In this document: positions 1-64,000 of the stretch, piece by piece
How positions within the stretch are numbered: position 1 is the stretch's first letter
Layout of the letters: every line of letters begins with the position of its first letter
Source of the DNA: Draconibacterium orientale
Lineage (GTDB): Bacteria > Bacteroidota > Bacteroidia > Bacteroidales > FEN-979
DNA: 64,000 bases
Direction of reading: 5' to 3'
NCBI GenBank assembly: GCA_020718225.1
Contig: DYSO01000001.1
Span: 10,968 to 74,967 of the forward strand
Translations under genes and position numbers: made by a program
The notes under the pieces: model-generated
Seen by the model: the letters and a program-made list of their open reading frames with translations, nothing else
The model's database searches: none
Told to the model about the DNA's origin: nothing

Positions 1-51
1 TTTTCCATAAGGAAGATGAGCGGATGGGAAGATTATGGGGATTCCAATTAG

Positions 52-303
52 TTATCTTTCTGATAAGAATTTATCTACGTCTTTTTTTCGATACAAAGTT
101 TTTCCACGTTCCGATTTCCCGATACCGGAAGAAATTTTAGCTGGTTTTAACATACCTGTTTTTTCATAATTCTGTAATGTTGTTTTACTCTTTATATGTA
201 GAATCGACATTACTTGCTGAATTGTTAACAGTTCGTCATCTTCAGGAACGCTTTGATTGTTTATAAAACCATCTCTGATAAGTTCATCCCGCACATTTTT
301 CAT
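52..303 (-). CDS. excisionase-family (HTH_17/MerR-type) DNA-binding protein
   Basis: 83-aa ORF. The segment LLTIQQVMSILHIKSKTTLQNYEKTGMLKP...TLYRKKDVDKFL has the helix-turn-helix plus C-terminal basic/aromatic layout of excisionase/AlpA-like proteins. It lies close to a tRNA gene. Confidence 0.6.
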   Translation of the reverse strand: MKNVRDELIRDGFINNQSVPEDDELLTIQQVMSILHIKSKTTLQNYEKTGMLKPAKISSGIGKSERGKTLYRKKDVDKFLSER

Positions 304-505
304 GAAACTGATATTTCACTTCCATCAGCATAATAACCCGTTCATATTCCTTTATAATATCTTTGGTAGACATATCCTTACTAATCATGTCAGAAACCCA
401 TTCACGAATTATCCGACCAGAAAGATTGTTTAAAAACATTTTGAAAATCAGAATTGTTTTAAAGAAATCTTTACCCATATTGTTAATATTAAGGTGTTTG
501 AGCAA
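284..505 (-). CDS. hypothetical protein (73 aa)
   Basis: ORF only, overlapping the downstream HTH gene by 20 nt. No motif recognised. Confidence 0.3.
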   Translation of the reverse strand: MLKHLNINNMGKDFFKTILIFKMFLNNLSGRIIREWVSDMISKDMSTKDIIKEYERVIMLMEVKYQFHEKCAG

Positions 506-602
506 CTGGTTACTTACTCCAATCGAAAAAGAGGGATGAAATTACAATATTAAAATGAATTATGGGAAATTTAACAAACACACACAGTAACGACACAGTA
601 TA

Positions 603-641
603 AAGAAAAAACCTTTATAATACAAAGATTATAAAGGTTTT
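603..641 (-). terminator. rho-independent terminator downstream of tRNA-Arg
   Basis: Perfect inverted repeat aaaacctttataat / attataaaggtttt with loop acaaag. On the minus strand it is followed by a T-run (tttttcttt). Confidence 0.55.
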
Positions 642-655
642 AACATTTAAATCTG

Positions 656-729
656 TGACCCCGAAGGGACTCGAACCCCCAACCAACAGAACCGGAATCT
701 GCCATTCTATCCAATTGAACTACGGGGCC
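656..729 (-). tRNA. tRNA-Arg (anticodon CCG)
   Basis: The reverse complement GGCCCCGTAGTTCAATTGGATAGAATGGCAGATTCCGGTTCTGTTGGTTGGGGGTTCGAGTCCCTTCGGGGTCA folds by hand into a cloverleaf. Acceptor is GGCCCCG/CGGGGTC, the anticodon loop TTCCGGT gives CCG, and the T-loop is TTCGAGT. CCA is not encoded. Confidence 0.9.
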
Positions 730-758
730 AAAAAGAGTGCAAAGATAAGTTTTTTTTG

Positions 759-766
759 TACTTTTG
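759..766 (+). promoter_or_regulatory. Bacteroidota -7 box (TAnnTTTG) upstream of fba
   Basis: tacttttg lies 31 nt upstream of ATG 797 and matches the Bacteroides sigma-AB -7 consensus. Confidence 0.45.
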
Positions 767-796
767 GGACTTAAAAGTATTAAAAACTTTAATCCT

Positions 797-1876
797 ATGT
801 CAGAAAAAATCTCAGATAAAGTTGGCGCTGGTGTTGCCACAGGTAATGCGGTGCAGGAAATTTTTAAAATGGCCAAGGCCAATAATTTTGCCATACCGGC
901 CGTCAATGTAGTGGGATCCAACTCGGTGAATGCCGTTATGGAGGCTGCCCGGACGGTGAATTCCCCGGTCATCATTCAATTTTCGAATGGCGGTGGCGTT
1001 TTTTATGCCGGAAAATCGTTAAAAAACGAGCATGAACGTATTGCCATCAAGGGATCGATTGCGGGAGCAAAACACATCCATGAAATTGCAGACCTTTATG
1101 GTATTCCGGTCATTATCCATACCGACCATGCCGCTAAAAAGTTACTTCCGTGGATTGACGGGCTGCTTGATGCAGGAGAGAAGTTCTTTCAGGAAAATGG
1201 CAAACCTTTGTTCAGTTCACACATGCTTGACCTTTCGGAAGAACCGCTTCATGAAAACATAGAGATCTGTAAACGTTACCTGGAACGGATGAATAAAATG
1301 GGAATGACCTTAGAGATTGAGCTGGGGGTCACCGGTGGGGAAGAAGACGGGGTGGATAACTCCGGAATTGACAGTTCACGTCTTTACACCCAGCCCGAAC
1401 ATGTGGCCCAGGCTTATGAGACCCTGCTGAGCGTAAGCCCCAATTTTACCATTGCCGCTTCATTCGGAAATGTACACGGTGTTTACAAACCCGGTAATGT
1501 AAAACTGGAACCCATCATCCTGCACAATTCACAAGTATATATCCAGAAGAAATTTAACACGGCGACAAATCCGGTGAATTTTGTCTTTCACGGAGGCTCC
1601 GGATCAGAACCTGAAAAAATCAAAGAGGCCATCTCGTACGGTGTTGTCAAGATGAATATTGACACCGATACCCAATGGGCTTTCTGGGAAGGTATACTGC
1701 ATTATTATCAGAAGAATAGCGGATATCTCCAGGGACAGATCGGCAATCCCGAAGGAGAAGATAAACCCAATAAAAAATATTACGACCCCCGCGCCTGGCT
1801 GCGTGAAAGTGAGAAATCGATGGTCGAAAGGTTAAAAACCGCATTTACCGATCTGAACTGTATCAACCGGTATTAA
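797..1876 (+). CDS. fba: fructose-bisphosphate aldolase, class II
   Basis: MSEKISDKVGAGVATGNAVQEIFKMAKANNFAIPAVNVVG parallels the E. coli FbaA N-terminus. Motifs PVIIQFSNGG, IHTDHAAK and FGNVHGVYKPGNV are present. Start moved from ORF start 764 to ATG 797. Confidence 0.95.
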   Translation: MSEKISDKVGAGVATGNAVQEIFKMAKANNFAIPAVNVVGSNSVNAVMEAARTVNSPVIIQFSNGGGVFYAGKSLKNEHERIAIKGSIAGAKHIHEIADLYGIPVIIHTDHAAKKLLPWIDGLLDAGEKFFQENGKPLFSSHMLDLSEEPLHENIEICKRYLERMNKMGMTLEIELGVTGGEEDGVDNSGIDSSRLYTQPEHVAQAYETLLSVSPNFTIAASFGNVHGVYKPGNVKLEPIILHNSQVYIQKKFNTATNPVNFVFHGGSGSEPEKIKEAISYGVVKMNIDTDTQWAFWEGILHYYQKNSGYLQGQIGNPEGEDKPNKKYYDPRAWLRESEKSMVERLKTAFTDLNCINRY

Positions 1877-2727
1877 AAACCGAGCCCTCCCGACTGGGTT
1901 TCGCGTGAATGGATACTGAGTACCGGAAACGGGGAATGGTTGACCGTTTGATGTGCGTATGGGCCCAGAAAAATATTGGCAGTGGTGGTCTCCTGTTCTG
2001 TCATGATAGCGATCATATTTGCATCAATGGCCTTGGCATAATCGATGGTGGCTTTGGAAATATTCTCGACTACTTCAATTTTATCGACGCGCCATTTGAC
2101 TTTTTCCTCCTCAAAATACCGAATTACCTGGGAAGCATACAGATCTACTTTGCGCCGGAGGGTTTTCATCTTCGATGTATATAGCTTCAGGACATGAATT
2201 TCTGCCTGGTGCCTTTTGGCAATGTAAGCGACAAAAGAGGCTTTCTGTCGGGTTTCTTCTGCGCTGTCGACAGGAAAGACGATACGGGTCAGAGGCTTGG
2301 TAATATTAACCCCGCTTCGTATTGTAAGAACCGGACATTGGCTGGCTGCAACAATTTTATTGGCATTGCTTCCCATCCAGAATTCTTCATATCCCGATGC
2401 GCCGTGAGTTCCGACAACGATCAACATTGCGTTACTGGAACGTGCTTCGCCTGTAACCTCTTTATAAATTTTCCCCCGGCGGATCGAGAAGGTAATTTTC
2501 CGATCGGGCAATTCAGGTTGATATTTTGCAATCATCTCTTCCAGTGCTTTTTGGGATTCAATGGAAGGGTCTTTCGGCTTATCGATAAATTTTTCCTTTT
2601 CCGCAGTGGTCTTTTCAACACAAACTAAAATCATATCTGTGCCACAATGCTGTGCGATGGAAAGGGCATGTAAAAATGCATTGATGGAACAATCTGAGAA
2701 ATCGATGGCGACTGCTATTTTGTTCAT
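1873..2727 (-). CDS. universal stress protein (tandem UspA domains)
   Basis: MNKIAVAIDFSDCS...LIVVGTHGASG...VLTI, then a second half RIVFPVDSAEE...MIAIMTEQE...PVLSIH. Start taken at internal ATG 2727. Confidence 0.85.
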   Translation of the reverse strand: MNKIAVAIDFSDCSINAFLHALSIAQHCGTDMILVCVEKTTAEKEKFIDKPKDPSIESQKALEEMIAKYQPELPDRKITFSIRRGKIYKEVTGEARSSNAMLIVVGTHGASGYEEFWMGSNANKIVAASQCPVLTIRSGVNITKPLTRIVFPVDSAEETRQKASFVAYIAKRHQAEIHVLKLYTSKMKTLRRKVDLYASQVIRYFEEEKVKWRVDKIEVVENISKATIDYAKAIDANMIAIMTEQETTTANIFLGPYAHQTVNHSPFPVLSIHSRETQSGGLGF

Positions 2728-2743
2728 ATGCTTCTGTTTTAAA

Positions 2744-3172
2744 TTATTCCGTTTGGGGCAAATGGATGGGTTCTTCAACGATAAAAGCATTGGGATAGTC
2801 CACGGTCAGTTCAATAAGAAACCGTTGAGCGTCGAGCCGGGTTCGAAAATCACCGATACGGACCTTATAATTTGGCGATTTAAAAGAAAGATAAGCCCCG
2901 GTTGCCGGATATTTTAAAACAAATGCATCATACACAGCCTGGGCTTTGTTTTTAGAATTATTTCCAGAGTCAGAAAACAACTGGACCCGGAAGCCGTCGA
3001 TGGTTTGAAAATGTTGATTGATCCTGATATGTTTCATTACCAATGCATCAACCCTCGAATCCTGGATTACCGTTCCTTTCAGCTCCAGTGTATCGGGGGA
3101 TTGTGCCATGGATACGGAAAACGGAAAAAGAATGGCAATGATGATGATAAATCGAAAAAAAGTCCCGTTCAT
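2744..3172 (-). CDS. SPOR domain-containing secreted protein
   Basis: Signal-like N-terminus MNGTFFRFIIIIAILFPFSVSMAQ. The C-terminal GFRVQLFSDSGNNSKNKAQAVYDAFVLKYP...YKVRIGDFRTRLDAQRFL fits the SPOR repeat pattern. Confidence 0.75.
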   Translation of the reverse strand: MNGTFFRFIIIIAILFPFSVSMAQSPDTLELKGTVIQDSRVDALVMKHIRINQHFQTIDGFRVQLFSDSGNNSKNKAQAVYDAFVLKYPATGAYLSFKSPNYKVRIGDFRTRLDAQRFLIELTVDYPNAFIVEEPIHLPQTE

Positions 3173-3176
3173 ATTG

Positions 3177-4016
3177 CTATAAATCAAATTTATCCTGTGG
3201 ATGAATACTTAAAACAGGGATTACCGACTGATTGATCATTTGTTGGGCCTGGGGGCCAAGGAGGATGTTTACCGGGGTTTCCTGTTCGGTCATAATGGCT
3301 ATCAAATCGGCCCCGACGCTTGTTGCATATTTCAATACCGCTTTGGTCAGGTCGTTGGCAACAATACTATCGGTTATTAACCTGACCGAATGCTGATGCA
3401 GATAACTGACCGCTGTTTGGGAATATTTTTCAGCAATCCTTTGAATCGATTTCAGGTGACTGTTATGGGTGGTCACAAGGTGTACTTCCGACTTAAAAAG
3501 GGAAGCCAGTTTTATAACAAAGGGTAATTTCTGGATGGTTTCGGCTGAGCCATCAACGGGGACTACTATAATATCAATGGTTTTTTTTATTATCAAATCG
3601 TGTCGGATGGTGATTACAGGGCAGGAAGCATACGTCACTATTTTAAAGGCATTGCTCCCGATCCAGAACTCTTCATAGCCTGAAATGCCATGTGCCCCGG
3701 TGATAATTAATTCGGCATGGGTAAGCCTTGCCAGGTTATCAACTTCATGGTATATTTTCCCTTTTTTCAGTTTGTATTCCAGGGTGATCCCTTTTGCCAG
3801 TTTTTTACTGTAAATTTTTATCAATTCCTCAAAGCGTTTTTTCGCTTCATTGCGGTTTTGGTTTGAGGTATCCGGATAGAGCGATTCCTGGGGGCTGATT
3901 TTATCGACCCATACAAGCTGAATGGGTGATCTTAATTTATTTGCCAGAGGAATGGCATATTCTATGGCGTGAATGGAGGTGCTCGAAAAATCAACAGCGA
4001 CAATGACCGGGTTCAT
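3177..4016 (-). CDS. universal stress protein (tandem UspA domains)
   Basis: MNPVIVAVDFSSTS...LIITGAHGISG...PVITI, then a second half IVVPVDGSAET...LIAIMTEQE...PVLSIH. Paralogous to 1873..2727. Confidence 0.85.
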   Translation of the reverse strand: MNPVIVAVDFSSTSIHAIEYAIPLANKLRSPIQLVWVDKISPQESLYPDTSNQNRNEAKKRFEELIKIYSKKLAKGITLEYKLKKGKIYHEVDNLARLTHAELIITGAHGISGYEEFWIGSNAFKIVTYASCPVITIRHDLIIKKTIDIIVVPVDGSAETIQKLPFVIKLASLFKSEVHLVTTHNSHLKSIQRIAEKYSQTAVSYLHQHSVRLITDSIVANDLTKAVLKYATSVGADLIAIMTEQETPVNILLGPQAQQMINQSVIPVLSIHPQDKFDL

Positions 4017-4087
4017 GGTTCTTTTTTTTTATTGAATACGTAAAGGTAATGATTTTATTTAACAAGGGAAATTCACTGAAATTAATT

Positions 4088-4095
4088 TACTTTTG
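4088..4095 (+). promoter_or_regulatory. TAnnTTTG -7 box immediately upstream of ruvB
   Basis: tacttttg ends only 5 nt before ATG 4101. Confidence 0.4.
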
Positions 4096-4100
4096 TTGTC

Positions 4101-5123
4101 ATGAACCAAAACCTGGATGCTTCCGCCCAAAATCTTACTACGGGCGATAAAGAGGTTGAGAAAGCATTACGTCCCTCAGGGTTTATTGAATTCTCGGGGC
4201 AGGAGGCAATTGTTGAAAATTTAAAAATATTTGTCCGGGCTGCCCGTCAGCGGGGTGAATCGCTCGACCATGTTTTGCTTCATGGTCCCCCGGGTTTGGG
4301 AAAGACCACCCTTGCCCATATAATCGCCAATGAATTGAGGGTCAACATCAGGGTAACTTCCGGTCCGGTTCTGGATAAACCGGGCGACTTAGCCGGATTG
4401 CTCACGGGGCTGGAACCGAACGATGTATTGTTTATTGACGAGATACACCGGTTATCACCGGTAGTTGAAGAGTATCTCTATTCAGCGATGGAGGATTACA
4501 AAATCGACATCATGATCGAAACGGGCCCGAATGCACGCAGCATCCAGATCAAACTGAATCCATTCACCCTGGTTGGCGCCACAACCCGGTCGGGGTTGCT
4601 CACCGCTCCGCTTCGTTCACGTTTCGGGATTAATGCCCGCCTGAACTATTATCAAAGCGATACCCTCGAACGGATTATCATCCGCTCTGCCCAAATCCTT
4701 CAGGTGGTCACTGATCCGCCGGCATCTGCCGAAATTGCACGCAGAAGCAGGGGCACACCCCGGATTGCCAACATGCTCCTTCGTCGTGTCCGCGATTTCG
4801 CCCAGATTAAAGGATCCGGCGAAATCGACCTGGCCATCAGCCAGTATGCCCTTTCGGCATTGAATGTGGATAAAAACGGCCTGGATGAAATGGATAATAA
4901 AATCCTCCTTACCATTATCGATAAATTCAAAGGAGGACCTGTTGGCCTTACCACCATCGCAACTGCTGTTTCAGAAGATGCAGGGACCATTGAAGAGGTG
5001 TACGAACCATTTCTCATCCAGGAGGGCTATCTGATGCGGACGCCAAGAGGACGCGAAGCCACCGACATGGCCTACCGCCATTTAGGGAAAATCAGGACCG
5101 GTACCCAGGATACGCTTTTTTAA
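4101..5123 (+). CDS. ruvB: Holliday junction branch migration helicase RuvB
   Basis: LRP..F.EF.GQ, Walker [15 protein letters not shown], Walker [10 protein letters not shown], and [16 protein letters not shown]. Confidence 0.97.
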
Positions 5124-5172
5124 ATAGCGAATAGTGAATAGTGAATAGTGAATAGTGAATAGTGAATATTGA
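5124..5172. repeat. 7-bp tandem array, 7 copies (ATAGCGA, ATAGTGA x5, ATATTGA)
   Basis: Counted base by base. It starts the nucleotide after the ruvB TAA and ends the nucleotide before the queG ATG. Confidence 0.97.
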
Positions 5173-6117
5173 ATGTCGAAGCTCATCGGAGAACGAGCAT
5201 TGACCGGCCATAAAGCGTTAATCCGTGAAGAAGCCCTGCGCCAGGGTTTTTTGCACTGTGGGTTTGCCCGCGCAGAACCGCCGGAAGAAATCCGTGGGTT
5301 CTATTCCAGCTACCTCGAAAAAAACAGGCAACTTTCCTTATCCTATCTGCAAAGCAACTTTGAAAAAAGGATGGACCCCTCCCTTGTTTTACCGGGGGTT
5401 AAATCCATTATTTCCCTCACCCTGGGTTATTCCGCACAGCCGCCCGTTCCTGAAAAAGATTCTTTTGTCATCGCCAAATATGCCCGTGGCGCCGATTATC
5501 ATGAAATCATGAAAAAAAAGATGGACCGGTTTATTTCATGGCTTAAAGCAGAGTTTGGGAGGGCCCGGATAAAACGGTTTGTCGATTCGGGGGCCATTCC
5601 TGAAAAATTCTGGGCCATGCGTTCCGGGGCCGGATGGCAGGGAAAAAATACCCTGATTATCCATAAGGAGGCGGGTTCCTTTTTTTTTATCGGCATCCTG
5701 CTGACCGACCTGGAACTGGAAGCCGATTCCCCGGCCACCGATCATTGCGGCCACTGTACAGAATGTATCAAAGCCTGTCCTACGGGGGCCCTCAACACGC
5801 CTTACCAGCTTGACATGTCGCGCTGTATTTCATACCACACCATCGAAAATAAAAACGCCATTCCGGAAGATATCATTCGCCATCTCGGCAACCGGATCTA
5901 TGGTTGCGACCTGTGCCAGGACGTTTGTCCCTATAACCGGGCCCCAAAACCAACAATCATTCCCGAATTCCTTCCCTCGCCGGATTTGATGAACATGGGA
6001 AAAACCGAATGGCTCAACCTGTCGGAAAAACAATTTGACCGGCTTTTCGGCCATTCTCCGGTCAAACGGATTGGATACGACCGGTTGATGAGAAATATAA
6101 ATGCCGCTTCGGGGTAA
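5173..6117 (+). CDS. queG: tRNA epoxyqueuosine(34) reductase QueG
   Basis: Two ferredoxin-type clusters, CGHCTECIKACPTGAL and GCDLCQDVCPYN. CISYHTIE is also present and length is ~314 aa. Confidence 0.92.
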   Translation: MSKLIGERALTGHKALIREEALRQGFLHCGFARAEPPEEIRGFYSSYLEKNRQLSLSYLQSNFEKRMDPSLVLPGVKSIISLTLGYSAQPPVPEKDSFVIAKYARGADYHEIMKKKMDRFISWLKAEFGRARIKRFVDSGAIPEKFWAMRSGAGWQGKNTLIIHKEAGSFFFIGILLTDLELEADSPATDHCGHCTECIKACPTGALNTPYQLDMSRCISYHTIENKNAIPEDIIRHLGNRIYGCDLCQDVCPYNRAPKPTIIPEFLPSPDLMNMGKTEWLNLSEKQFDRLFGHSPVKRIGYDRLMRNINAASG

Positions 6118-6146
6118 GGATGATGACTAAACGGTATCCGGCTTTT

Positions 6147-6734
6147 TTACAATGGTCCCTCAGCGGAACCCCAGGCATAGCTCCCCAGCTCAAACCCGGC
6201 AAGAGATAAAACCCTGTCGACAACCGTCATGGCCAGCGCTTCAATGGCAACAGGTTTGCTGTAAAACGAAGGGGATGCCGGGCAGATGATGGCGCCGGCT
6301 TCCGTCAGCAGTTTCATGTTGTTCAGGTGTACCAGGCTGAAAGGAGTTTCGCGGGGGACCAGGATCAGCTTCTTCCGTTCTTTCAGCATCACATCGGCAG
6401 CCCTGGTGAGCAGGTCGGACGAAACCCCGGATGCAATCCGGCCGAGGGTCCCCATGGTACAGGGACAAACAATCATGGTATTGTAACCGGCTGAACCGGA
6501 GGCCATCGGGGCAAAAAAATCGGCAGGGTTGTAAACGGTCATCCAATCGGGATAGGCAATAGAATCCGGATCTTCGTTGAGTTCGTACTTCCAGACTGCT
6601 TTTGCGTTTTCAGATAAAATAATCCCACATGCATCAACCTGATCGTGCACCAGACGCAATTTTTCCAGCAATAACCGCGCATAGAGCGCCCCACTGGCCC
6701 CTGTAACCCCGATAATCATCTTTTGTCCTTTCAT
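6147..6734 (-). CDS. ubiX: flavin prenyltransferase UbiX
   Basis: IIGVTGASGALYA, CPCTMGTLGRIA and LILVPRETP. Length ~190 aa. Start could instead be ATG 6719. Confidence 0.9.
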   Translation of the reverse strand: MKGQKMIIGVTGASGALYARLLLEKLRLVHDQVDACGIILSENAKAVWKYELNEDPDSIAYPDWMTVYNPADFFAPMASGSAGYNTMIVCPCTMGTLGRIASGVSSDLLTRAADVMLKERKKLILVPRETPFSLVHLNNMKLLTEAGAIICPASPSFYSKPVAIEALAMTVVDRVLSLAGFELGSYAWGSAEGPL

Positions 6735-6752
6735 AAACCGGCAGGTTTGTAT

Positions 6753-7379
6753 TTAAAAATCCTGAGGTTTGAAATCCCAGAAAAGCGATAGCGACATGAC
6801 ATTGTTGAACTGGCCCCATTCAAATAAAATTTTACGATAGCCGGGCGGATAGGGAGCGGTTGCATTCCGGATGGAGAGCAGGGAATAGTTGAAGCGGAAA
6901 TTGGCTTTCAGATGGCGGGTGATATATCCCGATATCCCGATTATCCCGCTTAGCGTTAAACCCCTCAGGGGAACTGTGTTGGTTACTTCCAATCCATCCG
7001 ACTCTTCATAGGATCCAAGAAGGATATCTGCCGCCGGGCCGATTTCTGCCGAAAACCTGCGGGCAAAAGTGTATTGATATAAAACCGGTATCTCTAAATA
7101 ATTCAGCCGGAGAAGATAGGTTTGATCTGCCGGGTTTGCCGAATCGGCATTTTTCCGGCTTCCCTTTTGGATATATTCCATTTCCATTTGAAAGGATGAA
7201 TGGGGTGAAATTTTCAGGTTAACATAGCCCCCGGCTAAAAAACCATATTTGTGGTACCCATTCCAATTGTCGCCATCTACCTGGCTCACCAGTCCTCCGG
7301 CAACAATTCCCGCATTAAACTTTTGGGCCAATCCTGCAAAGGGAATGCAAATCAATATCAAAATTGCAATTTTTCTCAT
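6753..7379 (-). CDS. outer-membrane beta-barrel (porin-family/PorT-like) protein
   Basis: Signal peptide MRKIAILILICIPFAGLAQ, alternating hydrophobic beta-strand pattern, and C-terminal aromatic residue (..WDFKPQDF). Start moved to ATG 7379. Confidence 0.6.
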   Translation of the reverse strand: MRKIAILILICIPFAGLAQKFNAGIVAGGLVSQVDGDNWNGYHKYGFLAGGYVNLKISPHSSFQMEMEYIQKGSRKNADSANPADQTYLLRLNYLEIPVLYQYTFARRFSAEIGPAADILLGSYEESDGLEVTNTVPLRGLTLSGIIGISGYITRHLKANFRFNYSLLSIRNATAPYPPGYRKILFEWGQFNNVMSLSLFWDFKPQDF

Positions 7380-7447
7380 CCGGAATTTTTCAATAAAAGT
7401 ATGAAAATCTTCACCACGGTTTGTTTTTTCACGAAGGATTCGTGAAG

Positions 7448-8338
7448 TCATTGCTTTATCACTTTTTTAATGAGCATTTGATCCCCATAAACAAACCTGA
7501 AAAAATAGACCCCACAGCTTCTGTCGCTTAAATCGATCAAGGTCCTGCTACCGGTTACATTGCTCTTCTTTTTGATTTCAATGCCGTAATGATTGTATAT
7601 CGTAAGGTCGTATTCTGGCCACCGGGTTTCAATCTGTATGAATTTGGTGGTCGGATTCGGAAATATTTTTACAATTTCCGGAGATTCTTCAACGATGGCA
7701 ACCGGACTTGTCCGGCACGCAAACTCCTGCACGGTTACAGTTAAAAATTGTACGTTGGTCACCTTGATCCATCCGTAAAAAGTATTATTACCTGGCGTTA
7801 ACAATCGGATGGCAAGGTAATGTCTGGAAGTGTCACCAATAAATCCGTTGTCGGAACAATTATGATGGTAGATCATCCAATTTGTATAGGTAAGATATTG
7901 GGTTTTATTCAACCAGTTTAAATTTTGGTTGATGGTGTCATTTTTCTTAAAAAATTTCACCATTTTCGTAGTGTATATCAACGTAATCCCGTCGTCAGCA
8001 TAGCAACTATCGATATGGCCCAGGGCAACCTGGCAAAGGGTGGTATCCATTATTTTCAAACATGATTCAGACCCACCGGCTCCATTGATCCACTCTCCTC
8101 TTGAATAGAAATAAACATCATCGAAACCGTCACCATTGATGTCAACCCGATAAATGGCAGGAGGCAGCGAATCAGGAGGATGGTTGTACGGCCCTGTTAT
8201 CGTTGTATCAGGATTTATATCAAAAAAATAACATCCTGAATCATGCTGGCCGGCAATAATATACTGAGAATGTGATTTTAAAGCGCTGAAAATTACAAGA
8301 AATATCATACAGTGCAAGATGATGAAAATTTTTCTCAT
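7448..8338 (-). CDS. secreted protein with T9SS C-terminal sorting domain
   Basis: N-terminal signal peptide. The C-terminal ~80 aa (KIFPNPTTKFIQIE...GVYFFRFVYGDQMLIKKVIKQ) resembles the Por/T9SS CTD. Also has an FG-GAP-like DINGDGFDDV. Confidence 0.7.
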   Translation of the reverse strand: MRKIFIILHCMIFLVIFSALKSHSQYIIAGQHDSGCYFFDINPDTTITGPYNHPPDSLPPAIYRVDINGDGFDDVYFYSRGEWINGAGGSESCLKIMDTTLCQVALGHIDSCYADDGITLIYTTKMVKFFKKNDTINQNLNWLNKTQYLTYTNWMIYHHNCSDNGFIGDTSRHYLAIRLLTPGNNTFYGWIKVTNVQFLTVTVQEFACRTSPVAIVEESPEIVKIFPNPTTKFIQIETRWPEYDLTIYNHYGIEIKKKSNVTGSRTLIDLSDRSCGVYFFRFVYGDQMLIKKVIKQ

Positions 8339-8514
8339 GACACTTTAGGTTCGTTTATTTGTTACTAATCAGCAGATGAAGATGGCGTGAAATTGAAGGA
8401 TCTCCTATGCGCTTGCGGTGCCTTTCCCGACCAAAATCTGCCCCATCCTATAGTCAGGCATAGGTTTGTCTATCTCATCCTCTTCAGATTTCTATTACGC
8501 ATCAGTTGTAAACA

Positions 8515-8766
8515 TCACTTATGGTTCTTAACAAGTTTAACACTATAAAATATTAAACCTGAAGTAAAAAGCATTATCAAAATCAATAAATGAAAAGAAA
8601 AATAAGTTCTAATCTCCGAAATTAAATAACCAATTCCTAAAGATGATATTGAAACAACGATAACCTGAGCAAGAATGGATTTATAAATCTTATTTTTTTT
8701 AACAAAATAGAGATAAAAAATCAAATATACTGCAAAAGTTATCGCAAGAATTAGAATTGTATCCAT
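8515..8766 (-). CDS. small hydrophobic protein (about 3 TM), unknown function
   Basis: 83-aa ORF, strongly hydrophobic, in a stretch that looks AT-rich by eye. No homology recognised. Confidence 0.35.
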   Translation of the reverse strand: MDTILILAITFAVYLIFYLYFVKKNKIYKSILAQVIVVSISSLGIGYLISEIRTYFSFHLLILIMLFTSGLIFYSVKLVKNHK

Positions 8767-8882
8767 CCTTTAAAATTTAAATTGTTCATTGGGCACATGC
8801 CAACCATGGGGACAAATTCCATTCGATCCCACTTTTATCGCACAAAGGTAAAAGACTTCTCAGGAATACAGGGAATGTTTTC

Positions 8883-8890
8883 TACCTTTG
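8883..8890 (+). promoter_or_regulatory. TAnnTTTG -7 box upstream of the response regulator
   Basis: tacctttg lies 20 nt upstream of ATG 8911. Confidence 0.4.
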
Positions 8891-8910
8891 CACCTTAATT
8901 ATCTGATTAA

Positions 8911-9597
8911 ATGGAAAACCAACCCATTACCATTCTTTTAGTCGATGACGAAACCGATATCCTTGAATTCCTTGGGTATAACCTTGAACGTGAAGGATAC
9001 CGGGTACTGAAGGCAAAAAACGGAAAAAAGGCATTGAAATTAGCGGTGGAACACAAACCACAACTAATCATCCTCGATGTTATGATGCCAGTGATGGACG
9101 GAATGGAAACCTGCTTGGAAATCAGAAAGATACCGGAACTTGAAGGAACTCTGATTGCATTTCTTACCGCCCGGGGCGAGGATTATTCCCAGATTGCCGG
9201 ATTTGAGGCAGGGGCCGATGATTATATTGCAAAACCCATCAAACCCAAAGTTTTCATCAGCCGTGTCCAGGCCATTCTGCGACGGTACAAAGCAGCGCCC
9301 GAAAATGTTAATATCGTGGCAACTAAAAATTTTACCATTGATAAGGACCGGTATGTTGTTGTAAAAAACAATGTTGAAATCACCCTGGCGCGCAAAGAGT
9401 TCGAACTTCTGCTATACCTGGTTTCCCAAATCAACAGGGTGGTTCGGCGGGAGGAGATCTTTGTCCATGTCTGGGGCGAGGATGTAGTGGTAGGCGACCG
9501 TACCATTGACGTTCACATACGCCGGATCCGCGAAAAACTGGATACCGACTGCATCCGGACCATCAAGGGCGTTGGTTATAAATTCGAAGAGGTATGA
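8911..9597 (+). CDS. OmpR/PhoB-family response regulator
   Basis: Receiver domain (LLVDDETDI..., LIILDVMMPVMDG, ADDYIAKP) plus winged-helix output (VEITLARKEFELLLYL...GVGYKF). Confidence 0.92.
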   Translation: MENQPITILLVDDETDILEFLGYNLEREGYRVLKAKNGKKALKLAVEHKPQLIILDVMMPVMDGMETCLEIRKIPELEGTLIAFLTARGEDYSQIAGFEAGADDYIAKPIKPKVFISRVQAILRRYKAAPENVNIVATKNFTIDKDRYVVVKNNVEITLARKEFELLLYLVSQINRVVRREEIFVHVWGEDVVVGDRTIDVHIRRIREKLDTDCIRTIKGVGYKFEEV

Positions 9598-10652
9598 AGT
9601 TCCATGAACCCCGAAACCTGGCTCTTCTCAATGCCCTGATCATCACCGGGATTTATTTTTTTCTTTTTTCCCTTTCATTCCTGTTGATGAATTCCGGTGT
9701 TTTCAACCACTTTTTTTCTTATCTGGTTATTTTTTTCAACTCCCTGCTGATTTTTTTTTCAGTTTATCTCATTTTCCGCTATACCATCGATCATTTTATT
9801 TATAGTAAGATCCGTTTGATATACAAATCAATTCACTCTTTTAAATTGGGGAAAAAAGAAAAACCCGTCATTTTTCCTGAACACGATATCATTGAAAATG
9901 TTCAGGCTGAGGTAGATAACTGGGAAGATGAAAAGCAAAAAGAGATTGAGCAACTGAAAAGACTGGAACAGTACCGGCGTGATTTTATCGGCAATGTTTC
10001 CCATGAATTGAAAACGCCGTTGTTTAATATTCAGGGGTATGTTTCCACCCTTCTCGACGGCGGGTTGGAGGATCCGACAATCAACCGGGAGTACCTGAGA
10101 CGATCAGAAAAAAGCATTGAACGGTTGGTAAAGATCATCGAAAGCCTGGATGAAATTTCACAATTGGAGTCGGGACATATCCGGCTCAATATCTCCAGGT
10201 TCAACCTGGTCGCTTTAACCCAGGAAGTTGTTGAAATGCTTGACATGAAAGCGAACAAACACAACATCCGGATAACCATCAATGAACCTGAAAAAGCTAT
10301 TTTTGTATCGGCCGACAAAGAAAAAATAAGGCAGGTGCTGACCAACATTCTCGACAATTCCATCCGTTACGGGAAAGAGGGAAATGGCCAGGCAAAAATT
10401 ACCTTTTTTGACATGGATGAAAACATCCTGACTGAAATTACCGACAACGGGATAGGGATCGACTCATTGGACCTGGTGCGTGTTTTTGAACGGTTTTACC
10501 GTACCGACCGGGGAAGGGCCATCACCCGGAAAGGGAAAGGGTTGGGTTTGGCCATCGTAAAACACATTGTGGAAGCCCATCAGCAAACCATCCAGGTAAG
10601 GAGTACCATCGGGGTTGGGACTACTTTCGGGTTTACTTTGAAAAAATCCTGA
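9594..10652 (+). CDS. sensor histidine kinase (HisKA + HATPase_c)
   Basis: ATGA overlap with the regulator. Two N-terminal TM segments, H-box FIGNVSHELKTPL, N-box LDNSIRYG, and G-boxes DNGIGI / GKGLGLAIV. Confidence 0.9.
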   Translation: MKFHEPRNLALLNALIITGIYFFLFSLSFLLMNSGVFNHFFSYLVIFFNSLLIFFSVYLIFRYTIDHFIYSKIRLIYKSIHSFKLGKKEKPVIFPEHDIIENVQAEVDNWEDEKQKEIEQLKRLEQYRRDFIGNVSHELKTPLFNIQGYVSTLLDGGLEDPTINREYLRRSEKSIERLVKIIESLDEISQLESGHIRLNISRFNLVALTQEVVEMLDMKANKHNIRITINEPEKAIFVSADKEKIRQVLTNILDNSIRYGKEGNGQAKITFFDMDENILTEITDNGIGIDSLDLVRVFERFYRTDRGRAITRKGKGLGLAIVKHIVEAHQQTIQVRSTIGVGTTFGFTLKKS

Positions 10653-10687
10653 TTTTCAACAACCTGTGCCATTGTTATAAACCGGGG

Positions 10688-11662
10688 TCAGGCTATCCTT
10701 TCGGTCGTAAACAGAACCAGTTGTTCCATCGATTTACGATATTCATTATCCGGAAAAGTTTGAAGAAGCCGGAGTGATTTTTGCCGGTATTCCCCCATTT
10801 TCAAGCGGGCATAATCCACTCCTCCCCGGTTTTTGATCTTTTCTATCAATCTGGCTACTGCTTCGGAATCGGAATGTCCGTTTTTAACCGTATGGATAAT
10901 CCTGCGTTTTTCCATAAAATCCGAATGGTTAAGCAGATAGATCAGGGGCAGGGTCATTTTCTGGTCGCGGATATCGGTTCCATTGGGTTTTCCTGTGATG
11001 GCGGTCTGGTCATAATCAAACAGGTCATCCTTAAGCTGAAAAGCGATTCCCACCGCTTCACCAAATTGCCACATGGTCTGGACCATTTCCTGTGAAACCT
11101 TTACGGAAGCTGCGCCACAAGAGCAACAAGAGGCGATGAGCGATGCTGTTTTTTTCCTGATAATCTCAAAATATACCGATTCTTCAATATCGAGCCTGCG
11201 CGCTTTTTCAATCTGGAGAAGTTCTCCTTCACTCATTTCCCGTACAGCGTTGGAGACAATTTTCAACAGGTTGAATTCATCCTGTTCGAGGGCAATAAGG
11301 AGCCCCTGCGAAAGAAGATAATCGCCAACGAGAACGGCTATTTTATTCTTCCACAAGGCATTGAGTGAAAAAAAACCGCGACGTAAATTGGAATCATCCA
11401 CCACATCATCGTGGACCAGCGTCGCGGTGTGGAGGAGTTCAATCAGGGAGGCGGCCCGGTATGTACTTTCATTCACGGTTCCGCACAGGCTGGCCGACAG
11501 GAAGACAAACACCGGGCGTATCTGTTTCCCTTTTCGTTTAATGATATAGCGTGTGATGGTATCCAGCAAAGGGACAGAACTTTTCATTGAATTTCTGAAT
11601 TTCCCTTCAAATGCATCAATGTGGCGCTGAATGGGGGCTTTTATTTCATTTAAAGAGGCCAG
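10688..11662 (-). CDS. ispB: polyprenyl (octaprenyl-type) diphosphate synthase
   Basis: FARM LVHDDVVDD and SARM FQLKDDLFD. The first ATG (11587) removes the conserved N-terminal helix LNEIKAPIQRHIDAFEGKF, which is in frame upstream. I extended to an in-frame CTG at 11662, giving 324 aa. The start codon is uncertain. Confidence 0.8.
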   Translation of the reverse strand: MASLNEIKAPIQRHIDAFEGKFRNSMKSSVPLLDTITRYIIKRKGKQIRPVFVFLSASLCGTVNESTYRAASLIELLHTATLVHDDVVDDSNLRRGFFSLNALWKNKIAVLVGDYLLSQGLLIALEQDEFNLLKIVSNAVREMSEGELLQIEKARRLDIEESVYFEIIRKKTASLIASCCSCGAASVKVSQEMVQTMWQFGEAVGIAFQLKDDLFDYDQTAITGKPNGTDIRDQKMTLPLIYLLNHSDFMEKRRIIHTVKNGHSDSEAVARLIEKIKNRGGVDYARLKMGEYRQKSLRLLQTFPDNEYRKSMEQLVLFTTERIA

Positions 11663-11759
11663 GGTGGTGAAGATTTTACTGTAAAAATAACAATAATCGA
11701 AGACTTGTATAGGATTTGGATTTGAAAAACCGGAATTTTGCAGCGTTAAAACTCACTTC

Positions 11760-12536
11760 ATGGCTGGTTTTTTATTTTACGAGGTTGTTTTTGGCCCGGT
11801 CAGAAGCCGCCGCCTGGGGCTCTCATTAGGGGTCAACCTGCTTCCGTTGGAATCTAAATTCTGCTCCTTTAACTGTATCTATTGTGAATGTGGCTGGACC
11901 CCCTCTCGCCGCCAGGCTCCGGTTTTACCTTCACGAAAAGAGGTTGCTGCATTTTTGGAACAGCGGCTCAGAGAATTGATAACGGAGGATTATCTTCCCG
12001 ATTCCATCACTTTTGCAGGAAATGGAGAGCCAACCCTACATCCGGATTTTGCCGGGATTATTGAGGATACCATTGCACTTCGCAACCGTTTAATCCCGGA
12101 AGCAAAAGTAACGGTACTGTCAAATTCAAGCATGATCCATTTACCGGATGTTTTCGAAGCCCTGAAAAAAGTCGATAACAACATCTTGAAACTGGATGTC
12201 GGATCTGAGCAGTTGTTCCGGTTGATCAATAACCCGGTTTCCGGTATCGATTTTTCGGATATGATCGAACGGTTAAAACGGTTTAACGGGAAAGTGATCA
12301 TTCAGAGTATGTTTCTTCGGGGAACGTTCCATGGAAAAACAATCGATAATACTACCCCCTCGGAAGTGGCATCCTGGCTAAGCCATCTGGTTGCCATCAA
12401 CCCTGAACTTGTGATGATTTATCCCATCGCACGTGCAACACCGGTTCACACCCTTGAAATCATAAAGGATTCCGAATTGGAATTAATCGCAGATCAAGTT
12501 CGTCGGGCCGGACTCCGGGTCCAGGTTGTTAAATAA
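11760..12536 (+). CDS. radical SAM protein (COG0731-like)
   Basis: GPVRSRRLGLSLGVNLLP followed by the CxxxCxxC cluster CSFNCIYCECGW, then a GNGEPTLHP glycine-rich SAM motif. Confidence 0.8.
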   Translation: MAGFLFYEVVFGPVRSRRLGLSLGVNLLPLESKFCSFNCIYCECGWTPSRRQAPVLPSRKEVAAFLEQRLRELITEDYLPDSITFAGNGEPTLHPDFAGIIEDTIALRNRLIPEAKVTVLSNSSMIHLPDVFEALKKVDNNILKLDVGSEQLFRLINNPVSGIDFSDMIERLKRFNGKVIIQSMFLRGTFHGKTIDNTTPSEVASWLSHLVAINPELVMIYPIARATPVHTLEIIKDSELELIADQVRRAGLRVQVVK

Positions 12537-12547
12537 CCCTGACTGCA

Positions 12548-12952
12548 TTGAAATCGCTCTATTATCCGGCAGAAATCTGGCTTGCTTTTGGAGAAGCCAT
12601 CAACGGGAACGAAGAAATCACGGGGTGGTTAATGAAAAACAAATATCCGGAAGTGGCTGCCCTGGCCCATGCGATCAGGGGGAGCGAAGAGGCAACCGCC
12701 TGGTTGTTCCGCAACAACTATTTTCATCTTTCGGCGCTGGATGCTGCCATTGACGAAAACATGCAGGCTTATCAATGGCTAAAGGCCAACAACCATCCAT
12801 TTTTGATTGTATTTGCCGATGCCTGCCGGGGCAAACAACAGGCCATCCAGTGGTTTAAAGAACGCAACCTCGAAGCTTTCATAATCATTTCACAAAGGAT
12901 CAAATATATAAGGGATAATACGACCTTTGATTACCACAAAAAAAACTTTTAA
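12548..12952 (+). CDS. hypothetical protein with four ~25-aa helical repeats
   Basis: Repeats EEITGWLMKNKYPEVAALAHAIRGS / EEATAWLFRNNYFHLSALDAAIDEN / MQAYQWLKANNHPFLIVFADACRGK / QQAIQWFKERNLEAF. The ORF-track start is a TTG. Function unknown. Confidence 0.45.
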   Translation: MKSLYYPAEIWLAFGEAINGNEEITGWLMKNKYPEVAALAHAIRGSEEATAWLFRNNYFHLSALDAAIDENMQAYQWLKANNHPFLIVFADACRGKQQAIQWFKERNLEAFIIISQRIKYIRDNTTFDYHKKNF

Positions 12953-12956
12953 CCGT

Positions 12957-15635
12957 TTATCCGCATTTGGAATAACCACAACTTTTGCAGACCAGACACC
13001 CCTCCTGATAAACGAGCCCTTCAGGATCGCTGCATTTCGGACAGGCATGTTCGGCGGCTTTGGTCCCATCGGGAATAAATTTTTTGAGTGTTCGCTCAAC
13101 CCCGTTTTTCCAGGTATTGATGGAATCCACTTCAAAGTGAAGTTTGGAAATGATATTGACAACAAAAGGGAGGGGCATCCCATGGCGTAAAATCCCTGAA
13201 ATAAGCTTGGCATAATTCCAATACTCCTTATTGAATGATCGCGATAACCCTTCGATGGTTATTTTATAACCCTGACTGTCTTCAAACTGAAAATCGTACC
13301 TTGAACCAACTCCGTCGGAACGGGATTTTACGATCCATCCTGTTTGTACCCAGGCGGGTACCCAAAAATCTTCGGATAGCCCGGTAAAAATCTCATAGGG
13401 ACGGCCATTCAGAACACCCACAACGGCAACCCATTTTTCATGGTCATTCTGGAACCTGACCACTTCTGCGTCAAGCCTGTCGGGGCGGTGGGGCGCTTTG
13501 GTTTCCCTGAATTCATTGGGATCCTCCTTTGTTTTTTTCTTATCCTTTGAATCGCTGTTTACAAGCACCCCGGCACGGGAACCATCCCGATAAACCGTCA
13601 TTCCTTTACATCCAACTTTCCATGCTGTTTCGTATATGGTACTGATCAGCTCCTCTTTGGTTTCGTTCGGGACATTCACCGTAACACTGATGGAATGATC
13701 GACCCATTTTTGCACGGCCCCCTGCATTTTCACCTTGGCGACCCAATCAACATCGTTGGCTGTCGCTTTGAAAAAAGGTGATTTTCGGATGATGTTTTTT
13801 AACTCTTTTTCATCCAGTCGGGATACTTCTTCAACATTATACCCATTGACAGTAAGCCAGGTCACGAAATTATGGTGAAAAACATGGTATTCTTCCCAGG
13901 TATCGCCGATTTCATCTTTAAAGGTAATCCTGACATTTTTATCATTGGGGTTAACTTTTCGGCGGCGTTTATAGTTAACGGCAAAAACAGGTTCCAATCC
14001 CGACGTCGTCTGGGTGAGGATACTCACGGAGCCGGTGGGGGCAATGGTCAACATGGCGATGTTGCGACGGCCTTGTTTTTTCATCTCTTCATAAACATCC
14101 GGGGCTGCTTCTGCCAGCCTTATAATGAAGGGGTTATCTTTTTCCCGTTCGGTATCATAGATGGGGAAAGGCCCCCGTTCCCGGGCCATGATCACCGAAG
14201 AGCGGTAGGTTTCAATAGCAAGGATTTTATGTACTTCAACCGAAAAATTGGTTGCTTCGTCCGATCCATAACGGGTCCCCAAAGCGGCAAGCATGTCGCC
14301 TTCGGCAGTAATCCCGAAACCGGTTCGCCGTCCCTGGATTGCTTTGTTTTTGATATTCAGCCACATGTTGCGTTCCCGGGCTTTGATCTCTTCTCCTTCG
14401 GGGTCGGCATCGATTTTTTCAAGTATCCGGTCGATTTTTTCCAGTTCCAGGTCGATGATGTCATCCATGATCCGTTGCCCTTTATGGACGTGGGAAATAA
14501 AAAGATCTGAATCAAAACTGGCTTCGGATGTAAAGGGCTTGTCAACATAATTGTACAGGTTAATGGCCATTAACCGGCAACTGTCGTATGGGCACAAAGG
14601 TATTTCGCCACAGGGATTGGTTGAAACGGTGGTGAAGCCAAGGTCGGCATATACATCGGGGATCGATTCCCGGATGATGGTGTCCCAGAACAGAATTCCG
14701 GGTTCGGCTGATTTCCAGGCATTGTGAACAATTTTTTTCCACAACTCGCGCGCTTTTATTTTTCTGGTGACCAGCGGTTTGTCTGAGCCTGTCGGGAAGC
14801 GTTGGATAAACTCCTGGTCGGCGATCACGGAGCGCATAAAATCGTCGGTCAGTTTGACCGAAATGTTTGCCCCGGTCACTTTCCCGGTTTCCAGTTTGGC
14901 GTCGATGAAATGTTCTGCATCGGGATGGGCTATGGAAATACTAAGCATCAAAGCGCCGCGCCGGCCCTCCTGTGCAACTTCACGGGTTGAATTGGAAAAG
15001 CGTTCCATAAAAGGAACAATTCCCGTTGAGGTCATGGCGCTGTTTTTAACGAGGCTGTTTTTGGGCCGGATATGCGACAGGTCGTGCCCCACTCCTCCCC
15101 TGCGTTTCATCAGCTGGACCTGTTCTTCGTCGGTCTTTAATATCGCGCCATAGGAATCGGCGCTCCCATCGTTCCCGATTACAAAACAGTTTGATAAAGA
15201 ACCAATCTGATAGTCGTTGCCAATTCCTGCCATCGGGCTGCCCTGGGGCACAATGTATTTAAAATGGCGAATGAGATCAAATAGTTCCTCCTCGGTCATC
15301 GGATTGGGGTATTTTTTCTCAATCCGGGCAATTTCCCGTGCAATCCGGCGGTGCATGTCATCGGGGGTCAACTCATATAATTGACCCTCCGCGTTTTTTA
15401 AAGCATATTTATTTGCCCATACATTTGCGGCCAGGTCATCTCCATTGAAATATTCTGTTGACTTTTCAATGACTTCAGAAAACGGGTATGTTTTTCTTTG
15501 AAATTCTTCTGATTTTTTATCTCGCATTTCCAATTGTTCAATCGTAACTTTCGGACGGATCCGTTTGGCCAGGACTTCGTTATAATAGTCTGTTTTTGAT
15601 TCTGTTTCCGTAATTTGTACCGGGTTAATTTCCAT
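12957..15635 (-). CDS. nrdJ: adenosylcobalamin-dependent ribonucleoside reductase (class II)
   Basis: 892 aa. RNR catalytic core with STNPCGEIPL, APTGSVS and a long large-subunit barrel. C-terminal Cys4 ribbon CPKC...CLVCKSCGYSKCG. No small-subunit gene is adjacent. Confidence 0.9.
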   Translation of the reverse strand: MEINPVQITETESKTDYYNEVLAKRIRPKVTIEQLEMRDKKSEEFQRKTYPFSEVIEKSTEYFNGDDLAANVWANKYALKNAEGQLYELTPDDMHRRIAREIARIEKKYPNPMTEEELFDLIRHFKYIVPQGSPMAGIGNDYQIGSLSNCFVIGNDGSADSYGAILKTDEEQVQLMKRRGGVGHDLSHIRPKNSLVKNSAMTSTGIVPFMERFSNSTREVAQEGRRGALMLSISIAHPDAEHFIDAKLETGKVTGANISVKLTDDFMRSVIADQEFIQRFPTGSDKPLVTRKIKARELWKKIVHNAWKSAEPGILFWDTIIRESIPDVYADLGFTTVSTNPCGEIPLCPYDSCRLMAINLYNYVDKPFTSEASFDSDLFISHVHKGQRIMDDIIDLELEKIDRILEKIDADPEGEEIKARERNMWLNIKNKAIQGRRTGFGITAEGDMLAALGTRYGSDEATNFSVEVHKILAIETYRSSVIMARERGPFPIYDTEREKDNPFIIRLAEAAPDVYEEMKKQGRRNIAMLTIAPTGSVSILTQTTSGLEPVFAVNYKRRRKVNPNDKNVRITFKDEIGDTWEEYHVFHHNFVTWLTVNGYNVEEVSRLDEKELKNIIRKSPFFKATANDVDWVAKVKMQGAVQKWVDHSISVTVNVPNETKEELISTIYETAWKVGCKGMTVYRDGSRAGVLVNSDSKDKKKTKEDPNEFRETKAPHRPDRLDAEVVRFQNDHEKWVAVVGVLNGRPYEIFTGLSEDFWVPAWVQTGWIVKSRSDGVGSRYDFQFEDSQGYKITIEGLSRSFNKEYWNYAKLISGILRHGMPLPFVVNIISKLHFEVDSINTWKNGVERTLKKFIPDGTKAAEHACPKCSDPEGLVYQEGCLVCKSCGYSKCG

Positions 15636-15850
15636 GTATTAAAAAGGTTATCCGTTGATTGATAATTTCACTAACTCTCTGTTCTTTCGAACGTTTTAAT
15701 AAAAAATCGGGGATTTTTTTGATGAGGCAATATACAACGAAGAACCTTTTTACCGGAATTTAGTTATTAACACCGTTCAGGGGATTGATGTTAAGATATT
15801 GACTTCAAAAAACATAGGCTTTAATAATTCAGGGGATGCCCGGCAGGCCT

Positions 15851-16300
15851 CTATTTCACAGAATTTTCATTTTGCCAGATCAGTTTTTTCCCAAACCCAA
15901 GGCGGGTATCCGTTAATTTGATAAAATCGGGCCTGACTTCCCACAGATGCAATCCGGGTATCAACCTGGCTACCGGGAACCGTTTCAGGTAAACTGACCT
16001 GGCCCTTGCCTGCTCCGTTTCTTCAAGAGAATAGAGTACCCCTGTAAACTGAATGCCCCGGATTTTCCCAACGATTCTGGTTTCAAGCGCTATGGCCCCG
16101 GCAACATAAAAATTGTTGCTTTCCACAATATCGCGTATGTGGCGGGTTTCGGGACCGGAGGTAAAGATGAAGCTGTTTTCGTCCTTTTTATAGACATAAT
16201 AACAGGTGGCACAATAGGGGATATTGTCCCTGGCAACCGCAAGCGTGAGAATATGATGTTCCTGAATAAAATCGACAATCCTTTTTTCGGGCAGTGACAT
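15851..16300 (-). CDS. pyridoxamine 5'-phosphate oxidase-family (YhbP-like) FMN-binding protein
   Basis: 149 aa. HILTLAVARDNIPYCATCYYVY...FIFTS..TRH matches the split-barrel PNPOx-like pattern as I recall it. Confidence 0.65.
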   Translation of the reverse strand: MSLPEKRIVDFIQEHHILTLAVARDNIPYCATCYYVYKKDENSFIFTSGPETRHIRDIVESNNFYVAGAIALETRIVGKIRGIQFTGVLYSLEETEQARARSVYLKRFPVARLIPGLHLWEVRPDFIKLTDTRLGFGKKLIWQNENSVK

Positions 16301-16301
16301 T

Positions 16302-19300
16302 TTAAAAATCGAGGCTGAGTGAAAAATAAAAAACCGGTTTCATGATCTGGCCGTCATCAACGCCCCAGGCCAGGTCGGCCCGGATAAAATATCCGAAAAG
16401 CCGGGTCCTTGCGCCAAACCCAAAACCTTCAACAATCGGATCCTTTTGCATCTCCACTTTTATAAACAATGGGCCATTACGGACATAGCGAACAAATAAC
16501 TGGTTATCGGCCGACCAGGGAGAAGCGCCTGTCCACGCTGTACCGACATCACCGAAAAGAACAATCTGAAAATTATTAATCAGGTCGGACCGGATGGGCC
16601 GGTTGAATAAATACCGGAAAAGCGGCCAACGCAATTCGGTATTATAAACAAAAAAGCTATTCCCATTTCTGATATTTTGGGTAAAACCCCGCATGTTGGT
16701 GGCAAGTGTCTGAAATGCATAATTTTGATCTGTTGCTACCGGAATATCCATATTAAAGCGTGGAAAGAGCCAGTTATCCACTCCGCCCATATAATACAAC
16801 AGCTTGTTGCTTCCGAAAGAGGCGCTGATGGCAAATCGGTTTGCCCAGATCAATGTGCGATGGACTTTTTGATAATTGCGGAAATCCAGCCCCAGAACGA
16901 CCAGATTGTTTCCGGAGGTGTTTAACATCTGGTAATATTCACCGAAAAATTTATACCGTGTCCCCTGGTACAGGTTTACACCCAGAGAGCGGGTGTTGTC
17001 GTAATTCAATTCCCCTTTGATACTGCCCCAAACCGTATGAACGTCGGGAACTTTGAGGTTATACTGATCGGTTGATAAATAGACTGCCCTGTCATAGCGC
17101 ACAGCAGCTGTGCCTTTGATATTGAGAACCGGGTTAAACGGCCAGGTTGCCACATAATATAGTTCATGTATCTTGTGCCTTATGAGCGAATAATAGCCCC
17201 ACTCCTCAACCGCTTTCCGGTGAAAGGTGATTTGATGGTCCAGCCTTCTTTTATAAATCGAATAACTCAGAAGGTATTCATTGTTTATCAGGTTTACATT
17301 GAGCCGGACTCCTCCACTGATGCGGTAATCTTCCATCAGGTCGGTCAATCCGACCATAAACAAAGCATTCAGTCCCGGGTTGATGAAAACCGGCGAGGCG
17401 CTCCCCGTAAATGGCTGATACGCGAAATTCAGATAGGTGAAATCAATTTGGGTAACCATCTGGTCGATGGAATACTCTACGTTATAGTTTAACTGCCTGG
17501 CTGATTTATATTTATTTACCGAATCGCGTTTCCCCAAAAACAAAGAAGAAGAGGCCATCATGGAAAATGGTTCAGACGGTATTTGCTTTTTTCGTGTTGA
17601 ATCACCGATCCACTGATCGATCTGTTGAATTAAACCTGTATTTCCCGATACTGTATCTGAAAGGCGCCACTTCGGGGATATTACTTCGCTTTGCCTGACA
17701 ACAGAAAAATGTTTCCTGCGATGAACAGTAAAAGGTTCTGCAAGATGTAAGCCTGAGTCGGATTTTTTAACCTCAGCGCCGGGTACCGGGAGCGGTTTTT
17801 GATTTATCTGTAAAGGAGAGGGTTGTAATTCAATCCGGTCCACCCGGTCGGGACGGACCAGATCTTCCAGGAACATCCGGTAATTCCTGTTATTATATAT
17901 AATCTCCCCCATTTTAGCCCCTTTGACAGAGATATCCTGTTCCTCAATATTTCTTGAATAATTGGTAATCGGAAAGGTGGTTGTAAAATAACGGTAATGG
18001 GTTGCCGTGTCGATGAAAGCGATGGCGCTGTCGTATTTTCCCAGGTACCGGTTAACAATACCGTTTTGATCCCCAAGGAAACAAAAATAGTGGTCGCTAT
18101 AAGGCAGGGGTTGGGTTTCATGAACGCCGGGAGTATGGGTCAAACGGTGTAAGATATTCTGTTTATCGGCATAATTGTAAAGGAAAAGATCATTGAAATG
18201 GTGTAACTGGTCAATCTTAACCGGATCATCAAACCGGATGGTATCACTCAACCGGTTGGATGAAAAAATAATATCGCGGGAATGGTTGAAAAACCTTGGG
18301 TTTTGATCATCAAACAGGTCACGGGTAATCTGCTCATGCGAACCGGAGGCGATATTATACACAAAAATATCCGATTGCCCTTTCTGAACAGCCGAAAAGA
18401 GCAACAATGAGCCATCGTCGGAATATGAAATGTCGAGGACCTTTTGAAAATTCTCCAGAATCTGACGCGAAAAGCTTTTGTCCTCCCGATCATAAATATA
18501 GAGGCATCTTTTTCCTTTGCGCTCCACAATTAAAGAAAGGGCTTTCCCTCCGGGATGCCAGGCTATCAGTGGAAATGAATAATCGGGGCGTTCGGCCAGC
18601 CGGTAGCCTCCCCGGTAGATCCGTCTTTTTTTTCCTGTCTCCAGGTTCAACAGGAATACCTTATATATTCCGAGCTGATGGGTTGCATAAGCTACCGTTT
18701 GGCCATCTGGGCCGACTTTCAACTGATTGTACAGCCGGCCGGGCTTCTTCTTTTTATTAACCGGGATCCCCGGAGGCAAATTTCGTCCGGATTCCTGCAA
18801 TGTATATACCTCTTTGTAAAATGCCAACCATTCTGTAACAAGCGCCTGAAACGATTGTCCTGTAACATTTTGAAAACCACGTTCTACATTCCGGCTCAGA
18901 CGGGCCATATAAACAATATCGGGAATGGCCGACTCTCCATACTTTAAAGCGATGTATTTCCAGAATGAATGGCCGGCCTGGGTGGCTTCAAGACCGGTAA
19001 GACCATTAAATTTTTCATATCGGCCATTGATAATGGCATCCCTGACCAGGTTTTCCAAACCGGCATCCCATTTCCGGGATATAAATGATATCAGTCCGTT
19101 GGAATACCATTCAGGAATGGTAAAAAGCGCGTTATTCTTAATCTGTGCACCGATACCGGTCCCATACATCATGCTGTTCAGGATCACCTGTGCAATCCCG
19201 GCCCGTATCTGCTGTTCAAAATGTTCATAATCACCATCAAAAAAAAGCATTACCCTGCCCCCGATGATTTTTGTAACCCCTCCGGTATTGTAATAATCCC

Positions 19301-19667
19301 AGTCGCCGTATTGGCCGATATTGCTTTGCTTCAGATCAGAGAGGGAATTAAAAACAATAAACTGCACTTTTTCTTCAAGCGTCGACTGAAGGGTTTGTTC
19401 AATTCCGGGAATATGCTTATCCGCATATTCCGCTGTAAAAAGGGCCAGTTCCCTGCCATTCAGATAAAAATAGGTATCGAATTTTTCGAAACGGAAATGC
19501 AGCCAGAGGAAATCGTTAAACTGAACCCTGCTTTTTCCGAAAGTCAATTGCGATCCATTGTAAAACTGAGCTTCGGTTTTAAAAGAAAAATGAAGGAGAA
19601 AGAAAATGATGATCCATACCGCCGTCCAACTTTTGGATCGTCCGTTAAAGCATGCATCCTTCGTCAT
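16302..19667 (-). CDS. large outer-membrane protein: PD40/TolB-like beta-propeller repeats plus Omp85 (surface antigen D15)-type C-terminal barrel
   Basis: 1121 aa with a signal peptide. PD40-like repeats include GPDGQTVAYA...IYKVFLLNLETGK and YSDDGSLLLFSAVQKGQSDIFVYNIASG. The C-terminus GFGFGARTRLFGYFIRADLAWG...YFSLSLDF is typical of Omp85 barrels. Confidence 0.65.
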   Translation of the reverse strand: MTKDACFNGRSKSWTAVWIIIFFLLHFSFKTEAQFYNGSQLTFGKSRVQFNDFLWLHFRFEKFDTYFYLNGRELALFTAEYADKHIPGIEQTLQSTLEEKVQFIVFNSLSDLKQSNIGQYGDWDYYNTGGVTKIIGGRVMLFFDGDYEHFEQQIRAGIAQVILNSMMYGTGIGAQIKNNALFTIPEWYSNGLISFISRKWDAGLENLVRDAIINGRYEKFNGLTGLEATQAGHSFWKYIALKYGESAIPDIVYMARLSRNVERGFQNVTGQSFQALVTEWLAFYKEVYTLQESGRNLPPGIPVNKKKKPGRLYNQLKVGPDGQTVAYATHQLGIYKVFLLNLETGKKRRIYRGGYRLAERPDYSFPLIAWHPGGKALSLIVERKGKRCLYIYDREDKSFSRQILENFQKVLDISYSDDGSLLLFSAVQKGQSDIFVYNIASGSHEQITRDLFDDQNPRFFNHSRDIIFSSNRLSDTIRFDDPVKIDQLHHFNDLFLYNYADKQNILHRLTHTPGVHETQPLPYSDHYFCFLGDQNGIVNRYLGKYDSAIAFIDTATHYRYFTTTFPITNYSRNIEEQDISVKGAKMGEIIYNNRNYRMFLEDLVRPDRVDRIELQPSPLQINQKPLPVPGAEVKKSDSGLHLAEPFTVHRRKHFSVVRQSEVISPKWRLSDTVSGNTGLIQQIDQWIGDSTRKKQIPSEPFSMMASSSLFLGKRDSVNKYKSARQLNYNVEYSIDQMVTQIDFTYLNFAYQPFTGSASPVFINPGLNALFMVGLTDLMEDYRISGGVRLNVNLINNEYLLSYSIYKRRLDHQITFHRKAVEEWGYYSLIRHKIHELYYVATWPFNPVLNIKGTAAVRYDRAVYLSTDQYNLKVPDVHTVWGSIKGELNYDNTRSLGVNLYQGTRYKFFGEYYQMLNTSGNNLVVLGLDFRNYQKVHRTLIWANRFAISASFGSNKLLYYMGGVDNWLFPRFNMDIPVATDQNYAFQTLATNMRGFTQNIRNGNSFFVYNTELRWPLFRYLFNRPIRSDLINNFQIVLFGDVGTAWTGASPWSADNQLFVRYVRNGPLFIKVEMQKDPIVEGFGFGARTRLFGYFIRADLAWGVDDGQIMKPVFYFSLSLDF

Positions 19668-19748
19668 ATCCAGCAGTACAAAGCCATATAATTAGAACTG
19701 CTAAAGTACGATTATTTTCTATGCTGCAGCCATCTGGGCACATTTTCA

Positions 19749-19756
19749 TATCTTTG
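19749..19756 (+). promoter_or_regulatory. TAnnTTTG -7 box upstream of the MBL hydrolase
   Basis: tatctttg lies 27 nt upstream of ATG 19784. Confidence 0.4.
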
Positions 19757-19783
19757 CGGCCTCTGTAAAACATCGAAAAAACA

Positions 19784-20422
19784 ATGATCCATCTCCAAAA
19801 AATGACCTTTAATTCCTTTATGGTAAACACCTATTTGTTGTACGATGAAACCGGCGCATGTATCATCATCGATGCTGCCTGTTACGATGTTGAAGAACAA
19901 CAGGAAGTAAAGGATTTTTTGACAAAACATCACCTGAAACTGGTTCGTAACCTCAATACCCACTGCCATGTTGATCATGTGCTTGGAAACCCTTTTATTG
20001 CCGGTTCATTCCAGGTATTTCCCGAATATCACCAACACTCCCTTCCTTTTTTCAAGACCATCAGGGAGATTGGCTCCTCTTTCGGATACACCATCGACCA
20101 GCAGCCCGAACCTGCCCGTTTCCTGGTAGAGGATGAAACCATTCATTGGGGAAATTCATCTTTAAAAGTTCTTTTTACACCCGGTCATGCCGCCGGGAGC
20201 GTCTGTTTTTATAATGAAACCCAGGGATTTGTTATCACCGGGGATGTGTTGTTTAAAGATACCATCGGACGGACCGACCTTCCTTCGGGTGACTTCAATC
20301 AATTGATGAAAAGTATCAAAACCAAACTTTTTACCTTACCCCCCAATACCATCGTTTATCCGGGACACGGCCCTGAAACACAAATCGGGTATGAGATGGA
20401 GAATAATATGTTTATAAGGTAG
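19784..20422 (+). CDS. MBL-fold metallo-hydrolase (glyoxalase II-like)
   Basis: THCHVDHVLG (HxHxDH), TPGHAAGS and GDVLF..TIGRTDLP. Confidence 0.88.
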   Translation: MIHLQKMTFNSFMVNTYLLYDETGACIIIDAACYDVEEQQEVKDFLTKHHLKLVRNLNTHCHVDHVLGNPFIAGSFQVFPEYHQHSLPFFKTIREIGSSFGYTIDQQPEPARFLVEDETIHWGNSSLKVLFTPGHAAGSVCFYNETQGFVITGDVLFKDTIGRTDLPSGDFNQLMKSIKTKLFTLPPNTIVYPGHGPETQIGYEMENNMFIR

Positions 20423-20529
20423 CGAGGTAGCGAGGTGGCGAGGTGGCGAGGTGGCGAGGTGGCGAGGTGGCGAGGTGGCAAGGTAGCGAGGTGGCGAGGT
20501 GGCGAGGTAGCGAAATAGCGAAATAGCGA
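20418..20529. repeat. 8-bp tandem array, 14 copies (GGTAGCGA/GGTGGCGA, one GGTGGCAA, last two AATAGCGA)
   Basis: Counted base by base. The first unit contains the MBL TAG stop (20420-20422). The array ends 2 nt before ATG 20532. Confidence 0.97.
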
Positions 20530-20531
20530 AT

Positions 20532-21539
20532 ATGATTTCTTCCTTGGTAAAAATTCTTATTATCCGGTTTAGTTCCATTGGGGATATTGTTCTTACCACG
20601 CCTGTGATACGATGCCTGAAATCACAATTGCCCGGATTGGAACTTCACTATCTTACAAAAAAACAATTTCTTCCCATCCTTGAGCCGAATCCGTATATAA
20701 ATAAAGTGTGGGGTTACGATCGTAATTTTCGCGATCTGATTCCCCAATTGAAGTCCCAGGGCTTCGATTACGTTGTTGATCTGCATAAGAATTACCGGTC
20801 GGTTTTTGTTAAGCGCCAACTTCAGGTTGCTTCGGCATCTTTTCCGAAATTGAACCTTCAAAAATGGGTCACTGTCCATTTTAAAATGAATGTGATGCCC
20901 GATATCCATATTGTTGATCGGTATTTTGAGGCAGTTAAACCCCTGGGCATTCAAAATGACGCAGGGGGTCTTGATTACTTCATCCCGGCTGTGGATGAAG
21001 TTTCGCTTGCAGGTTTGCCCGCCACCCATCAAAAAGGGTTTTATGCCATAGTCATCGGAGGAAAACATAACACCAAGATCTTCCCGCCGGAGAAAATTGT
21101 CGAAGTGTGTAAAAAACTCTCACAACCGGTGGTCCTGCTTGGCGGGAATGAGGACCGGGAACGCGGGGAACAAATAGCAGAAAGGGCAGGAACACCGATT
21201 TACAATTCCTGCGGGCTGTACAACATCAGTCAGTCGGCTTCGTTCATCCGCCAGTCCAGGGCCGTACTGACAAACGATACCGGCCTGATGCATATTGCCG
21301 CTGCATTCGGCAAACACATGGTTTCGGTTTGGGGCAATACCATTCCGGCTTTTGGGATGTATCCTTACCTGCCGGAAAAATTCAAAGCAAATTCCATGAT
21401 CGCGGAGGTCAAGGGCCTTTCATGCCGCCCATGCAGCAAATTAGGGTTTAAACAATGTCCTAAAAAGCATTTTCATTGCATGATGCTGATAGATACCGAT
21501 CCGATCGTTGATTTTTTAATGCTTGATAATAAATCGTAA
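20532..21539 (+). CDS. glycosyltransferase family 9 (LPS heptosyltransferase-like)
   Basis: ILIIRFSSIGDIVLTTPVIRCLK, VVLLGG..D and TNDTGLMHIAAAFG are typical GT9 motifs. Confidence 0.88.
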   Translation: MISSLVKILIIRFSSIGDIVLTTPVIRCLKSQLPGLELHYLTKKQFLPILEPNPYINKVWGYDRNFRDLIPQLKSQGFDYVVDLHKNYRSVFVKRQLQVASASFPKLNLQKWVTVHFKMNVMPDIHIVDRYFEAVKPLGIQNDAGGLDYFIPAVDEVSLAGLPATHQKGFYAIVIGGKHNTKIFPPEKIVEVCKKLSQPVVLLGGNEDRERGEQIAERAGTPIYNSCGLYNISQSASFIRQSRAVLTNDTGLMHIAAAFGKHMVSVWGNTIPAFGMYPYLPEKFKANSMIAEVKGLSCRPCSKLGFKQCPKKHFHCMMLIDTDPIVDFLMLDNKS

Positions 21540-21652
21540 ATCGTATATCGTAAATCGTAAATCGTATATCGTAAATCGTATATCGTAAATCGTAAATCGT
21601 ATATCGTATATCGTATATCGTATATCGTAAATCGTAAATCGTAAATCGTAAA
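21534..21652. repeat. 7-bp tandem array, 17 copies (TCGTAAA/TCGTATA)
   Basis: Counted base by base. The first unit contains the GT9 TAA stop (21537-21539). The array ends 4 nt before the TTG start of tatD. Unit order by position 6 is A T A A T A T A A T T T T A A A A. Confidence 0.97.
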
Positions 21653-21656
21653 TCCA

Positions 21657-22430
21657 TTGTTCTTTTCAGATTCACATACCCATCTGTACGCCGAAGCGTT
21701 CGACAACGATCGCGAAAAAATGATGCAACGTGCTGTAAAGCAAAATATTATGCATTTTTTTCTTCCCGCCATTGATTCAACATATCATAACAGGATGCTT
21801 AAGGTTGTGGCAGACTATCCCGATACCTGTTTTCCGATGATGGGGCTGCATCCGACCTCAGTAAAAGAAAACTTTGTCAATGAGTTGGCCATCGTTGAAG
21901 GTTACCTTGCAAACCCGGAACTGAAATTCTATGCCATCGGTGAAGTCGGCATTGACCTTTACTGGGATAAAACCCATGAAGCGGAACAGCGAAAAGCATT
22001 CAACTTCCAGCTTGATCTTGCGGTAAAGTACGACCTTCCGGTGGTGATCCATACACGGAACTCGATGGACATTGCCCTGAACATGGTTGAAGACCGGGAT
22101 GATTCAAGGCTCCGGGGCGTATTTCATTGTTTCAGTGGGAATGTTGAACAAGCAAAACGGGCCATCCGACTGGGATTTATGGTTGGAATTGGTGGCGTGG
22201 TAACCTATAAGAACTCAGGCCTGCAAACTGTGGTTGAAAAAACCGCGCTTGATCACCTGCTGCTCGAGACCGATGCACCCTGGCTGCCTCCGGTTCCATA
22301 CCGCGGCCAGCGGAATGAACCAGCCTACCTTCCGCTCATCGCCCGGAAAATTGCAGAATTAAAAAAAATTTCCATGGAAGAAGTAGCCGAAAGTACTTCA
22401 CGGAATGCAACAGCGTTATTTAAACCATGA
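21657..22430 (+). CDS. tatD: TatD-family metal-dependent hydrolase/DNase
   Basis: FSDSHTHLY, GEVGIDLYW, VIHTR, HCFSG and LLLETDAPW. Only a TTG start is available (in-frame TAA 15 nt upstream). Confidence 0.9.
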   Translation: MFFSDSHTHLYAEAFDNDREKMMQRAVKQNIMHFFLPAIDSTYHNRMLKVVADYPDTCFPMMGLHPTSVKENFVNELAIVEGYLANPELKFYAIGEVGIDLYWDKTHEAEQRKAFNFQLDLAVKYDLPVVIHTRNSMDIALNMVEDRDDSRLRGVFHCFSGNVEQAKRAIRLGFMVGIGGVVTYKNSGLQTVVEKTALDHLLLETDAPWLPPVPYRGQRNEPAYLPLIARKIAELKKISMEEVAESTSRNATALFKP

Positions 22431-22507
22431 TCCTGTCGGACCACTGAACACAGACAAAGTACCAGGGTCCGGTATATATTGGTGTTTTACTGTTAAATTC
22501 GATTTTT

Positions 22508-23536
22508 ATGATTGGACAAACAAATATTTTGGTGATCTATACCGGTGGGACCATCGGCATGGTTCAGGATCCAAAAACGATGGCGCTCCGTCCGTTGAGT
22601 TTCGACATCCTCTATAAGTACCTTCCGGTTCTGGAGAATTTCAACTGCACCATCGATTTTTATACGTTTGAGCCCCTGCTGGATTCATCGAACATGAACC
22701 CTTCGTTTTACATCCATCTGGCTACTGTGATCGAAGAAAAATACGAGGATTACGATGGTTTTGTCATTCTTCACGGGTCGGATACCATGGCCTATACGGC
22801 ATCGGCTTTGAGTTTTATGCTGGAGAACCTGAACAAACCTGTAATCTTTACGGGATCTCAGTTACCCATTGGAATGGTGCGGACTGACGGCCGTGAAAAT
22901 TTTATTAATTCCATTGAAATTGCCACCGCGAAGGAGTACGATACCCCGGTGGTGCCTGAAGTTGCCATTTGTTTTGAAAACAAACTTTACAGGGGGAACC
23001 GCACCAGCAAATTCAACGCCGAACATTTCGGCGCTTTCGTTTCGGTAAATTATCCCCTGTTGGCCGAAGTCGGGGTTCATATCAAATACAATCAAAATCT
23101 GATATTGAAACCTAATTTCAAGAAATTGAAGGCCCTCAAGACCCTCGATGAAAATATCACAATCCTGAAGTTGTTTCCCGGCATATCATCTCAGGCCGTT
23201 GAGGCCATACTCCATACAAAAGATTTGAAAGCCGTTATCCTTGAAACTTTTGGATCTGGAAATGCCCCGACCATTCCCTGGTTCATTGATCATCTTCAGG
23301 ATGCCATAACACGCGGAATTATTATTTATAATGTTACACAATGCAAAGGCGGAACGGTGGAGATGGGAAAATATGAAACCAGCGCCGGACTGAATAAAAT
23401 AGGTGTTATCGGAGGTTATGACATCACCACCGAATCGGCAGTAACCAAGCTGATGTACCTGCTGGGGTCCGGTTACTCCCAGGAAAGTATAAAACAATTG
23501 CTGCAAACCTCCCTACGGGGCGAAATGACTGTTTGA
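22508..23536 (+). CDS. ansA: L-asparaginase, type I
   Basis: ILVIYTGGTIGM (active-site Thr), VILHGSDTMAYTASAL and FGSGN. Confidence 0.92.
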   Translation: MIGQTNILVIYTGGTIGMVQDPKTMALRPLSFDILYKYLPVLENFNCTIDFYTFEPLLDSSNMNPSFYIHLATVIEEKYEDYDGFVILHGSDTMAYTASALSFMLENLNKPVIFTGSQLPIGMVRTDGRENFINSIEIATAKEYDTPVVPEVAICFENKLYRGNRTSKFNAEHFGAFVSVNYPLLAEVGVHIKYNQNLILKPNFKKLKALKTLDENITILKLFPGISSQAVEAILHTKDLKAVILETFGSGNAPTIPWFIDHLQDAITRGIIIYNVTQCKGGTVEMGKYETSAGLNKIGVIGGYDITTESAVTKLMYLLGSGYSQESIKQLLQTSLRGEMTV

Positions 23537-23553
23537 GAATCCCGAACTTTTTA

Positions 23554-23561
23554 TATCTTTG
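23554..23561 (+). promoter_or_regulatory. TAnnTTTG -7 box upstream of tRNA-Ser
   Basis: tatctttg. The heptamer array begins 5 nt downstream and the tRNA 66 nt downstream. Confidence 0.4.
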
Positions 23562-23565
23562 CACA

Positions 23566-23621
23566 TCGTAAAACGTAAATCGTAAATCGTAAATCGTAAA
23601 TCGTAAATCGTAAATCGTAAA
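23566..23621. repeat. 7-bp tandem array, 8 copies (TCGTAAA, one ACGTAAA)
   Basis: Counted base by base. Same unit and orientation as 21534-21652. Ends 5 nt before tRNA-Ser. Confidence 0.97.
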
Positions 23622-23626
23622 TTCCT

Positions 23627-23714
23627 GGAGAGGTGTCCGAGTGGTCGAAGGAGCACGCCTGGAAAGTGTGTGTACGCCAAAAGTGTACCCTGGGTTCGAA
23701 TCCCAGTCTCTCCG
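23627..23714 (+). tRNA. tRNA-Ser (anticodon GGA)
   Basis: GGAGAGGTGTCCGAGTGGTCGAAGGAGCACGCCTGGAAAGTGTGTGTACGCCAAAAGTGTACCCTGGGTTCGAATCCCAGTCTCTCCG. Anticodon loop CTGGAAA, long variable arm (GTAC..GTAC) typical of class II tRNA, T-arm CTGGG/TTCGAAT/CCCAG. Confidence 0.9.
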
Positions 23715-23737
23715 CTCAGAATGAATGCTGTTTAACG

Positions 23738-23780
23738 AAAACCACTGAAAACATGGATGTTTTGGTGGTTTTTTGTTTTT
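23738..23780 (+). terminator. rho-independent terminator after tRNA-Ser
   Basis: Imperfect hairpin aaaaccactgaaaacat..atgttttggtggtttt followed by ttttgttttt. Confidence 0.55.
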
Positions 23781-24055
23781 ATTAAAAGTAACATAAAGCA
23801 TTCAAAAGTAAACTTTCAGTGGCTTATTCGGTGGACTGAATTATTTTCCCTCCAAGTCCACCGATTTAGCATATTATGCACTGATTTACACTACTTTACA
23901 TTTCATTCTTTTGCTCTTGGTATCTAATTTAGTTAACCCGGCAAATTTTCCACAGGCAGTAAGGTCAATAATTCTGAAAGCGTTCTGTTTTTTTTCTGAC
24001 GGTTTTTCTGTCGATGTTAGCCTCTCCTTAATCAGGTTGATGACCGATCAAAAAA

Positions 24056-25048
24056 ATGTATAATATTGCATTCAATGTAAATGAAAAAATCAACAAAACC
24101 ATGATCAACTGCATACATAAAATAGCTATTGCCCTGGTGGCCCTGGTCACTCGGCTATCGTTTGTTTTCTTACTTTCATTGCCCATTTTCGCCCAGCAAG
24201 TCTCAGATACGGCGTTTACTTTCCCTATCGCCCAACCAACTTACCCTCCGGGGAGCGGGCCCTTGATTCTCATTGATGAAGCCCATTTCAATTTCCACAC
24301 CCTTGGTGGTGGATTTAAACCATTTGGTAAATTGCTGTCCGGTGATGGTTTCCGGGTCGCGCCTCTTGATCAGCCAATCATCAACAGCGGAATACTGGAA
24401 GGATGTTCCATTCTGGTTATCGCCAATGCCCTCAACGAATCCAATCAACAAAACTGGTTCATGCCAACCCCATCAGCCTTTGCTGCCAGTGAGATTGAGG
24501 TCATTCGTTCATGGGTGGCACAGGGTGGCTCTCTGTTTCTCATTGCGGATCATATGCCATTCGCAGGCGCAGCAAAAAATCTGGGAGCAGCCTTTGGATT
24601 TGATTGGCTCAACGGGTTTGCATTTACCCGGCCCCGGACCTGGCCTCCTTCTGTATTTAAGAAGAGCGACAAGACTTTGGATTCCGGTCCGGTAACCTCT
24701 TCAAATTTCGGTATGCACCCCATTGATTCGGTGATCACCTTTACTGGCTCAGCCTTTCGCATCCCTCCGGATGCCATCCCGGTATTGGTGTTTCATCCGG
24801 ATCACTACTCTCTTCAACCGGATACTGCCTGGCGTTTCACACCAGAAACACCCCGTCAATCCCTTGCGGGATATTACCAGGGGGCCCTGCTGGAGTATGA
24901 CAAAGGTCGTATTGCGGTATTCGGCGAAGCGGCGATGTTTACGGCCCAGATTGCAAACGGCATCCTCAAAGCCGGGTTCAATTCCGAAACAGCTCCGCAG
25001 AATGCCATATTCCTGCTAAACGTGATGCATTGGCTAAGTGGTAAGTGA
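24056..25048 (+). CDS. secreted hypothetical protein (DUF4350/GATase1-like fold suspected)
   Basis: TM/signal segment IAIALVALVTRLSFVFLLSLPIFAQ. LILIDEAHFNFH...ILVIANAL...GGSLFLIADH resembles the DUF4350/ThuA-like layout. The assignment is tentative. Confidence 0.45.
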   Translation: MYNIAFNVNEKINKTMINCIHKIAIALVALVTRLSFVFLLSLPIFAQQVSDTAFTFPIAQPTYPPGSGPLILIDEAHFNFHTLGGGFKPFGKLLSGDGFRVAPLDQPIINSGILEGCSILVIANALNESNQQNWFMPTPSAFAASEIEVIRSWVAQGGSLFLIADHMPFAGAAKNLGAAFGFDWLNGFAFTRPRTWPPSVFKKSDKTLDSGPVTSSNFGMHPIDSVITFTGSAFRIPPDAIPVLVFHPDHYSLQPDTAWRFTPETPRQSLAGYYQGALLEYDKGRIAVFGEAAMFTAQIANGILKAGFNSETAPQNAIFLLNVMHWLSGK

Positions 25049-25247
25049 CCGGTTCCATCCCAGATATCGCATTGCAGCCGGCCACGTTGCTGCAACGAGA
25101 ATTACCAACCCCAGAAATCCGTAAATAGTTTGAAGCAGAACGTATCCGACCCACCGGATCTCCAGCAGGACTGAGAGTATCCAAACGGAAACAGGAGGTC
25201 TTTTCATTGGAGAAATTCCGAATGGAGGTAAAAAAGATCACTTCAGA

Positions 25248-25721
25248 TCAGTACCTGTAATAAATTTTACTAACAATTTTCCAGTCGCTCCCGTATTTAT
25301 ACAGGAACTGATAATCCACAAAGGTGAGCTTTTCGCCCACGTAGAACTCAAATTTCGCCATGGCGGCATTTCCGGTCACATCGACCTCAAGGAACTTCAC
25401 CGAAACTTTCTCCTCCATTTTCCGGGGTAACTTCCCGGATACCAGATCGGCTTTGATCCTTTCCTTCCAGGCACTCAGCGAGTATTTCTTCAGGGATCCG
25501 TCGGCCCCCGGGATCAGCAGATCGAAGTCAGGATGGAACCCGGCGTTGATCTTTACGGTATCTCCATCGTTCTGGAGACCTTCGACGTAAGCGGTTTGAA
25601 TGGTTTGCCGAATGAGATCTTCGTCGGAAAAGGGTGTTTTCTGTGCTTGCACCAGGAGGCAAAAGAATAAAGCAGATAAAAGCAGAACTCTTGTTTTCAT
25701 GGCATTTGGTTTTTCCTGCAT
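25248..25721 (-). CDS. NTF2-like (SnoaL/lumazine-binding-type) secreted protein
   Basis: Signal peptide MKTRVLLLSALFFCLLVQAQ, ~130-aa mature domain with the IRQTIQTAYVEGLQNDGD...FHPDF pattern, ending W-K-I. Confidence 0.5.
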   Translation of the reverse strand: MQEKPNAMKTRVLLLSALFFCLLVQAQKTPFSDEDLIRQTIQTAYVEGLQNDGDTVKINAGFHPDFDLLIPGADGSLKKYSLSAWKERIKADLVSGKLPRKMEEKVSVKFLEVDVTGNAAMAKFEFYVGEKLTFVDYQFLYKYGSDWKIVSKIYYRY

Positions 25722-25926
25722 AAAAGTATGATTTAACTACACTTGCTGTAACCGGCGGGCCGCTTTTCGTCAATAATTACAGCATGAATAGTCAGGATGC
25801 AAAATTTCACGTAAAAGTAATTCTTAAAACCATCCTTCATTGCAAAAAAATTATCAACTTTGAAAAAAATCTATCGCTCATCGTTTCCACTGTTGCACTT
25901 TGTGAAATCACTAATTGAAGATATCC

Positions 25927-26760
25927 ATGAAAGAAAGAATCCTGATCATTGGGGCAACCGGCATGCTGGCCAGGCCTGTTGCACGCAAACTGAAAGATGA
26001 CGGCAATATCGTCAGGCTTTTCTCCCGTTCCGTATCGGAAAAGGAGGAAAAGGAGGGATACGAGATCTCCAAAGGGGATTTTTTCAACCCCTCCGATCTT
26101 GAAAAAGCCATGAAAGATTGCCGCCATGTTCACACCAACCTGGCTAAGGTAGATGAAGGGGTCGTCATGAAGGGGATCGTGGAAGCGGCGAAAAAGGCAG
26201 GCATCCAGACCCTCTCCTGCATCTCCGGGGCCTCCGTATGTGAAGAAAACCGGTGGTTTTACGGCACCGAAAGGAAATACCAGGCCGAACAGGCGGTGAT
26301 CCAAAGTGGTATCCCCTATATGATTTTCCGCCCATCCTGGTTCTTTGAATCACTTGAAATGATGGTCAGGGGAGGCAAGGCCATGATGATCGGTAAACAA
26401 CCTCATCCTTACCGCTGGGTGGCCTCCGACGACTACGGCCGGATGGTGGCAACCGCCTATGCTAAACCCGAAGCCCGGAACCGGATCTTTTACGTTCTTG
26501 GGCCGGAGTATCATAAAATGCGGGACCTTCTGGTCAATTATGTGAAGGCTGTACACCCGGAGATAAAAAAGGTATCGGATGTGCCGTTGTGGATGATGAA
26601 GCTGATCGGGCTGGTGTCGGGAAAAATGGATATCAAAGGGGTTGCCGATCTTTACGGATATTTCGAGAAGGCTCGTGAACAGGGAGATCCGGCCATGACC
26701 AATGAGTTGCTTGGGAAACCCGAAATCACTTTTGAACAGTGGGTGAAGGGAAAGAATTAA
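25927..26760 (+). CDS. NAD(P)H-binding NmrA/SDR-family protein
   Basis: Rossmann motif ILIIGATGMLARPVARKL. Length ~277 aa. Start taken at ATG 25927. Confidence 0.8.
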   Translation: MKERILIIGATGMLARPVARKLKDDGNIVRLFSRSVSEKEEKEGYEISKGDFFNPSDLEKAMKDCRHVHTNLAKVDEGVVMKGIVEAAKKAGIQTLSCISGASVCEENRWFYGTERKYQAEQAVIQSGIPYMIFRPSWFFESLEMMVRGGKAMMIGKQPHPYRWVASDDYGRMVATAYAKPEARNRIFYVLGPEYHKMRDLLVNYVKAVHPEIKKVSDVPLWMMKLIGLVSGKMDIKGVADLYGYFEKAREQGDPAMTNELLGKPEITFEQWVKGKN

Positions 26761-26770
26761 AAATTTAAAA

Positions 26771-26784
26771 ATTACGAATTACGA
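26771..26784. repeat. 7-bp unit ATTACGA x2 abutting the AraC start codon
   Basis: attacgaattacga is immediately followed by ATG 26785. The unit is close to the reverse complement of TCGTAAA/TCGTAAT. Confidence 0.6.
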
Positions 26785-27759
26785 ATGATCAAATCCGAAT
26801 ACCTTTCCCGTATCAACCGCGTGATGGATTATATCGAATCCAGGCTGGGAGAGACGCATACCCTCGAAGAGCTTGCCTCCGTGGCAAATTTCTCAAGGTT
26901 CCATTTTCACCGGATCTTCACCGCCATGACCGGCGAAACTCCTTTTCAGTTTTTGACCCGGCTGAGGATTGAAAAATCGGCAAACCTTCTTGTTAACAAC
27001 CCAGCCATTACCATCAGCGAAGTGGCTTTTCAATGTGGTTTTTCGAGTTTAGCGCTCTTTTCGAGAACTTTCCGGCAGACCTTCGATGCCTCTCCCAGCG
27101 CCTGGAGGCATAGCGGCTGTTCTTCCGGAAACGGATTGAAAAAGAGCGTCAGCAACCAGAGAAAAACAAATAGCAATCTGGGTCAAACGCTCAGCAATGA
27201 CAGAAAAAGCGGGACGGATTCCTCCATGTATTTTTGCCGGGAAACAAAAACCTTTAAATGGAGGACAACCATGAAACTGAACAAAAGTATGGAAGTAAAA
27301 CAGCTTCCGAAGATGACAGTGGCCTACCTGCGCCACACCGGCCCTTACCAGGGCAACGAAAAGCTATTTCAAAACCTGACAGAAGAACTCTGCCGATGGG
27401 CCGGGCCGCGGGGATTGCTGGCACAACCGGATATGAAATTGCTGGTAGTCTATCACGACGATCCCAAGGTGACCGAACAGGACAAACTCCGGCTGAGCAT
27501 GTGCCTGACCGTTCCGGGGCAGACCAAAGTGGATGGTAAGATCGGGAAAATGGAGATTGCAGCCGGAACCTATGCGGTGGGACGATTCGAAGTGAATAGC
27601 CAGGAATTCGGTGAAGCCTGGGACTGGCTTTATGGCACATGGCTCCCACAAAGCGGTTATCAGCCTGACGACGGCCCCTGCTTTGAGGTCTATCCCGAAG
27701 AACCTAAAGAGGGTGAAAAAATCAAAGTGGATATCTGCGTGCCGGTGAAACCGATGTAA
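26785..27759 (+). CDS. AraC-family transcriptional regulator with GyrI-like effector domain
   Basis: HTH_18 region LEELASVANFSRFHFHRIFTAMTGETPFQFLTRLRIEKSANLL...CGFSSLALFSRTFRQTF. The C-terminal ~160 aa (VAYLRHTGPY...FEVY) is GyrI/SbmC-like. Confidence 0.9.
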   Translation: MIKSEYLSRINRVMDYIESRLGETHTLEELASVANFSRFHFHRIFTAMTGETPFQFLTRLRIEKSANLLVNNPAITISEVAFQCGFSSLALFSRTFRQTFDASPSAWRHSGCSSGNGLKKSVSNQRKTNSNLGQTLSNDRKSGTDSSMYFCRETKTFKWRTTMKLNKSMEVKQLPKMTVAYLRHTGPYQGNEKLFQNLTEELCRWAGPRGLLAQPDMKLLVVYHDDPKVTEQDKLRLSMCLTVPGQTKVDGKIGKMEIAAGTYAVGRFEVNSQEFGEAWDWLYGTWLPQSGYQPDDGPCFEVYPEEPKEGEKIKVDICVPVKPM

Positions 27760-27966
27760 TTACTGAGGATCACTTCAGATACCTGTGTGAGGTTGATGAT
27801 GGTTTTGCGAGGATGCCCGCTCCTTCGTCGAAAAAGAATGCATCGATCTGTACCTGCCCGGCCTCAATCTGGTCGGACGGAACGAGAATTTCCTGCTGCC
27901 GGCGGATCCGCTTGTAATGGAAAAAAATAATAACTGTCAACCCGGCGTCTCAGTGTTTCATGACGT

Positions 27967-28788
27967 GTGAAAGTGATTAACCCATTTCGTATTTTTGTTT
28001 GTGATAATCCTTTCATTCCCTGGTTTTCGAAAAAAATGAATTCAACAATTGGTGCCTTTTTAGAAAATATCTGGCTTATCTTATTCATCGCGTGGGGATT
28101 GCCCCTGACTTTTTATCGAAGTAAATTCCGGAAAATCGTTTACCAAACCAATAGTTGGACGATCAACGTAAAACCATATTTCTGGAAAGAGCTGAAAGCG
28201 TTATTTGGTAATTTGTTTCCTGACAACCGGAATTATTTGAAATTCAGAAATTTTTACCGGTTTTATTTGATCATTTACCTGCTCTTATTCATATCATATT
28301 TAACTCTTAATCAACCTAATTCCATGAACGAAATTAAAATCGGAAGCACAATTCCTAATTTTGCTTTAAAGGATCAAAACGGAAATTTATTTGACATTTC
28401 ATCTGTTCTTGGTAAGAAAAGCATGGTGATTTATTTTTATCCAAAGGATGACAGCCCGGGCTGTACCAAGCAAGCTTGCTCATTTCGCGACCAGTTTGAC
28501 GTATTCACCGAAGCCGGTGCAGTGATTATTGGAATTAGCGGCCAATCGGTTGAAAGCCATAAAGAATTTGCCCAAAAACACAGGCTTGGTTTTACCTTGC
28601 TGAGTGACGAAGGGAATAAAATAAGAAAACTTTTTGGCGTCCCTACCAATTTGTTTGGATTATTACCTGGCCGTGTGACTTATGTAACTGATAAATCCGG
28701 GAAAGTAATCTACATTTTCAATTCCCAAACGCAAGCAGCAAAGCATGTAGATGAAGCATTAAAGATACTGAGGGATTTAAAGCAATAA
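27967..28788 (+). CDS. bcp: thiol peroxidase Bcp (peroxiredoxin), possibly with N-terminal membrane extension
   Basis: The catalytic domain starts at ATG 28324 (MNEIKIGSTIPNFALKDQNG...YFYPKDDSPGCTKQACSFRD). The same frame stays open back to GTG 27967 / ATG 28036 and encodes two hydrophobic helices. The true start is unresolved. Confidence 0.85.
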   Translation: MKVINPFRIFVCDNPFIPWFSKKMNSTIGAFLENIWLILFIAWGLPLTFYRSKFRKIVYQTNSWTINVKPYFWKELKALFGNLFPDNRNYLKFRNFYRFYLIIYLLLFISYLTLNQPNSMNEIKIGSTIPNFALKDQNGNLFDISSVLGKKSMVIYFYPKDDSPGCTKQACSFRDQFDVFTEAGAVIIGISGQSVESHKEFAQKHRLGFTLLSDEGNKIRKLFGVPTNLFGLLPGRVTYVTDKSGKVIYIFNSQTQAAKHVDEALKILRDLKQ

Positions 28789-29059
28789 AATAGAAAGTTT
28801 GCAAAACATATGCCTGAACCGCATACTGATCCCAGGCGGTCACAAAGATGATTTCACCCTGGAATTCCATCTTGTTCAGCAGGTCAAAACCCGTTTCTCC
28901 CCGAAGCTGGATATCGAGAAAAAGCAGTTCCGGATGAAGGTCGCGGATCTTCTCCAGCGCTTCGGCAACCCCGGAAGCTTCCGCAACAACTTCGATCCCG
29001 GGATGGTCCCGCAGCAGCCTGATCAGTTTCAGCCGTGCCAGACGCTCATCATCGATCAC
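28718..29059 (-). pseudogene. LytTR-type response regulator, receiver-domain fragment only
   Basis: (IQA)IVIDDERLARL...LLFLDIQLRGETGFDLL...IIFVTAWDQYAVQAY parallels the intact regulator at 33441. It then runs into the 3' end of bcp. No LytTR DNA-binding domain remains. Confidence 0.75.
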
Positions 29060-29087
29060 GATGGCTTGAATGGGATCACGCCCCCGT

Positions 29088-29273
29088 TCATCCGGGCAAC
29101 AATGCCCCCCTGCAATTGAGAGAATTGAATAAAAAATGAGGATTCAACTGGCTTTGAAGCAACTGCAGCCGCGCCTGAACCGCCAGTTTCTCCATTTCAC
29201 CGGATTTTATTTCCTGGGATACAATCCATTCATACATAAATACAATAAAATAGACCGACCCCCATACCAGCAT
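29088..29273 (-). pseudogene. LytS-type histidine kinase fragment
   Basis: A TM helix plus LQSQLNPHFLFNSLN (His_kinase H-box), then a stop after 8 more codons. About 200 aa of the ATPase half are missing. The frame is open upstream to the IS remnant with no start codon. Confidence 0.7.
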
Positions 29274-29317
29274 GGTCAGCAGATACTTAACCCGACTTGC
29301 ACCCTGTGCTCCGTAAC

Positions 29318-30021
29318 TTAGCCTGTGCCGGGCGGTTCGGTTTTTCGATCGACTGTTTCGGGTAACACAGATTTTTTGACAAAGGGGTAGTGTTTGTATC
29401 CTAAAGCATTGTAAATTTCGGTGGCGTTAGGTTCAGGGGCAGTGCATTTACGGATGAATATCTTTTGTTCGTTTTTATCTTTCACGGTTACCGTTGCTGC
29501 TTTCTGAGTATTCATGATGCGGACAATATGCGTCCAGTCGTGGTTGATGCCTTTGGCTTTTAACTGGTACCTGATGGCATGGACCATTTGATAGGCCAGC
29601 ACTGCCAGGTTCAGGTGTGCAACGGAGTTTTCATCGGTCTTGTGGAACACCGGCCGCATTTTCAAATCTGTTTTCAGGGTTCTGAACGGACTCAATTTCA
29701 CGAATGGTATTATAAATGCCCCAAAACCCTTTTTCATCAATCTGTATGACCGATGTGCACTGGGATATCGCTCTTTGAGACGACCAATGCGTTCCCAGAC
29801 TTTTACCAGCTTTATGGGCTTCATTGCGCTGAATGATCCTCTGGAATTCAGATCATCAAGGGTGGGCTCAAGGGTCGCTATTTCTCCGATATTTCCCCGG
29901 TATATTTTACTGTACTTGACAAAGCCTTCCACATTGACTACCAATGCAAGGGTGATCAATTTACAGTCCTGGCGTTTCTCTTTGCTTTTGGCAAACGAGG
30001 CCAGAATGAAAAGAAAGGTGG
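29318..30021 (-). mobile_element. IS1634/IS4-like DDE transposase remnant (internally deleted, no N-terminus)
   Basis: SKEKRQDCKLITLALVVNVEGFVKYSKIYRGNIGE resembles the (S/Y)SKDHRPDLKQ...G.P...F.GN segment. MRPVFHKTDENSVAHLNLAVLAYQMVHAIRYQL resembles the C-terminal E/K region. The catalytic middle is absent. The ORF-track N-terminus (to 30115) overlaps the ATPase gene and is probably not real. Confidence 0.55.
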
Positions 30022-31290
30022 TTAACCAAACAATCGGACAGACGGAATTGCCCAGGAACTTTTCCCGAAGGGTTCTATCCTGTTTCCACGATAAATGACG
30101 AATCCTCCCAGCCATTCTGGCGAAGCAGCTTCAGCAAGCCGGTTTAAATTTGTAAAATCAGATGCTGAAACAGTTTCGCGGCTTTTCACCTCAAAACCCA
30201 TGATTCCATGCTTCGTTTCCAACAGAAAATCGATTTCCATCCCCGACCTTGTACGATAGAAACTCAGTTTCGCTTCGGCTCTGGTCGACCGGATAAACTT
30301 CATCAACTCCGATGCGATATAATTCTCATATAGCTGGCCGTTATCAAGGTCAAAACCTAATCCCGAAAGATGGCGTAGCAACCCGTTGTCAAACCAGTAC
30401 AATTTTGGGGTTTTGACGAGACTGCTCGTCAGGTTCTTATGAAAAGGCTGGAGCAGGAATGTTTGGTAAGAGATCCGCAGGTATTCCATGTACCGCCTGG
30501 CCGTCTCAATTCCGATGCCTGCATCTTTTGCCAGTTCAGTATAGGAGAGCAGATTGGCTGCCCGTAAGGCTGAAATTTGCTGAAACTTCCGGAATGGTTT
30601 CAAATCATGCAGGCTGGCCAAATCAGCCAGGTCACGTTCGAGATAGGCCATCGCATAATCATTCAGCCAGAATCTTCTGTTCTGCGCAGTATCGATATGG
30701 ATCACCGGAGCCATTCCTCCCCAGGTATTGAGCCATGACTCTGCAGCTTTTGCCTGATCCCACTCCTTCCCCATGATGACTGATCCCTGAGTTTTCAGTA
30801 TCTTTTCCGGATTTCCGGATAAAATCAGGTTAAAGAGAAGCATCGATTCAAGAGCTATACCTCCGGGATTGATCAACTCTCCCAGCATGAATGGGAATAA
30901 CTCACGCAAGGTCACTCTGCCGGCCAGTGTTTCCTGGATATTCTTTAATAGCAGGATTTGAGAGGAACCTGTCAGCACAGAAAATTTCACTCCGCCATCA
31001 TCAAATGCAAACTTGATCTTATCAAACAGTCCGGGTTCTTTCTGAATTTCGTCAATCACAGCAACACCGACTTCACGCGCCCAACTGAAGGTACTAATGG
31101 CGCTTAACTGATCCCGAAACTCAATGGCATCCAGGTTATAATAGGGCAGTGTGTGGTATTGCTTCCTGACAAGGGATGTTTTTCCGGTCTGTCTGGCTCC
31201 TGTGAGCAGAAGGATTTGTCTGGCATCGGCATCCGGCAGCAGATGGGATGCTATTCTATTTATCTGTTTATTTTCCCACATGATGAGCAA
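30022..31290 (-). CDS. AAA+ ATPase with C-terminal DUF4143 (PD-(D/E)xK-like) domain
   Basis: Walker A LLLTGARQTGKTSL and Walker B VAVIDEIQ. C-terminal GMEIDFLLETKHGIMGFEVKS matches the ExD...EVK nuclease-fold pattern of the COG1373 family. Confidence 0.8.
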   Translation of the reverse strand: MLIMWENKQINRIASHLLPDADARQILLLTGARQTGKTSLVRKQYHTLPYYNLDAIEFRDQLSAISTFSWAREVGVAVIDEIQKEPGLFDKIKFAFDDGGVKFSVLTGSSQILLLKNIQETLAGRVTLRELFPFMLGELINPGGIALESMLLFNLILSGNPEKILKTQGSVIMGKEWDQAKAAESWLNTWGGMAPVIHIDTAQNRRFWLNDYAMAYLERDLADLASLHDLKPFRKFQQISALRAANLLSYTELAKDAGIGIETARRYMEYLRISYQTFLLQPFHKNLTSSLVKTPKLYWFDNGLLRHLSGLGFDLDNGQLYENYIASELMKFIRSTRAEAKLSFYRTRSGMEIDFLLETKHGIMGFEVKSRETVSASDFTNLNRLAEAASPEWLGGFVIYRGNRIEPFGKSSWAIPSVRLFG

Positions 31291-31512
31291 ATATACAGTT
31301 TTATTTTATTCAACGAATATATTATCTGCCTTTTTTCAGTAATATACCGGAAAATGCCTTTGAGGTGTTCAACCAGGCAAAGTATCAAGATTTACTGCTA
31401 AACAATCCGGATTGAGTCAGAAATTTATTGTCAAGCGTTTATCCCAAATTTCCAAACGTTCACATAAAACCTCCCCGCGTTCAGGTATTTCCTCCCTTTC
31501 CGGCCAACAGGG

Positions 31513-32155
31513 ATGATTACTTTGTACAAAAAAAACGCCATGAAAAGAATTGTCCTTCTTATCGCAATGATCCTGTCCGTGATCCTGTTGACTGCTCAGA
31601 TCAACAAAATTGACACCTTTTTCTACAGGCAGTCCCTTGGGAAGACCATGCTGGTAGATGTCTACTTTCCTCCTGGCTATGATGATCATCCAAACTGGTA
31701 TTACCCTGGAATTTATTGCCTTCCGGCATGGACAAGCAATCAAAATGAAATGGGGATATATTATCTCAGTTCCCTGCAAAATGCCATCAATACTAACCTG
31801 ATCGAATGGGTCGAATCCTCATTCCGGGTCATTCCTGAGCGTGATGCCCGTGGATTGATTGGTCAATCAATGGGAGCGAATGGGGCATTCCGATACTCCA
31901 TACTGCATAAAGATAAATTCAGGGCAATGGCCGGACACGCCGCAATTGTCACGGTGGACAAGAATTTATGGCTGTGGCGAAAACGATGATCTCTTATTGT
32001 ATCCGGCGAACCTGGCTTTACCCGATACACTTGAAATGTTGGAGCTGCCTTTCGAATTTTATTCTCATACCGGAGGACACAATATGCCGTCAGGTTTCAG
32101 GAACAGGGCTTATCTTTTCCTTGACTCTTTGATGGAAGGATGGCAGCGGATTTGA
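31513..32155 (+). pseudogene. esterase-family (alpha/beta hydrolase) pseudogene, frameshifted and shortened
   Basis: Frame 1 carries a signal peptide, VDVYFPPGY and the nucleophile elbow GQSMGANGAF. Frame 2 (from ~31960) carries IYGCGENDDLL...HTGGHNMPSGF. Two frames are needed and the segment between the motifs is too short. Confidence 0.7.
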
Positions 32156-32319
32156 CCTGATCCGGCATTTCGACAAACCCTTTTCAAGATCATCATTTTC
32201 TCCTCCTCCATCGATAATGCTGCACTGTTGGGAAACGGAATAGGGCGTTCGCCTGAAACAGCGGTTGGTCATGAACAATTCCGGTTTTGTCGAATATTCC
32301 GGTTCAATTCATCTGAACG

Positions 32320-33420
32320 ATGATCCGTTTACTAACTTTGTGTCAGGCTTATCCTTTTACCATGGTTTTATTTCCATCAAAAATCCGGAGGCTTTTAAAA
32401 CACCTGGCATTCTGGCTGTTTATTCTTGCCTTCCAGATTTCCCGATCCGGTTCGAAAATCATCGATACCAATTTACATGACTTCCGCTCCTTGCTGATCG
32501 AGCATAGCCTGATGCTGCCTTTACTGGTGATAATTTCCTATTTTTTTGCATATTATTTATTACCGCGCTTTTTATCTGCCAGCAGATATCTTCCCCTTTT
32601 CCTTCTTGCCATTTGCAGCGGGGCTTTCGCCATCATCATGATGAGGGTGATCCTGTACTTTTACGTTTTCCCTGAATTTTATCCGGCCTATTATGAGAAG
32701 TATCCAGGTTTCTGGAACTTCAATTTAGCCCAGTACACGTTTTATATTTTTTCAACAGTCGCCATTGTGGTCATGATCAAATATGCCAGCCAACTCCGGC
32801 GGGTGGAAAGAATAAGATACCAGCTCGAACAACAGAATTTATCCAGCGAATTGGCTTTGTTGCGTAGCCAGGTGAACCCTCACTTTTTATTCAATACCCT
32901 CAACAATATCAACGTACTGGTAAAAAAAGATCCCGAACTTACGCAGAAGTCAATTGTGAAACTAAGCGAAATCATGCGATATATGCTGATAGAAGCAGTA
33001 AACGAAAAAATACTCCTGACCAGGGAAATAGAATACCTGAACAATTATATAGGTCTATTGTCATTGCGTCTTGAACAATCTGGTTATATCCGGTTTACGG
33101 TTACCGGCGAAGGGCAGGGTGTTTTCATACCACCGATGTTGCTGGTTCCCTTTATTGAAAATGCCTTTAAACACGGATTTAAGGATGCCCCGGCCCCGGG
33201 TATTGTCGTACAACTCGGGATCGCCGAAGATAAAATATTATATTGTGTGGAAAATTTTATCAACCCCAATAAGATATCCGATACCCCCGACTCAAACGGG
33301 TTAGGGATGGCGAATCTTAAACGCCGGCTCGGATTGCTATATCCAGGCAAACATAAACTGGAAATTCATACGGATGGTAAGACTTACCGATGTAAACTTG
33401 AACTTGAAATCGACAAATAA
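32320..33420 (+). CDS. LytS/YehU-type sensor histidine kinase
   Basis: Multiple N-terminal TM helices, LRSQVNPHFLFNTLNNI, then an HATPase region PPMLLVPFIENAFKHG...GLGMANLKRRL. Confidence 0.88.
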   Translation: MIRLLTLCQAYPFTMVLFPSKIRRLLKHLAFWLFILAFQISRSGSKIIDTNLHDFRSLLIEHSLMLPLLVIISYFFAYYLLPRFLSASRYLPLFLLAICSGAFAIIMMRVILYFYVFPEFYPAYYEKYPGFWNFNLAQYTFYIFSTVAIVVMIKYASQLRRVERIRYQLEQQNLSSELALLRSQVNPHFLFNTLNNINVLVKKDPELTQKSIVKLSEIMRYMLIEAVNEKILLTREIEYLNNYIGLLSLRLEQSGYIRFTVTGEGQGVFIPPMLLVPFIENAFKHGFKDAPAPGIVVQLGIAEDKILYCVENFINPNKISDTPDSNGLGMANLKRRLGLLYPGKHKLEIHTDGKTYRCKLELEIDK

Positions 33421-33440
33421 TTCCCTTTATCAAAAAATAA

Positions 33441-34175
33441 TTGATTATGAAAATGACCTGTATCGCCGTTGATGATGAGCCCCTGGCGCTGGACCAGATG
33501 GTCGATTTTATTACAAAAATGCCTTGTCTCGACCTTAAGGCAACATTCAAAAAGGGCATAGATGCCATGATTTATATCAAGGAAAACAAAACAGACCTTG
33601 TTTTTCTGGATGTACACCTGGAAGATATCAGCGGAATACAAATTCTGAGAACCCTTAAACAAAAACCCTTTGTTATTCTGACGACAGCCTACGACCAGTA
33701 TGCCCTTGAAGGATATGAACTGGATGTCAATGACTACCTTCTGAAACCCATATCTTTTGAGCGGTTTGTCAAAGCAGTGGAGAAGATCCAGGATCTCGGT
33801 TCCCTTAACAGGCCTCCATCAGAACCCATTGCAGTTCCTGCGCTTCCCCCTGAATATATATTTGTCAAGGCCGATTATAAAATGCAGAAAATCATATTAA
33901 AAGATATTCTGTTTATTGAAGGTTACCGGGATTATATGAAATTTCATTTGTATCAGAAGAAGCCCGTGGTAAGTTTGCTTAGCTTCAGGAAAATTGAAAG
34001 CATCCTCCCTCATCAGGAGTTCGTCCGCATCCATAAATCCTTCCTCGTTTCTGTTGATAAAATAGATACCATCGGGAAAAATGCCGTGAAAATAGGTGAA
34101 CATACCATCCCGGTCGGAGAGGCGTTCAAAGAAAGTTTTTTCAAATACCTCGAGGAAAAAGAATTGCTGAAATAG
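33441..34175 (+). CDS. LytR/AlgR (LytTR) family response regulator
   Basis: Receiver domain (IAVDDEPLAL, LVFLDVHL, TTAYDQYALEGY) plus a LytTR domain (FVRIHKSFLVSVDKI). Confidence 0.92.
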   Translation: MIMKMTCIAVDDEPLALDQMVDFITKMPCLDLKATFKKGIDAMIYIKENKTDLVFLDVHLEDISGIQILRTLKQKPFVILTTAYDQYALEGYELDVNDYLLKPISFERFVKAVEKIQDLGSLNRPPSEPIAVPALPPEYIFVKADYKMQKIILKDILFIEGYRDYMKFHLYQKKPVVSLLSFRKIESILPHQEFVRIHKSFLVSVDKIDTIGKNAVKIGEHTIPVGEAFKESFFKYLEEKELLK

Positions 34176-34177
34176 CA

Positions 34178-35376
34178 TTACCTGAGAGCAACCTTGAATA
34201 ACTTCCATTTTTCGTCCGGCCCGATATCCTTCGACAGGAAATAGACTTCTCCTTTGAAAATTTTTATTTTTTCCGGGAATACAAAAGGCAGCCGCTGAAA
34301 TGGACCCGGATTCCCGGTTTCCAGATCGATTTTTTTCAGCCCTGTCAATCCGCCGGAGATATAAACAGCGTAGATATTTTTAAAAGCTTCATCCTGAAGA
34401 AGGGTTTTATTCCACTTCCACTGGTCATCACCGAGGAATGCCGTGGTGACGGAAGCCAACCATCCCTGCGTTTGTTCCTTGTGAAAATCAATGGGGTTAT
34501 TGCTTCAGCATCTACCGATCTTCTTTCATTTTCATCGATGGGATCGGGAATCGGCCGAAAGGTATGATAATTTACTGCATCGGTATAAAAGGTTCTCATT
34601 CCCTGATAATCTGCACTTCTGTGTGCATATTTGCGGCCTTCATCACGACTGTAATAACCGAAGGAAGTCATAAACCCCCTGGATGAATGCTCCAGGAAAT
34701 AAAGCCGGTTCTTCATAAAGAACCGGTATCCTCCCAGAAACCTCAGGATCGTGTCATAGGTAGTGTGATAGGGGAATTCTAACTTCCCCTGCGGCGGAAG
34801 ATAAATACACTGGTATGCATCATTCTTTTTGGTGATAAAATGCAGGTTCGATAAAACATCCTTATACAAGCCAAGTGGAGGAACAGCCGGTGTGGGAACG
34901 ACTGAAAGGGTATCACCATCAGTGGTCATCAACACCAGTTCCGAACGCCTGAGCTGATAACGGAATACCAACAACATCAGGTTATCACCCAGGAAATGAT
35001 AGTCAAGTACAGAATAATCCTCATCCTTGTAAAGTGTGATAACAGATTTATCTGAAATTGTCACCACATTCAGATCATACGTTTTTGTCTTCAGGAACAA
35101 GATAATGGGAGACTTTTGGATTTTACTGATCTCCAGCGTCAGGGGTTCATATCCCATGCATGAAAATTCCAGGATAAGGGGTAAGAATTCAAACTGAATA
35201 TTAAAACTCCCGTCACGATCGGTTACAGTCCCCTTATCGGTATCTTTGATCCGGATATGCGCATTTTGGATGGGAAGTCGGGAATTCTGTTCATATAAAA
35301 AGCCCCGGAAAAGACCAGTTTGAGCAAAGCAGCAGCTGGATAAAAGACAAAGCGTGATGATTAGTTCACGGCACAT
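34178..35376 (-). pseudogene. CarboxypepD_reg-like domain protein, interrupted by a frameshift near 34490-34525
   Basis: Signal peptide MCRELIITLCLLSSCCFAQ. GFLYEQNSRLPIQNAHIRIKDTDKGTVTDRDGSFNI is a CarboxypepD_reg-like pattern. The reading frame switches from ...DENERRSVDAEA to NPIDFHKEQTQGWLASVTTAFLGDDQWKW... in another frame. It could also be a sequencing error. Confidence 0.55.
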
Positions 35377-35583
35377 TAACTTGTTTTTCTTCCAAAGATA
35401 ATGTTTCAGCCAGCTCTGTTCAAGGAATATCAACCAACCCGGAAAAAGTTCAGACCAACCCGGTTTTTTATACTGGTTCAGCATTCACCGGCCGGAAATC
35501 AGGTTTTGTTGGTCCGTTGTCATATTTTACTGAAAAATGTTGTATTCCGGGTATCACGGGCTTACTTTCGTGCAAAAAACGAC

Positions 35584-36942
35584 ATGAAAAATTTTATTAT
35601 CATTTCCTTATCGTGGTTACTGGCTTTCCTTCATATGAGCGGAAATGGTCAACCTTTGCAGTTCACCGGGCATCTGGTTTATCAGACAACAAGCCGGATT
35701 TTCTTTACAGCCACATCTGACCTTGATAAGGATGGCGACCAGGATATATTGTTTACCCAACCCAATCAGAATATCCTGAGCTGGTTTGAGAATCAGGGTG
35801 ATGGAAATTTCATCATCCGGGAGGTAGGGGAATTCCCTGAGGCATTCTCCACCTGGGTTGTTGATATTGACTTTGATGGAGATAATGACATTCTGGCTTC
35901 TTCCTATGACCCTTCAAAAGTGGTTCTGTTTGAGAATGACGGAAACCAGAATTTCACACTCCATTTGTTATCGGAAGCGGTCCCTCATCCACTGACCATA
36001 ACTGCAGCAGATATCGACAAGGATGGAGATTACGACATCGCCTGTGCTACCCAGGATGCCGGCAAGGGAATGATGCTGCTCCGGAATGATGGGAATCTGG
36101 TTTTTACACCCGTTGATCTCAGCGCTCAGCCCTATTCCAGTACCTGGGCCCAGATCATCGATCTCGACAAGGACGGGGATTGGGATGTTCTCGGAAATAA
36201 TTTCAAACCAACCGGAGGGATTTTATGGTATGAACAAACGGCTCCGTTTGTTTTCACCGAGCGCCTAATCCCTTTTGCCAATACGCATGGATTTACCGCT
36301 GCTGATATTGATGGCGATGGAAATATCGACCTGGCTGCCGTATCCTGTGGAAATAAGCTTGCCTGGTTCAGGAACGACGGCAATAATAATTTTACGTCTG
36401 AAATCCTGGCCAGCAATTTCGATTGCGCCGTATCTGTTACGACGGCTGACCTTGATCTGAACTCGGAAACTGACCTCGTGGCTTCATCCTGGAGCAACGA
36501 TAAAGTTGCCTGGTGGGAGAACAACGGAAACCAGGAATTCACCATGCACACGATCAGTGATACGATGTTAAGACCCAATTGCATTTTTGTTGCAGATTTC
36601 AACAACGACGATCTTCCGGATGTTGTTTCAGGCGGATATTCAGGCACCCTGATCTGGTGGGAAAATAGCGGGCATGGGGTTGGAAACTCAGACAACATGA
36701 ATGAACCATTGGCCGAAATCAGTTTCAATCATAAAACAAGATGTGTGGAAATATTCATCCACCCCGGTTTTACCTCCGCTACGGCTACCCTTTGTGATGT
36801 AAGCGGCAAGCAGGTTTTTCCTGCTGTGGTTTTTTCAAATTCTATCCAATTGCATTGCGATACGCTGAAACCGGGATTTTATCTGGTTAAACTGGAATCA
36901 GCCGAATGGTCGGTTATCCGTAAAATTATGATATTGCGTTAA
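35584..36942 (+). CDS. FG-GAP/VCBS repeat protein with T9SS C-terminal sorting domain
   Basis: Signal peptide from ATG 35584. Repeated D-x-D-x-D-G-D loops (DLDKDGDQDI, DIDFDGDNDI, DIDKDGDYDI, DLDKDGDWDV, DIDGDGNIDL). The C-terminal GFYLVKLESAEWSVIRKIMILR is T9SS-CTD-like. Confidence 0.8.
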   Translation: MKNFIIISLSWLLAFLHMSGNGQPLQFTGHLVYQTTSRIFFTATSDLDKDGDQDILFTQPNQNILSWFENQGDGNFIIREVGEFPEAFSTWVVDIDFDGDNDILASSYDPSKVVLFENDGNQNFTLHLLSEAVPHPLTITAADIDKDGDYDIACATQDAGKGMMLLRNDGNLVFTPVDLSAQPYSSTWAQIIDLDKDGDWDVLGNNFKPTGGILWYEQTAPFVFTERLIPFANTHGFTAADIDGDGNIDLAAVSCGNKLAWFRNDGNNNFTSEILASNFDCAVSVTTADLDLNSETDLVASSWSNDKVAWWENNGNQEFTMHTISDTMLRPNCIFVADFNNDDLPDVVSGGYSGTLIWWENSGHGVGNSDNMNEPLAEISFNHKTRCVEIFIHPGFTSATATLCDVSGKQVFPAVVFSNSIQLHCDTLKPGFYLVKLESAEWSVIRKIMILR

Positions 36943-36960
36943 ACCGCCCATCCTCTTTTT

Positions 36961-37155
36961 ATGCAACAACCAGTTGTTTTTCCCGTACTTGAAACCCGGA
37001 GACTGATACTCCGGCAACCGGAACCAGAAGATGCAGCTTCAATCCTGAGGTTAAGAAGTGAAACAGAAATGCTTAAGTATATTGAAATGTACAAACTCCA
37101 ATCCCTGGATGAAGTGCGAGAGATGATAGAATCAAACGGAAGTTATCTCGCTTGA
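36961..37155 (+). pseudogene. GNAT (RimJ/RimL-like) acetyltransferase, N-terminal stub
   Basis: FPVLETRRLILRQPEPEDAASILRLRS is the typical N-terminal strand/helix of ~175-aa GNATs. Only 64 codons remain before a stop. The acetyl-CoA motif is absent. Confidence 0.55.
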
Positions 37156-37177
37156 TTGTTTTTTATTCTGAAAAATT

Positions 37178-37459
37178 AATATTGAGCCCACTCCGAAAAG
37201 TATTTTTTTTACGACATCGACACAATCATTACGCTATTGCTTGGGACATCGGGCCCCATCCCCCCGGCCCCCTTCCCCAAAAAGGGAAGGGGGCGGGTTG
37301 TGCTAATAATTCATAACGCTGTTAATCAAAGTGTTAGATTGATTAGAACACACCTCCCCTCCATTTTTGGGGAGGGGCCGGGGGTGGGGTACAATAAAGG
37401 ACGATATGATAAATAGCATACCATTATTTGTTTTGCCTTTTCGGAGGGGACTCAATATT
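37178..37459. mobile_element. 282-bp nested imperfect palindrome (MITE-like element)
   Basis: Outer inverted repeat aatattgagcccactccgaaaag (37178-37200) versus cttttcggaggggactcaatatt (37437-37459), 21/23 complementary. Inner GC-rich inverted repeat ccccatccccccggcccc (37254-37271) versus ggggccgggggtgggg (37374-37389). Local hairpins at 37268-37293 and 37353-37375. All share the same symmetry centre near 37320. Confidence 0.5.
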
Positions 37460-38081
37460 CAAAACCATATACCTGAAACGTTCCATCTGAAAACAACCAG
37501 CAGATTTCAGTCAATAGTCCATCGGGATTGTAAGTAAAACGAATTTCAGCAAAGGATCCGTCTCCGCCATGGTATGTTCCGGTAGCCAGCAGTTTTTCAG
37601 TTGTGTGAGTGAAATCCGCTGAACCTGTAAGCCATCCATCCACATTCCTGTAAACTGCCTTTATTAGCAATCCTCCGGTGCCATACAGGTAAGACTCATT
37701 ACTGATAATCGAATCGCCAATACCGGATACACGGCTAATGAGATGGCCGGCCGCATCGTAGGCATACGAGAAAATCATTTTCCGGCCATCGGGTAGCATC
37801 CGGCTGGAGCTTTTCAATCGGCCATCTTCAAGGTATTCAAAGGAGGTAATCGTCCTGAATCCATCGGAACGGATGAATTCCTTTTTATACAATAATCCTC
37901 TTTGATCATAAAAATATTCAGAGGGTCCGCCAACTTTATCGTTAAAAGAATAATTTTCCCGAATGATCTTATTGCCTGAAGTCATGGTAAAAAACGGAGA
38001 GGAATAAAAGCGCCTGGTCTGGGCCTTCACGAATTGATCAGGAAGGATGAGGCAGATAAGTAAAAGCCAGCAGGATTTCAT
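37452..38081 (-). CDS. small secreted protein with YD/RHS-like repeats
   Basis: Signal peptide MKSCWLLLICLILPDQFVKAQ. Repeated Y-x-Y-D-x-x-G-x-L pattern (FYDQRGLLYKK, FEYLEDGRLKSS, YAYDAAGHLISR, FTYNPDGLLTEI). Confidence 0.5.
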   Translation of the reverse strand: MKSCWLLLICLILPDQFVKAQTRRFYSSPFFTMTSGNKIIRENYSFNDKVGGPSEYFYDQRGLLYKKEFIRSDGFRTITSFEYLEDGRLKSSSRMLPDGRKMIFSYAYDAAGHLISRVSGIGDSIISNESYLYGTGGLLIKAVYRNVDGWLTGSADFTHTTEKLLATGTYHGGDGSFAEIRFTYNPDGLLTEICWLFSDGTFQVYGFEY

Positions 38082-38092
38082 ACGAATTTTTA

Positions 38093-39742
38093 TTACAGGA
38101 TGATCATTTTGCGGGTAAGCCGAAAGCTGTTTCCCTCCATCGCACAGGTGTACAGTCCGGCAGGAAGACCGTTTGCTGAAAAACCAAGCTGGTATTCCCC
38201 TCCGGGCATAACTTGGTTCAGCAACTTTGTCACGATTTTTCCCTGACTATTGTAGATCTGCAGGGTGATATAATCAGGGCAGGGCAGAAAAAAATTAAAT
38301 GAGGTAAATTCCCGGCATGGATTTGGCTCATTCTGATCAAGCCTTGGCCCCATTCCCCTGTATTTAATACCGTGGAGGCCGGTTGCAGTATTCAGGTTTT
38401 CGTACAGTTTTACTGAAGTCCAGGTTGAAAGCGATAAATCAGAGTCTGTGGAATAAGTATAATGGACGCTGATCAGGTCGCCGGGAGAGGGAGCCACCGA
38501 AAAGGAAATCCAGCCATCGGTAAGATCATAGCAATACTCTTCACCTGGAATAAGGATCCCGTTTTTATCTACAGAAGTGATTTGCTGTATGGGTTGTTTC
38601 CCGATATAAAACATTTTTTTACTGCCATTGCCTTGAAGTGTTTTCAAAGTATCGACCAGGCCGTCATTATCATAATCTGCCCAGGAGATTTGCTGGGTAC
38701 CTGAACCTACAGATTTTTCCCAGGAGAAAGTGTTGGCCAGCATTCCATTTATATTTTTGAAGATCCCCAATGCTGAATTCCATGACCCTGCAGCGAGGTC
38801 CAAATCCCCATCCCCATTGGCATCAGCCCAGGCTACGGCTGAGGGTTCTGTGCCCGGTAACGAAACCCATTGCGGAATAGTATCTAAAATACCATTGATG
38901 TTTTTAAACAGGAAGAACTTTTCGCCTGGCGATGCAACAGCCAAATCGGGATAACCATCATTATCAACATCTCCAAAAGCCAGTTGTCTTCCGCCGGCTA
39001 TTTGTCGCGAATGCCAGGAAGGAGAAGTTTCCAGTATACCGTTATTGTTATAAAAAATCAGGATCCCCTTGGTGCGGGCGCCCAGGGCCAGGTCCGGATC
39101 CCCGTCGAGGTCGATATCGGCAAAAGCCACGTCAGTGCCATAATAGGAACTATCGGATTGCCATTCAGGAATGGAATCAAATGAGCCATTGGTATTGATA
39201 AAAAGAAAAACCTTTTCCTTTTTGGATGTGGCATAATCGCCCCTGGCAAAGACCAGGTCAATGTCCCCGTCGCCATCGATATCACCTCCGGCACAGGAAA
39301 AGGCATTTCCGGGCTGTGACAGCCATCCGGGTGTTGGCGGCATTCCTGAATCGTTCATAAAAATATAATTGGGAACGGGGAGCATGCTGTTTGAAATCAG
39401 TCCCAGGCTTGCCACCGCAATATCTACATCTCCGTTATGATCGAAATCATTCAGGTATATATTGCATCCGGGCGCCAGGTAAGCGGAGATCCATCCTGCT
39501 GTTGCCGATAGGATTCCCGAATCATTATAATAAATCAAAGTGGGACCATTCACAATATCGAGCCCTGCAGAAACTGCCAGGTCCGGATACCCGTTATGAT
39601 CAAAATCAGCCCAGCCTATTCCGGTGGGGTAATTTTTTGAGACCTGCCAGACCGGAGAACCGGAAAAATTGAATTGTGCGCTGGCATGCAAACCGATTAC
39701 GAACATGAGTAAAATACTTTGTGTTTTCATGGCTGTTTTCAT
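38093..39742 (-). CDS. FG-GAP/VCBS repeat protein with T9SS C-terminal sorting domain
   Basis: Signal peptide from ATG 39742. Repeats FDHNGYPDLAV, GDIDGDGDIDLV, ADIDLDGDPDLA, GDVDNDGYPDLAV, ADANGDGDLDLA. C-terminal PNPCREFTSFNF...GLYTCAMEGNSFRLTRKMIIL. Confidence 0.8.
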   Translation of the reverse strand: MKTAMKTQSILLMFVIGLHASAQFNFSGSPVWQVSKNYPTGIGWADFDHNGYPDLAVSAGLDIVNGPTLIYYNDSGILSATAGWISAYLAPGCNIYLNDFDHNGDVDIAVASLGLISNSMLPVPNYIFMNDSGMPPTPGWLSQPGNAFSCAGGDIDGDGDIDLVFARGDYATSKKEKVFLFINTNGSFDSIPEWQSDSSYYGTDVAFADIDLDGDPDLALGARTKGILIFYNNNGILETSPSWHSRQIAGGRQLAFGDVDNDGYPDLAVASPGEKFFLFKNINGILDTIPQWVSLPGTEPSAVAWADANGDGDLDLAAGSWNSALGIFKNINGMLANTFSWEKSVGSGTQQISWADYDNDGLVDTLKTLQGNGSKKMFYIGKQPIQQITSVDKNGILIPGEEYCYDLTDGWISFSVAPSPGDLISVHYTYSTDSDLSLSTWTSVKLYENLNTATGLHGIKYRGMGPRLDQNEPNPCREFTSFNFFLPCPDYITLQIYNSQGKIVTKLLNQVMPGGEYQLGFSANGLPAGLYTCAMEGNSFRLTRKMIIL

Positions 39743-39852
39743 GGGGAATGTTTTAAAATACAAAAATGGGGTCTTCTGATTGGGAATCAAAACACTTTTG
39801 ACCAACGCCGGATTTTTCCTGACAAGAATAATTAAAGGATTTGCATATCGGC

Positions 39853-40047
39853 CTAAGGCTCCAGGTATTTCGAAAATTTTTCATCGATGTGCTGATTGAA
39901 CCACCGGTCGATGACTGATTTACGAAACCTCCATTCCTTTCCCAGTTTGGCAGCCGGAATTTTACCGTCCTGGGCCCAGGTATAGATCGTCTGTGGCTTA
40001 AGTTTCAAGTATCCGGCCACCTCCTCTAAGGTCATGATATCCTCCAT
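39853..40047 (-). CDS. excisionase-family HTH DNA-binding protein
   Basis: MTLEEVAGYLKLKPQTIYTWAQDGKIPAAKLGKEWRFRKSVIDRWF is a close match to the excisionase-family DNA-binding-domain pattern. Confidence 0.8.
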   Translation of the reverse strand: MEDIMTLEEVAGYLKLKPQTIYTWAQDGKIPAAKLGKEWRFRKSVIDRWFNQHIDEKFSKYLEP

Positions 40048-40050
40048 TTG

Positions 40051-40839
40051 CTATTTCCCGATTTGATTCAATAGTTTATCTGCTCCGGTTGTTTTGATAT
40101 TACTTGAGTCGGAAACGTCTCCCGGGGTTCTGATCACCTCAATCTTTTTCGCTTTCTCCGGCGAAACAAGCTGCTCAACCGAATAAACAATGGCGGTATA
40201 AAAATTACCTTCGTATTTTCTGAAAAATTTAAACTCCTCATGCTTCTCACAAAGGAAAGGTCTTAAGTTCCATGCTAACTGGATGCCGACAAATGCCAGG
40301 ATGATGATCCATATCCTGAACACGGCAACCCCGATCTGCGGATAGATGCTTTTATTTTCGCAGGCATATTTTAATGCATCGATCATGAGCCGCATGCCGA
40401 AAACACCTGCAAAAATAAAGATGGCCACGTGCAGGAGCTGTAGAAAATGGTAATTTCCGCCGGTAACCTGAAATACAATCACAATGGGGGCAAACGATAA
40501 CGCGATGGTCGCTGTGAGAACCACGCCGCTTAATACGATCACGATCATTTGCCTGACGCTCATCTTCGACCCCAGCACCTGCTGGATGATAAAAAAGGAG
40601 GGGAAACAGATGATGATCGTTGAGAGAAACAGGATGATGACCTTCAAACCGGTAACAGCCGATTGCAGAACACTGTGGTAGCTCCCCATCACCATGCCGT
40701 AAAGAAAGGCAAAGGTGCAGATCAGCAGGAGCTGATTAAATATCAACCGGTTGGATTGTTTTGTGTTGATGTCGTTGAAATACGACTCCTTGTTCTGGAA
40801 GATTTTAAATACTTCCCTGATCCCTATAAATGTTTTCAT
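40051..40839 (-). CDS. multi-pass membrane protein, unknown function
   Basis: 262 aa with about 6 hydrophobic segments. It lies 3 nt upstream of the HTH gene on the same strand. No family recognised. Confidence 0.55.
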   Translation of the reverse strand: MKTFIGIREVFKIFQNKESYFNDINTKQSNRLIFNQLLLICTFAFLYGMVMGSYHSVLQSAVTGLKVIILFLSTIIICFPSFFIIQQVLGSKMSVRQMIVIVLSGVVLTATIALSFAPIVIVFQVTGGNYHFLQLLHVAIFIFAGVFGMRLMIDALKYACENKSIYPQIGVAVFRIWIIILAFVGIQLAWNLRPFLCEKHEEFKFFRKYEGNFYTAIVYSVEQLVSPEKAKKIEVIRTPGDVSDSSNIKTTGADKLLNQIGK

Positions 40840-41108
40840 GTTGGAAGATTATATTTTCCCCCAAAGATAATAAATAAATCATTGTTTGTTACTGTTTGTT
40901 AATATTATTTATTGTATGATGCTGTTTTATTTGTGATAACCTGTGCGAACAGTGAATGCTCGTGTAGTTTGATCCCTGTATTTCCCGATGATTTTCCTGC
41001 AAAGCGGCGATCCGCACCGGCGCTCATCGGTCGCCACATTGAAGAGGTAGTTAACCACCTTACAGAATTATTTGCTCTTAATCGGCAAATGAATTATCAA
41101 CGATTGCA

Positions 41109-41116
41109 TACATTTG
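41109..41116 (+). promoter_or_regulatory. TAnnTTTG -7 box upstream of the C1 peptidase
   Basis: tacatttg lies 34 nt upstream of ATG 41151. Confidence 0.4.
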
Positions 41117-41150
41117 TACAAACCAATTATTTGCCGTAAAAATTCCATCC

Positions 41151-42392
41151 ATGAAAAAATTCATTTTTACGATTGCCGCGCTGATCGTGGCCGCCACGGT
41201 ACACGCTCAGCAACCGAAGACCCCCGGGGTCATGAAAGAAGGGAAACCCGGGTATTTCCAGAACACCATCATGAAGGACATCCGGGCGGTGGATGAAGGC
41301 GCCGAACCCGCAAAAAAGGAGAAGCGATTCCAGGCCGACCTCAGCGGGATGAGCTTTCCGAACAAGGTGAACCTGTATCAATCCGAATGGCGCCTGCCGC
41401 CGGTATCACAGGGAAACACCAACACCTGCTGGTGCTTTTCAACCACCTCCTTTTTTGAATCGGAAGTACACCGGCTCACCGGAAAAGAGGTCAAACTTTC
41501 GGAGATGTTCACGGTTTACTGGGAATATGTGGAACGCGCCAAACGATTTGTTGCGGAAAGGGGAAATTCGGCTTTTTCCGAAGGTTCCGAGGCCAATGCC
41601 GTGATCCGCGAGTACAAAAAATATGGGATCGTCCCGAAGGAAGTTTACAGCGGAATGGAAGCCGGGCGTAAATTCTTTACCCATGAGAAAATGTTCGGGG
41701 AACTGAGCCGGTACATGGAGGGGGTGAAGAACGCCAATGCCTGGAACGAAGAGGAAGTCGTGGCAACCGTGAAAAGCATTCTGAACCATTACATGGGCAT
41801 ACCCCCCGAATCATTCGAATGGAAAGGGACGAAATATACCCCCAAAGAATTCCTTTCCGATTATCTCAAACTGCAGATGGATGATTACGTGGATATTACT
41901 TCATACCTACAGCAGCCATTCTGGCAGAAAGTGGAATATGAAGTGCCCGACAACTGGTGGCACAGCAAGGATTATTATAATGTTCCCCTGGAGGATTACA
42001 TGAATGCCATTAAAAATGCGATCCGTAACCATTACACCCTGGTGATTGGCGGAGATGTTTCGGAAGCCGGATTCAACCGTGAAGCGCAGGTAGCGCTGGT
42101 CCCGGGCTTTGATATTGCCGTTGCCGACATCGACGATAACGCACGACAGTTCAGGTTTTCCAATTCCACCACCACCGACGATCACGGCCTGCACCTGGTG
42201 GGCTGGTACGAAAAGGACGGTACCGACTGGTATCTTATCAAGGATTCCGGTTCAGGATCTCGGAACAACGACGAAACCTCCCCTGAGTTTGGCTACTATT
42301 TTTTCAGGGGCGATTACATAAGGCTGAAGATGATGGATATCCTGGTACATAAGGATGCCGTGAAGGATCTGCTTCAGAAGTGCGGGAAGTGA
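41151..42392 (+). CDS. C1-family cysteine peptidase (aminopeptidase C / bleomycin hydrolase-like), secreted
   Basis: Signal peptide MKKFIFTIAALIVAATVHAQ. Active-site context QGNTNTCWCFSTTSFFESE and a later H (DDHGLHLVGW) fit the C1B arrangement. Confidence 0.82.
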   Translation: MKKFIFTIAALIVAATVHAQQPKTPGVMKEGKPGYFQNTIMKDIRAVDEGAEPAKKEKRFQADLSGMSFPNKVNLYQSEWRLPPVSQGNTNTCWCFSTTSFFESEVHRLTGKEVKLSEMFTVYWEYVERAKRFVAERGNSAFSEGSEANAVIREYKKYGIVPKEVYSGMEAGRKFFTHEKMFGELSRYMEGVKNANAWNEEEVVATVKSILNHYMGIPPESFEWKGTKYTPKEFLSDYLKLQMDDYVDITSYLQQPFWQKVEYEVPDNWWHSKDYYNVPLEDYMNAIKNAIRNHYTLVIGGDVSEAGFNREAQVALVPGFDIAVADIDDNARQFRFSNSTTTDDHGLHLVGWYEKDGTDWYLIKDSGSGSRNNDETSPEFGYYFFRGDYIRLKMMDILVHKDAVKDLLQKCGK

Positions 42393-42532
42393 ATACCGGG
42401 TGGCGATAGGCGATAGTCCTTCATCTGCGTGAACCCGGATTGGAGGTCGATCCTGAACTGTTCATAAAAACATAGCTGTTATCTGATGAATTATTCGTTT
42501 TAAAAAGCACTTTTGATGCGTAAAAGAATTTT

Positions 42533-45406
42533 ATGTACGATATCTACCTGCTCAACGATCTTAATCCCGGCAAACTTCGCAGGACATTTGATAAAACCCT
42601 GGAAGAACTCGCCTCGGGAAATTTTACGGCGGCTGAAGTAAAGAAAATGCCCAACACGGGCTATTACAGGGCAAAGCTTGACCAGGAAAACCGGTTGCTG
42701 TTCCGCTTCGGCAGGCATAATGACCAGATTTGTCTTCTGGTACTGGAACTGATCCTCAACCACGATTATGCAAAATCGAGGTTTCTCAGAGGCTCTTCAG
42801 TTGACGAATCGAACCTTCAGCCTTTTAATAACGAGGCTGCCTTACCAACCGAAGATCTGGTGAGCCTCCCTTATATCAATAAAAAATATCCCAAATTCCA
42901 CCTGCTCGATAAGTTCCTTTCGTTCGACGACATGCAGGAGGAAATTCTCCAGTATCCCCTGCCCCAGATCATCATCGGATCGGCAGGAAGCGGAAAAACG
43001 GCCCTGACCCTCGAAAAGATCAAGACACTTAAAGGCCGCATCCTTTATGTGACCCTTTCATCCTACCTGGCCGAAAATTCCTCCCGGTGGTATTATTCCC
43101 ACAATTTTGAGGACGAACAGCAGGAGATTGACTTTCTCTCATACCGCGAATTCATTGAAACCATCCGTATTCCCGAAGGAAAGGAAATGGATTTCAGGAT
43201 CTTCCTGCGGTGGTTTTGGGGATTCAGACAATCCACAGGCCTTAAGGATTCCCATAAAGTGTATGAAGAATTCAGGGGAGTGATCACCGGGATGGATATT
43301 TCCAAGGAGCATCTTTCATATGAAGATTACATGTCACTCGGAGTTAAACAATCCATTTTCCTTTCTTCCGAACGTGAAACCGTATATGCCTTGTTTACGA
43401 AATACCTGCTATTCCTGAAAGAAGAAGGGTATTATGATATCAACATGTATTCACATGGTTTGCTGGAGCATAGCAGTGCGGTATATGATTACATCATTGT
43501 GGATGAGGTACAGGATTTTACCAATATACAGCTTTTTTTAATCCTGAAAACCCTGGTCAAACCTGTAAATTTCATCCTTTGCGGCGACGCGAACCAGGTT
43601 GTCCACCCCAATTTCTTCTCTTGGTCCCATCTTAAGACCATGTTCTACCGAAATGATCTCAGGGGAGATGAAATCCGCATACTTCATGCCAATTACCGGA
43701 ATACACAAGTAGTGTCGGACCTTGCAAACCGTTTGCTCAATCTCAAGATCGCCCGTTTCGGTTCCATTGATAAAGAAAGTAATTATCTGGTGAGGACTGT
43801 TTCCCGGAATGCAGGCGAAATGGTGTTTCTCGAAGAAAAGCATAAAACGGTTGCGGACCTTGCCCGGAAAACAGGGAAATCGGTGAATTACGCGGTGCTC
43901 GTATTGCGTAACGAGGACAAACAAAGGGCTGCTAACCTCTTTCCATCTCCCCTGCTCTTCTCGGTACAAGAATCGAAGGGGCTTGAGTACGAAAATATCA
44001 TCCTCTGCAATTTCATCTCCGATAATGCCTCCGAATTCAATGAAATATGTGATGGCGTTAGCGCTGAGGCCGTTCATGGCGAGGAACCTATATATTCGAG
44101 GGGCAGAGATAAGACCGATAAATCGCTCGATGCCTATAAGTTTTATATCAACTCCCTGTACGTGGCCATTACAAGGGCCGTGAAAAATGTCTATATCGTG
44201 GAAAAAACCAGGGGACATAAACTCATCAGCCTGCTTGGAATTTCTGAGGAGGTGAGGGAAAAGGTCATTAAAGAGGATGTTTCTTCGGCGGATGACTGGA
44301 AGCGGGAGGCCCGGCGACTTGAAATGATGGGCAAAGCCGAACAGGCTGAAGCCATCCGTAAGAATATCCTGGTAACGGTCAAACCCTACTGGGAACCCAT
44401 GACCATTGAGAAATATATAACTGCAAAAGAAGAGGCGCTCAATCCCGAACACTTCAATAAGAAAGCCAAGGACAAGTTGTTTGATTTTGCCCTGATCCAC
44501 AATCAGGTCCTGATTCTTGAAAAACTTGCCGGGTTGAATTACCACAAAGCCGAAAAACCCGAAGATGAGCGCAGCTCCCTCTTCCGCAAGTATTACCAGT
44601 ATTACAGGGACGATAACCTGAAGATGGTGGTGCAGGAAATCAATAAATTCGGGATTGATTACCGGGATGTCCACAACTTTACCCCCTTGCATGCCGCGGT
44701 ATTCTCAGGGGCTGTTAAGATCTTCACCGCCCTGCTGCAAAACGGGGCCAATCCGGAATTACAGGATACTTTTTTCAAAACCCCTTTACAGATTGCCCTT
44801 CAACAGGCTTTTACCAACCCCGATTACGCTAAAAACAAACTTGGGAAAATTTACCCTATGCTCCTTACCGCTTCACTGGCTATTCAGGTTAGCGGACAAC
44901 TTATCAAAATCGATCCCCATAAAGCCGAATTCCTGATGGTGAACCTGTTTATAGCGGTTCAGTCTTCTATCATGCAGACAAAACATTATTTCCAGGCCCA
45001 GGGGTTGCTGGTCGATGACCTGCTTACTCATATTACGAATTTTCCCGAAACGGTTTTGCCCGCCTACCGCAAGAAGCGGGAATACTGGCTGGCCCTTCTG
45101 TCCAAACACGAAAGCGGGAGCAATAATGTTTACTGCAAAAAACTTTTCTGCCGTGTGCAGAGGGGGGCATACGTCCTTAACTCCTTGATGCTCATTCGTT
45201 TCGGTGAAACCTGGATCCCTGTGCATGAAATCATTAACAGCCAGGGCATCAGTAGTTACGATATAAAGACCCATTCGATGGAAAAGCAACAGAAAAGAAT
45301 GGAGGAAAGCAAACGCCGGTGGGAAAAAGAACAGAAGAAACGTGAGAAAGAGGCCAGGGAACGCGAGAAATGGGAACGCAACAGGTACGGAGGATATCAG
45401 AGATAA
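42533..45406 (+). CDS. SF1 (UvrD/Rep-like) helicase with RelE/ParE-like N-terminal domain, ankyrin repeats and a Lys/Glu-rich tail
   Basis: Helicase motifs IIGSAGSGKTALT (I), IIVDEVQDF (II), ILCGDANQVV (III), LHANYRNT (IV), SVQESKGLEYENIIL and LYVAITRAVKNVYIV (VI). N-terminal GYYRAKLDQENRLLFRF...ICLLVLELILNHDY resembles the RelE/ParE C-terminal pattern. Ankyrin TPLHAAVFSGAVKIFTALLQNGANPELQD..KTPLQIAL. Tail EKQQKRMEESKRRWEKEQKKREKEAREREKWERNRY. Confidence 0.8.
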   Translation: MYDIYLLNDLNPGKLRRTFDKTLEELASGNFTAAEVKKMPNTGYYRAKLDQENRLLFRFGRHNDQICLLVLELILNHDYAKSRFLRGSSVDESNLQPFNNEAALPTEDLVSLPYINKKYPKFHLLDKFLSFDDMQEEILQYPLPQIIIGSAGSGKTALTLEKIKTLKGRILYVTLSSYLAENSSRWYYSHNFEDEQQEIDFLSYREFIETIRIPEGKEMDFRIFLRWFWGFRQSTGLKDSHKVYEEFRGVITGMDISKEHLSYEDYMSLGVKQSIFLSSERETVYALFTKYLLFLKEEGYYDINMYSHGLLEHSSAVYDYIIVDEVQDFTNIQLFLILKTLVKPVNFILCGDANQVVHPNFFSWSHLKTMFYRNDLRGDEIRILHANYRNTQVVSDLANRLLNLKIARFGSIDKESNYLVRTVSRNAGEMVFLEEKHKTVADLARKTGKSVNYAVLVLRNEDKQRAANLFPSPLLFSVQESKGLEYENIILCNFISDNASEFNEICDGVSAEAVHGEEPIYSRGRDKTDKSLDAYKFYINSLYVAITRAVKNVYIVEKTRGHKLISLLGISEEVREKVIKEDVSSADDWKREARRLEMMGKAEQAEAIRKNILVTVKPYWEPMTIEKYITAKEEALNPEHFNKKAKDKLFDFALIHNQVLILEKLAGLNYHKAEKPEDERSSLFRKYYQYYRDDNLKMVVQEINKFGIDYRDVHNFTPLHAAVFSGAVKIFTALLQNGANPELQDTFFKTPLQIALQQAFTNPDYAKNKLGKIYPMLLTASLAIQVSGQLIKIDPHKAEFLMVNLFIAVQSSIMQTKHYFQAQGLLVDDLLTHITNFPETVLPAYRKKREYWLALLSKHESGSNNVYCKKLFCRVQRGAYVLNSLMLIRFGETWIPVHEIINSQGISSYDIKTHSMEKQQKRMEESKRRWEKEQKKREKEAREREKWERNRYGGYQR

Positions 45407-45409
45407 TAT

Positions 45410-46828
45410 ATGAGCAAACATCAGCAGCAGCAAGCATTATCGCCCGAAAAGTACATCCGGACCAGGGCACGGACCCTTTCCATCGGGACCTGTTATATCA
45501 ACTCAAACTGGCGGGAATCCGGCCTGGCCCTTGTATTTGTCAACCGTCGTCATATCAACGCCCATGTTACCCATGCAGCGTACGTTGTCGATCTGTATTG
45601 CCTGGGCCTGAAAGAGAGTTTCTGGACCTTTAACCAGGATCCCCTTGATTTCAAAGACTTCATGGAGCAACAGCAAAAAGAGAATCCGCAAGGGGTCCGT
45701 CTGATTAAAACAGAATACGGGCTGGTACATAATATTATCTATGGAGCCATTGAATATGCTGGGGAGTTGGGGTTTCTGCCGCATAAATCATTTGACACCA
45801 CAAAGTATGTGCTTGAAGAGGACGATGATCATGTTGAGTTCATCAAACTTACCTTCGGCTATAAAGGGAAACCCTTGTACATCTCGAGCCCTGGACAACC
45901 GGCAGAGAGGAATAGGGTACTGGCTCAACTTGAAAAAAACCCAGGTCGGGGCAAATATGAATATATCACCGAGGCGGATGCCCCTGTATTCTTCGAGAAT
46001 GCAGATAAAAAAGAACGGGAGGCTGCCAATTACCACGATCCTGAAGTCAAACAGGGTATTATTACCGACTTTATTGCCCGCACCGGCAATCCGGAACAAT
46101 TTATGCTTAATAAGGTAGAATTAATAGGTGAAATACTCCGGTTATCTGAGGCCATTTTTTATGAGTATATGAGGTCGGATGAAGAAATGGAAAAATCTTT
46201 TGAAACCATATCCGATTTGTTTGATTTCGAGATTACCGATGAGTCGTTTTCGGACGAGATGCTGCTTTGGAACAACCAGGCAGGAGAGAACCTTCCGGAG
46301 ATCAGAAGACAAGCAGAAAAGCTGCTCTTTATGTTAGAGGAAGGGCAGGTTACGGATGGGTTATGGCAATCAAAGGTGATGATGGATAAATATCCGGAAT
46401 TTCCCGTTTTCATCTATCTATACATGAGTTTCCTCGAGCAAAAGGATGGGCTCATCAAGCTATTGTCAAAGCTTGAAAAATTTACTATTCAATATCCCGA
46501 TTATCTGCCGCTGACATATTTATATGCTGTTTCCTTTCTGTTAAACAAACCGGAAGGAACATCCAGGCAAATCGATGATTCTTTTCATTTGAAGAATTTT
46601 TACCCGCACCGGAAAACCTTCTGCAAAGAAGAAGTCCTGGATTACGTTACCCTGTTGTCCATCAACTACAGCCATTCAGGGAAATTCGCATTGAACGAAG
46701 AGATAATCATGCACTTCGACAACTATTTTCCTGGGGTAATTCCCGAAAGCCAGATCCTCACCTTAAAACTTCAAAAGATCCCTCATGTCCTGGAATGGTG
46801 CAGGAAATGGATGGAGGAACAAAAATAA
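45410..46828 (+). CDS. hypothetical protein (472 aa), conserved-looking N-terminal domain plus helical C-terminal half
   Basis: Starts 3 nt after the helicase stop. N-terminal PEKYIRTRARTLSIGTCYINSNWRESGLALVFVNRRH...VVDLYCLGLKES...HNIIYGAIEYAGELGFLPHKSF recalls an uncharacterised domain seen in other phyla. No catalytic motif recognised. Confidence 0.6.
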   Translation: MSKHQQQQALSPEKYIRTRARTLSIGTCYINSNWRESGLALVFVNRRHINAHVTHAAYVVDLYCLGLKESFWTFNQDPLDFKDFMEQQQKENPQGVRLIKTEYGLVHNIIYGAIEYAGELGFLPHKSFDTTKYVLEEDDDHVEFIKLTFGYKGKPLYISSPGQPAERNRVLAQLEKNPGRGKYEYITEADAPVFFENADKKEREAANYHDPEVKQGIITDFIARTGNPEQFMLNKVELIGEILRLSEAIFYEYMRSDEEMEKSFETISDLFDFEITDESFSDEMLLWNNQAGENLPEIRRQAEKLLFMLEEGQVTDGLWQSKVMMDKYPEFPVFIYLYMSFLEQKDGLIKLLSKLEKFTIQYPDYLPLTYLYAVSFLLNKPEGTSRQIDDSFHLKNFYPHRKTFCKEEVLDYVTLLSINYSHSGKFALNEEIIMHFDNYFPGVIPESQILTLKLQKIPHVLEWCRKWMEEQK

Positions 46829-47125
46829 TCCACCGGACAAGCGACCAGGTAATCGTCTCTCCGGTACACAATTTCAGCAGCGCTTTGCTGACGGATTGCC
46901 CAAATGGGGACCCTGGAAATATTACGTCAAAGAGTTCATTAATTTCAAAGACGGCGAAGTAAAACATGGTAACCTGAAACCTCAGTCCCTCATTGAATAT
47001 ACCATAAATGTAAGGAGAAAACGAAGATTGTCAATAGCCGAATTGTAGTTTATTGTCATTCTAAACAGCTGACTGGAAAAGTCCCTGGAGTGAAGCTAAT
47101 CAACCCCCGGAACCATCAATAATCA

Positions 47126-47498
47126 TCAAATTTTTACCAACCAATCAAAACACCCTCTGCATATACTGAACAACGGGGTGTTGAAAAGAACCTGCTCAAA
47201 CGTCTCCGCAAATATGTTAGCCACGATCTGCTCATCAAGGTGGAATCGCCCTTGGAAGCTTCTTGTTGTTGACGTATTTGAGGACGATGAAGAACTTCTC
47301 GGGTTCAATATCTTCGAAGGTGACGATCTGGCTGATGTATCCGCACAAGCGAACGCAGGACCGGATCAGGGATTTGAACTCATTTTTCCGGTCGGGATCT
47401 TCGATTTCCTGCCATTTCTCCACCACGCGGTTCAGGACGGGCGGCAGCATCTCGTCTGATTCTCGTTCGTTGAAATACAGGCGGCAGAACTCATCCAT
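47126..47498 (-). pseudogene. type I restriction enzyme HsdR, C-terminal remnant (frameshifted)
   Basis: LNRVVEKWQEIEDPDRKNEFKSLIRSCVRLCGYISQIVTFEDIEPEKFFIVLKYVNNKKLPR matches the conserved HsdR C-terminal (DUF3387-type) helix pair. A second frame continues with HLDEQIVANIFAETFEQ. The helicase and nuclease domains (~850 aa) are absent. Confidence 0.55.
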
Positions 47499-47755
47499 GT
47501 ACGGATGAAAGTCCGAAGACCGATGTCTCAGGTCTGAACATGTACTACCTATTAGTACGATGACTGATTAAGAAGAAAATGACACCCTGAACTTCCGCAC
47601 GTAAACGAGTTGGTGGTAACTCGGGAAGATAATATCTAACCGTAAACTTTGGCAAAATTCCGTTTTTTAAATTGGATTGGAATCTGTTTATATATTATTG
47701 TTGCCAATACTCATAGGAATGGATGTCAAAAAAAATGAACATAAGAATTTACTGA

Positions 47756-48413
47756 ATGAAAAACCATGCGGGTCATGCAGGGTTTATCATTGCCGCAACA
47801 ACCGCTTTCGCCGGTTTTTTACTCCTGGGATGGCTGGATGCCAATGTCAAGCAAAAGATCAGGGCTGCCGAAACCCGCATAGACATCAACAAACAGGAAA
47901 TCGGAGCAATCAAAGGCGATTTTTCGGTATTTGATCCCGGTGCTGAATTTTATAACGAGAACCATCCTTACACGAATGACCTTGACATTTTCGGCAAAGG
48001 TTCTCTGTTTCAATGCCTGAACAAATCCACAACCATATTCGGTAAAAAACGGCTGGCGGAGTATTTGAACAATGCTTACCAGCTCAGGAACGAAATACCG
48101 GGACGGCAGGAAGCCATCAGGGAACGCTCCGGGAAAATTGATTTCAGGCAGGAGTTTCAACGTATCTTTTTTAAACAATCCGCGGATAAGGATGATCTTC
48201 CGGCGATTGGCAGCTTTTTCATTCAACCACCCGGAATTTGTCTTCCCGGAATTACATACAGGAGAATATCTGATTAAGGCTAAGAAGATCGGGCATCCGT
48301 TGATACCTGTCGAAATCTGTGTGACCAATGACTCCCTGGTCAGGGCTGAAATACAACGTGGTTGGACTATTTTGAATGATTCAAAACACAGGATGCAGGA
48401 TGAGAAGCAGTGA
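47756..48413 (+). pseudogene. MutS-family (membrane-anchored MutS-related) gene remnant
   Basis: A TM helix, then HPYTNDLDIFGKGSLFQCLNKSTTIFGKKRLAEYL (MutS core-domain pattern). A second frame gives AKKIGHPLIPVEICVTND (the segment just before the ATPase), followed by a stop. The middle and the ATPase domain are missing. Confidence 0.6.
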
Positions 48414-48426
48414 GCGGGAATAATGG

Positions 48427-49836
48427 TTATTCAGCGGGTTTCCCGGTTTTTTGAAAGAGGATCAGAAAAACTGTCGAAACCAAAATGGAGAGGATGGCCA
48501 GATCGGCATTGTCCTTAAAAAACTCAAAAGGATGTTGCTGGAAAGTTGCAATCACAAGAAGGACAATAATATAAGCCGATCCGCTGATAAAACTTGCCAT
48601 GGCGGCCACGGGTTTGATGTTCCAGTGAAAAGAGGCAACCGCCGCCGGAATGATGGTAAAACCCAAACCGGTTATAAATACGATAACGGCCACCAGGTCG
48701 CGGAGAAAAAATGCGCCTGAAAAACTCAGGACTGTAAAAAGAACAATCCCGATCCTGGTAATCTTCATGCGGCGTTTATCATCCGACTTTTTACCCGAAA
48801 GTTTATCAAACCAGTCAACAGCAACCGAGGAGGCCAGAACAAATATCTGGGTATCGGCCGAACTCATGATGGCGGCGAAAATGAGGACCAATGCAATTCC
48901 CAGCAATTTTTCAGGCATCAGCAGGGTCAATCCCTCCGCAAAAGCATCTTTGGCTTCAATACCCTGAATATGAATATGTGCCGCTAACCCGACCAGGGTA
49001 ATGGCCATCCCTGTCAGGATGGTGAAAAGAGCAGATAAAATAAAACCCGACCTGACAACCTGGTCTGATTTTGCCCCATAAACACGTTGCCAGTATTCGG
49101 CGCTTTGAAAAATGATCAATACCCCGAAAGCCAGAAAAGCAATGGTCATACCTACATCCATCCTGGAAAAATCCAACAGCTCCATGGCAATCTCACTCCG
49201 GTCGCCAACCATCACCATCCCGAGTACAACAATCATCACCAGGATCACCATGTATTGAAAAATATCCGTGCGTATCACACTCCGGAACCCACCGGCCAAC
49301 AGGTAAATGGCTATGATAGAACTCGAAATAAGAAGCCCTGTTTCGTACGACCATCCGCTGATATTGGCCAGGATGCTGCTGCCCGCAATAAATTGGTTCA
49401 GCAGCATCCCGGAATAAACCGTTAAAAGAATCACCGCTGAAGCCAAACCCACGGTTTTTCCCATTTTAAAGGTGAACCAGTCCGACAGGGTATAAAATGC
49501 TTTTTGGCCACTGAATTTCCGGAGCTTCATCGCATAGGGTATAAAAACGATAAACCCGATGGCCGTACCAATAAAAACCGCAACGGCCGAAATACCAAAC
49601 CGGTAAACATAGGCCGTATAAGCGACCAGCGCCGCCCCACCGATATAACTGGCCACAACCGAGGTGACAAATCCGATAATCCCGATTTTTCGCCCGGCTA
49701 TCATAAAATCAGAATCGGTTTTCCGGTGAGAGGCATGCAACCCGATACCCAGACAAATCAGCGCATACAGAATAAGAAGGAAAATATCAAACAGACATAA
49801 TTTGCTGCCGGGCAAGTCAAAGAATAATGAATCCAT
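48427..49836 (-). CDS. sodium:solute symporter (SSF) family transporter
   Basis: 469 aa with ~13 hydrophobic segments. GGFRSVIRTDIFQY is an SSF-like signature. Substrate unknown. Confidence 0.75.
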   Translation of the reverse strand: MDSLFFDLPGSKLCLFDIFLLILYALICLGIGLHASHRKTDSDFMIAGRKIGIIGFVTSVVASYIGGAALVAYTAYVYRFGISAVAVFIGTAIGFIVFIPYAMKLRKFSGQKAFYTLSDWFTFKMGKTVGLASAVILLTVYSGMLLNQFIAGSSILANISGWSYETGLLISSSIIAIYLLAGGFRSVIRTDIFQYMVILVMIVVLGMVMVGDRSEIAMELLDFSRMDVGMTIAFLAFGVLIIFQSAEYWQRVYGAKSDQVVRSGFILSALFTILTGMAITLVGLAAHIHIQGIEAKDAFAEGLTLLMPEKLLGIALVLIFAAIMSSADTQIFVLASSVAVDWFDKLSGKKSDDKRRMKITRIGIVLFTVLSFSGAFFLRDLVAVIVFITGLGFTIIPAAVASFHWNIKPVAAMASFISGSAYIIVLLVIATFQQHPFEFFKDNADLAILSILVSTVFLILFQKTGKPAE

Positions 49837-50857
49837 CCGAAACCGATTTTTTCCTGATCAGAAACAAAAAGAGAGCCGTAACAACAGCGCTTAAAAGGAT
49901 AATCCAACAATTATTGGTAGCGCCAAAATGTTCATAATCCAGGTCCGCCACTCCGTGTTGACCGAGAAAAGAGACCACTACTGCCGCTCCGTTGTTCAGG
50001 AAATGGGCAACAACCGGAACCCAGAGGGAACCACTCCAGTAAAACAAATATCCGAAAAGAAGTCCCAACATGAACCTGGGAAGAAATCCATAAAACTGAA
50101 GATGCATCGCCGCAAATAGAAAAGCGGTGATAAAAATGGCAATATGGATGTTTTTTATCCAATCACCCAACAACCGTTGCAACACCCCGCGAAATAAAAA
50201 CTCTTCGCCAATGGCAGGCAGTATGGCAATCATCAGTAAATTAAAAAGAAAACTTCCGGTATCGGGCATTTTCATGAACATCTCCGTCAGCAGGGCCGCC
50301 TGGTCTTCGGTTTTTCGCATCCAGGATTCAATATCAGATAAAAATCCGGGCAGTTTCATCATTTCATTCACGGAAACCATCCAGTTGATCAGGGGCAACA
50401 TTGAAAACATAATGATCGCAACGAAAGCGTAAACCATCCCGTTCGAAAACCGGTCGGCCTTCAGGAACCCAAGGGTATTGTTTTCAAAAAGGTAACCGGC
50501 CAGTAACGTGGGTACGATAAAGAGCCCGATGGACTGGATTACCTGAAAGTATTGCAGTATCCGGAGTGTTTGTGCCCCCTCGATATCGGTAAGGGACCCG
50601 AGGATCTCCTCTATCCCGGTACCCAACAGGGGCCCGGCAAGAAGCAACCCGGTAAGAAAAGTTAGGGAAAAACCGGCAATGACCAGAAGGATAAAAAAAA
50701 GCAATCGGGTAAAGGGTGTCAGACTATAAAGAAGCGGAGTTTTTAAAGAATTCAAGGTTTTTGAATAATTTTGGACAAAATTAAACAATTTGTCAAGAAT
50801 CGGAAACAGAGAGGTTGGCCCCTTCCCGCTTTTTCTGGCCCCCATGGAAGATATCAC
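49817..50857 (-). CDS. CPBP-family intramembrane glutamic endopeptidase (CAAX protease-like)
   Basis: Motifs EEFLFRGVLQ, FAAMH and HFLNN in a polytopic membrane protein. The first ATG overlaps the dusB start by 68 nt, so the true start may be an internal TTG. Confidence 0.8.
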   Translation of the reverse strand: MISSMGARKSGKGPTSLFPILDKLFNFVQNYSKTLNSLKTPLLYSLTPFTRLLFFILLVIAGFSLTFLTGLLLAGPLLGTGIEEILGSLTDIEGAQTLRILQYFQVIQSIGLFIVPTLLAGYLFENNTLGFLKADRFSNGMVYAFVAIIMFSMLPLINWMVSVNEMMKLPGFLSDIESWMRKTEDQAALLTEMFMKMPDTGSFLFNLLMIAILPAIGEEFLFRGVLQRLLGDWIKNIHIAIFITAFLFAAMHLQFYGFLPRFMLGLLFGYLFYWSGSLWVPVVAHFLNNGAAVVVSFLGQHGVADLDYEHFGATNNCWIILLSAVVTALFLFLIRKKSVSDGFIIL

Positions 50858-51758
50858 CGACTCCTCCTTCCGTTCAATATGTAAGTTGTTCGGGGCCGAC
50901 GTACTGATCAGTGAATTTATTTCAGCCGAAGGGTTGATCCGGGATGCCGAAAAAAGCCGGATTAAAATAGAATTTGAGGAGATGGAACGTCCATTTGGGA
51001 TTCAAATCTTCGGAAACAATACAGATTCAATGAAACAAGCGGCTCAAGTGGCAGAAAGGGCCAACCCCGATTTCATCGATTTGAATTTTGGTTGTCCTGT
51101 CCGGAAAATCGTTATGAAAGGCGGCGGTGCGGCGCTGTTACAGGATATTCCAAAAATGGTACAGATGACTGAAGCCGTCGTGAAGACAACCCGTTTGCCG
51201 GTTACCGTAAAAACCCGTCTGGGATGGGACGAAGCGCATAAGGATATTGTTGATATCGCCGAACGGTTACAGGATGCAGGGGTGAGCGCCATCGGTATTC
51301 ACGGGCGGACCCGGTCACAACTATATGGTGGCGCTGCCGACTGGACCCTGATCGGAGCAGTAAAAAACAATCCACGGATGAAAATTCCCATTTGGGGCAA
51401 CGGAGATGTTGATTCGGGGATAAAAGCCGAAAAAATGAAGAGACAGTATGGCATCGATGGCATCATGATTGGCCGGGCAGCAATGGGAAACCCTTGGATT
51501 TTCAGAGAAATCCGTCATTGGCTTGATTGTCATGAAACATTATCCCCTCCCACGGTTGGCGAAAGGATCGCTGTTTTGAAAAACCACATCCGGAAATCGA
51601 TCCGGATCAAAGGGGAACGGATCGCATTACTGGAACTTCGCCGGTTGTATGCCGGATATTTCAAAGGAGTGCCCGATTTCAAAAAAATCAGGATGCAACT
51701 GGTCACCGCCGATACTTTCGGTGAAATTGACCAGGTACTGGCCGATATTTCCAATTAA
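50790..51758 (+). CDS. dusB: tRNA-dihydrouridine synthase B
   Basis: LAPMEDITDSSFR, IDLNFGCPVRK, VTVKTRLGWD and GIHGRT. Confidence 0.92.
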   Translation: MSRIGNREVGPFPLFLAPMEDITDSSFRSICKLFGADVLISEFISAEGLIRDAEKSRIKIEFEEMERPFGIQIFGNNTDSMKQAAQVAERANPDFIDLNFGCPVRKIVMKGGGAALLQDIPKMVQMTEAVVKTTRLPVTVKTRLGWDEAHKDIVDIAERLQDAGVSAIGIHGRTRSQLYGGAADWTLIGAVKNNPRMKIPIWGNGDVDSGIKAEKMKRQYGIDGIMIGRAAMGNPWIFREIRHWLDCHETLSPPTVGERIAVLKNHIRKSIRIKGERIALLELRRLYAGYFKGVPDFKKIRMQLVTADTFGEIDQVLADISN

Positions 51759-52495
51759 AACCGACGCTCCATCAACTCCGATAATTTTTTAAATGCATCA
51801 GAGCCGGTATCCCAGTAATTTTTCTTCACCATATTTTCAAGATATTCAGAGGCATGGGTCCGATTGGTAAAACCACTGAGCATTTCAATGGTTTCATTAT
51901 ATTCCCGTAAATTGCCATCGAATAATTCGTTGATAAACATAAATTTTTCATTGATGGAGATGATGCTTTTCAGGTTATCGGTACGGGTATTTGGTGATTT
52001 GGGCCCCAGCGATTTTTCGCGGGCCTCTTTGAGTTTAATGCTGAAAACCGGTTCTTCTGCGGCGAAAAGGTCTATTTCGTCCGGTTTGATAGTTTTCCTG
52101 GGGGGTGGCGGATTTTCTTTCCGGAGTATTCCCCTGGGCCCGGAGTCCGGTGAGGGAGCCTCGCCTGCTGAAACCGGAGGCTTTTCGTACTTTACGGTAA
52201 CATCAGGGGATAAAACCGGTTTGGATGGCGCCGGGTGAACAGGCCCGGCCGCCTTTTGTTCCCTGACAACAACGGGCTCCGTGAAACGGGATGCGGGTTT
52301 TGCCCCGGGTTCCGGCAGGTGTTCATCCAACCGCTGTAACAAACGCATATTCTCGTAAAACTTACGAAGATTATCCATCAGGATATCAAATTCAATCCGG
52401 GGAACTTTTTCTTCATAATTTTTCAGGGTTTCATATTGTTCGTTGATGGCTTCCAGCAACCATTGAAGTTCATCTTTAATAATCTTTTTATTCAT
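51755..52495 (-). CDS. hypothetical protein with proline-rich linker
   Basis: ORF. Start taken at ATG 52495 (MNKKIIKDELQWLLEAINEQ). Helical N- and C-terminal parts are separated by a P/A/K-rich segment. No family recognised. Confidence 0.5.
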   Translation of the reverse strand: MNKKIIKDELQWLLEAINEQYETLKNYEEKVPRIEFDILMDNLRKFYENMRLLQRLDEHLPEPGAKPASRFTEPVVVREQKAAGPVHPAPSKPVLSPDVTVKYEKPPVSAGEAPSPDSGPRGILRKENPPPPRKTIKPDEIDLFAAEEPVFSIKLKEAREKSLGPKSPNTRTDNLKSIISINEKFMFINELFDGNLREYNETIEMLSGFTNRTHASEYLENMVKKNYWDTGSDAFKKLSELMERRF

Positions 52496-52527
52496 AATGC
52501 CCGGTTTTTCAGTAAAGGGGAAATTTG

Positions 52528-52535
52528 TACTTTTG
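52528..52535 (+). promoter_or_regulatory. TAnnTTTG -7 box upstream of tdk
   Basis: tacttttg lies 41 nt upstream of ATG 52577. Confidence 0.4.
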
Positions 52536-52576
52536 CCACGATTTAAGGTATAAAGATACAAAACATCGACAACCCC

Positions 52577-53158
52577 ATGCAGATTGAAAAAAATAATCCG
52601 GTTGACCGGCTGGGATGGATTGAAGTCATTTGCGGATCGATGTTTTCAGGTAAAACCGAAGAACTTATCCGGCGCCTCAAACGGGCACGGATTGCCCGCC
52701 AGAAAGTGGAGATTTTTAAACCCGGGATTGATACCCGTTACGATGAACAAAATGTGGTATCGCACGATGAGAATTACATTCCGTCAACCCCGGTACAATC
52801 GGCATCCCAGATTCTTTTATTGACCAACGATGTGAACGTGGTTGGTATTGATGAGGCCCAGTTTTTCGACAACGAATTGCCCGCTGTTTGCAACACCCTG
52901 GCAAGCAACGGGATCAGAGTCATTGTTGCAGGCCTCGACATGGATTATCTCGGGAAGCCTTTTGGCCCGATGCCAGCATTGATGTCCATAGCCGAAGATG
53001 TTACAAAAGTCCACGCAATTTGTATGCAATGCGGCGATCTGGCCCAATATACCTACCGGATGGTCAAAGACGACCACCTCGTAATGCTGGGTGAAGCCGA
53101 ATCGTATGAACCACTATGCCGAAAGTGTTACCAGGAAAAAATGAAAAATCAGGGCTGA
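52577..53158 (+). CDS. tdk: thymidine kinase
   Basis: [22 protein letters not shown] and the zinc ribbon CMQCG...CRKC. Confidence 0.95.
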
Positions 53159-53238
53159 TAAACCACCACGAAATTGGTTTTATCCATCCATTGCAAAGGC
53201 TTCAAACCGGCTGTAGAAAAACAGATCATTTTTTTTCT

Positions 53239-53246
53239 TACTTTTG
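53239..53246 (+). promoter_or_regulatory. TAnnTTTG -7 box upstream of the cyclophilin gene
   Basis: tacttttg lies 20 nt upstream of ATG 53267. Confidence 0.4.
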
Positions 53247-53266
53247 TTCCATAAAAATCCATCGCT

Positions 53267-53917
53267 ATGAAAAGATTCGTATTTGCACTATTGGCTGCCG
53301 TTTTTATCTTTCATTTTTCATTAATGTCTCAACCCAAAACCCAACAAAAAGTGGTAAAATTTGTAATCCATACCGATTTAGGTGACATGAAGGGTATTTT
53401 GTACAACGAAACCCCAAAGCACCGCGATAATTTCGTTAAGCTTGTCAATTCCGGTTTTTATAACGGCCTGTTGTTCCACCGTGTGATCAGCGGATTTATG
53501 ATTCAGGGCGGCGACCCCGATTCAAAAAATGCCAAACCCGGACAACTTCTCGGTTCGGGCGGCCCTGGATACACCGTACCGGCAGAATTCAACAAAGAAT
53601 TTATTCATAAAAAAGGGGCGCTGTCCGCTGCCCGTCAGTCTGATCAGGAAAATCCGGCCAAAGCTTCTTCGGGTTCCCAATTTTATGTTGTTCAGGGGAA
53701 AAAGATACCTGCCTCCCAACTTGGGGCAAATTATTCAGCCGAACAGAAAAAAAAATATGAAACCATCGGGGGAACGCCCTTTCTTGATGGACAATACACT
53801 GTTTTTGGAGAAATTACCGAAGGGCTTGATGTCATTGATAAAATTGCCGTTGTTCAAAAGGACAGTTACGACCGGCCTATAACCGATATCAAAATGACCG
53901 TGAAAATTGTTAAATAG
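53267..53917 (+). CDS. peptidyl-prolyl cis-trans isomerase, cyclophilin type (secreted)
   Basis: Signal peptide, then FHRVISGFMIQGGDP, GSQFYV and TVFGEITEGLDVIDKI. Confidence 0.93.
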   Translation: MKRFVFALLAAVFIFHFSLMSQPKTQQKVVKFVIHTDLGDMKGILYNETPKHRDNFVKLVNSGFYNGLLFHRVISGFMIQGGDPDSKNAKPGQLLGSGGPGYTVPAEFNKEFIHKKGALSAARQSDQENPAKASSGSQFYVVQGKKIPASQLGANYSAEQKKKYETIGGTPFLDGQYTVFGEITEGLDVIDKIAVVQKDSYDRPITDIKMTVKIVK

Positions 53918-53941
53918 AATAACACTTTTTGCGCCGGAAAA

Positions 53942-54961
53942 ATGATCGAAAAGATCCATCATCTTCTTAAAGAAATCAGCGAAGTCACTGCCCACAACCG
54001 GGAGGAAGTGGAACAGCTCCGGCTGAAATACCTGAGTAAAAGAGGGTTGGTTTCTGTTTTATTCGACGATTTCCGGTCGGTCCCTGCCGAAAACAAACGC
54101 CAAGTCGGACAACAACTGAATGAATTGAAAAACCGTGTCCAGGAGAAAATCGATTCTTTAAAAGCCACATTCGAAACAACGGATGAAAAACCGCCCCAGC
54201 CTTCGGATCTTACCCGTCCTGTTTCCGGGGTTCCCGGCACACGTCATCCGCTGTCGATTGTACGAAACCAGATTATCGATATTTTCGGCCGGATCGGTTA
54301 TTCGGTAACCGTTGGACCGGAAATTGAGGATGACTGGCATAATTTTTCGGCCTTGAATTTCCCCCCGGAACACCCCGCACGCGACATGCAGGATACTTTT
54401 TTTATTGCCAGGGATCCCGAAATCCTTTTACGTACCCATACCTCTTCGGTTCAAATACGGACAATGGAGCAAAACCAACCCCCCATCCGGATGATTTTCC
54501 CGGGGATGGTATTCCGTAATGAAGCAATTTCGGCCCGTGCCCATTGTATTTTCCATCAGGTGGAAGGTCTCTACATTGATAAAGATGTTTCGTTTGCCGA
54601 CCTGAAGCAAACGCTGATGTACTTTGCAAAAGAGATGTTTGGCGAAAAGACAAAAATCCGCCTGCGCCCCTCTTATTTTCCTTTTACCGAACCATCGGGC
54701 GAAATGGATGTAAGTTGCAATATTTGTGGCGGGGTTGGTTGCAACATCTGTAAACACACCGGTTGGGTTGAAATATTAGGCTGCGGGATGGTTGATCCCA
54801 GTGTGTTGGAAAATTGCGGTATCGACAGTAAAATTTACACCGGTTTTGCTTTTGGGATGGGGATTGAACGGATCACCATGTTGAAATACCAAATCAGGGA
54901 CTTGCGGTTGTTTTTTGAAAACGACGTGCGGTTTCTAAAACAATTTACTGGGGCCCTGTAA
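53942..54961 (+). CDS. pheS: phenylalanine--tRNA ligase alpha subunit
   Basis: HPARDMQDTFF, FPGMVFRNE (motif 2) and GFAFGMGIERI (motif 3). Confidence 0.96.
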   Translation: MIEKIHHLLKEISEVTAHNREEVEQLRLKYLSKRGLVSVLFDDFRSVPAENKRQVGQQLNELKNRVQEKIDSLKATFETTDEKPPQPSDLTRPVSGVPGTRHPLSIVRNQIIDIFGRIGYSVTVGPEIEDDWHNFSALNFPPEHPARDMQDTFFIARDPEILLRTHTSSVQIRTMEQNQPPIRMIFPGMVFRNEAISARAHCIFHQVEGLYIDKDVSFADLKQTLMYFAKEMFGEKTKIRLRPSYFPFTEPSGEMDVSCNICGGVGCNICKHTGWVEILGCGMVDPSVLENCGIDSKIYTGFAFGMGIERITMLKYQIRDLRLFFENDVRFLKQFTGAL

Positions 54962-55012
54962 TTTCAACCCTTTCCCCCTTCACACAGAGGAAAAAATAGC
55001 GAGAAGCGATAA

Positions 55013-56662
55013 TTAAAACTTGTTCTTTTTGAACAGTTTCACTACCAGCCAGAACCCGAAAAATCCGGCTAATACAAAAATAATGGTCCCAACCCACCGT
55101 ACCTGTTCCCACTGCGAAATAATGGAAGCCCCGATGATCAGAGCTGCCAGTACAATGGCTATGGATACCCGGTTGCTGGCATTGTCAATATGTTCAATCA
55201 GCGGTTCAATCCCTTTTACTTCAATCTGGGTCCTGAACCTTCCCTCTTTTATTTTATAGATGATCTCATTAACGTCAGCGGGTAATTCTTTAATGAGTTT
55301 AATGTAGTCTTTCAATGAAGTGAAAACTTCTTTGGCAATTAGCCTGGGATCGTACTGCCTGGCGATGAGTTCAATGGCATAAGGCTTCATTTCACGGGCA
55401 AAGTCGATTTTCGGGTTTAGGACAACGGCGACGCGTTCGATGGCCATCAGGGCCTTCACCAACAAATAGATATTGGCAGGGATACGCAATCCGTAACGGA
55501 CCAGGATATCTACCGATTCGTTCATGACCCGGCCAAAATCCATTTCATCGATGGTCAGATACTTATAATGGGCCAACATATCACTGATCTGAAATTCAAG
55601 TTCCTTGTAACGGGCAATATTTCGTTTCCCGGAGATCAGGAGCATGGCTTCGACCATGGTATGGGCATCCCGGTCAAGGTACCCGAGAACATATTTACCC
55701 AGAAATTGCAGGTGCTCCGGCCGTAACGAGCCCATCATGCCGAAATCAATAAATGACAGGATGTCCCCTTCCAGCACAAAGAGGTTCCCGGGATGGGGAT
55801 CGGCATGGAAAAAGCCATGGGTAAAAATCTGGTCGAAAACCAAACGCACCGCTTTTTGGGCAATGATTTCCGGATTATTACCATTCCTGAGAAGAGTCTC
55901 CAGGTCGCTCACTTTAGTACCACGGATAAATTCCTCAACCAGTATTTTTCCACTAACGTATTGTGAATAAACTTTGGGTACCCTGATATCGGGGTCATTA
56001 AGAAAGCAATGGGCAAAACGGACCATATTGGCGGCTTCGTGCCGGAAATCGAGTTCCCGCCGGATGGTTTTTCCAAACTCTTTGACCACATCCAGCAGAT
56101 TGATTGCTTCCATTTCCGGATTGCTGCGTTGCATGCGCCCGGCAAAAAAATTCATCAGGTGAAGGTCAAGTTCTATTTTTTTATCAATCCCTGGCCGTTG
56201 GATCTTCACACAAACTTCTTCGCCATTGAGTAAAACAGCACGGTAGGTTTGGGCCATTGATGCCGAAGCCAGCCGGTTTGAGTCAAACTCCCTGAAAATT
56301 TCACCGATCGGCCGGCCAAGCTCTTTTTCAATCTCCTGCTTTGCCAACGCATCGGGCATGGGCTGAGCCTCATCCTGGAGTTTTTTCAATTCTTCGCGCA
56401 ATGGTTCGGGAATGATATCCGGTCTGTCGGCCAAAATCTGTCCGAATTTTATAAAGGTAGGCCCCAGCTCTTCCATGGCCATTCGGATCCGTTCCCATTG
56501 GTTGTAACGTCCCAGCCGGGCAAGCCTTCTTTTGGATATGAAAAATTTTCCCACCCCCGAGGTGGTGACCCACTCGCTCAGCCCATATTTGATGACGATA
56601 CCGACAATTTCACGCGCCCTGCCTATTTCATTGACAGCCAGCCCAATTTTAGAGATTTTCAC
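55013..56662 (-). CDS. ubiB: ABC1/UbiB-family atypical kinase
   Basis: KFGQILADRPDIIP, ASASMAQTYRAVL, FHADPHPGNLF and DFGMMG, plus two C-terminal TM helices. Confidence 0.9.
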   Translation of the reverse strand: MKISKIGLAVNEIGRAREIVGIVIKYGLSEWVTTSGVGKFFISKRRLARLGRYNQWERIRMAMEELGPTFIKFGQILADRPDIIPEPLREELKKLQDEAQPMPDALAKQEIEKELGRPIGEIFREFDSNRLASASMAQTYRAVLLNGEEVCVKIQRPGIDKKIELDLHLMNFFAGRMQRSNPEMEAINLLDVVKEFGKTIRRELDFRHEAANMVRFAHCFLNDPDIRVPKVYSQYVSGKILVEEFIRGTKVSDLETLLRNGNNPEIIAQKAVRLVFDQIFTHGFFHADPHPGNLFVLEGDILSFIDFGMMGSLRPEHLQFLGKYVLGYLDRDAHTMVEAMLLISGKRNIARYKELEFQISDMLAHYKYLTIDEMDFGRVMNESVDILVRYGLRIPANIYLLVKALMAIERVAVVLNPKIDFAREMKPYAIELIARQYDPRLIAKEVFTSLKDYIKLIKELPADVNEIIYKIKEGRFRTQIEVKGIEPLIEHIDNASNRVSIAIVLAALIIGASIISQWEQVRWVGTIIFVLAGFFGFWLVVKLFKKNKF

Positions 56663-56680
56663 GATACTTATTGAGTCAAC

Positions 56681-57034
56681 TTACTGTTTTTTCTCTTTTA
56701 CATTCTTCGCCACCTTAGGTGCAGCTTTTGCCTTTGCCGGTGTTTTATGGAACGATTCCAGTTTTTTGATCCGCGCTTCTAAAAGCCTGATCTCCTTCTG
56801 GGTAGGCACCTCCATTTTTTTCAGGGTCGTTTGAACAAGCTGTAAAAAATCTGCTTCCAGGTTTTTACGGGCCTCTTCCGACTTTTTTAAAAGATGGTCA
56901 AGAAGCTTTTTTGCCTCTTCTTTGTTCAGTTTGTTTTCATTGGCAAGATCTTTTGCTGCCTGGGTGATTTTATCACGGGTCATGGTTGCATACTCAATGC
57001 CCTTGTCGATGGTTTTTTTTATTTCATCTAACAT
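56681..57034 (-). CDS. phasin-like coiled-coil protein
   Basis: 117 aa, helical. VPTQKEIRLLEARIKKLE plus a Lys/Ala-rich tail resembles COG3937-type phasin-family proteins. The assignment is tentative. Confidence 0.45.
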   Translation of the reverse strand: MLDEIKKTIDKGIEYATMTRDKITQAAKDLANENKLNKEEAKKLLDHLLKKSEEARKNLEADFLQLVQTTLKKMEVPTQKEIRLLEARIKKLESFHKTPAKAKAAPKVAKNVKEKKQ

Positions 57035-57045
57035 GTCAGCTCCTC

Positions 57046-57507
57046 CTATTTTTTAGTGGGTGAATATTTCATTGTTGCATTTTTTTTGATTTTCATATGA
57101 TGGATTTCAAGATCGTTCAACATGGTTTCATGGTTTTTAATGGTTGAAAACCGGATCTCAAAAGCTGTTAAAACATTGGGAATATCACGGATGTTTTTCA
57201 ACAGATGTTCTTTGCTGAATTTTTTTATCGGACCCTCTGTCAGCAGAAAAAAATCAGTCTGTTTTAATTCGGGCAGAAGGATGGATTCCGGAGTCCGGTT
57301 TGATAATAGATAGTAAGTGGTAAAAAATTCTTCGTCATGGGATAAATAGAAAGAAAACCCTTGAAAGTCGTCCATTTTAATGAATTCGAGTTCAAGTTTG
57401 GCGTTAAGCAGGTATGATAAACGGTAATCGTTCAGATGGCAGGAGATACCAAAAAGGGTATAGGGCGATGGTTCAGGGCCGGAGACGATAGAGAATTTCT
57501 TTGGCAT
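57046..57507 (-). CDS. IPExxxVDY-family protein
   Basis: 153 aa. FGISCHLNDYRLSYLLN and LPELKQTDFFLL (variant of the IPExxxVDY motif). Position next to rnc/fabF is as in other Bacteroidota, from memory. Confidence 0.55.
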   Translation of the reverse strand: MPKKFSIVSGPEPSPYTLFGISCHLNDYRLSYLLNAKLELEFIKMDDFQGFSFYLSHDEEFFTTYYLLSNRTPESILLPELKQTDFFLLTEGPIKKFSKEHLLKNIRDIPNVLTAFEIRFSTIKNHETMLNDLEIHHMKIKKNATMKYSPTKK

Positions 57508-57545
57508 AACAGGGCCGTTGTATTATGGAAACAAAGTTAACCATT

Positions 57546-58292
57546 CTATAGCCCAAGGTCAATGGTTTCTCCATTTATTTTTTGCCATGCTTTTTCAGCG
57601 GCATTTTGTTCGGCGCTTTTGATTGAATGGTCCTGTCCCCTGGAAAGAGAGGAACCATCGATGAAAAGCTCAACTACATATTGTTTTTTATACCCTGAGC
57701 CAACCTCTTCAAGAACCTGAAATCGGACCTGATTTTTATTGTGCTGTGCCCATTCAATGATTTTGCTTTTAAAATTGACCTCCCGGTTGACCAGTTCATC
57801 CATATTGAAATAGGAATGAATAATTCGGTCGAGGATTATTTTCCGGGTAAAATCGTAACCCTTATCGAGGTAAATAGCGCCAATCAAAGCTTCAAACGCA
57901 TCGCCCCGGTATGACCGCGAGGCGCCGGGAGCAGATCCTTCCAGGAGGATCAGCTGATCGATTCCCATTTTTTGTGAAAGTTTGTTTAATGTTGACCGGC
58001 TGACCAATTTCGACCGCATCTCGGTCAGGAACCCTTCATCCCTGGTCGGAAATGTTTTAAACAGGTAATCGGCTATAACGGCATCAAGGATGGCATCGCC
58101 AAGAAATTCCAACCGTTCATTGTTTACCTTCAGCCCGTTCAGGGTCTCCTGTGTGGCCGATTTATGTAAAAAAGCAAGATGATAAAGAAAAATATTACCT
58201 GGTTTATAGCCAAGGATACTTCGTATTGCACTTTTTAATTGCCTGTCGGAGGAAAATTCTGTAGCAACCGGTTTATAAGGTCTGAACCTCAA
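57546..58292 (-). CDS. rnc: ribonuclease III
   Basis: NERLEFLGDAILDAVIADYL signature and a C-terminal dsRBD (AEQNAAEKAW). Confidence 0.94.
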   Translation of the reverse strand: MRFRPYKPVATEFSSDRQLKSAIRSILGYKPGNIFLYHLAFLHKSATQETLNGLKVNNERLEFLGDAILDAVIADYLFKTFPTRDEGFLTEMRSKLVSRSTLNKLSQKMGIDQLILLEGSAPGASRSYRGDAFEALIGAIYLDKGYDFTRKIILDRIIHSYFNMDELVNREVNFKSKIIEWAQHNKNQVRFQVLEEVGSGYKKQYVVELFIDGSSLSRGQDHSIKSAEQNAAEKAWQKINGETIDLGL

Positions 58293-58297
58293 GGAGA

Positions 58298-59557
58298 TTA
58301 TAACTTATATTTCGTGAATATCACGGTAGCATTGTGGCCCCCAAATCCAAAAGTATTACTGAGGGCATAATTCACGGTCCGTTCCTGTGCCTTGTGAAAT
58401 GTAAAGTTTAATAAAGGAATTTGCGGATCGTCGGTAAAATGGTTGATGGTGGGGGGGATGATGTCATTTTTCACGGCAAGCAGCGCTGCAATGGCTTCAA
58501 TAGCGCCGGCAGCTCCGAGCAAATGACCGGTCATCGACTTGGTAGAATTGATGTTGATTTTAAACGCATGGTCCTCAAACAGACCAACGATGGCTTTTGG
58601 TTCAGCGACATCGCCGGTTGGTGTGGCCGTTCCATGTGTATTGATATGGTCGATGGCTTCAACCGGAATTCCTGCGTCCGAAAGGGCTGTACGCATAGAT
58701 AAAATGGCTCCGAGTCCGTCGGGATGAGGTGCGGTCATATGATAAGCATCGGCCGATAAACCGCCACCCACGATTTCAGCATATATTTTAGCGCCGCGTG
58801 CCCGGGCATGTTCAAGTTCTTCGAGAATTAAAGCCCCAGCCCCTTCGCCCATCACAAAACCATCACGGTCTTTGTCAAAAGGCCGGGATGCGGTCAAAGG
58901 ATCGTCATTTCGTGTGGAAATGGCGTGCATGGCATTAAAACCACCAACCCCAACCGGTGTAATGGCAGCTTCAGATCCTCCGGCAACGAAAATATCAGCT
59001 TTCCCTAAACGGATATAATTAAAAGCATCAACAATGGCATTGGCCGATGAAGCACAGGCAGAAACCGTGGCAAAATTGGCTCCGCGAAAACCATATTTCA
59101 TGGAAATATGCCCTGCCGTAATATCGGAAATCATCTTGGGTATAAAAAAAGGATTGAAACGCGGGGTCCCGTCGCCAACTCCGAAGGCCACCACCTCATT
59201 CATAAAGGTTTCCAATCCGCCAATACCGGAAGCCCAGATAACACCTATCCGGTCGTGGTCCGGATTTGCAGTCTCAAACCCGGCATCGGCAACTGCCTCA
59301 TCGGCACAAACGATCCCAAAATGGGAACAGCGGTCATACTTTCGGACCTCTTTTCGTTCAAAATAATTTTCCGGGTTAAAATTTTTAACCTCGCACGCAA
59401 ATTGCGTTTTAAACCTTGAAGCATCAAAACGGGTAATCGGGCCGGCACCGTTGGTACCCCGGATCAGATTATTCCAATATTCTGAAACGGAATTTCCGAT
59501 GGGTGTCAACGCCCCAAGACCAGTTACTACAACTCGCCTTAATTCCACGGGCATCAT
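58298..59557 (-). CDS. fabF: beta-ketoacyl-ACP synthase II
   Basis: RRVVVTGLGALTP, active-site ATVSACASS, NTHGTATPTGD and GHLLGAAGAIEA. Confidence 0.96.
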   Translation of the reverse strand: MMPVELRRVVVTGLGALTPIGNSVSEYWNNLIRGTNGAGPITRFDASRFKTQFACEVKNFNPENYFERKEVRKYDRCSHFGIVCADEAVADAGFETANPDHDRIGVIWASGIGGLETFMNEVVAFGVGDGTPRFNPFFIPKMISDITAGHISMKYGFRGANFATVSACASSANAIVDAFNYIRLGKADIFVAGGSEAAITPVGVGGFNAMHAISTRNDDPLTASRPFDKDRDGFVMGEGAGALILEELEHARARGAKIYAEIVGGGLSADAYHMTAPHPDGLGAILSMRTALSDAGIPVEAIDHINTHGTATPTGDVAEPKAIVGLFEDHAFKININSTKSMTGHLLGAAGAIEAIAALLAVKNDIIPPTINHFTDDPQIPLLNFTFHKAQERTVNYALSNTFGFGGHNATVIFTKYKL

Positions 59558-59582
59558 TTTAAAGGTTCATTGATCAAAGGAG

Positions 59583-59603
59583 AACCCCGCTTTTCGCGGG
59601 GTT
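59583..59603 (-). other. intercistronic stem-loop between acpP and fabF
   Basis: aaccccgc-ttttc-gcggggtt is a perfect 8-bp stem. No U-run follows on the coding strand, so it is not a canonical terminator. Confidence 0.35.
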
Positions 59604-59666
59604 TGAATTCATTTTAATCTTTCAGGGAGCAACATCCAAAACAGGCCACAAGGATTTGAGGTGTCC

Positions 59667-59903
59667 TTATTTGGTGTTATTCTCAATGTAAGCAATAGCT
59701 TCACCGACAGTACTGATCTTCTCGGCCTGATCATCCGGGATGGCGATATCGAATTCCTTTTCAAATTCCATAATCAATTCCACCGTATCAAGAGAGTCAG
59801 CACCAAGATCATTGGTAAAGCTAGCTTCAGGCGTAACTTCACTTTCATCAACACCAAGCTTATCAACAATGATAGCTTTTACTTTTGCGGAAATGTCAGA
59901 CAT
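59667..59903 (-). CDS. acpP: acyl carrier protein
   Basis: 78 aa with [16 protein letters not shown] (phosphopantetheine Ser). Confidence 0.96.
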
Positions 59904-60126
59904 GTTATTTCTTTTTTGGTTAAACGGACTGCAAAGAAAAGAATATTCTTTATTCCCACCAATAATTTATGATTTTTTAACAGTTATAAAAATTACTTCC
60001 CTGATAACGTGATATTTATAAAACAGGCCGGGTTTTCCCTAACATAACTTATCCTGTTTTGACCATTCTGGATGAACGGCTTACCTTGCAGTAAGCCGGG
60101 TTTGGTAGAAATTAGCGGAGCTTTCG

Positions 60127-60134
60127 TATTTTTG
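60127..60134 (+). promoter_or_regulatory. TAnnTTTG -7 box upstream of purN
   Basis: tatttttg lies 18 nt upstream of ATG 60153. Confidence 0.4.
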
Positions 60135-60152
60135 TATCCAACCTTTCTACCA

Positions 60153-60728
60153 ATGAACCGACTTGCCCTCTTTGCTTCCGGGAACGGATCGAACGTTCAG
60201 CGGATTACCGAGTACTTTTCAGGTCACCCGCTGATCCGTGTCGATCTTGTATTGACGAATAACCCGAAAGCTTTTGTGATCGAAAGGGCCAGGGATTTAA
60301 AGATCCCCTCGGTGATATTTAACCGTCATGAATTTTATCATTCCGGTCATGTTCTGGATCTTCTTTCGGAACGAAACATCACCCATGTCATATTGGCCGG
60401 GTTCCTGTGGATGGTCCCGCAGAACATCCTGAATTCATTTCATGGGAGAATCCTGAACATTCATCCGGCCCTTCTCCCGAAATATGGTGGCAAAGGGATG
60501 TATGGTCTGCGGGTCCATCAGGAAGTCATTGCATCGGGTGATACTCAATCGGGCATAACCATCCATTATGTAAATGAAAAATACGATGAGGGGCAGATCA
60601 TTTTCCAGAAGCGCTGCCAGGTGAACCGGGAAGATACCCCAGAAACCCTGGCTGAAAAAATCCATCAACTCGAATACCGTTTCTACCCTGAGATTATCGA
60701 AAAAGAGTTACAGATTAAGGATAAATGA
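60153..60728 (+). CDS. purN: phosphoribosylglycinamide formyltransferase
   Basis: LALFASGNGSN, ILAGFLWMVP, NIHPALLPKYGG and GITIHYV. Start moved to ATG 60153. Confidence 0.92.
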   Translation: MNRLALFASGNGSNVQRITEYFSGHPLIRVDLVLTNNPKAFVIERARDLKIPSVIFNRHEFYHSGHVLDLLSERNITHVILAGFLWMVPQNILNSFHGRILNIHPALLPKYGGKGMYGLRVHQEVIASGDTQSGITIHYVNEKYDEGQIIFQKRCQVNREDTPETLAEKIHQLEYRFYPEIIEKELQIKDK

Positions 60729-60734
60729 TCCCAG

Positions 60735-62084
60735 TCATTTTTCAATTCTTTTCAGGATATTTTCCGTCTCTTTTTCGAAACCGGGTTTGCCAAGAAGGGC
60801 AAACATGTTTTTCTTATAGGCTTCCACTCCCGGCTGATCGAACGGATTCACCCCCAGTGCATATCCGCTTAGGGCACAGGCAAATTCAAAAAAGTAGATA
60901 AGCTGGCCGATGGTATATTCGTTGATGGCGGGAATCGTAATCCTGATATTCGGAACACCACCGTCAACATGGGCCATCATGGTACCTAGTTCTGCCATCC
61001 GGTTTACTTCCGATAAACGCTTACCGGAGATAAAATTCAATCCGTCAATGTTATCAGGGTCGTCCGGTATGTGTAATGTCTTTGCTGGCTGTTCCACTGA
61101 AACCACGGTTTCAAAAATGGTACGCATTCCCTCCTGGATATATTGGCCCATGGAATGCAGGTCGCTGGTAAAGGTAACCCCGGCCGGGAAAATGCCTTTA
61201 TTTTCCTTGCCCTCGCTCTCGCCATAAAGCTGTTTCCACCATTCGATGAAATAGAGAAGGGTTGGTTCATAGGCTACCAGAATCTCAATGAATTTCCCGT
61301 TGCGGTAAATAATATTTCTGAACGCAGCATACATCGCACAGGGATTTTGTTCGCAATCGGAAGAACGAAGTGCAATTTCCCGCATCTGGCGTGCGCCATC
61401 CAATAAAACCCGGATATCAAAACCGGCAACAGCAATGGGAAGTAACCCAACGGGAGTGAGAACGGAATAACGTCCTCCCACATCGTCGGGAATCACATAC
61501 GACACATAACCCCGGTTATCCGCCAGATTTTTCAGCGCCCCGCGCCGGGCATCGGTAATGGCAAAAATCCGCTTGCCAGCCTCCTCCCTGCCATATTTAT
61601 CTTCAAGATGCTTCTTGATCAGCCGAAACGCAACGGCCGGTTCGGTGGTTGTCCCCGACTTCGAAACAACGGCAACGGCATAACTTTTATGATCGAGTAA
61701 TTCCAAAAGGTTGGCATGATAATCTTCACTGAGGTTTTCCCCGGCAAAAATAACCAGCGGATGGCCTTTTCGGCCGATCAATCCTTGGAAAGGATTTCCC
61801 AGCGCCTCAATGACTGCCCTTGATCCAAGATAAGAACCGCCAATACCAATGACCACAAAAACTTCAGCAACCGCCCTGATCCAGGCGGCATCTTCGTTGA
61901 TCCTGTTGATCATTTCTTCCTCAATCGTTTCCGGAAGATCCATCCACCCTAAAAAATCGTTCCCTTTACCGGTACGGTTGACCAGCATCTGGTGACATTT
62001 GTCCACCTCCTCCTGGTACCGGGGCAAACATTTATCGCCGATAAATGGTTTCCCATTGCTGATATCAATTTTAAGTTGCATCAT
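60735..62084 (-). CDS. pgi: glucose-6-phosphate isomerase
   Basis: VIGIGGSYLG, VSKSGTTTEP, VGGRYSVL and GVNPFDQPGVE. Start taken at ATG 62084. Confidence 0.93.
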   Translation of the reverse strand: MMQLKIDISNGKPFIGDKCLPRYQEEVDKCHQMLVNRTGKGNDFLGWMDLPETIEEEMINRINEDAAWIRAVAEVFVVIGIGGSYLGSRAVIEALGNPFQGLIGRKGHPLVIFAGENLSEDYHANLLELLDHKSYAVAVVSKSGTTTEPAVAFRLIKKHLEDKYGREEAGKRIFAITDARRGALKNLADNRGYVSYVIPDDVGGRYSVLTPVGLLPIAVAGFDIRVLLDGARQMREIALRSSDCEQNPCAMYAAFRNIIYRNGKFIEILVAYEPTLLYFIEWWKQLYGESEGKENKGIFPAGVTFTSDLHSMGQYIQEGMRTIFETVVSVEQPAKTLHIPDDPDNIDGLNFISGKRLSEVNRMAELGTMMAHVDGGVPNIRITIPAINEYTIGQLIYFFEFACALSGYALGVNPFDQPGVEAYKKNMFALLGKPGFEKETENILKRIEK

Positions 62085-62328
62085 GATCATACATTTTTTC
62101 AGAAACGAAGATATGAATAAGAATAGAACCGCAAAAAAAAAGTGTGTCCCTTGCCTGAACACACTTCATTTCAATAGACAAATGTTTATTCCAAAAAAGA
62201 ATCTCCCGTCCGGATATGACAGACAATGAAAATTTCGTTTGACAAAAATAGTTCAATTCCTACCCTGAAACTGTTAAGGAATATTAATATACGTTAAAAA
62301 GTGTTAAACCGGAAAACATATTTTTCGG

Positions 62329-62336
62329 TACCTTTG
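62329..62336 (+). promoter_or_regulatory. TAnnTTTG -7 box immediately upstream of the histidine kinase
   Basis: tacctttg ends only 5 nt before ATG 62342. Confidence 0.4.
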
Positions 62337-62341
62337 AAGCC

Positions 62342-63628
62342 ATGAACCAGAAAATCATCATTTTTACGATCATTTCGATGACCCTTGCCCTCATCGGGCT
62401 GATGGTCATCCAGATTTACTGGATTCAAAATGCCTCCTCCGTGAAAGAGGCCAACTTCCGCAGAAGCGTTACAGAAGCAATGGTGAAGGTTGTTGAAAAA
62501 GTGGAACGGATGGAAAAACACAAAGCGCTGAAATCAAATCAGTACGAAAGCATGTTTAATTTTAACCGTCATCTCCCCTACGATGCCTTCTTAACGCGGG
62601 GGGCCCTCGATTCAATGATTTCCCTTATCCTCAACAGCCGTGGGATAGATACCCGTTATGAATTCGGAATTTACAAACCGGAAGGGAACCAGTTTTTGAT
62701 TAAAAAATCTGATAACTATCAAAAAGAGTTGATTAAAAAAGGCTATGCATTCCCTCTTTTTCAAAACGATATCTATACAAGTCCGGAATATCTCTGTATT
62801 TTCTTCCCCCGGGAAAAACAATTCCTGCTTACCGAATTATGGGGGATGTTGTTGATTTCAATCCTTCTCATCATTGTCATTGTTTATTCATTTACCTATA
62901 CCATTGCAACGATTTTCAAGCAAAAGCGGCTATCAGAAATGAAAAACGATTTTATCAACAACATGACACACGAGTTTAAAACTCCTATTTCAACCATTTC
63001 TCTGGCATGTGAAGCTTTGAGCGATAAAGATTTACGTGATTCCGGCAATTTTCTGGAAAGCTATCTTACCATGATCCGGGAGGAAAACAAACGCCTTTCG
63101 GTAATGGCTGAAAAAATCCTGCAAACAGCAGTTATCGACAAAGGCCAGATGAAAATGACCAGGGAAAAAATCAATATTCACGATATCATAACCGATGTTA
63201 TTAAAAACCTGCGGATTCAGGTTGAAATCAAGGATGGGGAGATTATCCGGAATTTCGGCGCTGTCCGGAGTATCATTGAAGGGGATAAGGTCCATGTTAC
63301 CAATCTGTTTTACAACCTGCTTGACAATGCTAACAAATATTCACCCAAAAAACCATTGATTCGGGTCACAACCGATAATGTCCAGAACGGAATCGTTATC
63401 CATATTGAAGATAACGGCATTGGTATCGGCAAAAATGAACAAAAAAAGATTTTCGATAAACTTTACCGCGTCCCCACCGGAAATATCCATGAAGTGCGCG
63501 GGTTCGGATTGGGATTGAATTATGTGAAAGCCATTGTTGACGAACATCACGGTAAGATCAGCCTGGAGAGCGAAGTGAACAGGGGCGCTAAATTTAAGGT
63601 ATTCCTTCCCTTTGTCATAAAAGAATAA
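62342..63628 (+). CDS. sensor histidine kinase (HisKA + HATPase_c)
   Basis: Two TM segments, H-box FINNMTHEFKTPIS, N-box LLDNANKYS, and G-boxes DNGIGI / GFGLGLNYV. Confidence 0.88.
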   Translation: MNQKIIIFTIISMTLALIGLMVIQIYWIQNASSVKEANFRRSVTEAMVKVVEKVERMEKHKALKSNQYESMFNFNRHLPYDAFLTRGALDSMISLILNSRGIDTRYEFGIYKPEGNQFLIKKSDNYQKELIKKGYAFPLFQNDIYTSPEYLCIFFPREKQFLLTELWGMLLISILLIIVIVYSFTYTIATIFKQKRLSEMKNDFINNMTHEFKTPISTISLACEALSDKDLRDSGNFLESYLTMIREENKRLSVMAEKILQTAVIDKGQMKMTREKINIHDIITDVIKNLRIQVEIKDGEIIRNFGAVRSIIEGDKVHVTNLFYNLLDNANKYSPKKPLIRVTTDNVQNGIVIHIEDNGIGIGKNEQKKIFDKLYRVPTGNIHEVRGFGLGLNYVKAIVDEHHGKISLESEVNRGAKFKVFLPFVIKE

Positions 63629-63662
63629 AACAGGATGCCCAGCGTTACTATAAATAAAACCC

Positions 63663-64000
63663 ATGGAGAAAACCCAACCCCGCCTGCTGCTGGCTGAAGA
63701 TGACCGTAACCTGGGCAATATCCTGAAAAATTACCTGGAAGCCAAAGGATACATAACAACCTTATGCGTCAACGGCCAGGAAGCCATAGAGACCTTTAAC
63801 AGAAAAGTGTTTGATATCTGTATCCTCGACATTATGATGCCGGTAAAAGATGGATTTACTGTGGCCAGCGAAATCCGTGAGGTCAATAAAAAAATTCCCA
63901 TCCTTTTCCTGACTGCCAAAACCCTGCAACAGGATAAACTCAAAGGATTTGAAACCGGCGCCGACGATTATGTCACCAAGCCTTTCAGTATGGAAGAACT
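63663..64000 (+). CDS. OmpR-family response regulator (5' partial, runs off the window)
   Basis: Not in the ORF track because no stop lies within the window. My translation is MEKTQPRLLLAEDDRNLGNILKNYLEAKGY...ICILDIMMPVKDGF...ILFLTAK...GADDYVTKPFSMEEL, a receiver domain. Confidence 0.88.
   Translation, partial: MEKTQPRLLLAEDDRNLGNILKNYLEAKGYITTLCVNGQEAIETFNRKVFDICILDIMMPVKDGFTVASEIREVNKKIPILFLTAKTLQQDKLKGFETGADDYVTKPFSMEE

Follow-up and report, generated by a model that had tools for sequence, protein, structure and literature searches.

Four long tandem arrays of 7- or 8-nt units, all in sense orientation, are present in the 64,000-nt stretch of Draconibacterium orientale DNA analysed here (the window). 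They are probably long-unit (heptamer/octamer) simple-sequence repeats, hypermutable by strand slippage, which survive only in unconstrained spacers, and we saw no sign of a sequence-specific function or of mobility. Intergenic heptamer arrays are an already described type of bacterial microsatellite and the arrays of the window belong to it. The features on which this reading builds were computed directly, namely the arrays and their placement, whole-unit differences between strains, turnover of units, a density restricted to one clade, and the lack of RNA structure, orientation bias and shared flanks.

Array 1 (5124..5172, forward strand) consists of seven 7-nt units, ATAGCGA, five copies of ATAGTGA and ATATTGA, as seen in the sequence and by TRF (5123-5174, period 7, 7.4 copies, 95% matches). 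It occupies the entire spacer between the stop codon of ruvB (4101-5123, stop at 5121-5123) and the ATG of queG (5173-6117), which were assigned by Pfam and together form the forward-strand block 4101..6117. The other three arrays lie in the spacers of a four-gene block (19784..23536, forward strand, Pfam) whose synteny is kept in relatives and which comprises a metallo-beta-lactamase-fold gene (MBL, 19784-20422), a family-9 glycosyltransferase (GT9, a heptosyltransferase, 20532-21539), tatD (21657-22430) and an asparaginase (22508-23536). Array 2 (20418..20531, forward strand) has fourteen 8-nt units, twelve GGTRGCGA and two AATAGCGA, plus a partial unit (TRF: 20417-20530, period 8, ~14 copies); its first unit includes the MBL stop (TAG, 20420-20422) and the GT9 ATG (20532) lies 1-2 nt past its end. 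Array 3 (21534..21654, forward strand) has 17 units of 7 nt, TCGTAAA or TCGTATA (TRF: 21530-21654, period 7, 17.9 copies); its first unit includes the GT9 stop (TAA, 21537-21539) and the TTG start of tatD (21657) is found 4 nt past it. Array 4 (23566..23622, forward strand) is built from eight TCGTAAA units (TRF: 23565-23622, period 7, 8.3 copies) in the 5' leader of a tRNA-Ser precursor and ends 4 nt before tRNA-Ser (GGA; 23627..23715, forward strand; ARAGORN, Rfam RF00005). Variant units are blocked within arrays, for example four TCGTATA followed by four TCGTAAA.

Directly upstream of array 4 a pattern match gave a candidate promoter of the Bacteroidetes type, TTTG-N18-TAtcTTTG (23532..23561, forward strand), which overlaps the asparaginase stop codon; its consensus reportedly goes back to Bayley et al. 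2000. Arrays 1-3 each extend from the stop codon of one gene to the start codon of the next and array 4 lies between the candidate promoter and tRNA-Ser, so that sequence, ARAGORN and Pfam bear out the placement at gene boundaries which an earlier note on this DNA had given for these four. The same note had claimed that all three forward frames close within three units while the reverse strand stays open. In each of the four arrays stops do occur in every forward frame and are absent from the reverse strand, but closure within three units fails for arrays 2 and 3, where the longest forward open runs measure 31 and 27 codons, respectively. The sense strand of these two arrays is rich in stops, presumably because their unit is a duplicated segment carrying the stop codon.

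Copy numbers differ between relatives; counts taken from short-read assemblies may not be exact where an array measures 112-125 nt. Array 1 has seven units in the window and four in L384-387. Array 2 has 14 in the window, 10 in L122, 12 in L123 and 4 in L129, the same spacer holds nine AATGGMGA units in L136 and no array in L126, L133 and L134, and in the near-identical strain L003 the array is shorter by exactly one 8-nt unit. For array 3 the 17 units of the window compare with 5 in L122, 4 in L170 (both with ~95-97% DNA identity to the window) and 3 degenerate ones in L129, while L126 has another heptamer, TTCRTTA, in eight copies and L123 has none. In the place of array 4, L129 carries four TCGTAAA-like units, L122, L170 and L123 have a leader of 125 nt with other degenerate heptamers and their inverted copy, and L126 has only 13 nt and no array. 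The promoter motif is kept in all relatives that retain asparaginase next to tRNA-Ser, and since the leader after it ranges from 13 to ~125 nt, its content can be argued to be unconstrained; RNase P removes such a leader from the precursor. Strains differ by whole-unit indels within fixed boundaries, edge units are kept, as is the junction with the start codon, and the interior differs. At orthologous spacers the unit itself turns over, with eight TTCRTTA, nine RGTGACA, nine ACAGGCGG, five CGTGAATAW or nothing at all. In the syntenic clade 20 of the 50 spacers hold arrays, versus 1 of 57 in relatives with glycosyltransferase identities of 52% or less. The earlier note had named absence from all relatives as an argument against its view; arrays are found at the same spacers in relatives, with AATAGCGA-type units in L129 and L136 and TCGTAAA-type units in L129, even though the glycosyltransferase is only 64-71% identical. 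Such persistence of unit families across deep divergence is long for a purely neutral repeat under deletion bias. The same unit family is also present at two or three separate spacers within one genome, and simple local slippage offers no explanation for it.

The slippage that we infer would start in an unconstrained spacer, where 7 or 8 nt become duplicated; for arrays 2 and 3 the duplicated segment would have included the preceding gene's stop codon. Slipped-strand mispairing in replication, or unequal recombination, would then add or remove whole units and homogenise the interior, and the edge units beside stop and start codons would remain fixed. As neither 7 nor 8 is divisible by 3, so that such units would shift the frame, arrays would be purged from coding sequence and retained in spacers only, and because spacers are so short in a compact genome an array would run from stop to start or touch one of them. 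The arrays had been described as confined to gene boundaries. Their intergenic placement stands, and 43 of 44 TCGTAAA arrays from Bacteroidota lie outside ORFs although ORFs cover ~87% of the sequence; a targeting property is not needed, however, given the frame shift, the short spacers and the missing orientation preference. Period 7 dominates at 118 TCGTAAA-bearing loci, with 242 of ~315 arrays. Arrays 1 to 3 would be transcribed as intercistronic RNA (ruvB-queG and lactamase-fold gene-glycosyltransferase-tatD) and array 4 as the 5' leader of pre-tRNA-Ser. Translation in Bacteroidota starts on open leaders and needs no Shine-Dalgarno sequence, and since the arrays are unstructured they probably do little harm and may be nearly neutral. 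Their main effect, if any, would be an altered length of spacer or leader, which could incidentally grade downstream expression.

The short tandemly repeated repetitive (STRR) sequences of heterocystous cyanobacteria, reportedly described by Mazel et al. in 1990, are said to be tandemly amplified heptanucleotides of few families at many intergenic sites. Comparing the window to them was fair, as both show hypervariable intergenic arrays of heptamers (or octamers), few dispersed families with a family at several loci per genome, and no assigned function. The STRR units CCCCAGT, TTGGTCA and CAACAGT differ from those found here, none of them being tandem in the window, and so does the phylum; one window family is an octamer. 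The supposition that no equivalent had been described in Bacteroidota did not hold, as heptamer arrays of TAACTGA and other units are known from intergenic sites in five Bacteroidetes, where they often lie shortly before a start codon (MacGregor 2015, PMC4679880). In that system, which also covers marine Beggiatoaceae and Cyanobacteria, arrays likewise often lie a few nt from start codons, one unit recurs at many genomic loci, other heptamers occupy the same spacers, close relatives keep the gene neighbourhood without repeats and contigs break in arrays (PMC4679880). Its unit is a different one, TAACTGA never being tandem in the window, and it is strongly 'forward' to the start codon in the genome of the Orange Guaymas 'Maribeggiatoa' (BOGUAY; PMC4679880), in contrast to the unbiased TCGTAAA arrays. 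As summarised in PMC4679880 and PMC4692102, heptanucleotides outnumbered every other class of long simple-sequence repeats (LSSR, 5-11-nt units) of prokaryotes in the survey of Mrazek, Guo and Shah (2007). As summarised there, LSSR resemble the window arrays in their 7-8 nt units, their dominant heptamers, a length far beyond chance, an almost exclusively intergenic and sporadic, lineage-specific distribution and the proposed origin by slippage. The uncultured Bacteroidales clade was not covered by that survey, TCGTAAA and ATRGCGA/GGTRGCGA are new entries, and the window arrays stand out by often spanning the whole stop-to-start spacer. The pattern of the window arrays and their relatives is that reported by Rehm (2015, PMC4692102), who found arrays that sit at the same gene pairs in two Xanthomonas species and vary extensively in length and sequence. 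These GGGAATC / GGGGAYT arrays of Xanthomonas and Nostoc share with ours some inverted pairs, as in the relatives, and flanking genes without a functional theme; their units are G3-4 quadruplex formers (PMC4692102), whereas here only array 2 is G-rich, with GG runs only.

A selected role as expression rheostats, in which the length of an array sets how well the downstream message is translated or how stable it is, and copy changes give heritable, reversible variation in expression, is unlikely but deserves some weight. The obvious target would be the lipopolysaccharide heptosyltransferase gene, which is of a classic phase-variable type and has arrays 2 and 3 on either side, with the (ATCTTTC)n repeat in the 5' UTR of Haemophilus influenzae hmw1A as a model. 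There and in hmw2A a copy-variable heptamer array also sits in the transcribed leader between promoter and gene, in that case of a surface adhesin, and it is a proven rheostat, expression being inversely proportional to heptamer number (PMC12721329). Arrays in transcribed leaders or intercistronic spacers immediately before start codons, near-identical strains with different copy numbers, a kept start-codon junction with a variable interior, and arrays that last at the same spacers over deep divergence while units change would all suit such a role. The hmw mechanism, however, requires a long hairpin that is cut by RNase III (PMC12721329), and the window arrays are unstructured; among the remaining neighbours, ruvB, queG and tatD serve housekeeping functions, the gene after array 4 encodes a tRNA and offers no translation to tune, several relatives lack arrays at the same spacers, and no functional pattern emerged for flanking genes in earlier surveys.

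That a sequence-specific regulator uses the arrays as its binding sites, on RNA or DNA, is improbable. MacGregor suggested such binding for the TAACTGA repeats and named ribosomal protein S1, cold-shock and CsrA-like proteins as candidates (PMC4679880), and one unit family at several loci per genome and in relatives, the shared sense orientation in the window and the spread of TCGTAAA arrays over many phyla (at least 118 loci across Bacteroidota, Verrucomicrobiota, Acidobacteriota and Chloroflexota) would agree with it. Exact triplets in viral contigs (TCGTAAA 41, ATAGTGA 34 and TAACTGA 107, versus 15 and 5 for two composition-matched control permutations only) hint that some units are favoured. 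On the other hand, 129 TCGTAAA arrays elsewhere are without orientation bias (29 sense and 30 antisense to co-directional genes), also among Bacteroidota alone, sister lineages have unrelated units at orthologous spacers, single unit copies are not enriched outside arrays and one array sits in a pre-tRNA leader. We give very little credence to structural elements such as intrinsic terminators or processing hairpins, putative G-quadruplexes (e.g. (GGTGGCGA)n) or bent DNA affecting transcription. Array 2 is 53% G and its GG-N1-GG-N3 spacing would permit two-tetrad quadruplexes, quadruplex formation by G-rich heptamer arrays has been discussed for Xanthomonas and Nostoc (PMC4692102), and an array with an inverted copy, which would form a long hairpin, is present in the tRNA leader of L122/L123, in L136 and L137 and at several TCGTAAA loci elsewhere. 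The four window arrays nevertheless fold worse than shuffled sequence (z +0.6 to +1.9), contain no terminator-like site, match no Rfam family and have no inverted partner in the window, and no single structure fits all arrays because units range from G-rich to A/T-rich. A mobile or artefactual origin, as parts of miniature transposable elements or as assembly artefacts, is largely refuted and hardly credible. A separate miniature inverted-repeat element exists in the clade and short-read contigs break within arrays, for instance a Logan contig of SRR17737360 that begins inside array 1. Yet a second assembly of the species (GCA_973786475.1) has identical copy numbers, contigs of two further sequencing runs terminate inside the arrays, independent NCBI, ENA, JGI and Logan assemblies share the boundaries, contrary to the artefact that the earlier note had considered, strains differ by whole units within these boundaries, and 123 arrays showed neither terminal inverted repeats nor conserved flanks beyond partial units.

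Seven array loci in two unit families had been proposed for the window, of which the four described above are robust by TRF and sequence. Two are exact two-copy duplications, or proto-arrays, found by TRF and an exact-duplication scan and individually weak, and the stretch at 54995-55009 (AATAGCGA GAAGCGA) was rejected, being tandem by neither method. Of the proto-arrays, GGCGATA x2.1 (42402..42416, forward strand) lies ~10 nt past the stop of a C1-like peptidase, and ATTACGA x2 (26771..26784, forward strand) abuts the ATG of an AraC-family gene and overlaps two copies of TTAAAAAT (26757-26773); the reverse complement of ATTACGA, TCGTAAT, has one mismatch to TCGTAAA. Exact 7/8-nt tandem duplications occur at ~9 distinct intergenic places versus ~0.7 expected from shuffles. 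The grouping into two families proved sound and is reinforced by units in relatives: a sister lineage has ATAGCGA ATGGCGA ATAGCGA ATATTGA as its four-unit array between ruvB and queG, and the array between MBL and GT9 includes AATAGTGA and AATGGCGA units.

Four long tandem arrays of 7- or 8-nt units are present in the window; they are real, well delimited and ordinary in kind, and such repeats are already known. Using Tandem Repeats Finder (TRF) we located array 1 at 5123-5174 (period 7, 7.4 copies), array 2 at 20417-20530 (period 8, about 14 copies), array 3 at 21530-21654 (period 7, 17.9 copies) and array 4 at 23565-23622 (period 7, 8.3 copies), so that arrays 1, 3 and 4 consist of heptamers and array 2 of octamers. 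This confirms all four long arrays of the earlier note, including their sequences. Another assembly of this species (GCA_973786475.1), which is 99.97% identical over 21 kb, agrees in copy number and none of its seven differences to the window falls into an array, showing that the arrays are not the assembly artefacts that had been considered as a possibility. Logan contigs of two further runs begin or end inside arrays 1-4, and one Logan contig (L003) lacks exactly one GGTGGCGA unit and is identical elsewhere. Short-read assemblies are broken at gene boundaries by these arrays.

The neighbouring genes were assigned by Pfam and ARAGORN and are encoded on the plus strand in all cases. Array 1 is located between ruvB and queG, array 2 between a metallo-beta-lactamase-fold gene (MBL, 19784-20422) and a family-9 glycosyltransferase gene (GT9, 20532-21539), array 3 between GT9 and tatD (21657-22430), and array 4 between an asparaginase gene (Asn, 22508-23536) and tRNA-Ser (GGA) (23627-23715). 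As stated previously, none of the four lies inside a credible coding sequence; the only period-9 array of the window does lie within coding sequence. All four are forward-oriented and end at most a few nt ahead of a gene start, and array 1 extends from the first base past the ruvB stop to the last base ahead of the queG ATG. The first unit of array 2 includes the MBL stop codon (TAG, 20420-20422) and that of array 3 the GT9 stop codon (TAA, 21537-21539), and therefore the repeated unit is a copy of the stop-containing segment, with the downstream start codons following 2-4 nt beyond the array. The sole start codon available to tatD is a TTG 4 nt past array 3, and 12 nt ahead of it lies a TAA in the same frame; the array-tatD junction AAATCCATTG is kept in two related loci (L122 and L170), and in an 82% relative that lacks the array tatD begins with ATG.

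On the forward strand each array carries stops in all three frames and the reverse strand is stop-free, and because of this the minus-strand ORFs 20336-20599, 21473-21772 and 23424-23801 are spurious, as had been proposed. The accompanying claim that all forward frames close within three units fails in array 2, with open runs of up to 31 codons, and in array 3, with up to 27. Besides spurious reverse-strand ORFs, over-extended genes result in gene calling: in the related locus L123 the GT9 call (6001-7080, protein P0002) has 359 aa instead of about 335, as the caller's start lies inside the octamer array. We therefore advise annotators of metagenome-assembled Bacteroidales genomes to mask such arrays.

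Two of the three short loci listed previously are exact two-copy duplications, namely 26771-26784 (ATTACGA) and 42402-42416 (GGCGATA), but no tandem repeat was detected at 54995-55009 by TRF or the exact-duplication scan. Three additional intergenic two-copy duplications that had not been listed are present at 11588-11603 (TGAATTTC), 26757-26773 (TTAAAAAT) and 48389-48402 (CAGGATG). In total about 9 distinct intergenic places of the window carry exact 7/8-nt duplications compared to about 0.7 predicted from local shuffles, in which arrays of at least five copies never occurred; exact duplications of periods 4-5 are only at expectation. Because of this joint excess the short two-copy loci are plausible proto-arrays, and singly none of them counts. 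Within 64 kb there are two unit families with two long loci each, and both recur at other spacers of the relatives. Single unit copies outside the arrays are not enriched in the window.

In order to follow the spacers through related genomes we collected about 60 loci from GT9 and QueG protein searches, exact look-ups and one metagenome scan. The order MBL-GT9-tatD-asparaginase-tRNA-Ser is held down to about 53% GT9 identity, and the closest flanking-gene homologues are labelled Bacteroidales or Bacteroidota by their sources. Arrays were found at the same spacers in relatives, which answers the concern that they might be absent there. The MBL-GT9 spacer has 14 units in the window, 10 in L122 (about 95% DNA identity), 12 in L123 (84%) with another variant mix including AATAGTGA, 4 in L129 (71% GT9 identity), 9 AATGGMGA units in L136 (64%) and 3 GTGAAATR units in L172, and no array in L126, L133, L134, L135, L146 and L149; in L126 it comprises 19 nt only, with the array-starting GGTA coming after the same stop position. 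Between GT9 and tatD there are 17 units in the window, 5 in L122, 4 in L170 and none in L123, and we found 3 degenerate units plus nine RGTGACA in L129, eight TTCRTTA in L126 and other units in L145 and L146. The ruvB-queG spacer has 7 units in the window, 4 in L384-387 (ATAGCGA ATGGCGA ATAGCGA ATATTGA) and only 12 nt without array in L389, and the Asn-tRNA-Ser spacer has 8 units in the window, 4 TCGTAAA-like units in L129 and a 13-nt leader without array in L126. Across relatives the array boundaries and edge units are conserved and the interiors differ by whole units, giving counts between strains of 14/10/12, 17/5/4 and 7/4. The same four spacers can be traced from 97% DNA identity to about 50% protein identity, and the value of the locus lies, next to the annotation warning, in this clear comparative series for birth, expansion, unit change and death of long-unit bacterial microsatellites.

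Array richness is a clade trait. With a single TRF setting and roughly called ORFs we found 9.4 arrays per 100 kb in the window (4 of 40 spacers with an array) and 2.7 in relatives with GT9 identity of at most 52% (1 of 57 spacers); the 37 per 100 kb of the syntenic clade (20 of 50 spacers) is an inflated figure, since each of these loci is centred on the same array-prone region.

Array 4 is located between TTTG-N18-TATCTTTG (23532-23561), which matches the Bacteroidetes -33/-7 promoter consensus, and the tRNA 5' end. With two matches in the window the full consensus is no more frequent than expected by chance, and it is the conservation of the motif upstream of tRNA-Ser in every relative that makes the promoter candidate credible. 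In L122 (3735-3855), L123 (9075-9198) and L170 (2315-2435) the tRNA-Ser leader is about 125 nt long and is built of degenerate AGTGAAN heptamers and then their inverted copy (GTTCACT TTTCACT TTTCATT), which would form a long pre-tRNA hairpin. Pairs of direct and inverted arrays were also observed in L136 (MBL-GT9), L137 and L129 (tatD-asparaginase) as well as in L004, L008, L060, L061, L077 and L078 from the TCGTAAA scan described below, and in L146 tatD is enclosed by an array of five CGTGAATAW (4986-5034) upstream and its reverse complement (ATATTCACG..., 5870-5970) downstream. Just downstream of tRNA-Ser the 82% relatives L123 (9526-10779) and L124 (9526-10752) encode a tyrosine integrase (Arm-DNA-bind_5, Phage_int_SAM_5, Phage_integrase) that is absent in the window, which suggests a mobile element integrated at tRNA-Ser in these two.

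Searching species-representative genomes for exact (TCGTAWA)x3 gave at least 118 stretches. Among the matches listed about 49 belong to Bacteroidota, 25 to Verrucomicrobiota (many of them Akkermansia), 14 to Acidobacteriota and 12 to Chloroflexota; Pseudomonadota contribute few, Bacillota and Actinomycetota hardly any. Among the matches listed, many metagenome-assembled Akkermansia genomes (rabbit, sheep, human) carry TCGTAAA arrays, some with several per contig (loci L007, L039, L052, L060, L079, L095, L096, L105 and L110), so the TCGTAAA heptamer recurs in a well-studied gut genus. In the listed loci period 7 dominates with 242 arrays, periods 8 and 9 accounting for 17 and 12, respectively, and the same 8-kb stretches hold about 110 additional heptamer arrays with about 100 different units. 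About 85% of the arrays in the matches listed lie outside ORFs although ORFs make up about 87% of the DNA, and for Bacteroidota this applies to 43 of 44 TCGTAAA arrays. The median distance of the listed TCGTAAA arrays is about 11 nt to a stop codon and about 45-50 nt to the facing start, and since they are nearer to stops than to starts this fits tolerance, not targeting. Among the 129 TCGTAAA arrays listed, those flanked by co-directional genes show no orientation bias (29 sense, 30 antisense), and the distribution is equally flat within Bacteroidota, Verrucomicrobiota, Acidobacteriota and Chloroflexota, which speaks against an RNA-level orientation signal among them. In loci L004-L121 TCGTAAA is on the top strand 17:7 in convergent spacers and on the bottom strand 13:3 in divergent ones, a weak tendency in small numbers. 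Exact triplets in a separate collection of viral contigs (TCGTAAA 41, ATAGTGA 34, TAACTGA 107) compared to 15 and 5 for two permuted controls hint at certain units being favoured, with a few-fold excess of TCGTAAA, but two controls do not suffice for a conclusion. A literature search with TCGTAAA and its rotations gave incidental primer matches alone.

The STRR1-3 units of heterocystous cyanobacteria (CCCCAGT, TTGGTCA, CAACAGT) are reportedly tandemly amplified heptanucleotides of few families at many genomic sites. The window arrays behave alike, as far as two families with two long loci each in 64 kb show, and differ in units and host, with no tandem dimer of any STRR1-3 unit in the window; why heptamers are preferred and why one unit occupies several genomic sites has been a question since STRR were described. 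The earlier note knew of no equivalent in Bacteroidota, which is incorrect, as intergenic arrays of TAACTGA and other heptamers have been described in Beggiatoaceae, Cyanobacteria and five Bacteroidetes (MacGregor 2015, PMC4679880). Those arrays often directly precede start codons and break contigs, and close relatives share the gene order and yet lack the arrays (PMC4679880). The forward orientation close to starts that marks the TAACTGA system is seen in the four window arrays but not in the 129 TCGTAAA arrays listed, which are unbiased and have a median distance of about 45-50 nt to the facing start; TAACTGA itself has no tandem dimer in the window and 4 single copies versus about 10 expected. 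Arrays between the same genes of two Xanthomonas species vary in length and sequence and in some cases form inverted pairs (Rehm et al. 2015, PMC4692102). The window arrays show the features of the LSSR class, namely head-to-tail units of 5-11 nt, above-chance length, exclusion from coding sequence and whole-unit variation between strains. According to the summaries in PMC4679880 and PMC4692102, Mrazek et al. (2007) defined LSSR, with heptamers as the commonest class, and proposed polymerase slippage.

The simplest account is that the arrays are slipped-strand simple-sequence repeats of this long-unit class, for which we infer slippage, co-transcription and near-neutrality. A short segment would be duplicated in an unconstrained spacer, after which slippage would gain or lose whole units and homogenise the interior, and selection would purge arrays wherever they arise in coding sequence, given that neither 7 nor 8 is divisible by three. 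With the short spacers of a compact genome, surviving arrays could then not avoid touching stop or start codons. Transcription would run through them as part of an operon or of a pre-tRNA leader. As Bacteroidota start translation on open leaders without a Shine-Dalgarno sequence, an unstructured array right before a start codon should be tolerated. RNA folding agrees with such a lack of structure: with flanks included, all four arrays, also the G-rich array 2, give weaker folds than their dinucleotide shuffles (z +1.9, +0.8, +0.6 and +1.1), and the arrays' centroid structures are almost empty. A terminator scan revealed no terminator-like site within the arrays and Rfam matched two tRNAs and nothing else in the window, so a structured RNA or terminator was rejected. 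The lack of a hairpin also separates them from Haemophilus influenzae hmw, where a transcribed heptamer array can grade expression and forms one arm of a long leader hairpin that RNase III cuts (PMC12721329). A mobile element was rejected on account of the 123 oriented TCGTAAA arrays listed, which have no common flanks (information of about 0 in 30 nt beyond partial units). The window arrays have no inverted partner within the window and neither the terminal inverted repeats nor the shared ends of miniature inverted-repeat or REP-type elements. In phase-variable loci the repeat sits within the coding sequence or separates elements of the promoter, and a change in units thereby turns the gene on or off; the window arrays follow a stop and precede a start, with array 4 downstream of the -7 box of the promoter candidate.

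Slippage gives no good account of two observations: unit families have long persisted at the same spacers, being still shared by relatives with only 64-71% GT9 identity, and one family can occupy several spacers in a genome. These keep functional roles in play, and the arrays may serve as length-tunable spacers or, less likely, as arrays of binding sites. Array 4 is beyond any translational explanation, because RNase P removes the pre-tRNA leader. We consider it rather improbable that a lineage-specific process in this uncultured Bacteroidales clade, and perhaps in other array-rich phyla, steadily generates 7-8-nt tandem duplications and that the changing arrays are maintained at the same intercistronic spacers and leaders through long periods of evolution, as useful unstructured spacers of tunable length in the absence of Shine-Dalgarno sequences. 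In that case they would act as a general, sequence-independent device to set relative expression in operons, and the recurrence of favoured units (TCGTAAA, ATRGCGA, TAACTGA) in several phyla would reflect a shared mechanistic preference. If copy number did tune expression within operons, this would be a new regulatory layer in a phylum lacking Shine-Dalgarno-led initiation.

Two further features of the window were observed. A 957-aa protein (42533-45406), unrelated to the arrays, has weak matches to UvrD/PhoH-like helicases together with ankyrin repeats, which is an unusual domain mix. A separate miniature inverted-repeat element of about 274 nt (37182-37455) has 19-nt terminal inverted repeats (TTGAGCCCACTCCGAAAAG, CTTTTCGGAGGGGACTCAA) and G/C-rich internal hairpins (GGGCCCCATCCCCCCGGCCCCCTTCCCC...GGGAAGGGGGCGGG), and copies with the same ends are located in spacers of relatives, namely in L129 (5894-6028, inside an array of RRATTTGA units), L388 (2342-2552) and L018 (7763).

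Follow-up and report, generated by a model that had tools for sequence, protein, structure and literature searches.

The spacer between an MBL-fold hydrolase gene and a GT9-family glycosyltransferase gene was found to consist entirely of an array of octamers, in a window (the whole stretch of DNA analysed) of 64 kb. This array is probably a slippage-expanded repeat that fills the MBL>GT9 spacer passively, with at most a graded effect on translation of the GT9 gene. It is not specific to GT9, and is one of many repeats of 7–8 bases that occupy gaps between genes of the same strand. On/off phase variation of GT9 as an LPS gene, to which the sequence-only reading of this DNA had linked the repeat, is not supported.

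The octamer array occupies positions 20418–20529 (+ strand) and comprises 14 head-to-tail units of 8 bp, that is 112 bp. Units 1, 2, 9 and 12 read GGTAGCGA, units 3 to 7, 10 and 11 read GGTGGCGA, unit 8 is GGTGGCAA, and these 12 units are followed at the 3′ end by two copies of AATAGCGA (units 13 and 14). The formula (GGTRGCGA)x14 proposed earlier was right as to the number of units, but fits exactly in 11 of them only. Unit-to-unit differences are G<->A transitions without exception. Divergence is greatest in the 3′-most units and nil among the central ones, a pattern that ongoing internal slippage would produce. The MBL gene (19784–20422, + strand, 212 aa, GloB-like) has its TAG stop codon at 20420–20422, inside unit 1, and unit 14 is separated by the dinucleotide AT from the ATG of the GT9 gene (20532–21539, + strand, 335 aa, assigned at family level only), so that the stop within the first unit and the 2 nt left before ATG 20532, both reported earlier, are confirmed by the sequence. 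An 87-aa ORF running through the array on the minus strand (20336–20599) was discarded as a product of the stop-free repeat. TRF scores for the array were 159 and 46, and the dimer pattern GGTRGCGAGGTRGCGA (at most 1 mismatch) gave 11 matches, versus 0.00 expected from 100 dinucleotide shuffles.

Short-read assemblies break within such arrays, which explains their fragmentation at gene boundaries in these organisms, and the octamer array itself might on that ground be suspected of being an assembly or sequencing artefact. However, an NCBI MAG contig (GCA_973786475.1) is 100% identical across 11 kb, and both array ends, anchored in unique sequence, are also present in Logan contigs of two independent runs. 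Different projects moreover yielded homologous arrays, from at least 6 further lineages. The artefact is refuted by these independent assemblies and runs and by the orthologous arrays, and its chances are practically nil.

Downstream of GT9, the gene string continues on the + strand with a TatD-family hydrolase gene starting with TTG (21657–22430) and an asparaginase gene (22508–23536), the last protein gene of the string. GT9 is a conserved member of this MBL-GT9-TatD-asparaginase string across Bacteroidota; it is a conserved core, syntenic gene rather than an accessory one of the contingency kind. A single Bacteroidetes-type −7 box (pattern TAnnTTTG) serves the string, namely TATCTTTG at 19749–19756 (+ strand), 28 nt upstream of the MBL ATG. 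No other TAnnTTTG box was found on the + strand between 19757 and 22663, nor any sigma-70-like promoter in or beside the octamer array, and a promoter within it was rejected. No intrinsic terminator was found in the arrays, and an Rfam search of 19000–25000 returned only a tRNA above threshold, with no family in the array. As the sole −7 box lies upstream of MBL, the octamer array is most likely intercistronic in a polycistronic mRNA. Its position between stop and ATG bears out the earlier statement that the repeat is outside the ORFs, and that any effect would be exerted via mRNA or translation. An SD-like GAGGU is formed at each unit junction. A role in SD recognition was nevertheless rejected, since Bacteroidia ribosomes do not use SD sequences (PMC7797042, PMC6847099), and 23 nt separate the final GAGGU from the GT9 ATG. 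Initiation in Bacteroidetes relies on low structure and upstream A residues instead (PMC6847099).

No stable fold was predicted for the array RNA, whose MFE of −25.8 compares with −22.7 +/− 2.1 for shuffles (z −1.5), with an unpaired centroid. No inverted-repeat partner was found within 600 nt of the array, nor any reverse-complement match of at least 8 nt within +/−1.5 kb. The best RNA duplex partner (22231–22300, inside TatD) had a z of −1.8 versus its own shuffles, within the continuous tail of the window, and the duplex-scan signal of the array is driven by composition. In several relatives, the homologous spacer contains two complementary arrays predicted to fold into long hairpins (z −11.4 in L079; −55.9 kcal/mol in L012; −36.9 kcal/mol in L010), which suggests that some such elements at least may be structured RNA or DNA signals.

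A different kind of structure had been proposed earlier, namely two-tetrad G-quadruplexes (G4s) on the sense-strand pattern GG-T-GG-CGA-GG-T-GG. As regulators, such G4s, formed by GG-U-GG-CGA-GG-U-GG in the mRNA or else on the non-template DNA strand, would hinder ribosomes or polymerase before GT9. The array does contain 17 overlapping G2 G4 motifs, ViennaRNA with G-quadruplexes allowed places 2-layer G4s in the MFE structure, and the GGGNATC repeats of Xanthomonas and Nostoc, which form G4s, have the same strand and position. However, the tracts are GG only, the predicted gain is 3.9 kcal/mol over 112 nt, and G4Hunter gives a mean of 0.76 and a maximum of 1.04, below the usual threshold of 1.2. 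In addition, the two units nearest the ATG are AATAGCGA, and ViennaRNA predicted no G4 in orthologous arrays made of GGTAGCGA, AATGGTGA or AATGGMGA units. The window and L067 alone have the G4-capable unit GGTGGCGA, a recent variant. What is left of the proposal is a weak predicted gain; a strong G4 was rejected on its sub-threshold scores and lack of conservation, and we consider an action of G4s on GT9 very improbable. For G4 assays, repeat oligonucleotides r/d(GGUGGCGA)4–6 beside (GGUAGCGA)4–6 are proposed.

Three further arrays, all with 7-nt units, lie at same-strand junctions of the window: RuvB>QueG, GT9>TatD and promoter>tRNA-Ser. The first (5125–5173, + strand) runs from the RuvB stop to the QueG start with 7 units of TAGTGAA, the initial one being TAGCGAA, and belongs to a sister family of the 3′ units of the octamer array. 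The second (21535–21653, + strand) is made of 17 CGTAAAT or CGTATAT units (CGTAWAT), holds the TAA stop of GT9 and comes to within 3 nt of the TTG that starts TatD; a repeat scan of the window agrees with the earlier remark that GT9 is its sole gene between two long arrays. The third (23567–23622, + strand) contains 8 CGTAAAT units and forms the predicted 5′ leader of tRNA-Ser(GGA) (23627–23715, + strand), with another TATCTTTG −7 box (23554–23561, + strand) directly upstream. The RuvB>QueG and tRNA-leader arrays had been absent from the sequence-only reading. All four arrays of the window are intergenic and fall into two unit families (TAG[CT]GA-type and CGTAWAT). They occupy 4 of its 19 “++” junctions versus 0 of the 36 others, a co-directional preference that is claimed for the window only.

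Arrays are also common in related Bacteroidales genomes, where they are mostly intergenic and often a few nt away from stop or start codons. Based on crude ORF calls, 54 of 63 arrays in relatives lay outside ORFs, with no clear enrichment at co-directional (33/468) versus convergent or divergent (13/239) junctions, and crude gene calls placed units in both sense and antisense orientations. CGTAAAT arrays recurred at several junctions, and few unit families are used, common to different loci and species. The tRNA-leader array has a different unit in place at ~95% identity. The octamer family was encountered at the MBL>GT9 junction only among ~0.9 Mb of related loci, always in the sense orientation and beginning in the stop codon. 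A mobile or viral origin of the octamer was discarded, as (GGTGGCGA)3 gave 0 matches in IMG/VR; the 11 viral contigs matched by (CGTAAAT)4 are of mixed kinds and are not informative.

The sequence-only reading had staked itself against an array of invariant length, and length does vary at the orthologous junction. Compared to the 14 units of the window, the ~100% identical SRR17737360 (L003) has one fewer, namely 13, L067 (~95% nucleotide identity) has 10, and L068-70 (82% amino acid identity) have 12, in an array that is identical in the three assemblies. Deeper lineages have 5 and 4 units (L007/L064-66), 3–4 (L008) or ~9 (L012). The spacer is of 24 nt in L074-76, identical in three samples, where it forms a remnant of three degenerate octamers that looks like an unexpanded state, and of 19 nt in L071-73; in L027 it is replaced by a stop/start overlap, ATGA. 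The hairpin-forming spacer of L079/L080 is identical in two samples. Units of the orthologous arrays include GGTAGCGA, AATGGTGA and AATGGMGA. The second GT9 array (CGTAWAT) has only ~5–6 units in L067, and arrays flank GT9 on both sides in the window, L007, L008 and L067. An octamer array of the same period and with related units is kept at the junction where GT9 is only 64–71% identical. In interleaved lineages the array is missing or replaced by unrelated units (L071, 73%; L009, 66%), and the spacers of L010 and L011 differ despite 91% identity. A search of JGI metagenomes with an anchored pattern detected only an L007-like species, and no further alleles of the window species.

Classical contingency loci, as in Haemophilus, Neisseria, Campylobacter and Helicobacter, are homopolymer or tetranucleotide SSRs that lie within genes for LOS/LPS glycosyltransferases. 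The octamer array resembles them as a slippage-prone repeat that adjoins a gene of a glycosyltransferase family, and its unit number is polymorphic among close strains. In contingency loci, however, repeats sit in the ORF or between the −35 and −10 boxes and toggle expression by frameshift or spacing, whereas the octamer array is intercistronic, lies neither in an ORF nor at promoter elements, and has an 8-nt unit. Located outside the ORF, such a unit allows no frameshift, and since the only −7 box is at 19749, switching by promoter spacing is unavailable. The link to LPS/LOS phase variation made earlier is further weakened by arrays of the same class beside RuvB/QueG, TatD and asparaginase/tRNA-Ser and at many junctions in relatives, so that repeats are not concentrated on surface or host-interaction genes but also adjoin unrelated housekeeping genes, by the absence of any promoter-like element in or beside the array, and by GT9 being a conserved syntenic gene whose product scores below heptosyltransferase cut-offs (104 bits versus 185 for NCBIfam). 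A repeat next to a glycosyltransferase should not be taken as phase variation.

Two alternatives give the array a function. It could act as a graded “tuning knob”, in which gain or loss of units would heritably alter GT9 output via the length or structure of the leader. Array length does differ among near-identical and close strains, the array directly adjoins the GT9 start, both flanks of GT9 carry arrays in the window, L007, L008 and L067, and hmw1 of H. influenzae offers a precedent (PMC12721329). That system, however, needs a long hairpin and RNase III, while the window array has neither a partner nor a significant fold. Equivalent arrays occur beside housekeeping genes and a tRNA, GT9 is a core gene, and spacers were identical across samples in L074-76 (3), L079/L080 (2) and L068-70 (3 assemblies). 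On balance we think such tuning unlikely. The other alternative is a selected cis RNA element: RRURGYGA, like CGUAAAU arrays, would serve as a multivalent platform, (GGUGGCGA)n, for an RNA-binding protein of the S1, Csp or RRM type. In an SD-less host, this protein would govern how the downstream cistron is translated, processed or stabilised. Persistence of the array down to 64–71% GT9 identity, with period, strand and motif core conserved, is longer than expected for useless DNA and makes selection for function possible, and the few unit families common to loci and species hint at a sequence-specific constraint. Arrays also adjoin start codons, and a similar proposal has been made for the TAACTGA repeats that precede start codons in Beggiatoaceae (PMC4679880). 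Yet the array is absent or replaced in the interleaved L071 and L009, spacers differ between L010 and L011, the tRNA-leader unit has been swapped at ~95% identity, units were found in both orientations in the survey with crude gene calls, and no candidate protein was identified. A platform of this sort therefore has, in our opinion, a rather slim chance of being the explanation.

Under the reading that we favour, that of a slippage-expanded spacer, the MBL-GT9-TatD-asparaginase genes would form one transcription unit of an uncultured Bacteroidales bacterium, and the octamer array would belong to a lineage-wide population of 7–8-nt arrays at transcribed junctions, be they gene gaps or a tRNA leader. 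The RRTRGYGA family has probably grown from a purine-rich spacer of ~19–24 nt with an 8-nt quasi-period, which seems to survive in some relatives, and slipped-strand mispairing would then have expanded, contracted and homogenised the array separately in each lineage. In the mRNA, the repeat would be purine-rich and devoid of stable base pairing, promoter, terminator or SD function, the latter because Bacteroidia ribosomes ignore SD sequences. Most likely it is passive, and simply sets the MBL stop 109 nt from the GT9 start instead of about 0–24 nt. Gain or loss of units may change GT9 output and translational coupling in a graded way, with no on/off switch.

To the long-standing question of what bacterial tandem arrays of 5–11 nt do, this locus contributes not an answer but one orthologous junction that can be traced from overlapping stop/start codons to a 19–24-nt spacer and then to 3 to 14 units, with array-built hairpins in sister lineages. 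This series supplies concrete constructs to separate neutral slippage products from elements that tune translation without SD recognition. A broader proposal, which we regard as doubtful, is that 7–8-nt arrays and complementary-array hairpins are a selected, evolvable class of intercistronic elements in SD-less Bacteroidales. If true, these elements would determine how adjacent cistrons are translationally coupled, processed or stabilised, and would act likewise in tRNA leaders. They would be kept at orthologous junctions over genus-to-family-scale divergence, with slippage as a source of graded, heritable changes in operon stoichiometry. In that case, the natural alleles of the regulator would have 0, 3, 4, 5, 9, 10, 12, 13 and 14 units, the MBL>GT9 array of the window among them.

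Among known systems, the (ATCTTTC)n repeat in the 5′-UTR of H. influenzae hmw1, whose expression falls as repeat number rises (PMC12721329), shares with the octamer array a 7–8-nt unit upstream of the affected gene and a strain-variable length, and graded effects would be expected here as well. The hmw1A/hmw2A arrays follow their own promoter, and about 10 of their repeats pair with a G-rich complementary arm into a hairpin on which RNase III acts, whereas the octamer array lies between two cistrons. A hairpin of this type was rejected for the window array, which lacks both a complementary arm and a significant fold. Inverted-array hairpins on the general plan of hmw are present in L079, L012 and L010. 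The TAACTGA heptamer repeats, described in 2015, are intergenic in marine Beggiatoaceae, cyanobacteria and five Bacteroidetes (MacGregor 2015, PMC4679880). They are likewise short-unit repeats in “forward” orientation, a few nt upstream of start codons, and long arrays in some Bacteroidetes, as well as other heptamer arrays in the same spacers, are reported in that paper (PMC4679880). Their unit sequence is unrelated to ours, and neither an alternate RpoC nor another linked gene was observed here. The G-rich GGGNATC heptamers of Xanthomonas and Nostoc lie preferentially between aligned ORFs, on the coding strand, and overlap stop codons (Rehm et al. 2015, PMC4692102); that study saw no tie to surface genes and considered phase variation unlikely. 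The octamer array shares with them a G-rich coding strand, a place between aligned ORFs at the upstream stop (0–50 bp away or overlapping in the GGGNATC case), a variable unit number and the absence of a link to surface genes. The two differ in their G tracts (GGG in the GGGNATC repeats, GG only in the octamer array), in unit number (a preference for four against 14) and in their evidence for G4, which comes from CD for GGGNATC, whereas the octamer array scores below threshold and its orthologs lack G4 potential.

STRRs have been known from around 1990, and LSSRs from 2007. LSSR arrays, as described by Mrazek, Guo & Shah (2007) in the account given in PMC4679880, have 5–11-nt units, with heptamers dominant, and are attributed to polymerase slippage. 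Like LSSRs and cyanobacterial STRR heptamers, the arrays reported here are direct repeats of 7–8 nt, many per genome and overwhelmingly non-coding, with lineage-specific unit families, a sporadic phylogenetic distribution and slippage as the assumed generator. Here the host is an uncultured Bacteroidales, the unit is of 8 nt, the complete stop-to-start gap is occupied, and the octamer array can be followed at a single orthologous junction through lineages of 64 to 95% protein identity, which sets it apart. With an 8-nt unit repeated 14 times where 0 are expected, and with multiple, mostly non-coding arrays from few favoured families within 64 kb, the octamer array is best read as a member of the known 5–11-nt LSSR class.

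The octamer array, determined by TRF and unit inspection, consists of 14 head-to-tail 8-nt units at window positions 20418-20529 (+). Units 1, 2, 9 and 12 read GGTAGCGA, units 3-7, 10 and 11 GGTGGCGA, unit 8 GGTGGCAA, and units 13 and 14 AATAGCGA, so that unit-to-unit differences are exclusively G<->A transitions. The sequence-only reading had given (GGTRGCGA)x14; the count of 14 octamers holds, but the exact consensus is found in 11 of the 14 units only. Its placement of the array was accurate: unit 1 takes in the upstream gene's stop codon (TAG, 20420-20422), and unit 14 is followed by 'AT' and then by the GT9 ATG at 20532. A two-unit octamer pattern, allowing at most one mismatch, gave 11 matches, against 0 in dinucleotide shuffles. 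An assembly artefact is ruled out, because an NCBI MAG contig (GCA_973786475.1) is 100% identical to the window over 11 kb, octamer array included, and because both array ends, anchored in unique sequence, are present on Logan contigs of two unrelated runs. The Logan short-read contigs (L002, L003, L005, L006) break off inside the arrays at both GT9 flanks, as is expected from de Bruijn assembly of such repeats.

The ORF upstream of the array encodes an MBL-fold hydrolase (PF00753), and the one downstream a GT9-family protein (PF01075). The latter scores 104 bits against NCBIfam heptosyltransferase I, for a cut-off of 185, and the earlier designation 'GT9 heptosyltransferase' therefore stands at most as a family-level label. 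TatD, asparaginase and tRNA-Ser(GGA) follow on the + strand. A Bacteroidetes-type -7 box (TAnnTTTG) at 19749 (+) precedes the MBL start by 28 nt; the following one on this strand, at 22663, falls within the asparaginase gene, and a further one at 23554 (+; TATCTTTG) precedes tRNA-Ser. No sigma-70-like or terminator-like site and no Rfam match was detected within the window arrays. On these grounds MBL, GT9 and TatD appear to share a single transcription unit, in whose mRNA the octamer array would be an intercistronic stretch. As had been noted, the repeat lies outside the ORF, between the MBL stop and the GT9 ATG; any effect would be exerted via mRNA or translation. Divergently upstream of MBL, a 1121-aa protein (16302-19667, -) is conserved in all close relatives, with only weak Tricorn_N/Tricorn_2nd/PD40 matches.

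By TRF, the 64 kb window contains four long arrays of short units. Besides the octamers, these are TAGTGAA x7 (5125-5173), which spans the gap between the RuvB stop and the QueG start, CGTAWAT x17 (21535-21653), which includes the stop codon of GT9 and terminates 3 nt short of the TatD start, and CGTAAAT x8 (23567-23622), between the -7 box and tRNA-Ser. The last lies directly after the box and is followed by the tRNA (23554-23715), and is therefore a predicted tRNA 5' leader. Long arrays occupy 4 of 19 '++' junctions and none of the 36 others, and three of the four cluster in the MBL-GT9-TatD-asparaginase-tRNA-Ser string. GT9 is indeed the sole window gene bracketed by two arrays, the octamers and CGTAWAT x17. 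Phase variation of an LPS glycosyltransferase, which the sequence-only reading had proposed, is nevertheless not supported: equivalent arrays also stand at RuvB>QueG, at GT9>TatD and in the tRNA-Ser leader, and the octamer array is not a GT9-specific feature. Two mini-arrays, AATTACG x2.4 (26757-26786), abutting an ATG at 26785, and GGCGATA x2.1 (42399-42416), beginning 7 nt past a stop at 42392, may belong to the same class, either as incipient or as decayed arrays. Between convergent genes at 37250-37395 lie two G/C-rich hairpins (ccccttccccaaaaagggaaggggg and cctcccctccatttttggggagggg), probably bidirectional terminators; the window's only canonical GGG-type G-quadruplex (G4) motif, at 37369, falls within them.

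The expectation that array length may vary was borne out by comparison of orthologous MBL>GT9 junctions. Against 14 units in the window, L003 (run SRR17737360, GT9 protein identical) lacks one GGTGGCGA unit of the stretch between units 9 and 12; the shorter form is a real allele, because its junction k-mers are impossible from the 14-unit allele. L067 (95% protein, ~95% nt identity) has 10 units from stop to start, and its downstream CGTAAAT array has ~5-6 units versus 17 in the window. At 82% (L068-70) there are 12 units, the 3'-most diverged (AATTGTGA AATAGTGA AATAGAGG), and the array does not differ among three assemblies. At 73% (L071-73) the array is missing and a 19-nt spacer, cccgtgaaaggacaaaagc, is found, and at 72% (L074-76) a 24-nt spacer, the same in three samples, forms three degenerate octamers, AATGGTGA AAAGGTGA AATGATAA. 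Further away, L007 (69%) and L064-66 (71%) carry 5 and 4 units of GGTAGCGA/AATAGCGA, L008 (68%) has AATGGTGA x3 with the GT9 ATG within the last unit, and L012 (64%) AATGGMGA x~9. L009 and L013 have no array at this junction, L027 has a stop/start overlap (ATGA), and L010 and L011, 91% identical to each other, have wholly different spacers. RRTRGNGA runs of at least 2.5 units were found, over ~0.9 Mb of related sequence, only at MBL>GT9, always in sense and always starting within the MBL stop codon. In this series, single arrays turn over fast, yet the octamer family has been kept at MBL>GT9 across lineages whose GT9 proteins are only 64-71% identical. The G4-capable unit GGTGGCGA, seen in the window and L067 only, is by the same comparison a recent variant. 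In the L007-like species, a second array of NYTTTGA heptamers, with a ~53-nt higher-order unit, separates the octamers from GT9; its 21.7 copies in two sibling metagenomes (L064 5780-5930, L066 5345-5495) versus 7.7 in a third (L065 8415-8467) could be true polymorphism or assembly collapse.

Among species representatives, GT9 finds its best matches in MAGs, at no more than 69% identity, which makes the organism an uncultured Bacteroidales. When 57 related loci were compared, a subset of genomes commonly carried 7-8-nt arrays; most lie outside ORFs, and many only a few nt from a stop and/or start codon. In the cultured Chitinophagaceae Pollutibacter soli, 21 kb hold seven heptamer arrays of AACGTTN type, both GT9 flanks included; within Bacteroidota the class thus has a wide but patchy distribution. 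Logan contigs end in arrays, and many GT9 homologues in the protein database lie on ~1.0-1.4 kb contigs, hardly longer than the gene, which suggests that GT9 genes with repeats at their flanks are frequent in this clade. In the tRNA-Ser leader, CGTAAAT-type repeats recur in L064-66, L012 and L010; L008 has antisense AATGGYGA octamers, and L067, despite ~95% identity, has AGTGAAN...TTCACTT inverted repeats and not CGTAAAT. L071, without an MBL>GT9 array, carries ACAGGCGG x9.2 then CACTTAA x4.7 at TatD>asparaginase (5867-5981), a junction that holds no array in the window (22431-22507). Arrays thus appear to move between junctions within one gene string. Just downstream of tRNA-Ser, the 82% relative has a tyrosine integrase (Arm-DNA-bind_5 / Phage_integrase; L068 7526-8752, L069 7526-8779), which implies an integrated element there; for the window ORF at the corresponding position (24056-25048), neither Pfam nor NCBIfam gave a match. 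Runs of (CGTAAAT)x4 or longer are present on 11 IMG/VR viral contigs, three of them giant-virus MAG contigs and one of these with a 112-bp run; (GGTGGCGA)x3 was found on no IMG/VR viral contig.

Folding of the octamer array revealed no significant RNA structure (-25.8 kcal/mol versus -22.7 +/- 2.1 for shuffles, z -1.5, centroid unpaired), and no complementary arm was found near it; the window heptamer arrays likewise showed no structure on folding. The two-tetrad G4 suggested earlier is partly recovered: ViennaRNA with G-quadruplexes enabled placed two-layer G4s in the array, with a gain of 3.9 kcal/mol, but G4Hunter scores (0.76 mean, 1.04 best) fall under the usual threshold of 1.2 and ViennaRNA predicted none in orthologous arrays. 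The G4 idea is weak. Strong hairpins are met in relatives. L079 and L080 have paired complementary arrays at all three junctions of the MBL-GT9-TatD-AnsA string (L079 1343-1500, 2518-2703 and 3481-3622, two short-unit arrays each), a (CGCAGAGA)3 ... (TCTCTGCG)3 spacer of L079 folding at -59.2 kcal/mol (z -11.4). In L012 (9776-10000) a hairpin of -55.9 kcal/mol is formed by the homologue of the window array, as 5' arm, and a TTTCGCT heptamer array, as 3' arm; L010 (9901-10000) is similar in design. Such hairpins may act as signals for processing or stability, or may be small mobile elements of palindromic form.

Bacteroidia ribosomes ignore Shine-Dalgarno (SD) sequences, initiation relying on low structure and upstream adenines (PMC6847099, PMC7797042). 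The numerous GAGGU motifs of the array should therefore be inert, and an unstructured purine-rich spacer is at least compatible with GT9 initiation. The simplest account of the junction pattern is expansion by slippage from a short quasi-periodic spacer. The ancestral MBL>GT9 spacer would have been short and purine-rich with an 8-nt quasi-period already present, as in L074/L071, and slipped-strand mispairing would then have expanded, contracted and homogenised it again and again. With so tiny an original gap, an expanded array would take up all of it, and this would account for an array that reaches exactly from stop to start. The polarity of the array, with diverged AA-type units at its 3' end and identical GG-type units in its centre, is consistent with ongoing internal slippage. 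Because arrays and hairpins are retained at the same operon junctions across long divergence, we keep the reading that they are a class of intercistronic control elements under selection in SD-less Bacteroidales, although we regard it as rather improbable. Slippage as the mechanism, with a function that is passive or goes no further than a graded retuning of GT9 translation, is the most likely explanation, and one that we hold with some confidence.

The octamer array is best filed as an additional case of a known class, the long simple sequence repeats (LSSR), and cyanobacterial STRRs have also been described as short-unit tandem arrays. LSSR are a prokaryotic class of tandem arrays with 5-11-nt units, heptamers being dominant (Mrazek 2007, as summarised in PMC4679880). 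Beggiatoaceae, cyanobacteria and five Bacteroidetes carry TAACTGA repeats just ahead of start codons (PMC4679880). The hmw1 leader of H. influenzae has a heptamer array that is paired with a G-rich arm and cleaved by RNase III (PMC12721329); the hairpins of L079/L080, L012 and L010 resemble this leader, whereas in the window the second, complementary arm is absent. The G-rich GGGNATC repeats of Xanthomonas and Nostoc were thought by their authors unlikely to mediate phase variation, because they are not tied to surface genes (PMC4692102). Their position, on the coding strand between aligned ORFs and at the upstream stop or overlapping it (PMC4692102), is a signature that the octamer array shares.

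Follow-up and report, generated by a model that had tools for sequence, protein, structure and literature searches.

A seventeen-unit TCGTA(A/T)A array between the GT9 and tatD genes of a Draconibacterium genome: a probable slippage-driven heptanucleotide repeat in an intercistronic spacer

The spacer between a glycosyltransferase family 9 (GT9) gene and tatD, within the 64,000-nucleotide stretch of Draconibacterium orientale DNA analysed here (the window), is filled from stop to start by 17 exact copies of the heptamer TCGTA(A/T)A. We consider it probable (roughly 0.78) that this array is a slippage-driven heptanucleotide simple sequence repeat (SSR) located in a transcribed intercistronic spacer, and that it is one of a set of arrays which occupy gene junctions throughout the lineage. 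The features on which this assignment rests are collected in Table 1.

Table 1. Coordinates of the repeat arrays, genes and associated elements in the window
Feature	Position	Strand	Remarks
AATAGTG array, 7.4 copies	5123–5174	+	From the stop of ORF 4101–5123 to the ATG of ORF 5173–6117
TATCTTTG box	19749–19756	+	TAnnTTTG match 35 nt before the ATG (19784) of the MBL-fold gene; putative promoter, from its motif
MBL-GT9 array, AGGTGGCG/AGGTAGCG ×12, then TAGCGAAA ×3	20417–20530	+	TRF; from the MBL stop TAG (20420–20422) to 1 nt before the GT9 ATG (20532)
GT9 gene	20532–21539	+	Pfam PF01075, E = 4e-22
Antisense ORF, 71 aa	21460–21675	−	FTIYDLR-type repeats; overlaps the 99-aa ORF
Antisense ORF, 99 aa	21473–21772	−	FTIYDLR-type repeats; overlaps the 71-aa ORF
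Partial unit TAAA	21530–21533	+	Inside the GT9 coding sequence; counted in by TRF
GT9-tatD array, TCGTA(A/T)A ×17	21534–21652	+	
TCCA linker	21653–21656	+	Between array and start codon; truncated unit (TC) plus CA
tatD-family hydrolase gene	21657–22430	+	TTG start; PF01026, E = 1e-71, residues 5–256
TATCTTTG box, -7 type	23554–23561	+	Putative promoter of tRNA-Ser; kept in L158, TACCTTTG in L159
Second TCGTAAA array, 8.3 copies	23565–23622	+	3 nt after the TATCTTTG box; ends 4 nt before tRNA-Ser
tRNA-Ser (GGA)	23627–23715	+	

The GT9 open reading frame ends AAT AAA TCG TAA, in which TCG and the TAA stop (21537–21539) are the first six bases of unit 1; these 6 nt are the only coding part of the array. 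From unit 1 to unit 17 the sixth base runs A T A A T A T A A T T T T A A A A. A preliminary description made from the sequence had given this copy number and this A/T order, and both proved exact on re-reading of the sequence and with Tandem Repeats Finder (TRF); its placement of the GT9 stop inside unit 1, and of the array end 4 nt before a TTG at 21657, also stands. TRF delimits the array at 21530–21654 (period 7, 17.9 copies, 93% matches, score 201). The two-unit pattern TCGTAWATCGTAWA has 21 matches in the window, versus 0 in 100 dinucleotide-preserving shuffles. The short linker recurs at the orthologous junction, as TCCA in the close relative L124 and as TCCC in the more distant L126.

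The array displays every testable property of the class of long SSRs with 5–11-nt units. Its units stand head to tail over a length far beyond chance, its position is non-coding, and its unit length is not divisible by 3. TCGTAAA is found again elsewhere in the window, period 7 prevails around 118 other loci that carry it, and the copy number differs by whole units, 17 versus 4, between the assembled contigs of the window and of a relative of ~96% identity. CRISPR arrays, in which repeats of about 25–40 nt alternate with unique spacers of similar length, were excluded, since the units are contiguous 7-nt copies without spacers, and iterons and mobile elements were likewise set aside on anatomy, there being no terminal inverted repeats and no transposase genes nearby.

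The array is real and not an artefact of assembly. A second assembly (GCA_973786475.1), with 7 differences from the window in 21 kb, has the identical array, and both of its edges are present in short-read Logan contigs from two independent sequencing runs. Those contigs do break inside the repeat, which speaks for a mis-assembly, but several other assemblies carry homologous arrays at the same junction. The complementary suspicion, that the locus is a genuine antisense coding sequence for a protein of FTIYDLR repeats, derives from the two minus-strand ORFs of Table 1. These ORFs overlap the ends of both GT9 and tatD, match no Pfam family, and would change in length with each unit gained or lost; they are by-products of a minus strand that is free of stops across the array, as the preliminary description had maintained in calling them artefactual. 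Taken together, an assembly artefact or an antisense gene is extremely improbable as an account of the locus.

The start of tatD is well constrained too. An in-frame TAA at 21642–21644 closes the frame upstream, which leaves TTG 21657 as the sole canonical start ahead of the catalytic DSHTH motif; the one other candidate is a non-canonical ATC at 21645. Translation from the TTG gives a protein of 257 residues that begins MFFSDSHTH, with the D[ST]H.H motif at an offset of 4 residues as in 91 of 120 TatD homologues, most of which are 257–258 residues long. The closest relative (96% amino acid identity) likewise uses TTG, and more distant orthologues have ATG at the aligned position. The homologue comparison, the extent of the TatD domain and the shared TTG all bear out the start codon proposed in the preliminary description. 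The nearest named homologues are from Bacteroidales metagenome-assembled genomes (MAGs). 'EIRNPKSEIRNQ' N-terminal extensions on annotated TatD homologues are spurious products of arrays of this type.

GT9 and tatD are the second and third of four co-directional genes, MBL-GT9-tatD-asparaginase (ansA). Relatives keep the order MBL-GT9-tatD, usually with asparaginase next, and the cluster is probably co-transcribed. The Bacteroidetes -7 promoter consensus is TAnnTTTG. Between 19500 and 24100 it is matched at 19749 (before MBL), at 23554 (before the tRNA array) and at 22663, within the asparaginase gene and presumably by chance; no match was found between GT9 and tatD. Since, the match at 22663 aside, the only upstream box precedes MBL, the arrays of the cluster would be transcribed, and the GT9-tatD array would form an intercistronic spacer of a polycistronic transcript. 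The window has three junction arrays besides this one, of which one is again TCGTAAA; from its position directly after a TATCTTTG box and directly before tRNA-Ser, we infer that it forms the 5′ leader of the pre-tRNA. An Rfam scan of the whole window returned only two tRNAs at gathering score, and nothing at the GT9-tatD array.

This arrangement bears on whether the array could be a phase-variable contingency switch, in which slippage turns tatD on or off or grades its expression. The array lies directly upstream of the tatD start codon and its length differs between close relatives, and repeats in the 5′ UTR of Moraxella genes can modulate expression (reviewed in PMC4679880). However, it is outside the reading frame, and tatD encodes a housekeeping-type hydrolase, being neither a surface nor a virulence gene. 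No TAnnTTTG box lies in the GT9-tatD interval, so that there is no promoter-type spacing for the array to alter, and a switch of that kind was set aside. A gene-specific switch also fits poorly, because arrays are found at almost all junctions of the cluster and in a tRNA leader as well. A contingency function is therefore very unlikely.

Comparison of the same junctions in related genomes places the GT9-tatD array in a wider series. In L124/L158 (~96% nucleotide identity) the junction holds CCGTAAA TCGTATA TCGTAAA TCGTAAA TCCA before a TTG start, i.e. 4 units, 13 fewer than in the window. L126 (~73% nucleotide, 69% amino acid identity) has 9.7 copies of TCGTAAA, then TCCC and ATG, and there the GT9 ORF extends 10 codons into the array; L161 (72%) has about 4 degenerate TCGTAAA units before ATG. 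Other relatives carry other units, namely TTCGTTA/TTCATTA ×8 before ATG in L159 (73%), GAAATCC ×5 before TTG in L329 and L330 (72–76%), arrays of ATTCGTC/ATTCGCA/ATTCACA before ATG in L333–L335 (73%), and CGTGACG repeats in a 370-nt spacer before ATG in L331 (72%). Two have no array: in L125 (84% nucleotide identity over aligned pieces, 74% amino acid identity) a 200-nt spacer precedes ATG, and in L127 (70% nucleotide, 65% amino acid identity) the genes overlap as ATGA.

The neighbouring junctions behave similarly. Between MBL and GT9, AGGTAGCG units together with TAGTGAAA or TAGCGAAA units are found in the window, L125 and L329, and AAATGGTG in L126 (24 copies) and L331. Between tatD and asparaginase, octamers of the GGCGGACA type occur in L126, L159, L161 and L333, the window having none. 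In the tRNA-Ser leader the array is absent from L159, and L158 has a different, degenerate repeat block. Arrays of 7- or 8-base units thus stand at nearly every MBL-GT9-tatD-ansA junction in the related genomes, which is at odds with the preliminary description, where the array was taken as peculiar to tatD. Across long evolutionary distances, individual junctions inherit their arrays and, in many cases, the unit as well.

Length, in contrast to presence, turns over rapidly. The GT9-tatD spacer measures 117 nt in the window versus 26 nt in L124, a difference of 91 nt or 13 × 7, a variability in length of the kind that slippage predicts and that supports this part of the preliminary description. 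The counts of 17 and 4 units were compared on assembled contigs rather than reads, and short-read assemblers can collapse repeats; the 4-unit contig (L124/L158), however, has a unit order that is absent from the 17-unit allele. In sequencing run SRR17737360, the octamer array at 20417–20513 is one unit shorter. These whole-unit differences, between relatives and between runs, indicate that copy number changes fast and by whole units. Slipped-strand mispairing at replication would make the array grow and shrink, and the resulting turnover would keep its units homogeneous.

The order of the A and T units says nothing about the mode of growth, since it fits a random arrangement (9 runs versus 9.24 expected, P = 0.55; longest run 4, P = 0.67). 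The preliminary description had read these units as clustered in runs, a signature of local duplication or slippage, and that argument fails. It had also held that slippage rather than selection for a fixed sequence accounts for the array. The first half of this proposal is supported by the whole-unit change in length; the second is doubtful, because L126 and L161, at only ~72–73% nucleotide identity, still have TCGTAAA at this junction, and because it recurs before tRNA-Ser, in at least 118 stretches elsewhere, and in viral contigs about three times as often as four heptamers of equal composition. Pure neutral slippage by itself does not explain the retention of TCGTAAA across ~27% nucleotide divergence, nor its recurrence in many phyla, nor the closeness of its AAA end to ORF boundaries.

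The wider distribution of the unit is as follows. In a collection of species-representative genomes, (TCGTAWA)×3 occurs in at least 118 stretches from at least 12 phyla. By approximate hand tallies from record titles, the matches listed comprise ~50 from Bacteroidota, 25 from Verrucomicrobiota (many of them Akkermansia), 14 from Acidobacteriota and 12 from Chloroflexota, the remainder of those listed being scattered over at least eight further phyla. Several genomes among the matches listed have more than one such locus, and none of the matches listed showed long nucleotide identity to the window. An array in L016 (Saprospiraceae), also of 17 units, was rejected as an unrelated locus with different flanks. 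TRF applied to 854 kb around the 118 matches found 282 arrays of period 7 (136 of TCGTAAA type and 146 of other units), compared with 22 of period 8 and 16 of period 6; this dominance of heptamers agrees with the published observation that they are the commonest long SSRs (PMC4679880). In viral contigs (TCGTAAA)×3 occurs in 41 stretches and four permutations of the same composition in 5, 14, 13 and 15. TCGTAAA is therefore favoured about threefold over heptamers of equal composition, yet it is not unique, TAACTGA being present in 107 stretches.

Relative to the flanking ORFs, the arrays at the 118 loci have no strand bias (36 sense and 31 antisense, with a further 22 in convergent and 16 in divergent contexts). 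This lack of preferred orientation counts against the explanation that we favour overall. The arrays are nonetheless polar: the median distance to the next ORF boundary is 11 nt for the AAA end and 97 nt for the TCG end (paired Wilcoxon P = 3e-8), with starts taken from longest-ORF calls, which are crude and are drawn toward stop-rich arrays, and which may thus partly inflate the polarity. A comparison based on stops, less exposed to this bias, gives 6 versus 65 nt (P = 0.003). Many forward arrays stop 4–6 nt short of an ATG.

Such observations raise the question of whether TCGTAAA might be a sequence-specific cis-element, bound by a conserved single-strand RNA- or DNA-binding factor, e.g. ribosomal protein S1 or a cold-shock-domain protein, as has been proposed for TAACTGA repeats (MacGregor, 2015; PMC4679880). 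At gene junctions such a factor would control the initiation of translation or the ends of transcripts, its occupancy being tuned by the number of copies. The polarity, the placement of forward arrays before ATG, the excess in viral contigs and the spread over phyla with several loci per genome are all compatible with such a role, as are the second TCGTAAA locus in the window, the fact that L126 and L161 keep the unit between their own GT9 and tatD genes, and a register, AAATCC[A/C] plus start codon, that L124 and L126 share with the window. [quoted passage not shown] On balance we regard a specific binding site as unlikely.

A broader and decidedly speculative extension, which we rate as improbable, is that TCGTAAA-type arrays and relatives such as TAACTGA form a conserved polar cis-element in phyla poor in Shine-Dalgarno sequences, i.e. 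Bacteroidota, Verrucomicrobiota, Acidobacteriota, Chloroflexota and Cyanobacteria. If so, a common factor, or the ribosome itself, would recognize the single-stranded repeat, which would mark gene boundaries, acting in sense orientation upstream of a start as an initiation platform and in antisense orientation after a stop as a 3′-end element or hairpin arm, with slippage as built-in tuning. Such an element would account for three findings: orthologous junctions keep the unit, many phyla share it, and its AAA end has a strong tendency to adjoin ORF boundaries.

The slippage-driven spacer reading instead looks to general properties of the RNA. The sense strand of the array has TAA in each frame within 21 nt (three units) and lacks AUG, GUG and UUG, and its RNA is less structured than shuffled sequence (z = +1.87; 196 of 200 shuffles fold as well or better). 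On this ground a riboswitch, an attenuator and a terminator were rejected. We propose that the array is tolerated, and possibly favoured, because its RNA makes an unstructured, stop-rich and start-free spacer or leader. As such it may serve as the translation initiation region of tatD, the TTG start of which is weak. In Flavobacterium johnsoniae, where the ribosome operates without Shine-Dalgarno recognition, initiation is favoured by A at -3, -6, -12 and -13, by low structure and by depletion of AUG near the start (PMC6847099). In the register AAATCC[A/C] plus start codon, which the window shares with L124 and L126, the adenines occupy -5 to -7 and -12 to -14, a suggestive fit to these determinants; against it, position -3 in the window is C and the start is the weaker TTG. 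The AATAGTG and MBL-GT9 arrays, the remaining two before protein genes in the window, fit the adenine rule at -3, -6, -12 and -13 poorly, and since their adenines fall elsewhere the idea of an initiation region is not extended to them. TCGTAAA also precedes a tRNA, where translation plays no part, and this counts against that idea. Gain or loss of units would chiefly bring the tatD start nearer to the GT9 stop or carry it farther away, and thereby change how strongly the two genes are translationally coupled; the known distances range from the ATGA overlap in L127 through 26 nt in L124 to 117 nt in the window.

This one conserved junction provides a natural series of 0, ~4, ~10 and 17 copies, or of other units, in a lineage whose ribosomes lack Shine-Dalgarno recognition, and is well suited to testing neutral filler against an initiation platform and a protein-binding site. 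There is a practical aspect as well: arrays of this type break short-read assemblies, yield spurious ORFs of the FTIYDLR type and can add tails to real proteins.

The closest published parallels include three groups of heptamer repeats. Long SSRs (LSSRs) with units of 5–11 nt were surveyed by Mrazek, Guo and Shah (2007), heptanucleotides being the commonest period in bacteria, as that survey is summarized in PMC4679880. In that summary, as here, the units are tandem 7-mers, intergenic, with one unit at several loci of a genome; the hosts are free-living bacteria rather than pathogens, and polymerase slippage is the proposed origin. TCGTAAA and a Bacteroidales-type lineage lie outside the survey as so summarized, and the present arrays differ from the repeats described there in filling stop-to-start spacers of a conserved gene cluster and in persisting at orthologous junctions.

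TAACTGA direct repeats are found in marine Beggiatoaceae, cyanobacteria and some Bacteroidetes (MacGregor, 2015; PMC4679880). Like TCGTAAA, TAACTGA is a heptamer of composition A3 T2 C1 G1 that contains a stop codon, lies a few nucleotides upstream of start codons, forms long arrays in Bacteroidetes, breaks contigs, varies between strains by indels in 7-nt steps and has a scattered phylogenetic distribution. The GT9-tatD array matches this pattern in being forward and ending 4 nt before TTG 21657, in the same register as in L124 and L126. The two differ in sequence, TAACTGA being neither a rotation nor the reverse complement of TCGTA(A/T)A, in copy number (2–6 units in the Beggiatoaceae genome versus 8 and 17 in the window) and in orientation, which is biased forward in the Beggiatoaceae genome, whereas TCGTAAA has no strand preference across genomes.

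A regulatory role has been suspected for the contiguous heptamer repeats of Nostoc PCC 7120 and for the cyanobacterial STRR sequences (bioRxiv 10.1101/2022.06.06.494920). These too are tandem heptamers located genome-wide near promoters or start codons, some of them overlapping the start; they differ from the present array in phylum and unit sequence. STRR units are CCCCAGT, TTGGTCA and CAACAGT. The GT9-tatD array has a unit other than these STRR1–3 sequences, and the nearest named homologues are from Bacteroidales MAGs rather than from heterocystous cyanobacteria. Because its unit differs, the array falls outside the named TAACTGA and Nostoc families.

The phase-variation SSRs of pathogens, such as AGAT in the uspA2 5′ UTR of Moraxella catarrhalis, resemble the array in being prone to slippage, in lying between promoter and start, and in that copy number can affect expression. 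In contrast to those repeats, which have 1–5-nt units and act as gene-specific switches of surface or virulence genes, here a 7-nt unit stands beside housekeeping genes, and nearly every junction has an array. The TCGTA(A/T)A array belongs to a known kind of heptamer repeat, that of the LSSR, STRR and TAACTGA sequences.

The spacer between the MBL-fold gene and GT9 is filled by an octamer array that is one unit shorter in the sequencing run SRR17737360 (array also at L005, 1-50). The window's units were found at the same junction in two of the more distant relatives, L125 (1732-1825) and L329 (424-457), which argues that junction-specific repeat units are inherited across species. The spacer between tatD and the asparaginase gene (22431-22507) contains no array in the window, and none was found there in the ~96% identical relative L158. 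Octamer arrays of the GGCGGACA type occupy this spacer in four more distant relatives, and CACTTAA or CACTTGT heptamers often come after them; set beside the empty spacers of the window and L158, this distribution suggests that the array was lost in the window's lineage. At the GT9-tatD junction of another distant relative, L331 (1117-1500), the spacer measures 370 nt. Within it lie CGTGACG repeats together with an inverted repeat of some length (GTGAATCAAGGGTT...GACCCTTGATTCAC), possibly a small inserted element. An AATAGTG heptamer array elsewhere in the window extends exactly from the stop of one ORF to the ATG of the next; its first unit, AATAGCG, is similar to the TAGCGAAA units at 20508-20530.

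The unit of the main array recurs in the window as a second array between a promoter-type box and tRNA-Ser, which, because of this position, would be a pre-tRNA leader of ~60 nt. The orthologous leader in L159, a more distant relative, is only 13 nt long and lacks the array; in L158 (96% identical) the leader consists of a ~120-nt block of other, degenerate repeats (GTGAAAA/TTTTCAC).

Repeat arrays also leak into annotated proteins. The GT9 ORF of the relative L126 extends 10 codons into its array (2931-2998), giving the tail ...NRKSQIVNRKS, and two database TatD entries (P0012 and P0026; L329 and L330, around 1501-1560) carry N-terminal extensions, 'EIRNPKSEIRNQ', that are translated GAAATCC array. 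The true tatD start in these entries is probably the TTG aligned to the window's TTG.

Features and their coordinates
Feature	Stretch	Positions
AATAGTG x7.4, from stop of ORF 4101-5123 to ATG of ORF 5173-6117	Window	5123-5174
AGGTGGCG/AGGTAGCG x12, then TAGCGAAA x3	Window	20417-20530
Promoter-type box TATCTTTG	Window	23554-23561
TCGTAAA x8.3	Window	23565-23622
tRNA-Ser	Window	23627-23715
tatD-asparaginase array	L126	3773-3895
tatD-asparaginase array	L159	3778-3892
tatD-asparaginase array	L161	3767-3808
tatD-asparaginase array	L333	2266-2385
Inverted TCGTAAA pair	L063	5770-5821
Inverted TCGTAAA pair	L010	996-1066
Inverted TCGTAAA pairs	L066	5025-5095, 7402-7465
Inverted TCGTAAA pair	L104	3604-3720
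Inverted TCGTAAA pair	L114	2602-2685
Inverted TCGTAAA pair	L084	4524-4595
Inverted TCGTAAA pair	L122	10-100

Across 118 genome stretches matching (TCGTAWA)x3 (L006-L123), the arrays of this unit show polarity relative to ORF boundaries: by crude longest-ORF calls, the median distance to the next ORF start or stop is 11 nt from the AAA end versus 97 nt from the TCG end (Wilcoxon P = 3e-8). Heptamer arrays are also present in contigs classed as viral (L162-L202, L222-L301), several giant-virus MAG bins among them, which may be genuinely viral or may be host or contaminant DNA; here (TCGTAAA)x3 occurs in 41 stretches versus 107 for (TAACTGA)x3. In several phyla two TCGTAAA arrays form an inverted pair, mostly as (TTTACGA)n-short loop-(TCGTAAA)n, yielding near-perfect hairpins of 20-30 bp. 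Such pairs are found in some cases between convergent and in others between co-directional genes, and could serve as bidirectional terminator-like or transcript-end elements.

Follow-up and report, generated by a model that had tools for sequence, protein, structure and literature searches.

Heptamer repeats of the STRR type were reportedly described in cyanobacteria by Mazel in 1990. Heptamers form the most abundant class of prokaryotic long SSRs (LSSRs), and polymerase slippage has been proposed for them, as that work is relayed in later papers (Mrazek et al., 2007, via PMC4679880 and PMC4692102). In Xanthomonas, arrays of GGGAATC lie between co-oriented ORFs, occur as paired inverted arrays and vary extensively in length at conserved positions (PMC4692102). 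Another heptamer, TAACTGA, is found in Beggiatoaceae, cyanobacteria and five Bacteroidetes, running forward immediately ahead of start codons and reversed immediately behind stop codons; the spacers concerned also house other heptamer arrays, contigs break in the arrays, and binding by S1, Csp or CsrA was proposed (MacGregor, 2015, PMC4679880). The nearest analogue studied by experiment is the (ATCTTTC)n repeat in the 5'-UTR of hmw1A of Haemophilus influenzae, whose hairpin is a substrate of RNase III and whose copy number is inversely related to expression (PMC12721329). The array considered here, built on TCGTAAA and located directly upstream of a tRNA-Ser(GGA) gene, is an intergenic heptanucleotide long SSR (LSSR/STRR-like) that shows all the defining features of this group. 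Intergenic heptamer arrays are already known as a repeat class; what this locus contributes is the TCGTAAA unit in a tRNA leader, a slightly unusual place, and on the best-supported reading the array is an ordinary though striking microsatellite that overturns nothing.

The array was studied in a window of 64 kb (the whole stretch of DNA that was analysed) from an uncultured freshwater Bacteroidales. The tRNA-Ser(GGA) locus and the tRNA used for comparison comprise the following features:

22508-23536, + strand: type I asparaginase gene, upstream neighbour of tRNA-Ser(GGA), with its stop codon TGA at 23534-23536
23532-23535, + strand: TTTG resembling the -33 element of a tRNA-Ser promoter, overlapping the asparaginase stop TGA, 18 nt before the -7 box (from sequence)
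23554-23563, + strand: -7 box TATCTTTG (23554-23561) followed by CA, matching the Bacteroidetes primary-sigma promoter
23566-23621, + strand: putative leader array with eight heptamers in tandem, of which one is ACGTAAA and the other seven are TCGTAAA (sequence and Tandem Repeats Finder)
23622-23626, + strand: 3' end of the putative leader, TTCCT, 5 nt, pyrimidine-rich
23627-23715, + strand: tRNA-Ser(GGA), class II with a long variable arm (ARAGORN; Rfam RF00005, 50.4 bits)
23738-23783, + strand: terminator-like hairpin with arms 23738-23750 and 23760-23772, then a U run (folding and inverted repeats)
655-747, - strand: tRNA-Arg(CCG) at 729-655 with the box TATCTTTGCA at 747-738, a comparator of repeat-free architecture

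Read directly, the units start at 23566, 23573 (the variant ACGTAAA), 23580, 23587, 23594, 23601, 23608 and 23615, and Tandem Repeats Finder reports 23565-23622 with period 7, 8.3 copies, 96% matches and a score of 109. A preliminary description of this DNA had placed a -7 box at 23554-23561, followed after 5 nt by eight TCGTAAA heptamers and, after another 5 nt, by the tRNA. The box and the distance to the tRNA (TTCCT) are as it stated and the heptamers are indeed eight in tandem, but they are not identical, and the 56-nt array begins 4 nt (CACA) after the box. On the + strand of the window TCGTAAA occurs 20 times against about 5 expected, and arrays of period 7 or 8 scoring at least 45, of which the window holds 5 (scores 46-201), were absent from 50 dinucleotide-preserving shuffles, so that head-to-tail 7-nt units in 8.3 copies, with none comparable in the shuffles, exceed chance. 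An assembly artefact was rejected, since run SRR17737360, assembled independently in Logan (L082), agrees with the source assembly: its contig reproduces the promoter and the initial units, the ACGTAAA variant among them, and ends inside the array. The 56 nt of the array also fall within the length of a typical 150-nt Illumina read.

The Bacteroidetes primary-sigma consensus consists of TTTG at -33 and TAnnTTTG at -7 (PMC7366714). With a TTTG about 19-21 nt upstream of TAnnTTTG taken as the sign of such a promoter, TATCTTTG and its TTTG, separated by 18 nt, were counted as one. Orthologous loci were collected by scanning 185,579 species-representative genomes for the asparaginase, which gave 80 loci at 59-89% amino-acid identity; in about 60 of the 80, tRNA-Ser(GGA) follows the asparaginase gene. 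The leader alignment covers 52 of these loci from related Bacteroidales, the named relatives among them being labelled Prolixibacteraceae or Draconibacterium. Aligned on the box, the 52 loci read GTTTGA (with the stop codon), usually 17-18 nt, then a TAccTTTGCA consensus; between stop codon and box, 31 loci have 17 nt and 8 have 18 nt. The tRNA matches its orthologues at a median identity of 100%, and box and tRNA lie 8 to 136 nt apart (median 75.5). The promoter is thus conserved at the orthologous position while the adjoining non-coding DNA has diverged, and this combination of a conserved promoter, a conserved tRNA and a variable distance between them is what a promoter at the box, followed by an unconstrained stretch from start site to tRNA, would predict. 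The box at 23554-23561 is therefore very probably the promoter of tRNA-Ser(GGA), with transcription presumed to start within a few nucleotides 3' of it.

The same conclusion is approached from the comparator, where the 10-mer TATCTTTGCA of the tRNA-Ser promoter recurs identically before tRNA-Arg(CCG), with a gap of 8 nt to the tRNA. When the array is subtracted, the distance from box to tRNA-Ser is 9 nt (CACA plus TTCCT), compared with 10 nt for tRNA-Arg counted from the G of the box and with 8, 13, 16 and 19 nt in orthologues free of repeats. Given how close the tRNA-Arg box lies to its tRNA, the serine leader would correspond to a canonical spacing of about 9 nt into which 56 nt of repeat have been inserted. 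Between the -7 box and tRNA-Ser(GGA) no hairpin and no intervening terminator was found, which places both in the same transcription unit. RNase P has a universal role in removing the 5' leaders of pre-tRNAs. The array is almost certainly transcribed as pre-tRNA leader RNA and then cut off by this enzyme, a strong inference from sequence comparison; the earlier proposal that the box is the promoter and that the leader is essentially repeat agrees with the 52-locus conservation and with the tRNA-Arg box. Phase variation by an SSR in the promoter spacer was rejected, because the array begins 4 nt downstream of the -7 box, and the orthologues keep a constant distance between the -33 and -7 elements. 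On the other side of the tRNA, the hairpin with its U run (23738-23783) is likely to mark the end of the transcription unit, as judged from predicted folding. A simple terminator scan and a sigma-70-type promoter scan were uninformative for a Bacteroidetes organism, and the post-tRNA hairpin was missed.

As RNA, the leader of the window is predicted to be unstructured (MFE -3.4 kcal/mol, z -1.0). In the centroid structure of the whole transcript the array is unpaired, and the cloverleaf and the terminator are predicted intact; folding and inverted-repeat searches of the window found neither a leader hairpin nor leader-trailer pairing, and no inverted partner of the array exists within 23450-23950. 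At gathering thresholds, Rfam recognized the two tRNAs and no other family over the window. A REP/BIME- or MITE-like element was rejected on these grounds (no inverted arm within 23450-23950, no Rfam family besides tRNA), and also because units vary from array to array in the window, and even the two arrays based on TCGTAAA fall short of near-identity.

The remaining long arrays of the window are found between protein-coding genes:

5123-5174, + strand: heptamer array (AATAGTG) x7.4 spanning the ruvB-queG spacer between the stop and start codons
20417-20530, + strand: octamer arrays (AGGTGGCG/AGGTAGCG) x12 and (TAGCGAAA) x3 in the spacer between an MBL-fold hydrolase gene and GT9, a glycosyltransferase gene
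21530-21654, + strand: sister array of TCGTAAA and TCGTATA, 17.9 copies (10 TCGTAAA, 7 TCGTATA), in the GT9-tatD spacer

The window thus holds five period-7/8 arrays in 64 kb, and the four long ones are all non-coding, each filling a whole spacer between co-directional + strand genes and abutting a stop codon, a start codon or the tRNA. Where both neighbours are protein-coding genes (three spacers), the stop codon lies within or against the first unit and the array reaches the start codon or falls at most 2 nt short of it: the stop codon TAG of the MBL-fold hydrolase is inside the first octamer unit, and the sister array begins at the stop codon of GT9 and leaves free only the 2 nt ahead of the TTG start of tatD. 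Whole intercistronic spacers can therefore be made of 7-8-nt repeats. The sister array is the one that the preliminary description had noticed about 2 kb upstream, in the same orientation and between protein-coding genes; its units are mixed with TCGTATA, but the identical unit is there. In practical terms, such arrays break metagenome assemblies, may serve as strain-level markers, and supply stop codons and start contexts that confuse gene callers.

The wider locus behaves in the same way. Across 594 kb of related loci, period 7 (51 arrays) and period 8 (33 arrays) dominate, together with the multiples 14, 16 and 21, with clusters of arrays in each of the four spacers of the syntenic block. 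In abundance, intergenic position and variability between close relatives (in the copies of the sister array as well as in the whole leader sequence) the window therefore compares well with the known systems. It resembles the LSSRs of 5-11-nt units, as these are summarized in papers citing the original survey, in its head-to-tail heptamers, many arrays per genome, intergenic location and lineage-specific abundance, and differs from them, within what those summaries cover, in that the array sits in a tRNA leader downstream of a promoter and in an uncultured freshwater Bacteroidales (Mrazek et al., 2007). With GGGAATC of Xanthomonas, GGGGA(C/T)T of Nostoc and the cyanobacterial STRRs it shares the intergenic position between co-oriented ORFs and near gene ends (Rehm et al., 2015, PMC4692102), as well as fixed positions at which length and sequence vary between close relatives, some of those arrays being paired and inverted (PMC4692102). 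However, the Xanthomonas and Nostoc units are G-rich and can form G-quadruplexes whereas TCGTAAA is A/T-rich with no predicted structure, and one unit dominates in those genera whereas the lineage of the window employs many. Like TAACTGA, it is a tandem intergenic heptamer containing stop codons, found a few nucleotides from start codons and in several phyla including Bacteroidetes. The unit is another one, however, and TAACTGA has been described before ORFs rather than tRNAs; since the array of the window precedes a tRNA, the translational role proposed for TAACTGA cannot apply to it.

Comparison with the closest strains shows how quickly the leader changes. In L083-L085 the asparaginase is 99% identical and the flanking DNA 94-97% identical at the nucleotide level, yet their leader is an unrelated hairpin sequence of 122 nt. 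Homology with the window ends at the stop codon (23536), resumes at 23626, ends again at 23715 and resumes at 23897. The same 122-nt leader is also present in more distant strains at 94% (L086-L091, L221), and L222 has a further leader allele. The sister array also differs, with 18 copies in the window, 2 in L083, 4 in L085 and 5 in L084, and L086 lacks it altogether. No difference in copy number was seen for the leader array, whose allele was found in a single genome: a search for more strains with this allele gave none, the closest asparaginase variants having other alleles, and the pattern CGTAAATTCCTGGAGAGG was found in the source genome (L081) and in L015 only. No orthologous tRNA-Ser among the relatives examined is preceded by (TCGTAAA)8. 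The preliminary description had implied a role for this particular array and had itself named its absence upstream of the orthologous tRNA as a reason to abandon the idea; that absence is largely what is seen, with an unrelated 122-nt leader in relatives at 94-97% identity and leaders of 8-28 nt in several species, and a role of that kind is not supported.

These observations are best explained if the array is an LSSR generated by slippage in an unconstrained leader, transcribed and removed by RNase P, its particular sequence being dispensable, an explanation that we consider probable. Dispensability is suggested by the absence of this array sequence from every relative examined. Replication slippage would create and resize arrays of 7-8-nt units throughout the lineage, and in relatives template switching between inverted arms probably adds to both processes. 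Arrays would persist only where they disrupt nothing, that is in co-directional spacers and in the tRNA-Ser leader. Transcription from a few nucleotides past TATCTTTG would yield a leader of about 60 nt that is almost all (UCGUAAA)8; being unstructured, it would leave the cloverleaf undisturbed, and RNase P would remove the leader, which is presumably degraded. Array sequence and copy number would have no sequence-specific role for the tRNA, and leader length or structure would at most modulate precursor processing. The general point is that in this lineage the sole bases around the tRNA gene that appear free to evolve, from the start site to the RNase P site, have been colonised by 7-8-nt repeats.

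The leaders of the relatives give the main reasons to hesitate over a purely neutral account. Most of them have a repeat hot spot at the orthologous position, usually as a hairpin with repeats in its arms, and a leader longer than 40 nt is kept in about 45 of 52 orthologues. Several unit families were found: octamers of ATTTCGCT/ATTTCACY in about 19 loci, TTTACGA/TCGTAAA in L011, L015, L017, L035, L040, L043, L044 and the window, CACCCA in L027, L030, L036, L037, L047 and L049, and further units such as AGTGAAA/TTTCACT, GAATTAA/CTTAACA, CGTGATG/TCACCAT, CTGCCAA and others. On the other hand, L041, L014, L024, L008, L048, L045 and L034 have leaders of just 8-28 nt that lack tandem repeats. Most long leaders combine a 5' run of units with a complementary 3' run, and the hairpin so formed begins about 3 nt past the presumed start and stops 5-10 nt short of the tRNA. 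Hairpins more stable than those of dinucleotide shuffles by over 2 SD (z < -2) are predicted in 33 of about 45 foldable orthologous leaders, compared with 17 of 58 among the remaining spacers in that block, for which start codons were called crudely. In the commonest leader class the outer stem YGAAAU/AUUUCR includes one covarying pair (CG in 10, UA in 3, UG in 2). The predominance of leaders above 40 nt, the excess of hairpins and the covarying pair are hints of selection for structure, or of a templated mechanism that produces it. Many of these hairpins are followed by a short T-rich stretch, and leader positions -3 to -1 are mostly C, C and T.

Hairpins of this kind recall hmw1A, with which the window would share a heptamer SSR in a transcribed 5' leader (the array lies 3' of the conserved -7 box and of the presumed start site), while the relatives share with hmw the long hairpins with repeats in an arm. 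It could be proposed on this basis that copy number tunes tRNA-Ser(GGA): the repeat would act as a rheostat or contingency locus, leader length or hairpin, together with RNase III and RNase P, would set the stability or the maturation rate of the precursor, and slippage would provide heritable variants. This would fit the location of the repeat within the putative transcribed leader instead of between promoter elements, the repeat-armed hairpins of 33 of about 45 orthologous leaders, commoner than in neighbouring spacers, the covarying pair in the class-A stem, and the hmw1A precedent of a transcribed heptamer hairpin cleaved by RNase III (PMC12721329). However, in H. influenzae the repeat controls an adhesin mRNA through RNase III, whereas the array of the window precedes a tRNA and is not an arm of any stable hairpin, as it is in many orthologues; with neither complementary arm nor predicted structure, the RNase III hairpin mechanism cannot apply there. 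Several species also manage with leaders of just 8-28 nt, and a housekeeping tRNA would be an unusual target for phase variation. Tuning by copy number is accordingly judged unlikely for this locus.

The window leader is an exception to the hairpin pattern in having no complementary arm, and its closest counterparts indicate what may be missing. Its junction TCGTAAATTCCT followed by GG is identical in L015 and has one extra T in L011 and L035, and these three additionally carry a 5' TTTACGA arm, so that the allele of the window looks like their class minus the 5' arm and with the 3' arm expanded. In sequence terms it resembles the TTTACGA/TCGTAAA class of hairpin leaders with only the 3' arm left and enlarged to eight copies. 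Taken further, the array might be the decayed, non-functional 3' arm of an ancestral 5'-terminal stem-loop that had a stabilising role, was a processing site or insulated against read-through from asparaginase, the 5' arm having been lost. L011, L015 and L035 agree with the window in the sequence near the stop codon and at the junction TCGTAAATT(T)CCT followed by GG in addition to possessing the pairing 5' arm, hairpins recur in several unrelated unit families at the tRNA-Ser locus, and T-rich stretches follow many of them, all of which would agree with such an origin. However, short leaders free of repeats exist, and template switching at quasi-palindromes could yield complementary arms without selection. 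A functional ancestor is given little chance here, and it is in any case compatible with the neutral LSSR favoured above, the array of the window being non-functional under both.

A bolder proposal would join these hairpins with the arrays of other bacteria. The tRNA-Ser(GGA) leader of this Bacteroidales family would then be a maintained 5'-terminal hairpin whose structure is kept while its 7-8-nt units are replaced and resized with the arms remaining complementary, and which controls precursor processing, precursor stability or asparaginase read-through; (UCGUAAA)8 of the window would be an 'open' variant, and oriented heptamer arrays 5' of ORFs and tRNAs in several phyla would represent a possible general class of cis-acting leaders in bacteria that initiate without Shine-Dalgarno. 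We regard this as unlikely. Should the hairpin leaders of the relatives nevertheless be under selection, they would offer a natural series from 0 to about 18 units, with or without a complementary arm, in which the effects of leaders on tRNA maturation in Bacteroidetes could be tested, and this series would bear on why heptamers are favoured among the long SSRs of bacteria.

Beyond the lineage, exact matches to (TCGTAAA)4 were found in at least 120 metagenome contigs, with a G+C content of 36 to 68% among the matches listed. A phage origin was rejected, as the tetramer was found in only 9 viral contigs, some of them from giant-virus bins. The literature search for tandem TCGTAAA (TCGTAAATCGTAAA or its complement) found it in no paper. 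In one contig of 65% G+C, verrucomicrobial by the relatives of its DnaX (L151), the array ends 4 nt before the dnaX start codon. Arrays with adequate flanks have an ORF start on the same strand within 30 nt downstream in 22 of 62 cases against 2 in the opposite sense, among the matches listed, and an inverted (TTTACGA)2 arm within 150 nt lies upstream of 17 arrays and downstream of 3, again among the listed metagenome matches. The recurrence of the TCGTAAA unit across phyla is not treated as special, the scan having covered this exact unit alone. A translation-related constraint was rejected, since stop codons are not convincingly enriched on the sense strand of the arrays (36 vs 28 of 57).

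The orientation of the arrays could nonetheless reflect function, as could the retention of the AAATCGT unit at the GT9-tatD spacer, which is also present in L012, L017, L029, L030 and L036 (at least 6 species). Both could be accounted for by a periodic single-stranded RNA platform, on which a factor would read a UCGUAAA-type motif every 7 nt before ORFs and tRNAs alike; ribosomal protein S1, cold-shock or RRM-type proteins, or Rho acting through the repeated UC dinucleotides would be candidates. In favour of a platform are the oriented (TCGTAAA)>=4 arrays (22 of 62 vs 2, among the matches listed), their occurrence in at least two phyla (Bacteroidota, and Verrucomicrobiota in L151), an array in the same orientation before another tRNA (L167, below), the conserved AAATCGT of several species and the binding of S1, Csp or CsrA proposed for the analogous TAACTGA arrays (PMC4679880). 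However, the closest strains lack the leader array, and the many unrelated units in orthologous leaders and spacers argue against a sequence-specific reader, making one unlikely. Rho would find a poor loading site in a unit where C equals G, the stop codons show no clear enrichment, and an exact-unit search in a very large database may simply mirror the number of heptamer arrays that exist. The platform is thus thought very improbable, and the neutral LSSR is retained as the account of the leader array.

The position before a tRNA is not peculiar to the window. In L167 a TCGTAAA array in the same orientation ends 14 nt before tRNA-His, in an inter-tRNA spacer that also holds a complementary arm. 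The preliminary view that the unit is specific to neither mRNA nor tRNA contexts is thus borne out, arrays preceding ORFs as well as tRNAs both in the window and elsewhere. Heptamer arrays were also seen upstream of tRNA-Thr, tRNA-Ala and tRNA-Arg, and on both sides of tRNA-Sec, in unrelated contigs.

The arrays between protein genes of the window take up or touch the flanking codons, at the following positions:

5121-5123, ruvB stop codon, supplied or abutted by an array
5173, queG start ATG, reached by the array
20420-20422, MBL-fold hydrolase stop codon, supplied or abutted by an array
20532, GT9 start ATG, reached by the array
21537-21539, GT9 stop codon, supplied or abutted by an array
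21657, tatD TTG start, the array ending 2 nt short of it

Since the arrays run from stop codon to start codon (or to 2 nt short of it), the ruvB/queG, MBL-fold hydrolase/GT9 and GT9/tatD spacers consist of repeat only. Among the matches listed for metagenome contigs (L101-L220), the contigs with (TCGTAAA)n arrays range from 36 to 68% in G+C and include at least one verrucomicrobial contig (L151). Frequently a stop codon is followed by (TTTACGA)n, then by a loop and (TCGTAAA)n, with the start codon last; dnaX is preceded by a (TCGTAAA)n array in both L145 and L151. Heptamer arrays also occur beside other tRNA genes. In an unrelated contig of 54% G+C (L167, 700-905, minus strand), (TCGTAAA)4 stops 14 nt 5' of tRNA-His in an inter-tRNA spacer, where it is preceded by a loop and, before that, by a TTTACGA-like arm, and a (CAAAATC)-type array directly touches the 5' end of tRNA-Thr. 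A tRNA-Sec gene (L153 602-783, equal to L218 939-1120) has heptamer arrays on either side, (GTTCGAT)4.7 upstream and (CGATTTA)4.9 directly after the CCA end.

The 94% relatives have a gene for a tyrosine integrase ~300 nt 3' of tRNA-Ser(GGA) (L086-L088, about 5006-6260), so this tRNA acts as an integration site. The tRNA-Ser(GGA) trailer of the window (23716-23896) is non-homologous to that of the 95-97% nt relatives, yet shows 95.5% identity to the more distant L086, and the locus is thereby a recombination mosaic. Public short-read contigs of the lineage often end within the leader array or the tRNA-Ser gene (the Logan assembly L082; L004, L012, L032 and L039); thus, the repeats and the integration-site tRNA fragment its assemblies.

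Immediately 5' of the asparaginase gene, tandem (TTTTGCA)n or (TAATTTTGCATTT)2 units are present in several relatives; they look like -7 promoter boxes duplicated in tandem:

L005, 3956-3983
L007, 3949-3974
L009, 547-576
L028, 3958-3983

Two G/C-rich hairpins, ccccttccccaaaaagggaagggg and cctcccctccatttttggggagggg, occur in the window at 37243-37400, both within a 509-nt gap without an ORF call. Comparable GGGG/CCCC-rich units form tandem 18-19-mers in related loci (L025 5478-5698, L027 5410-5562 and L049 5358-5416), and L001 and L051 carry such units in their tRNA-Ser leaders.
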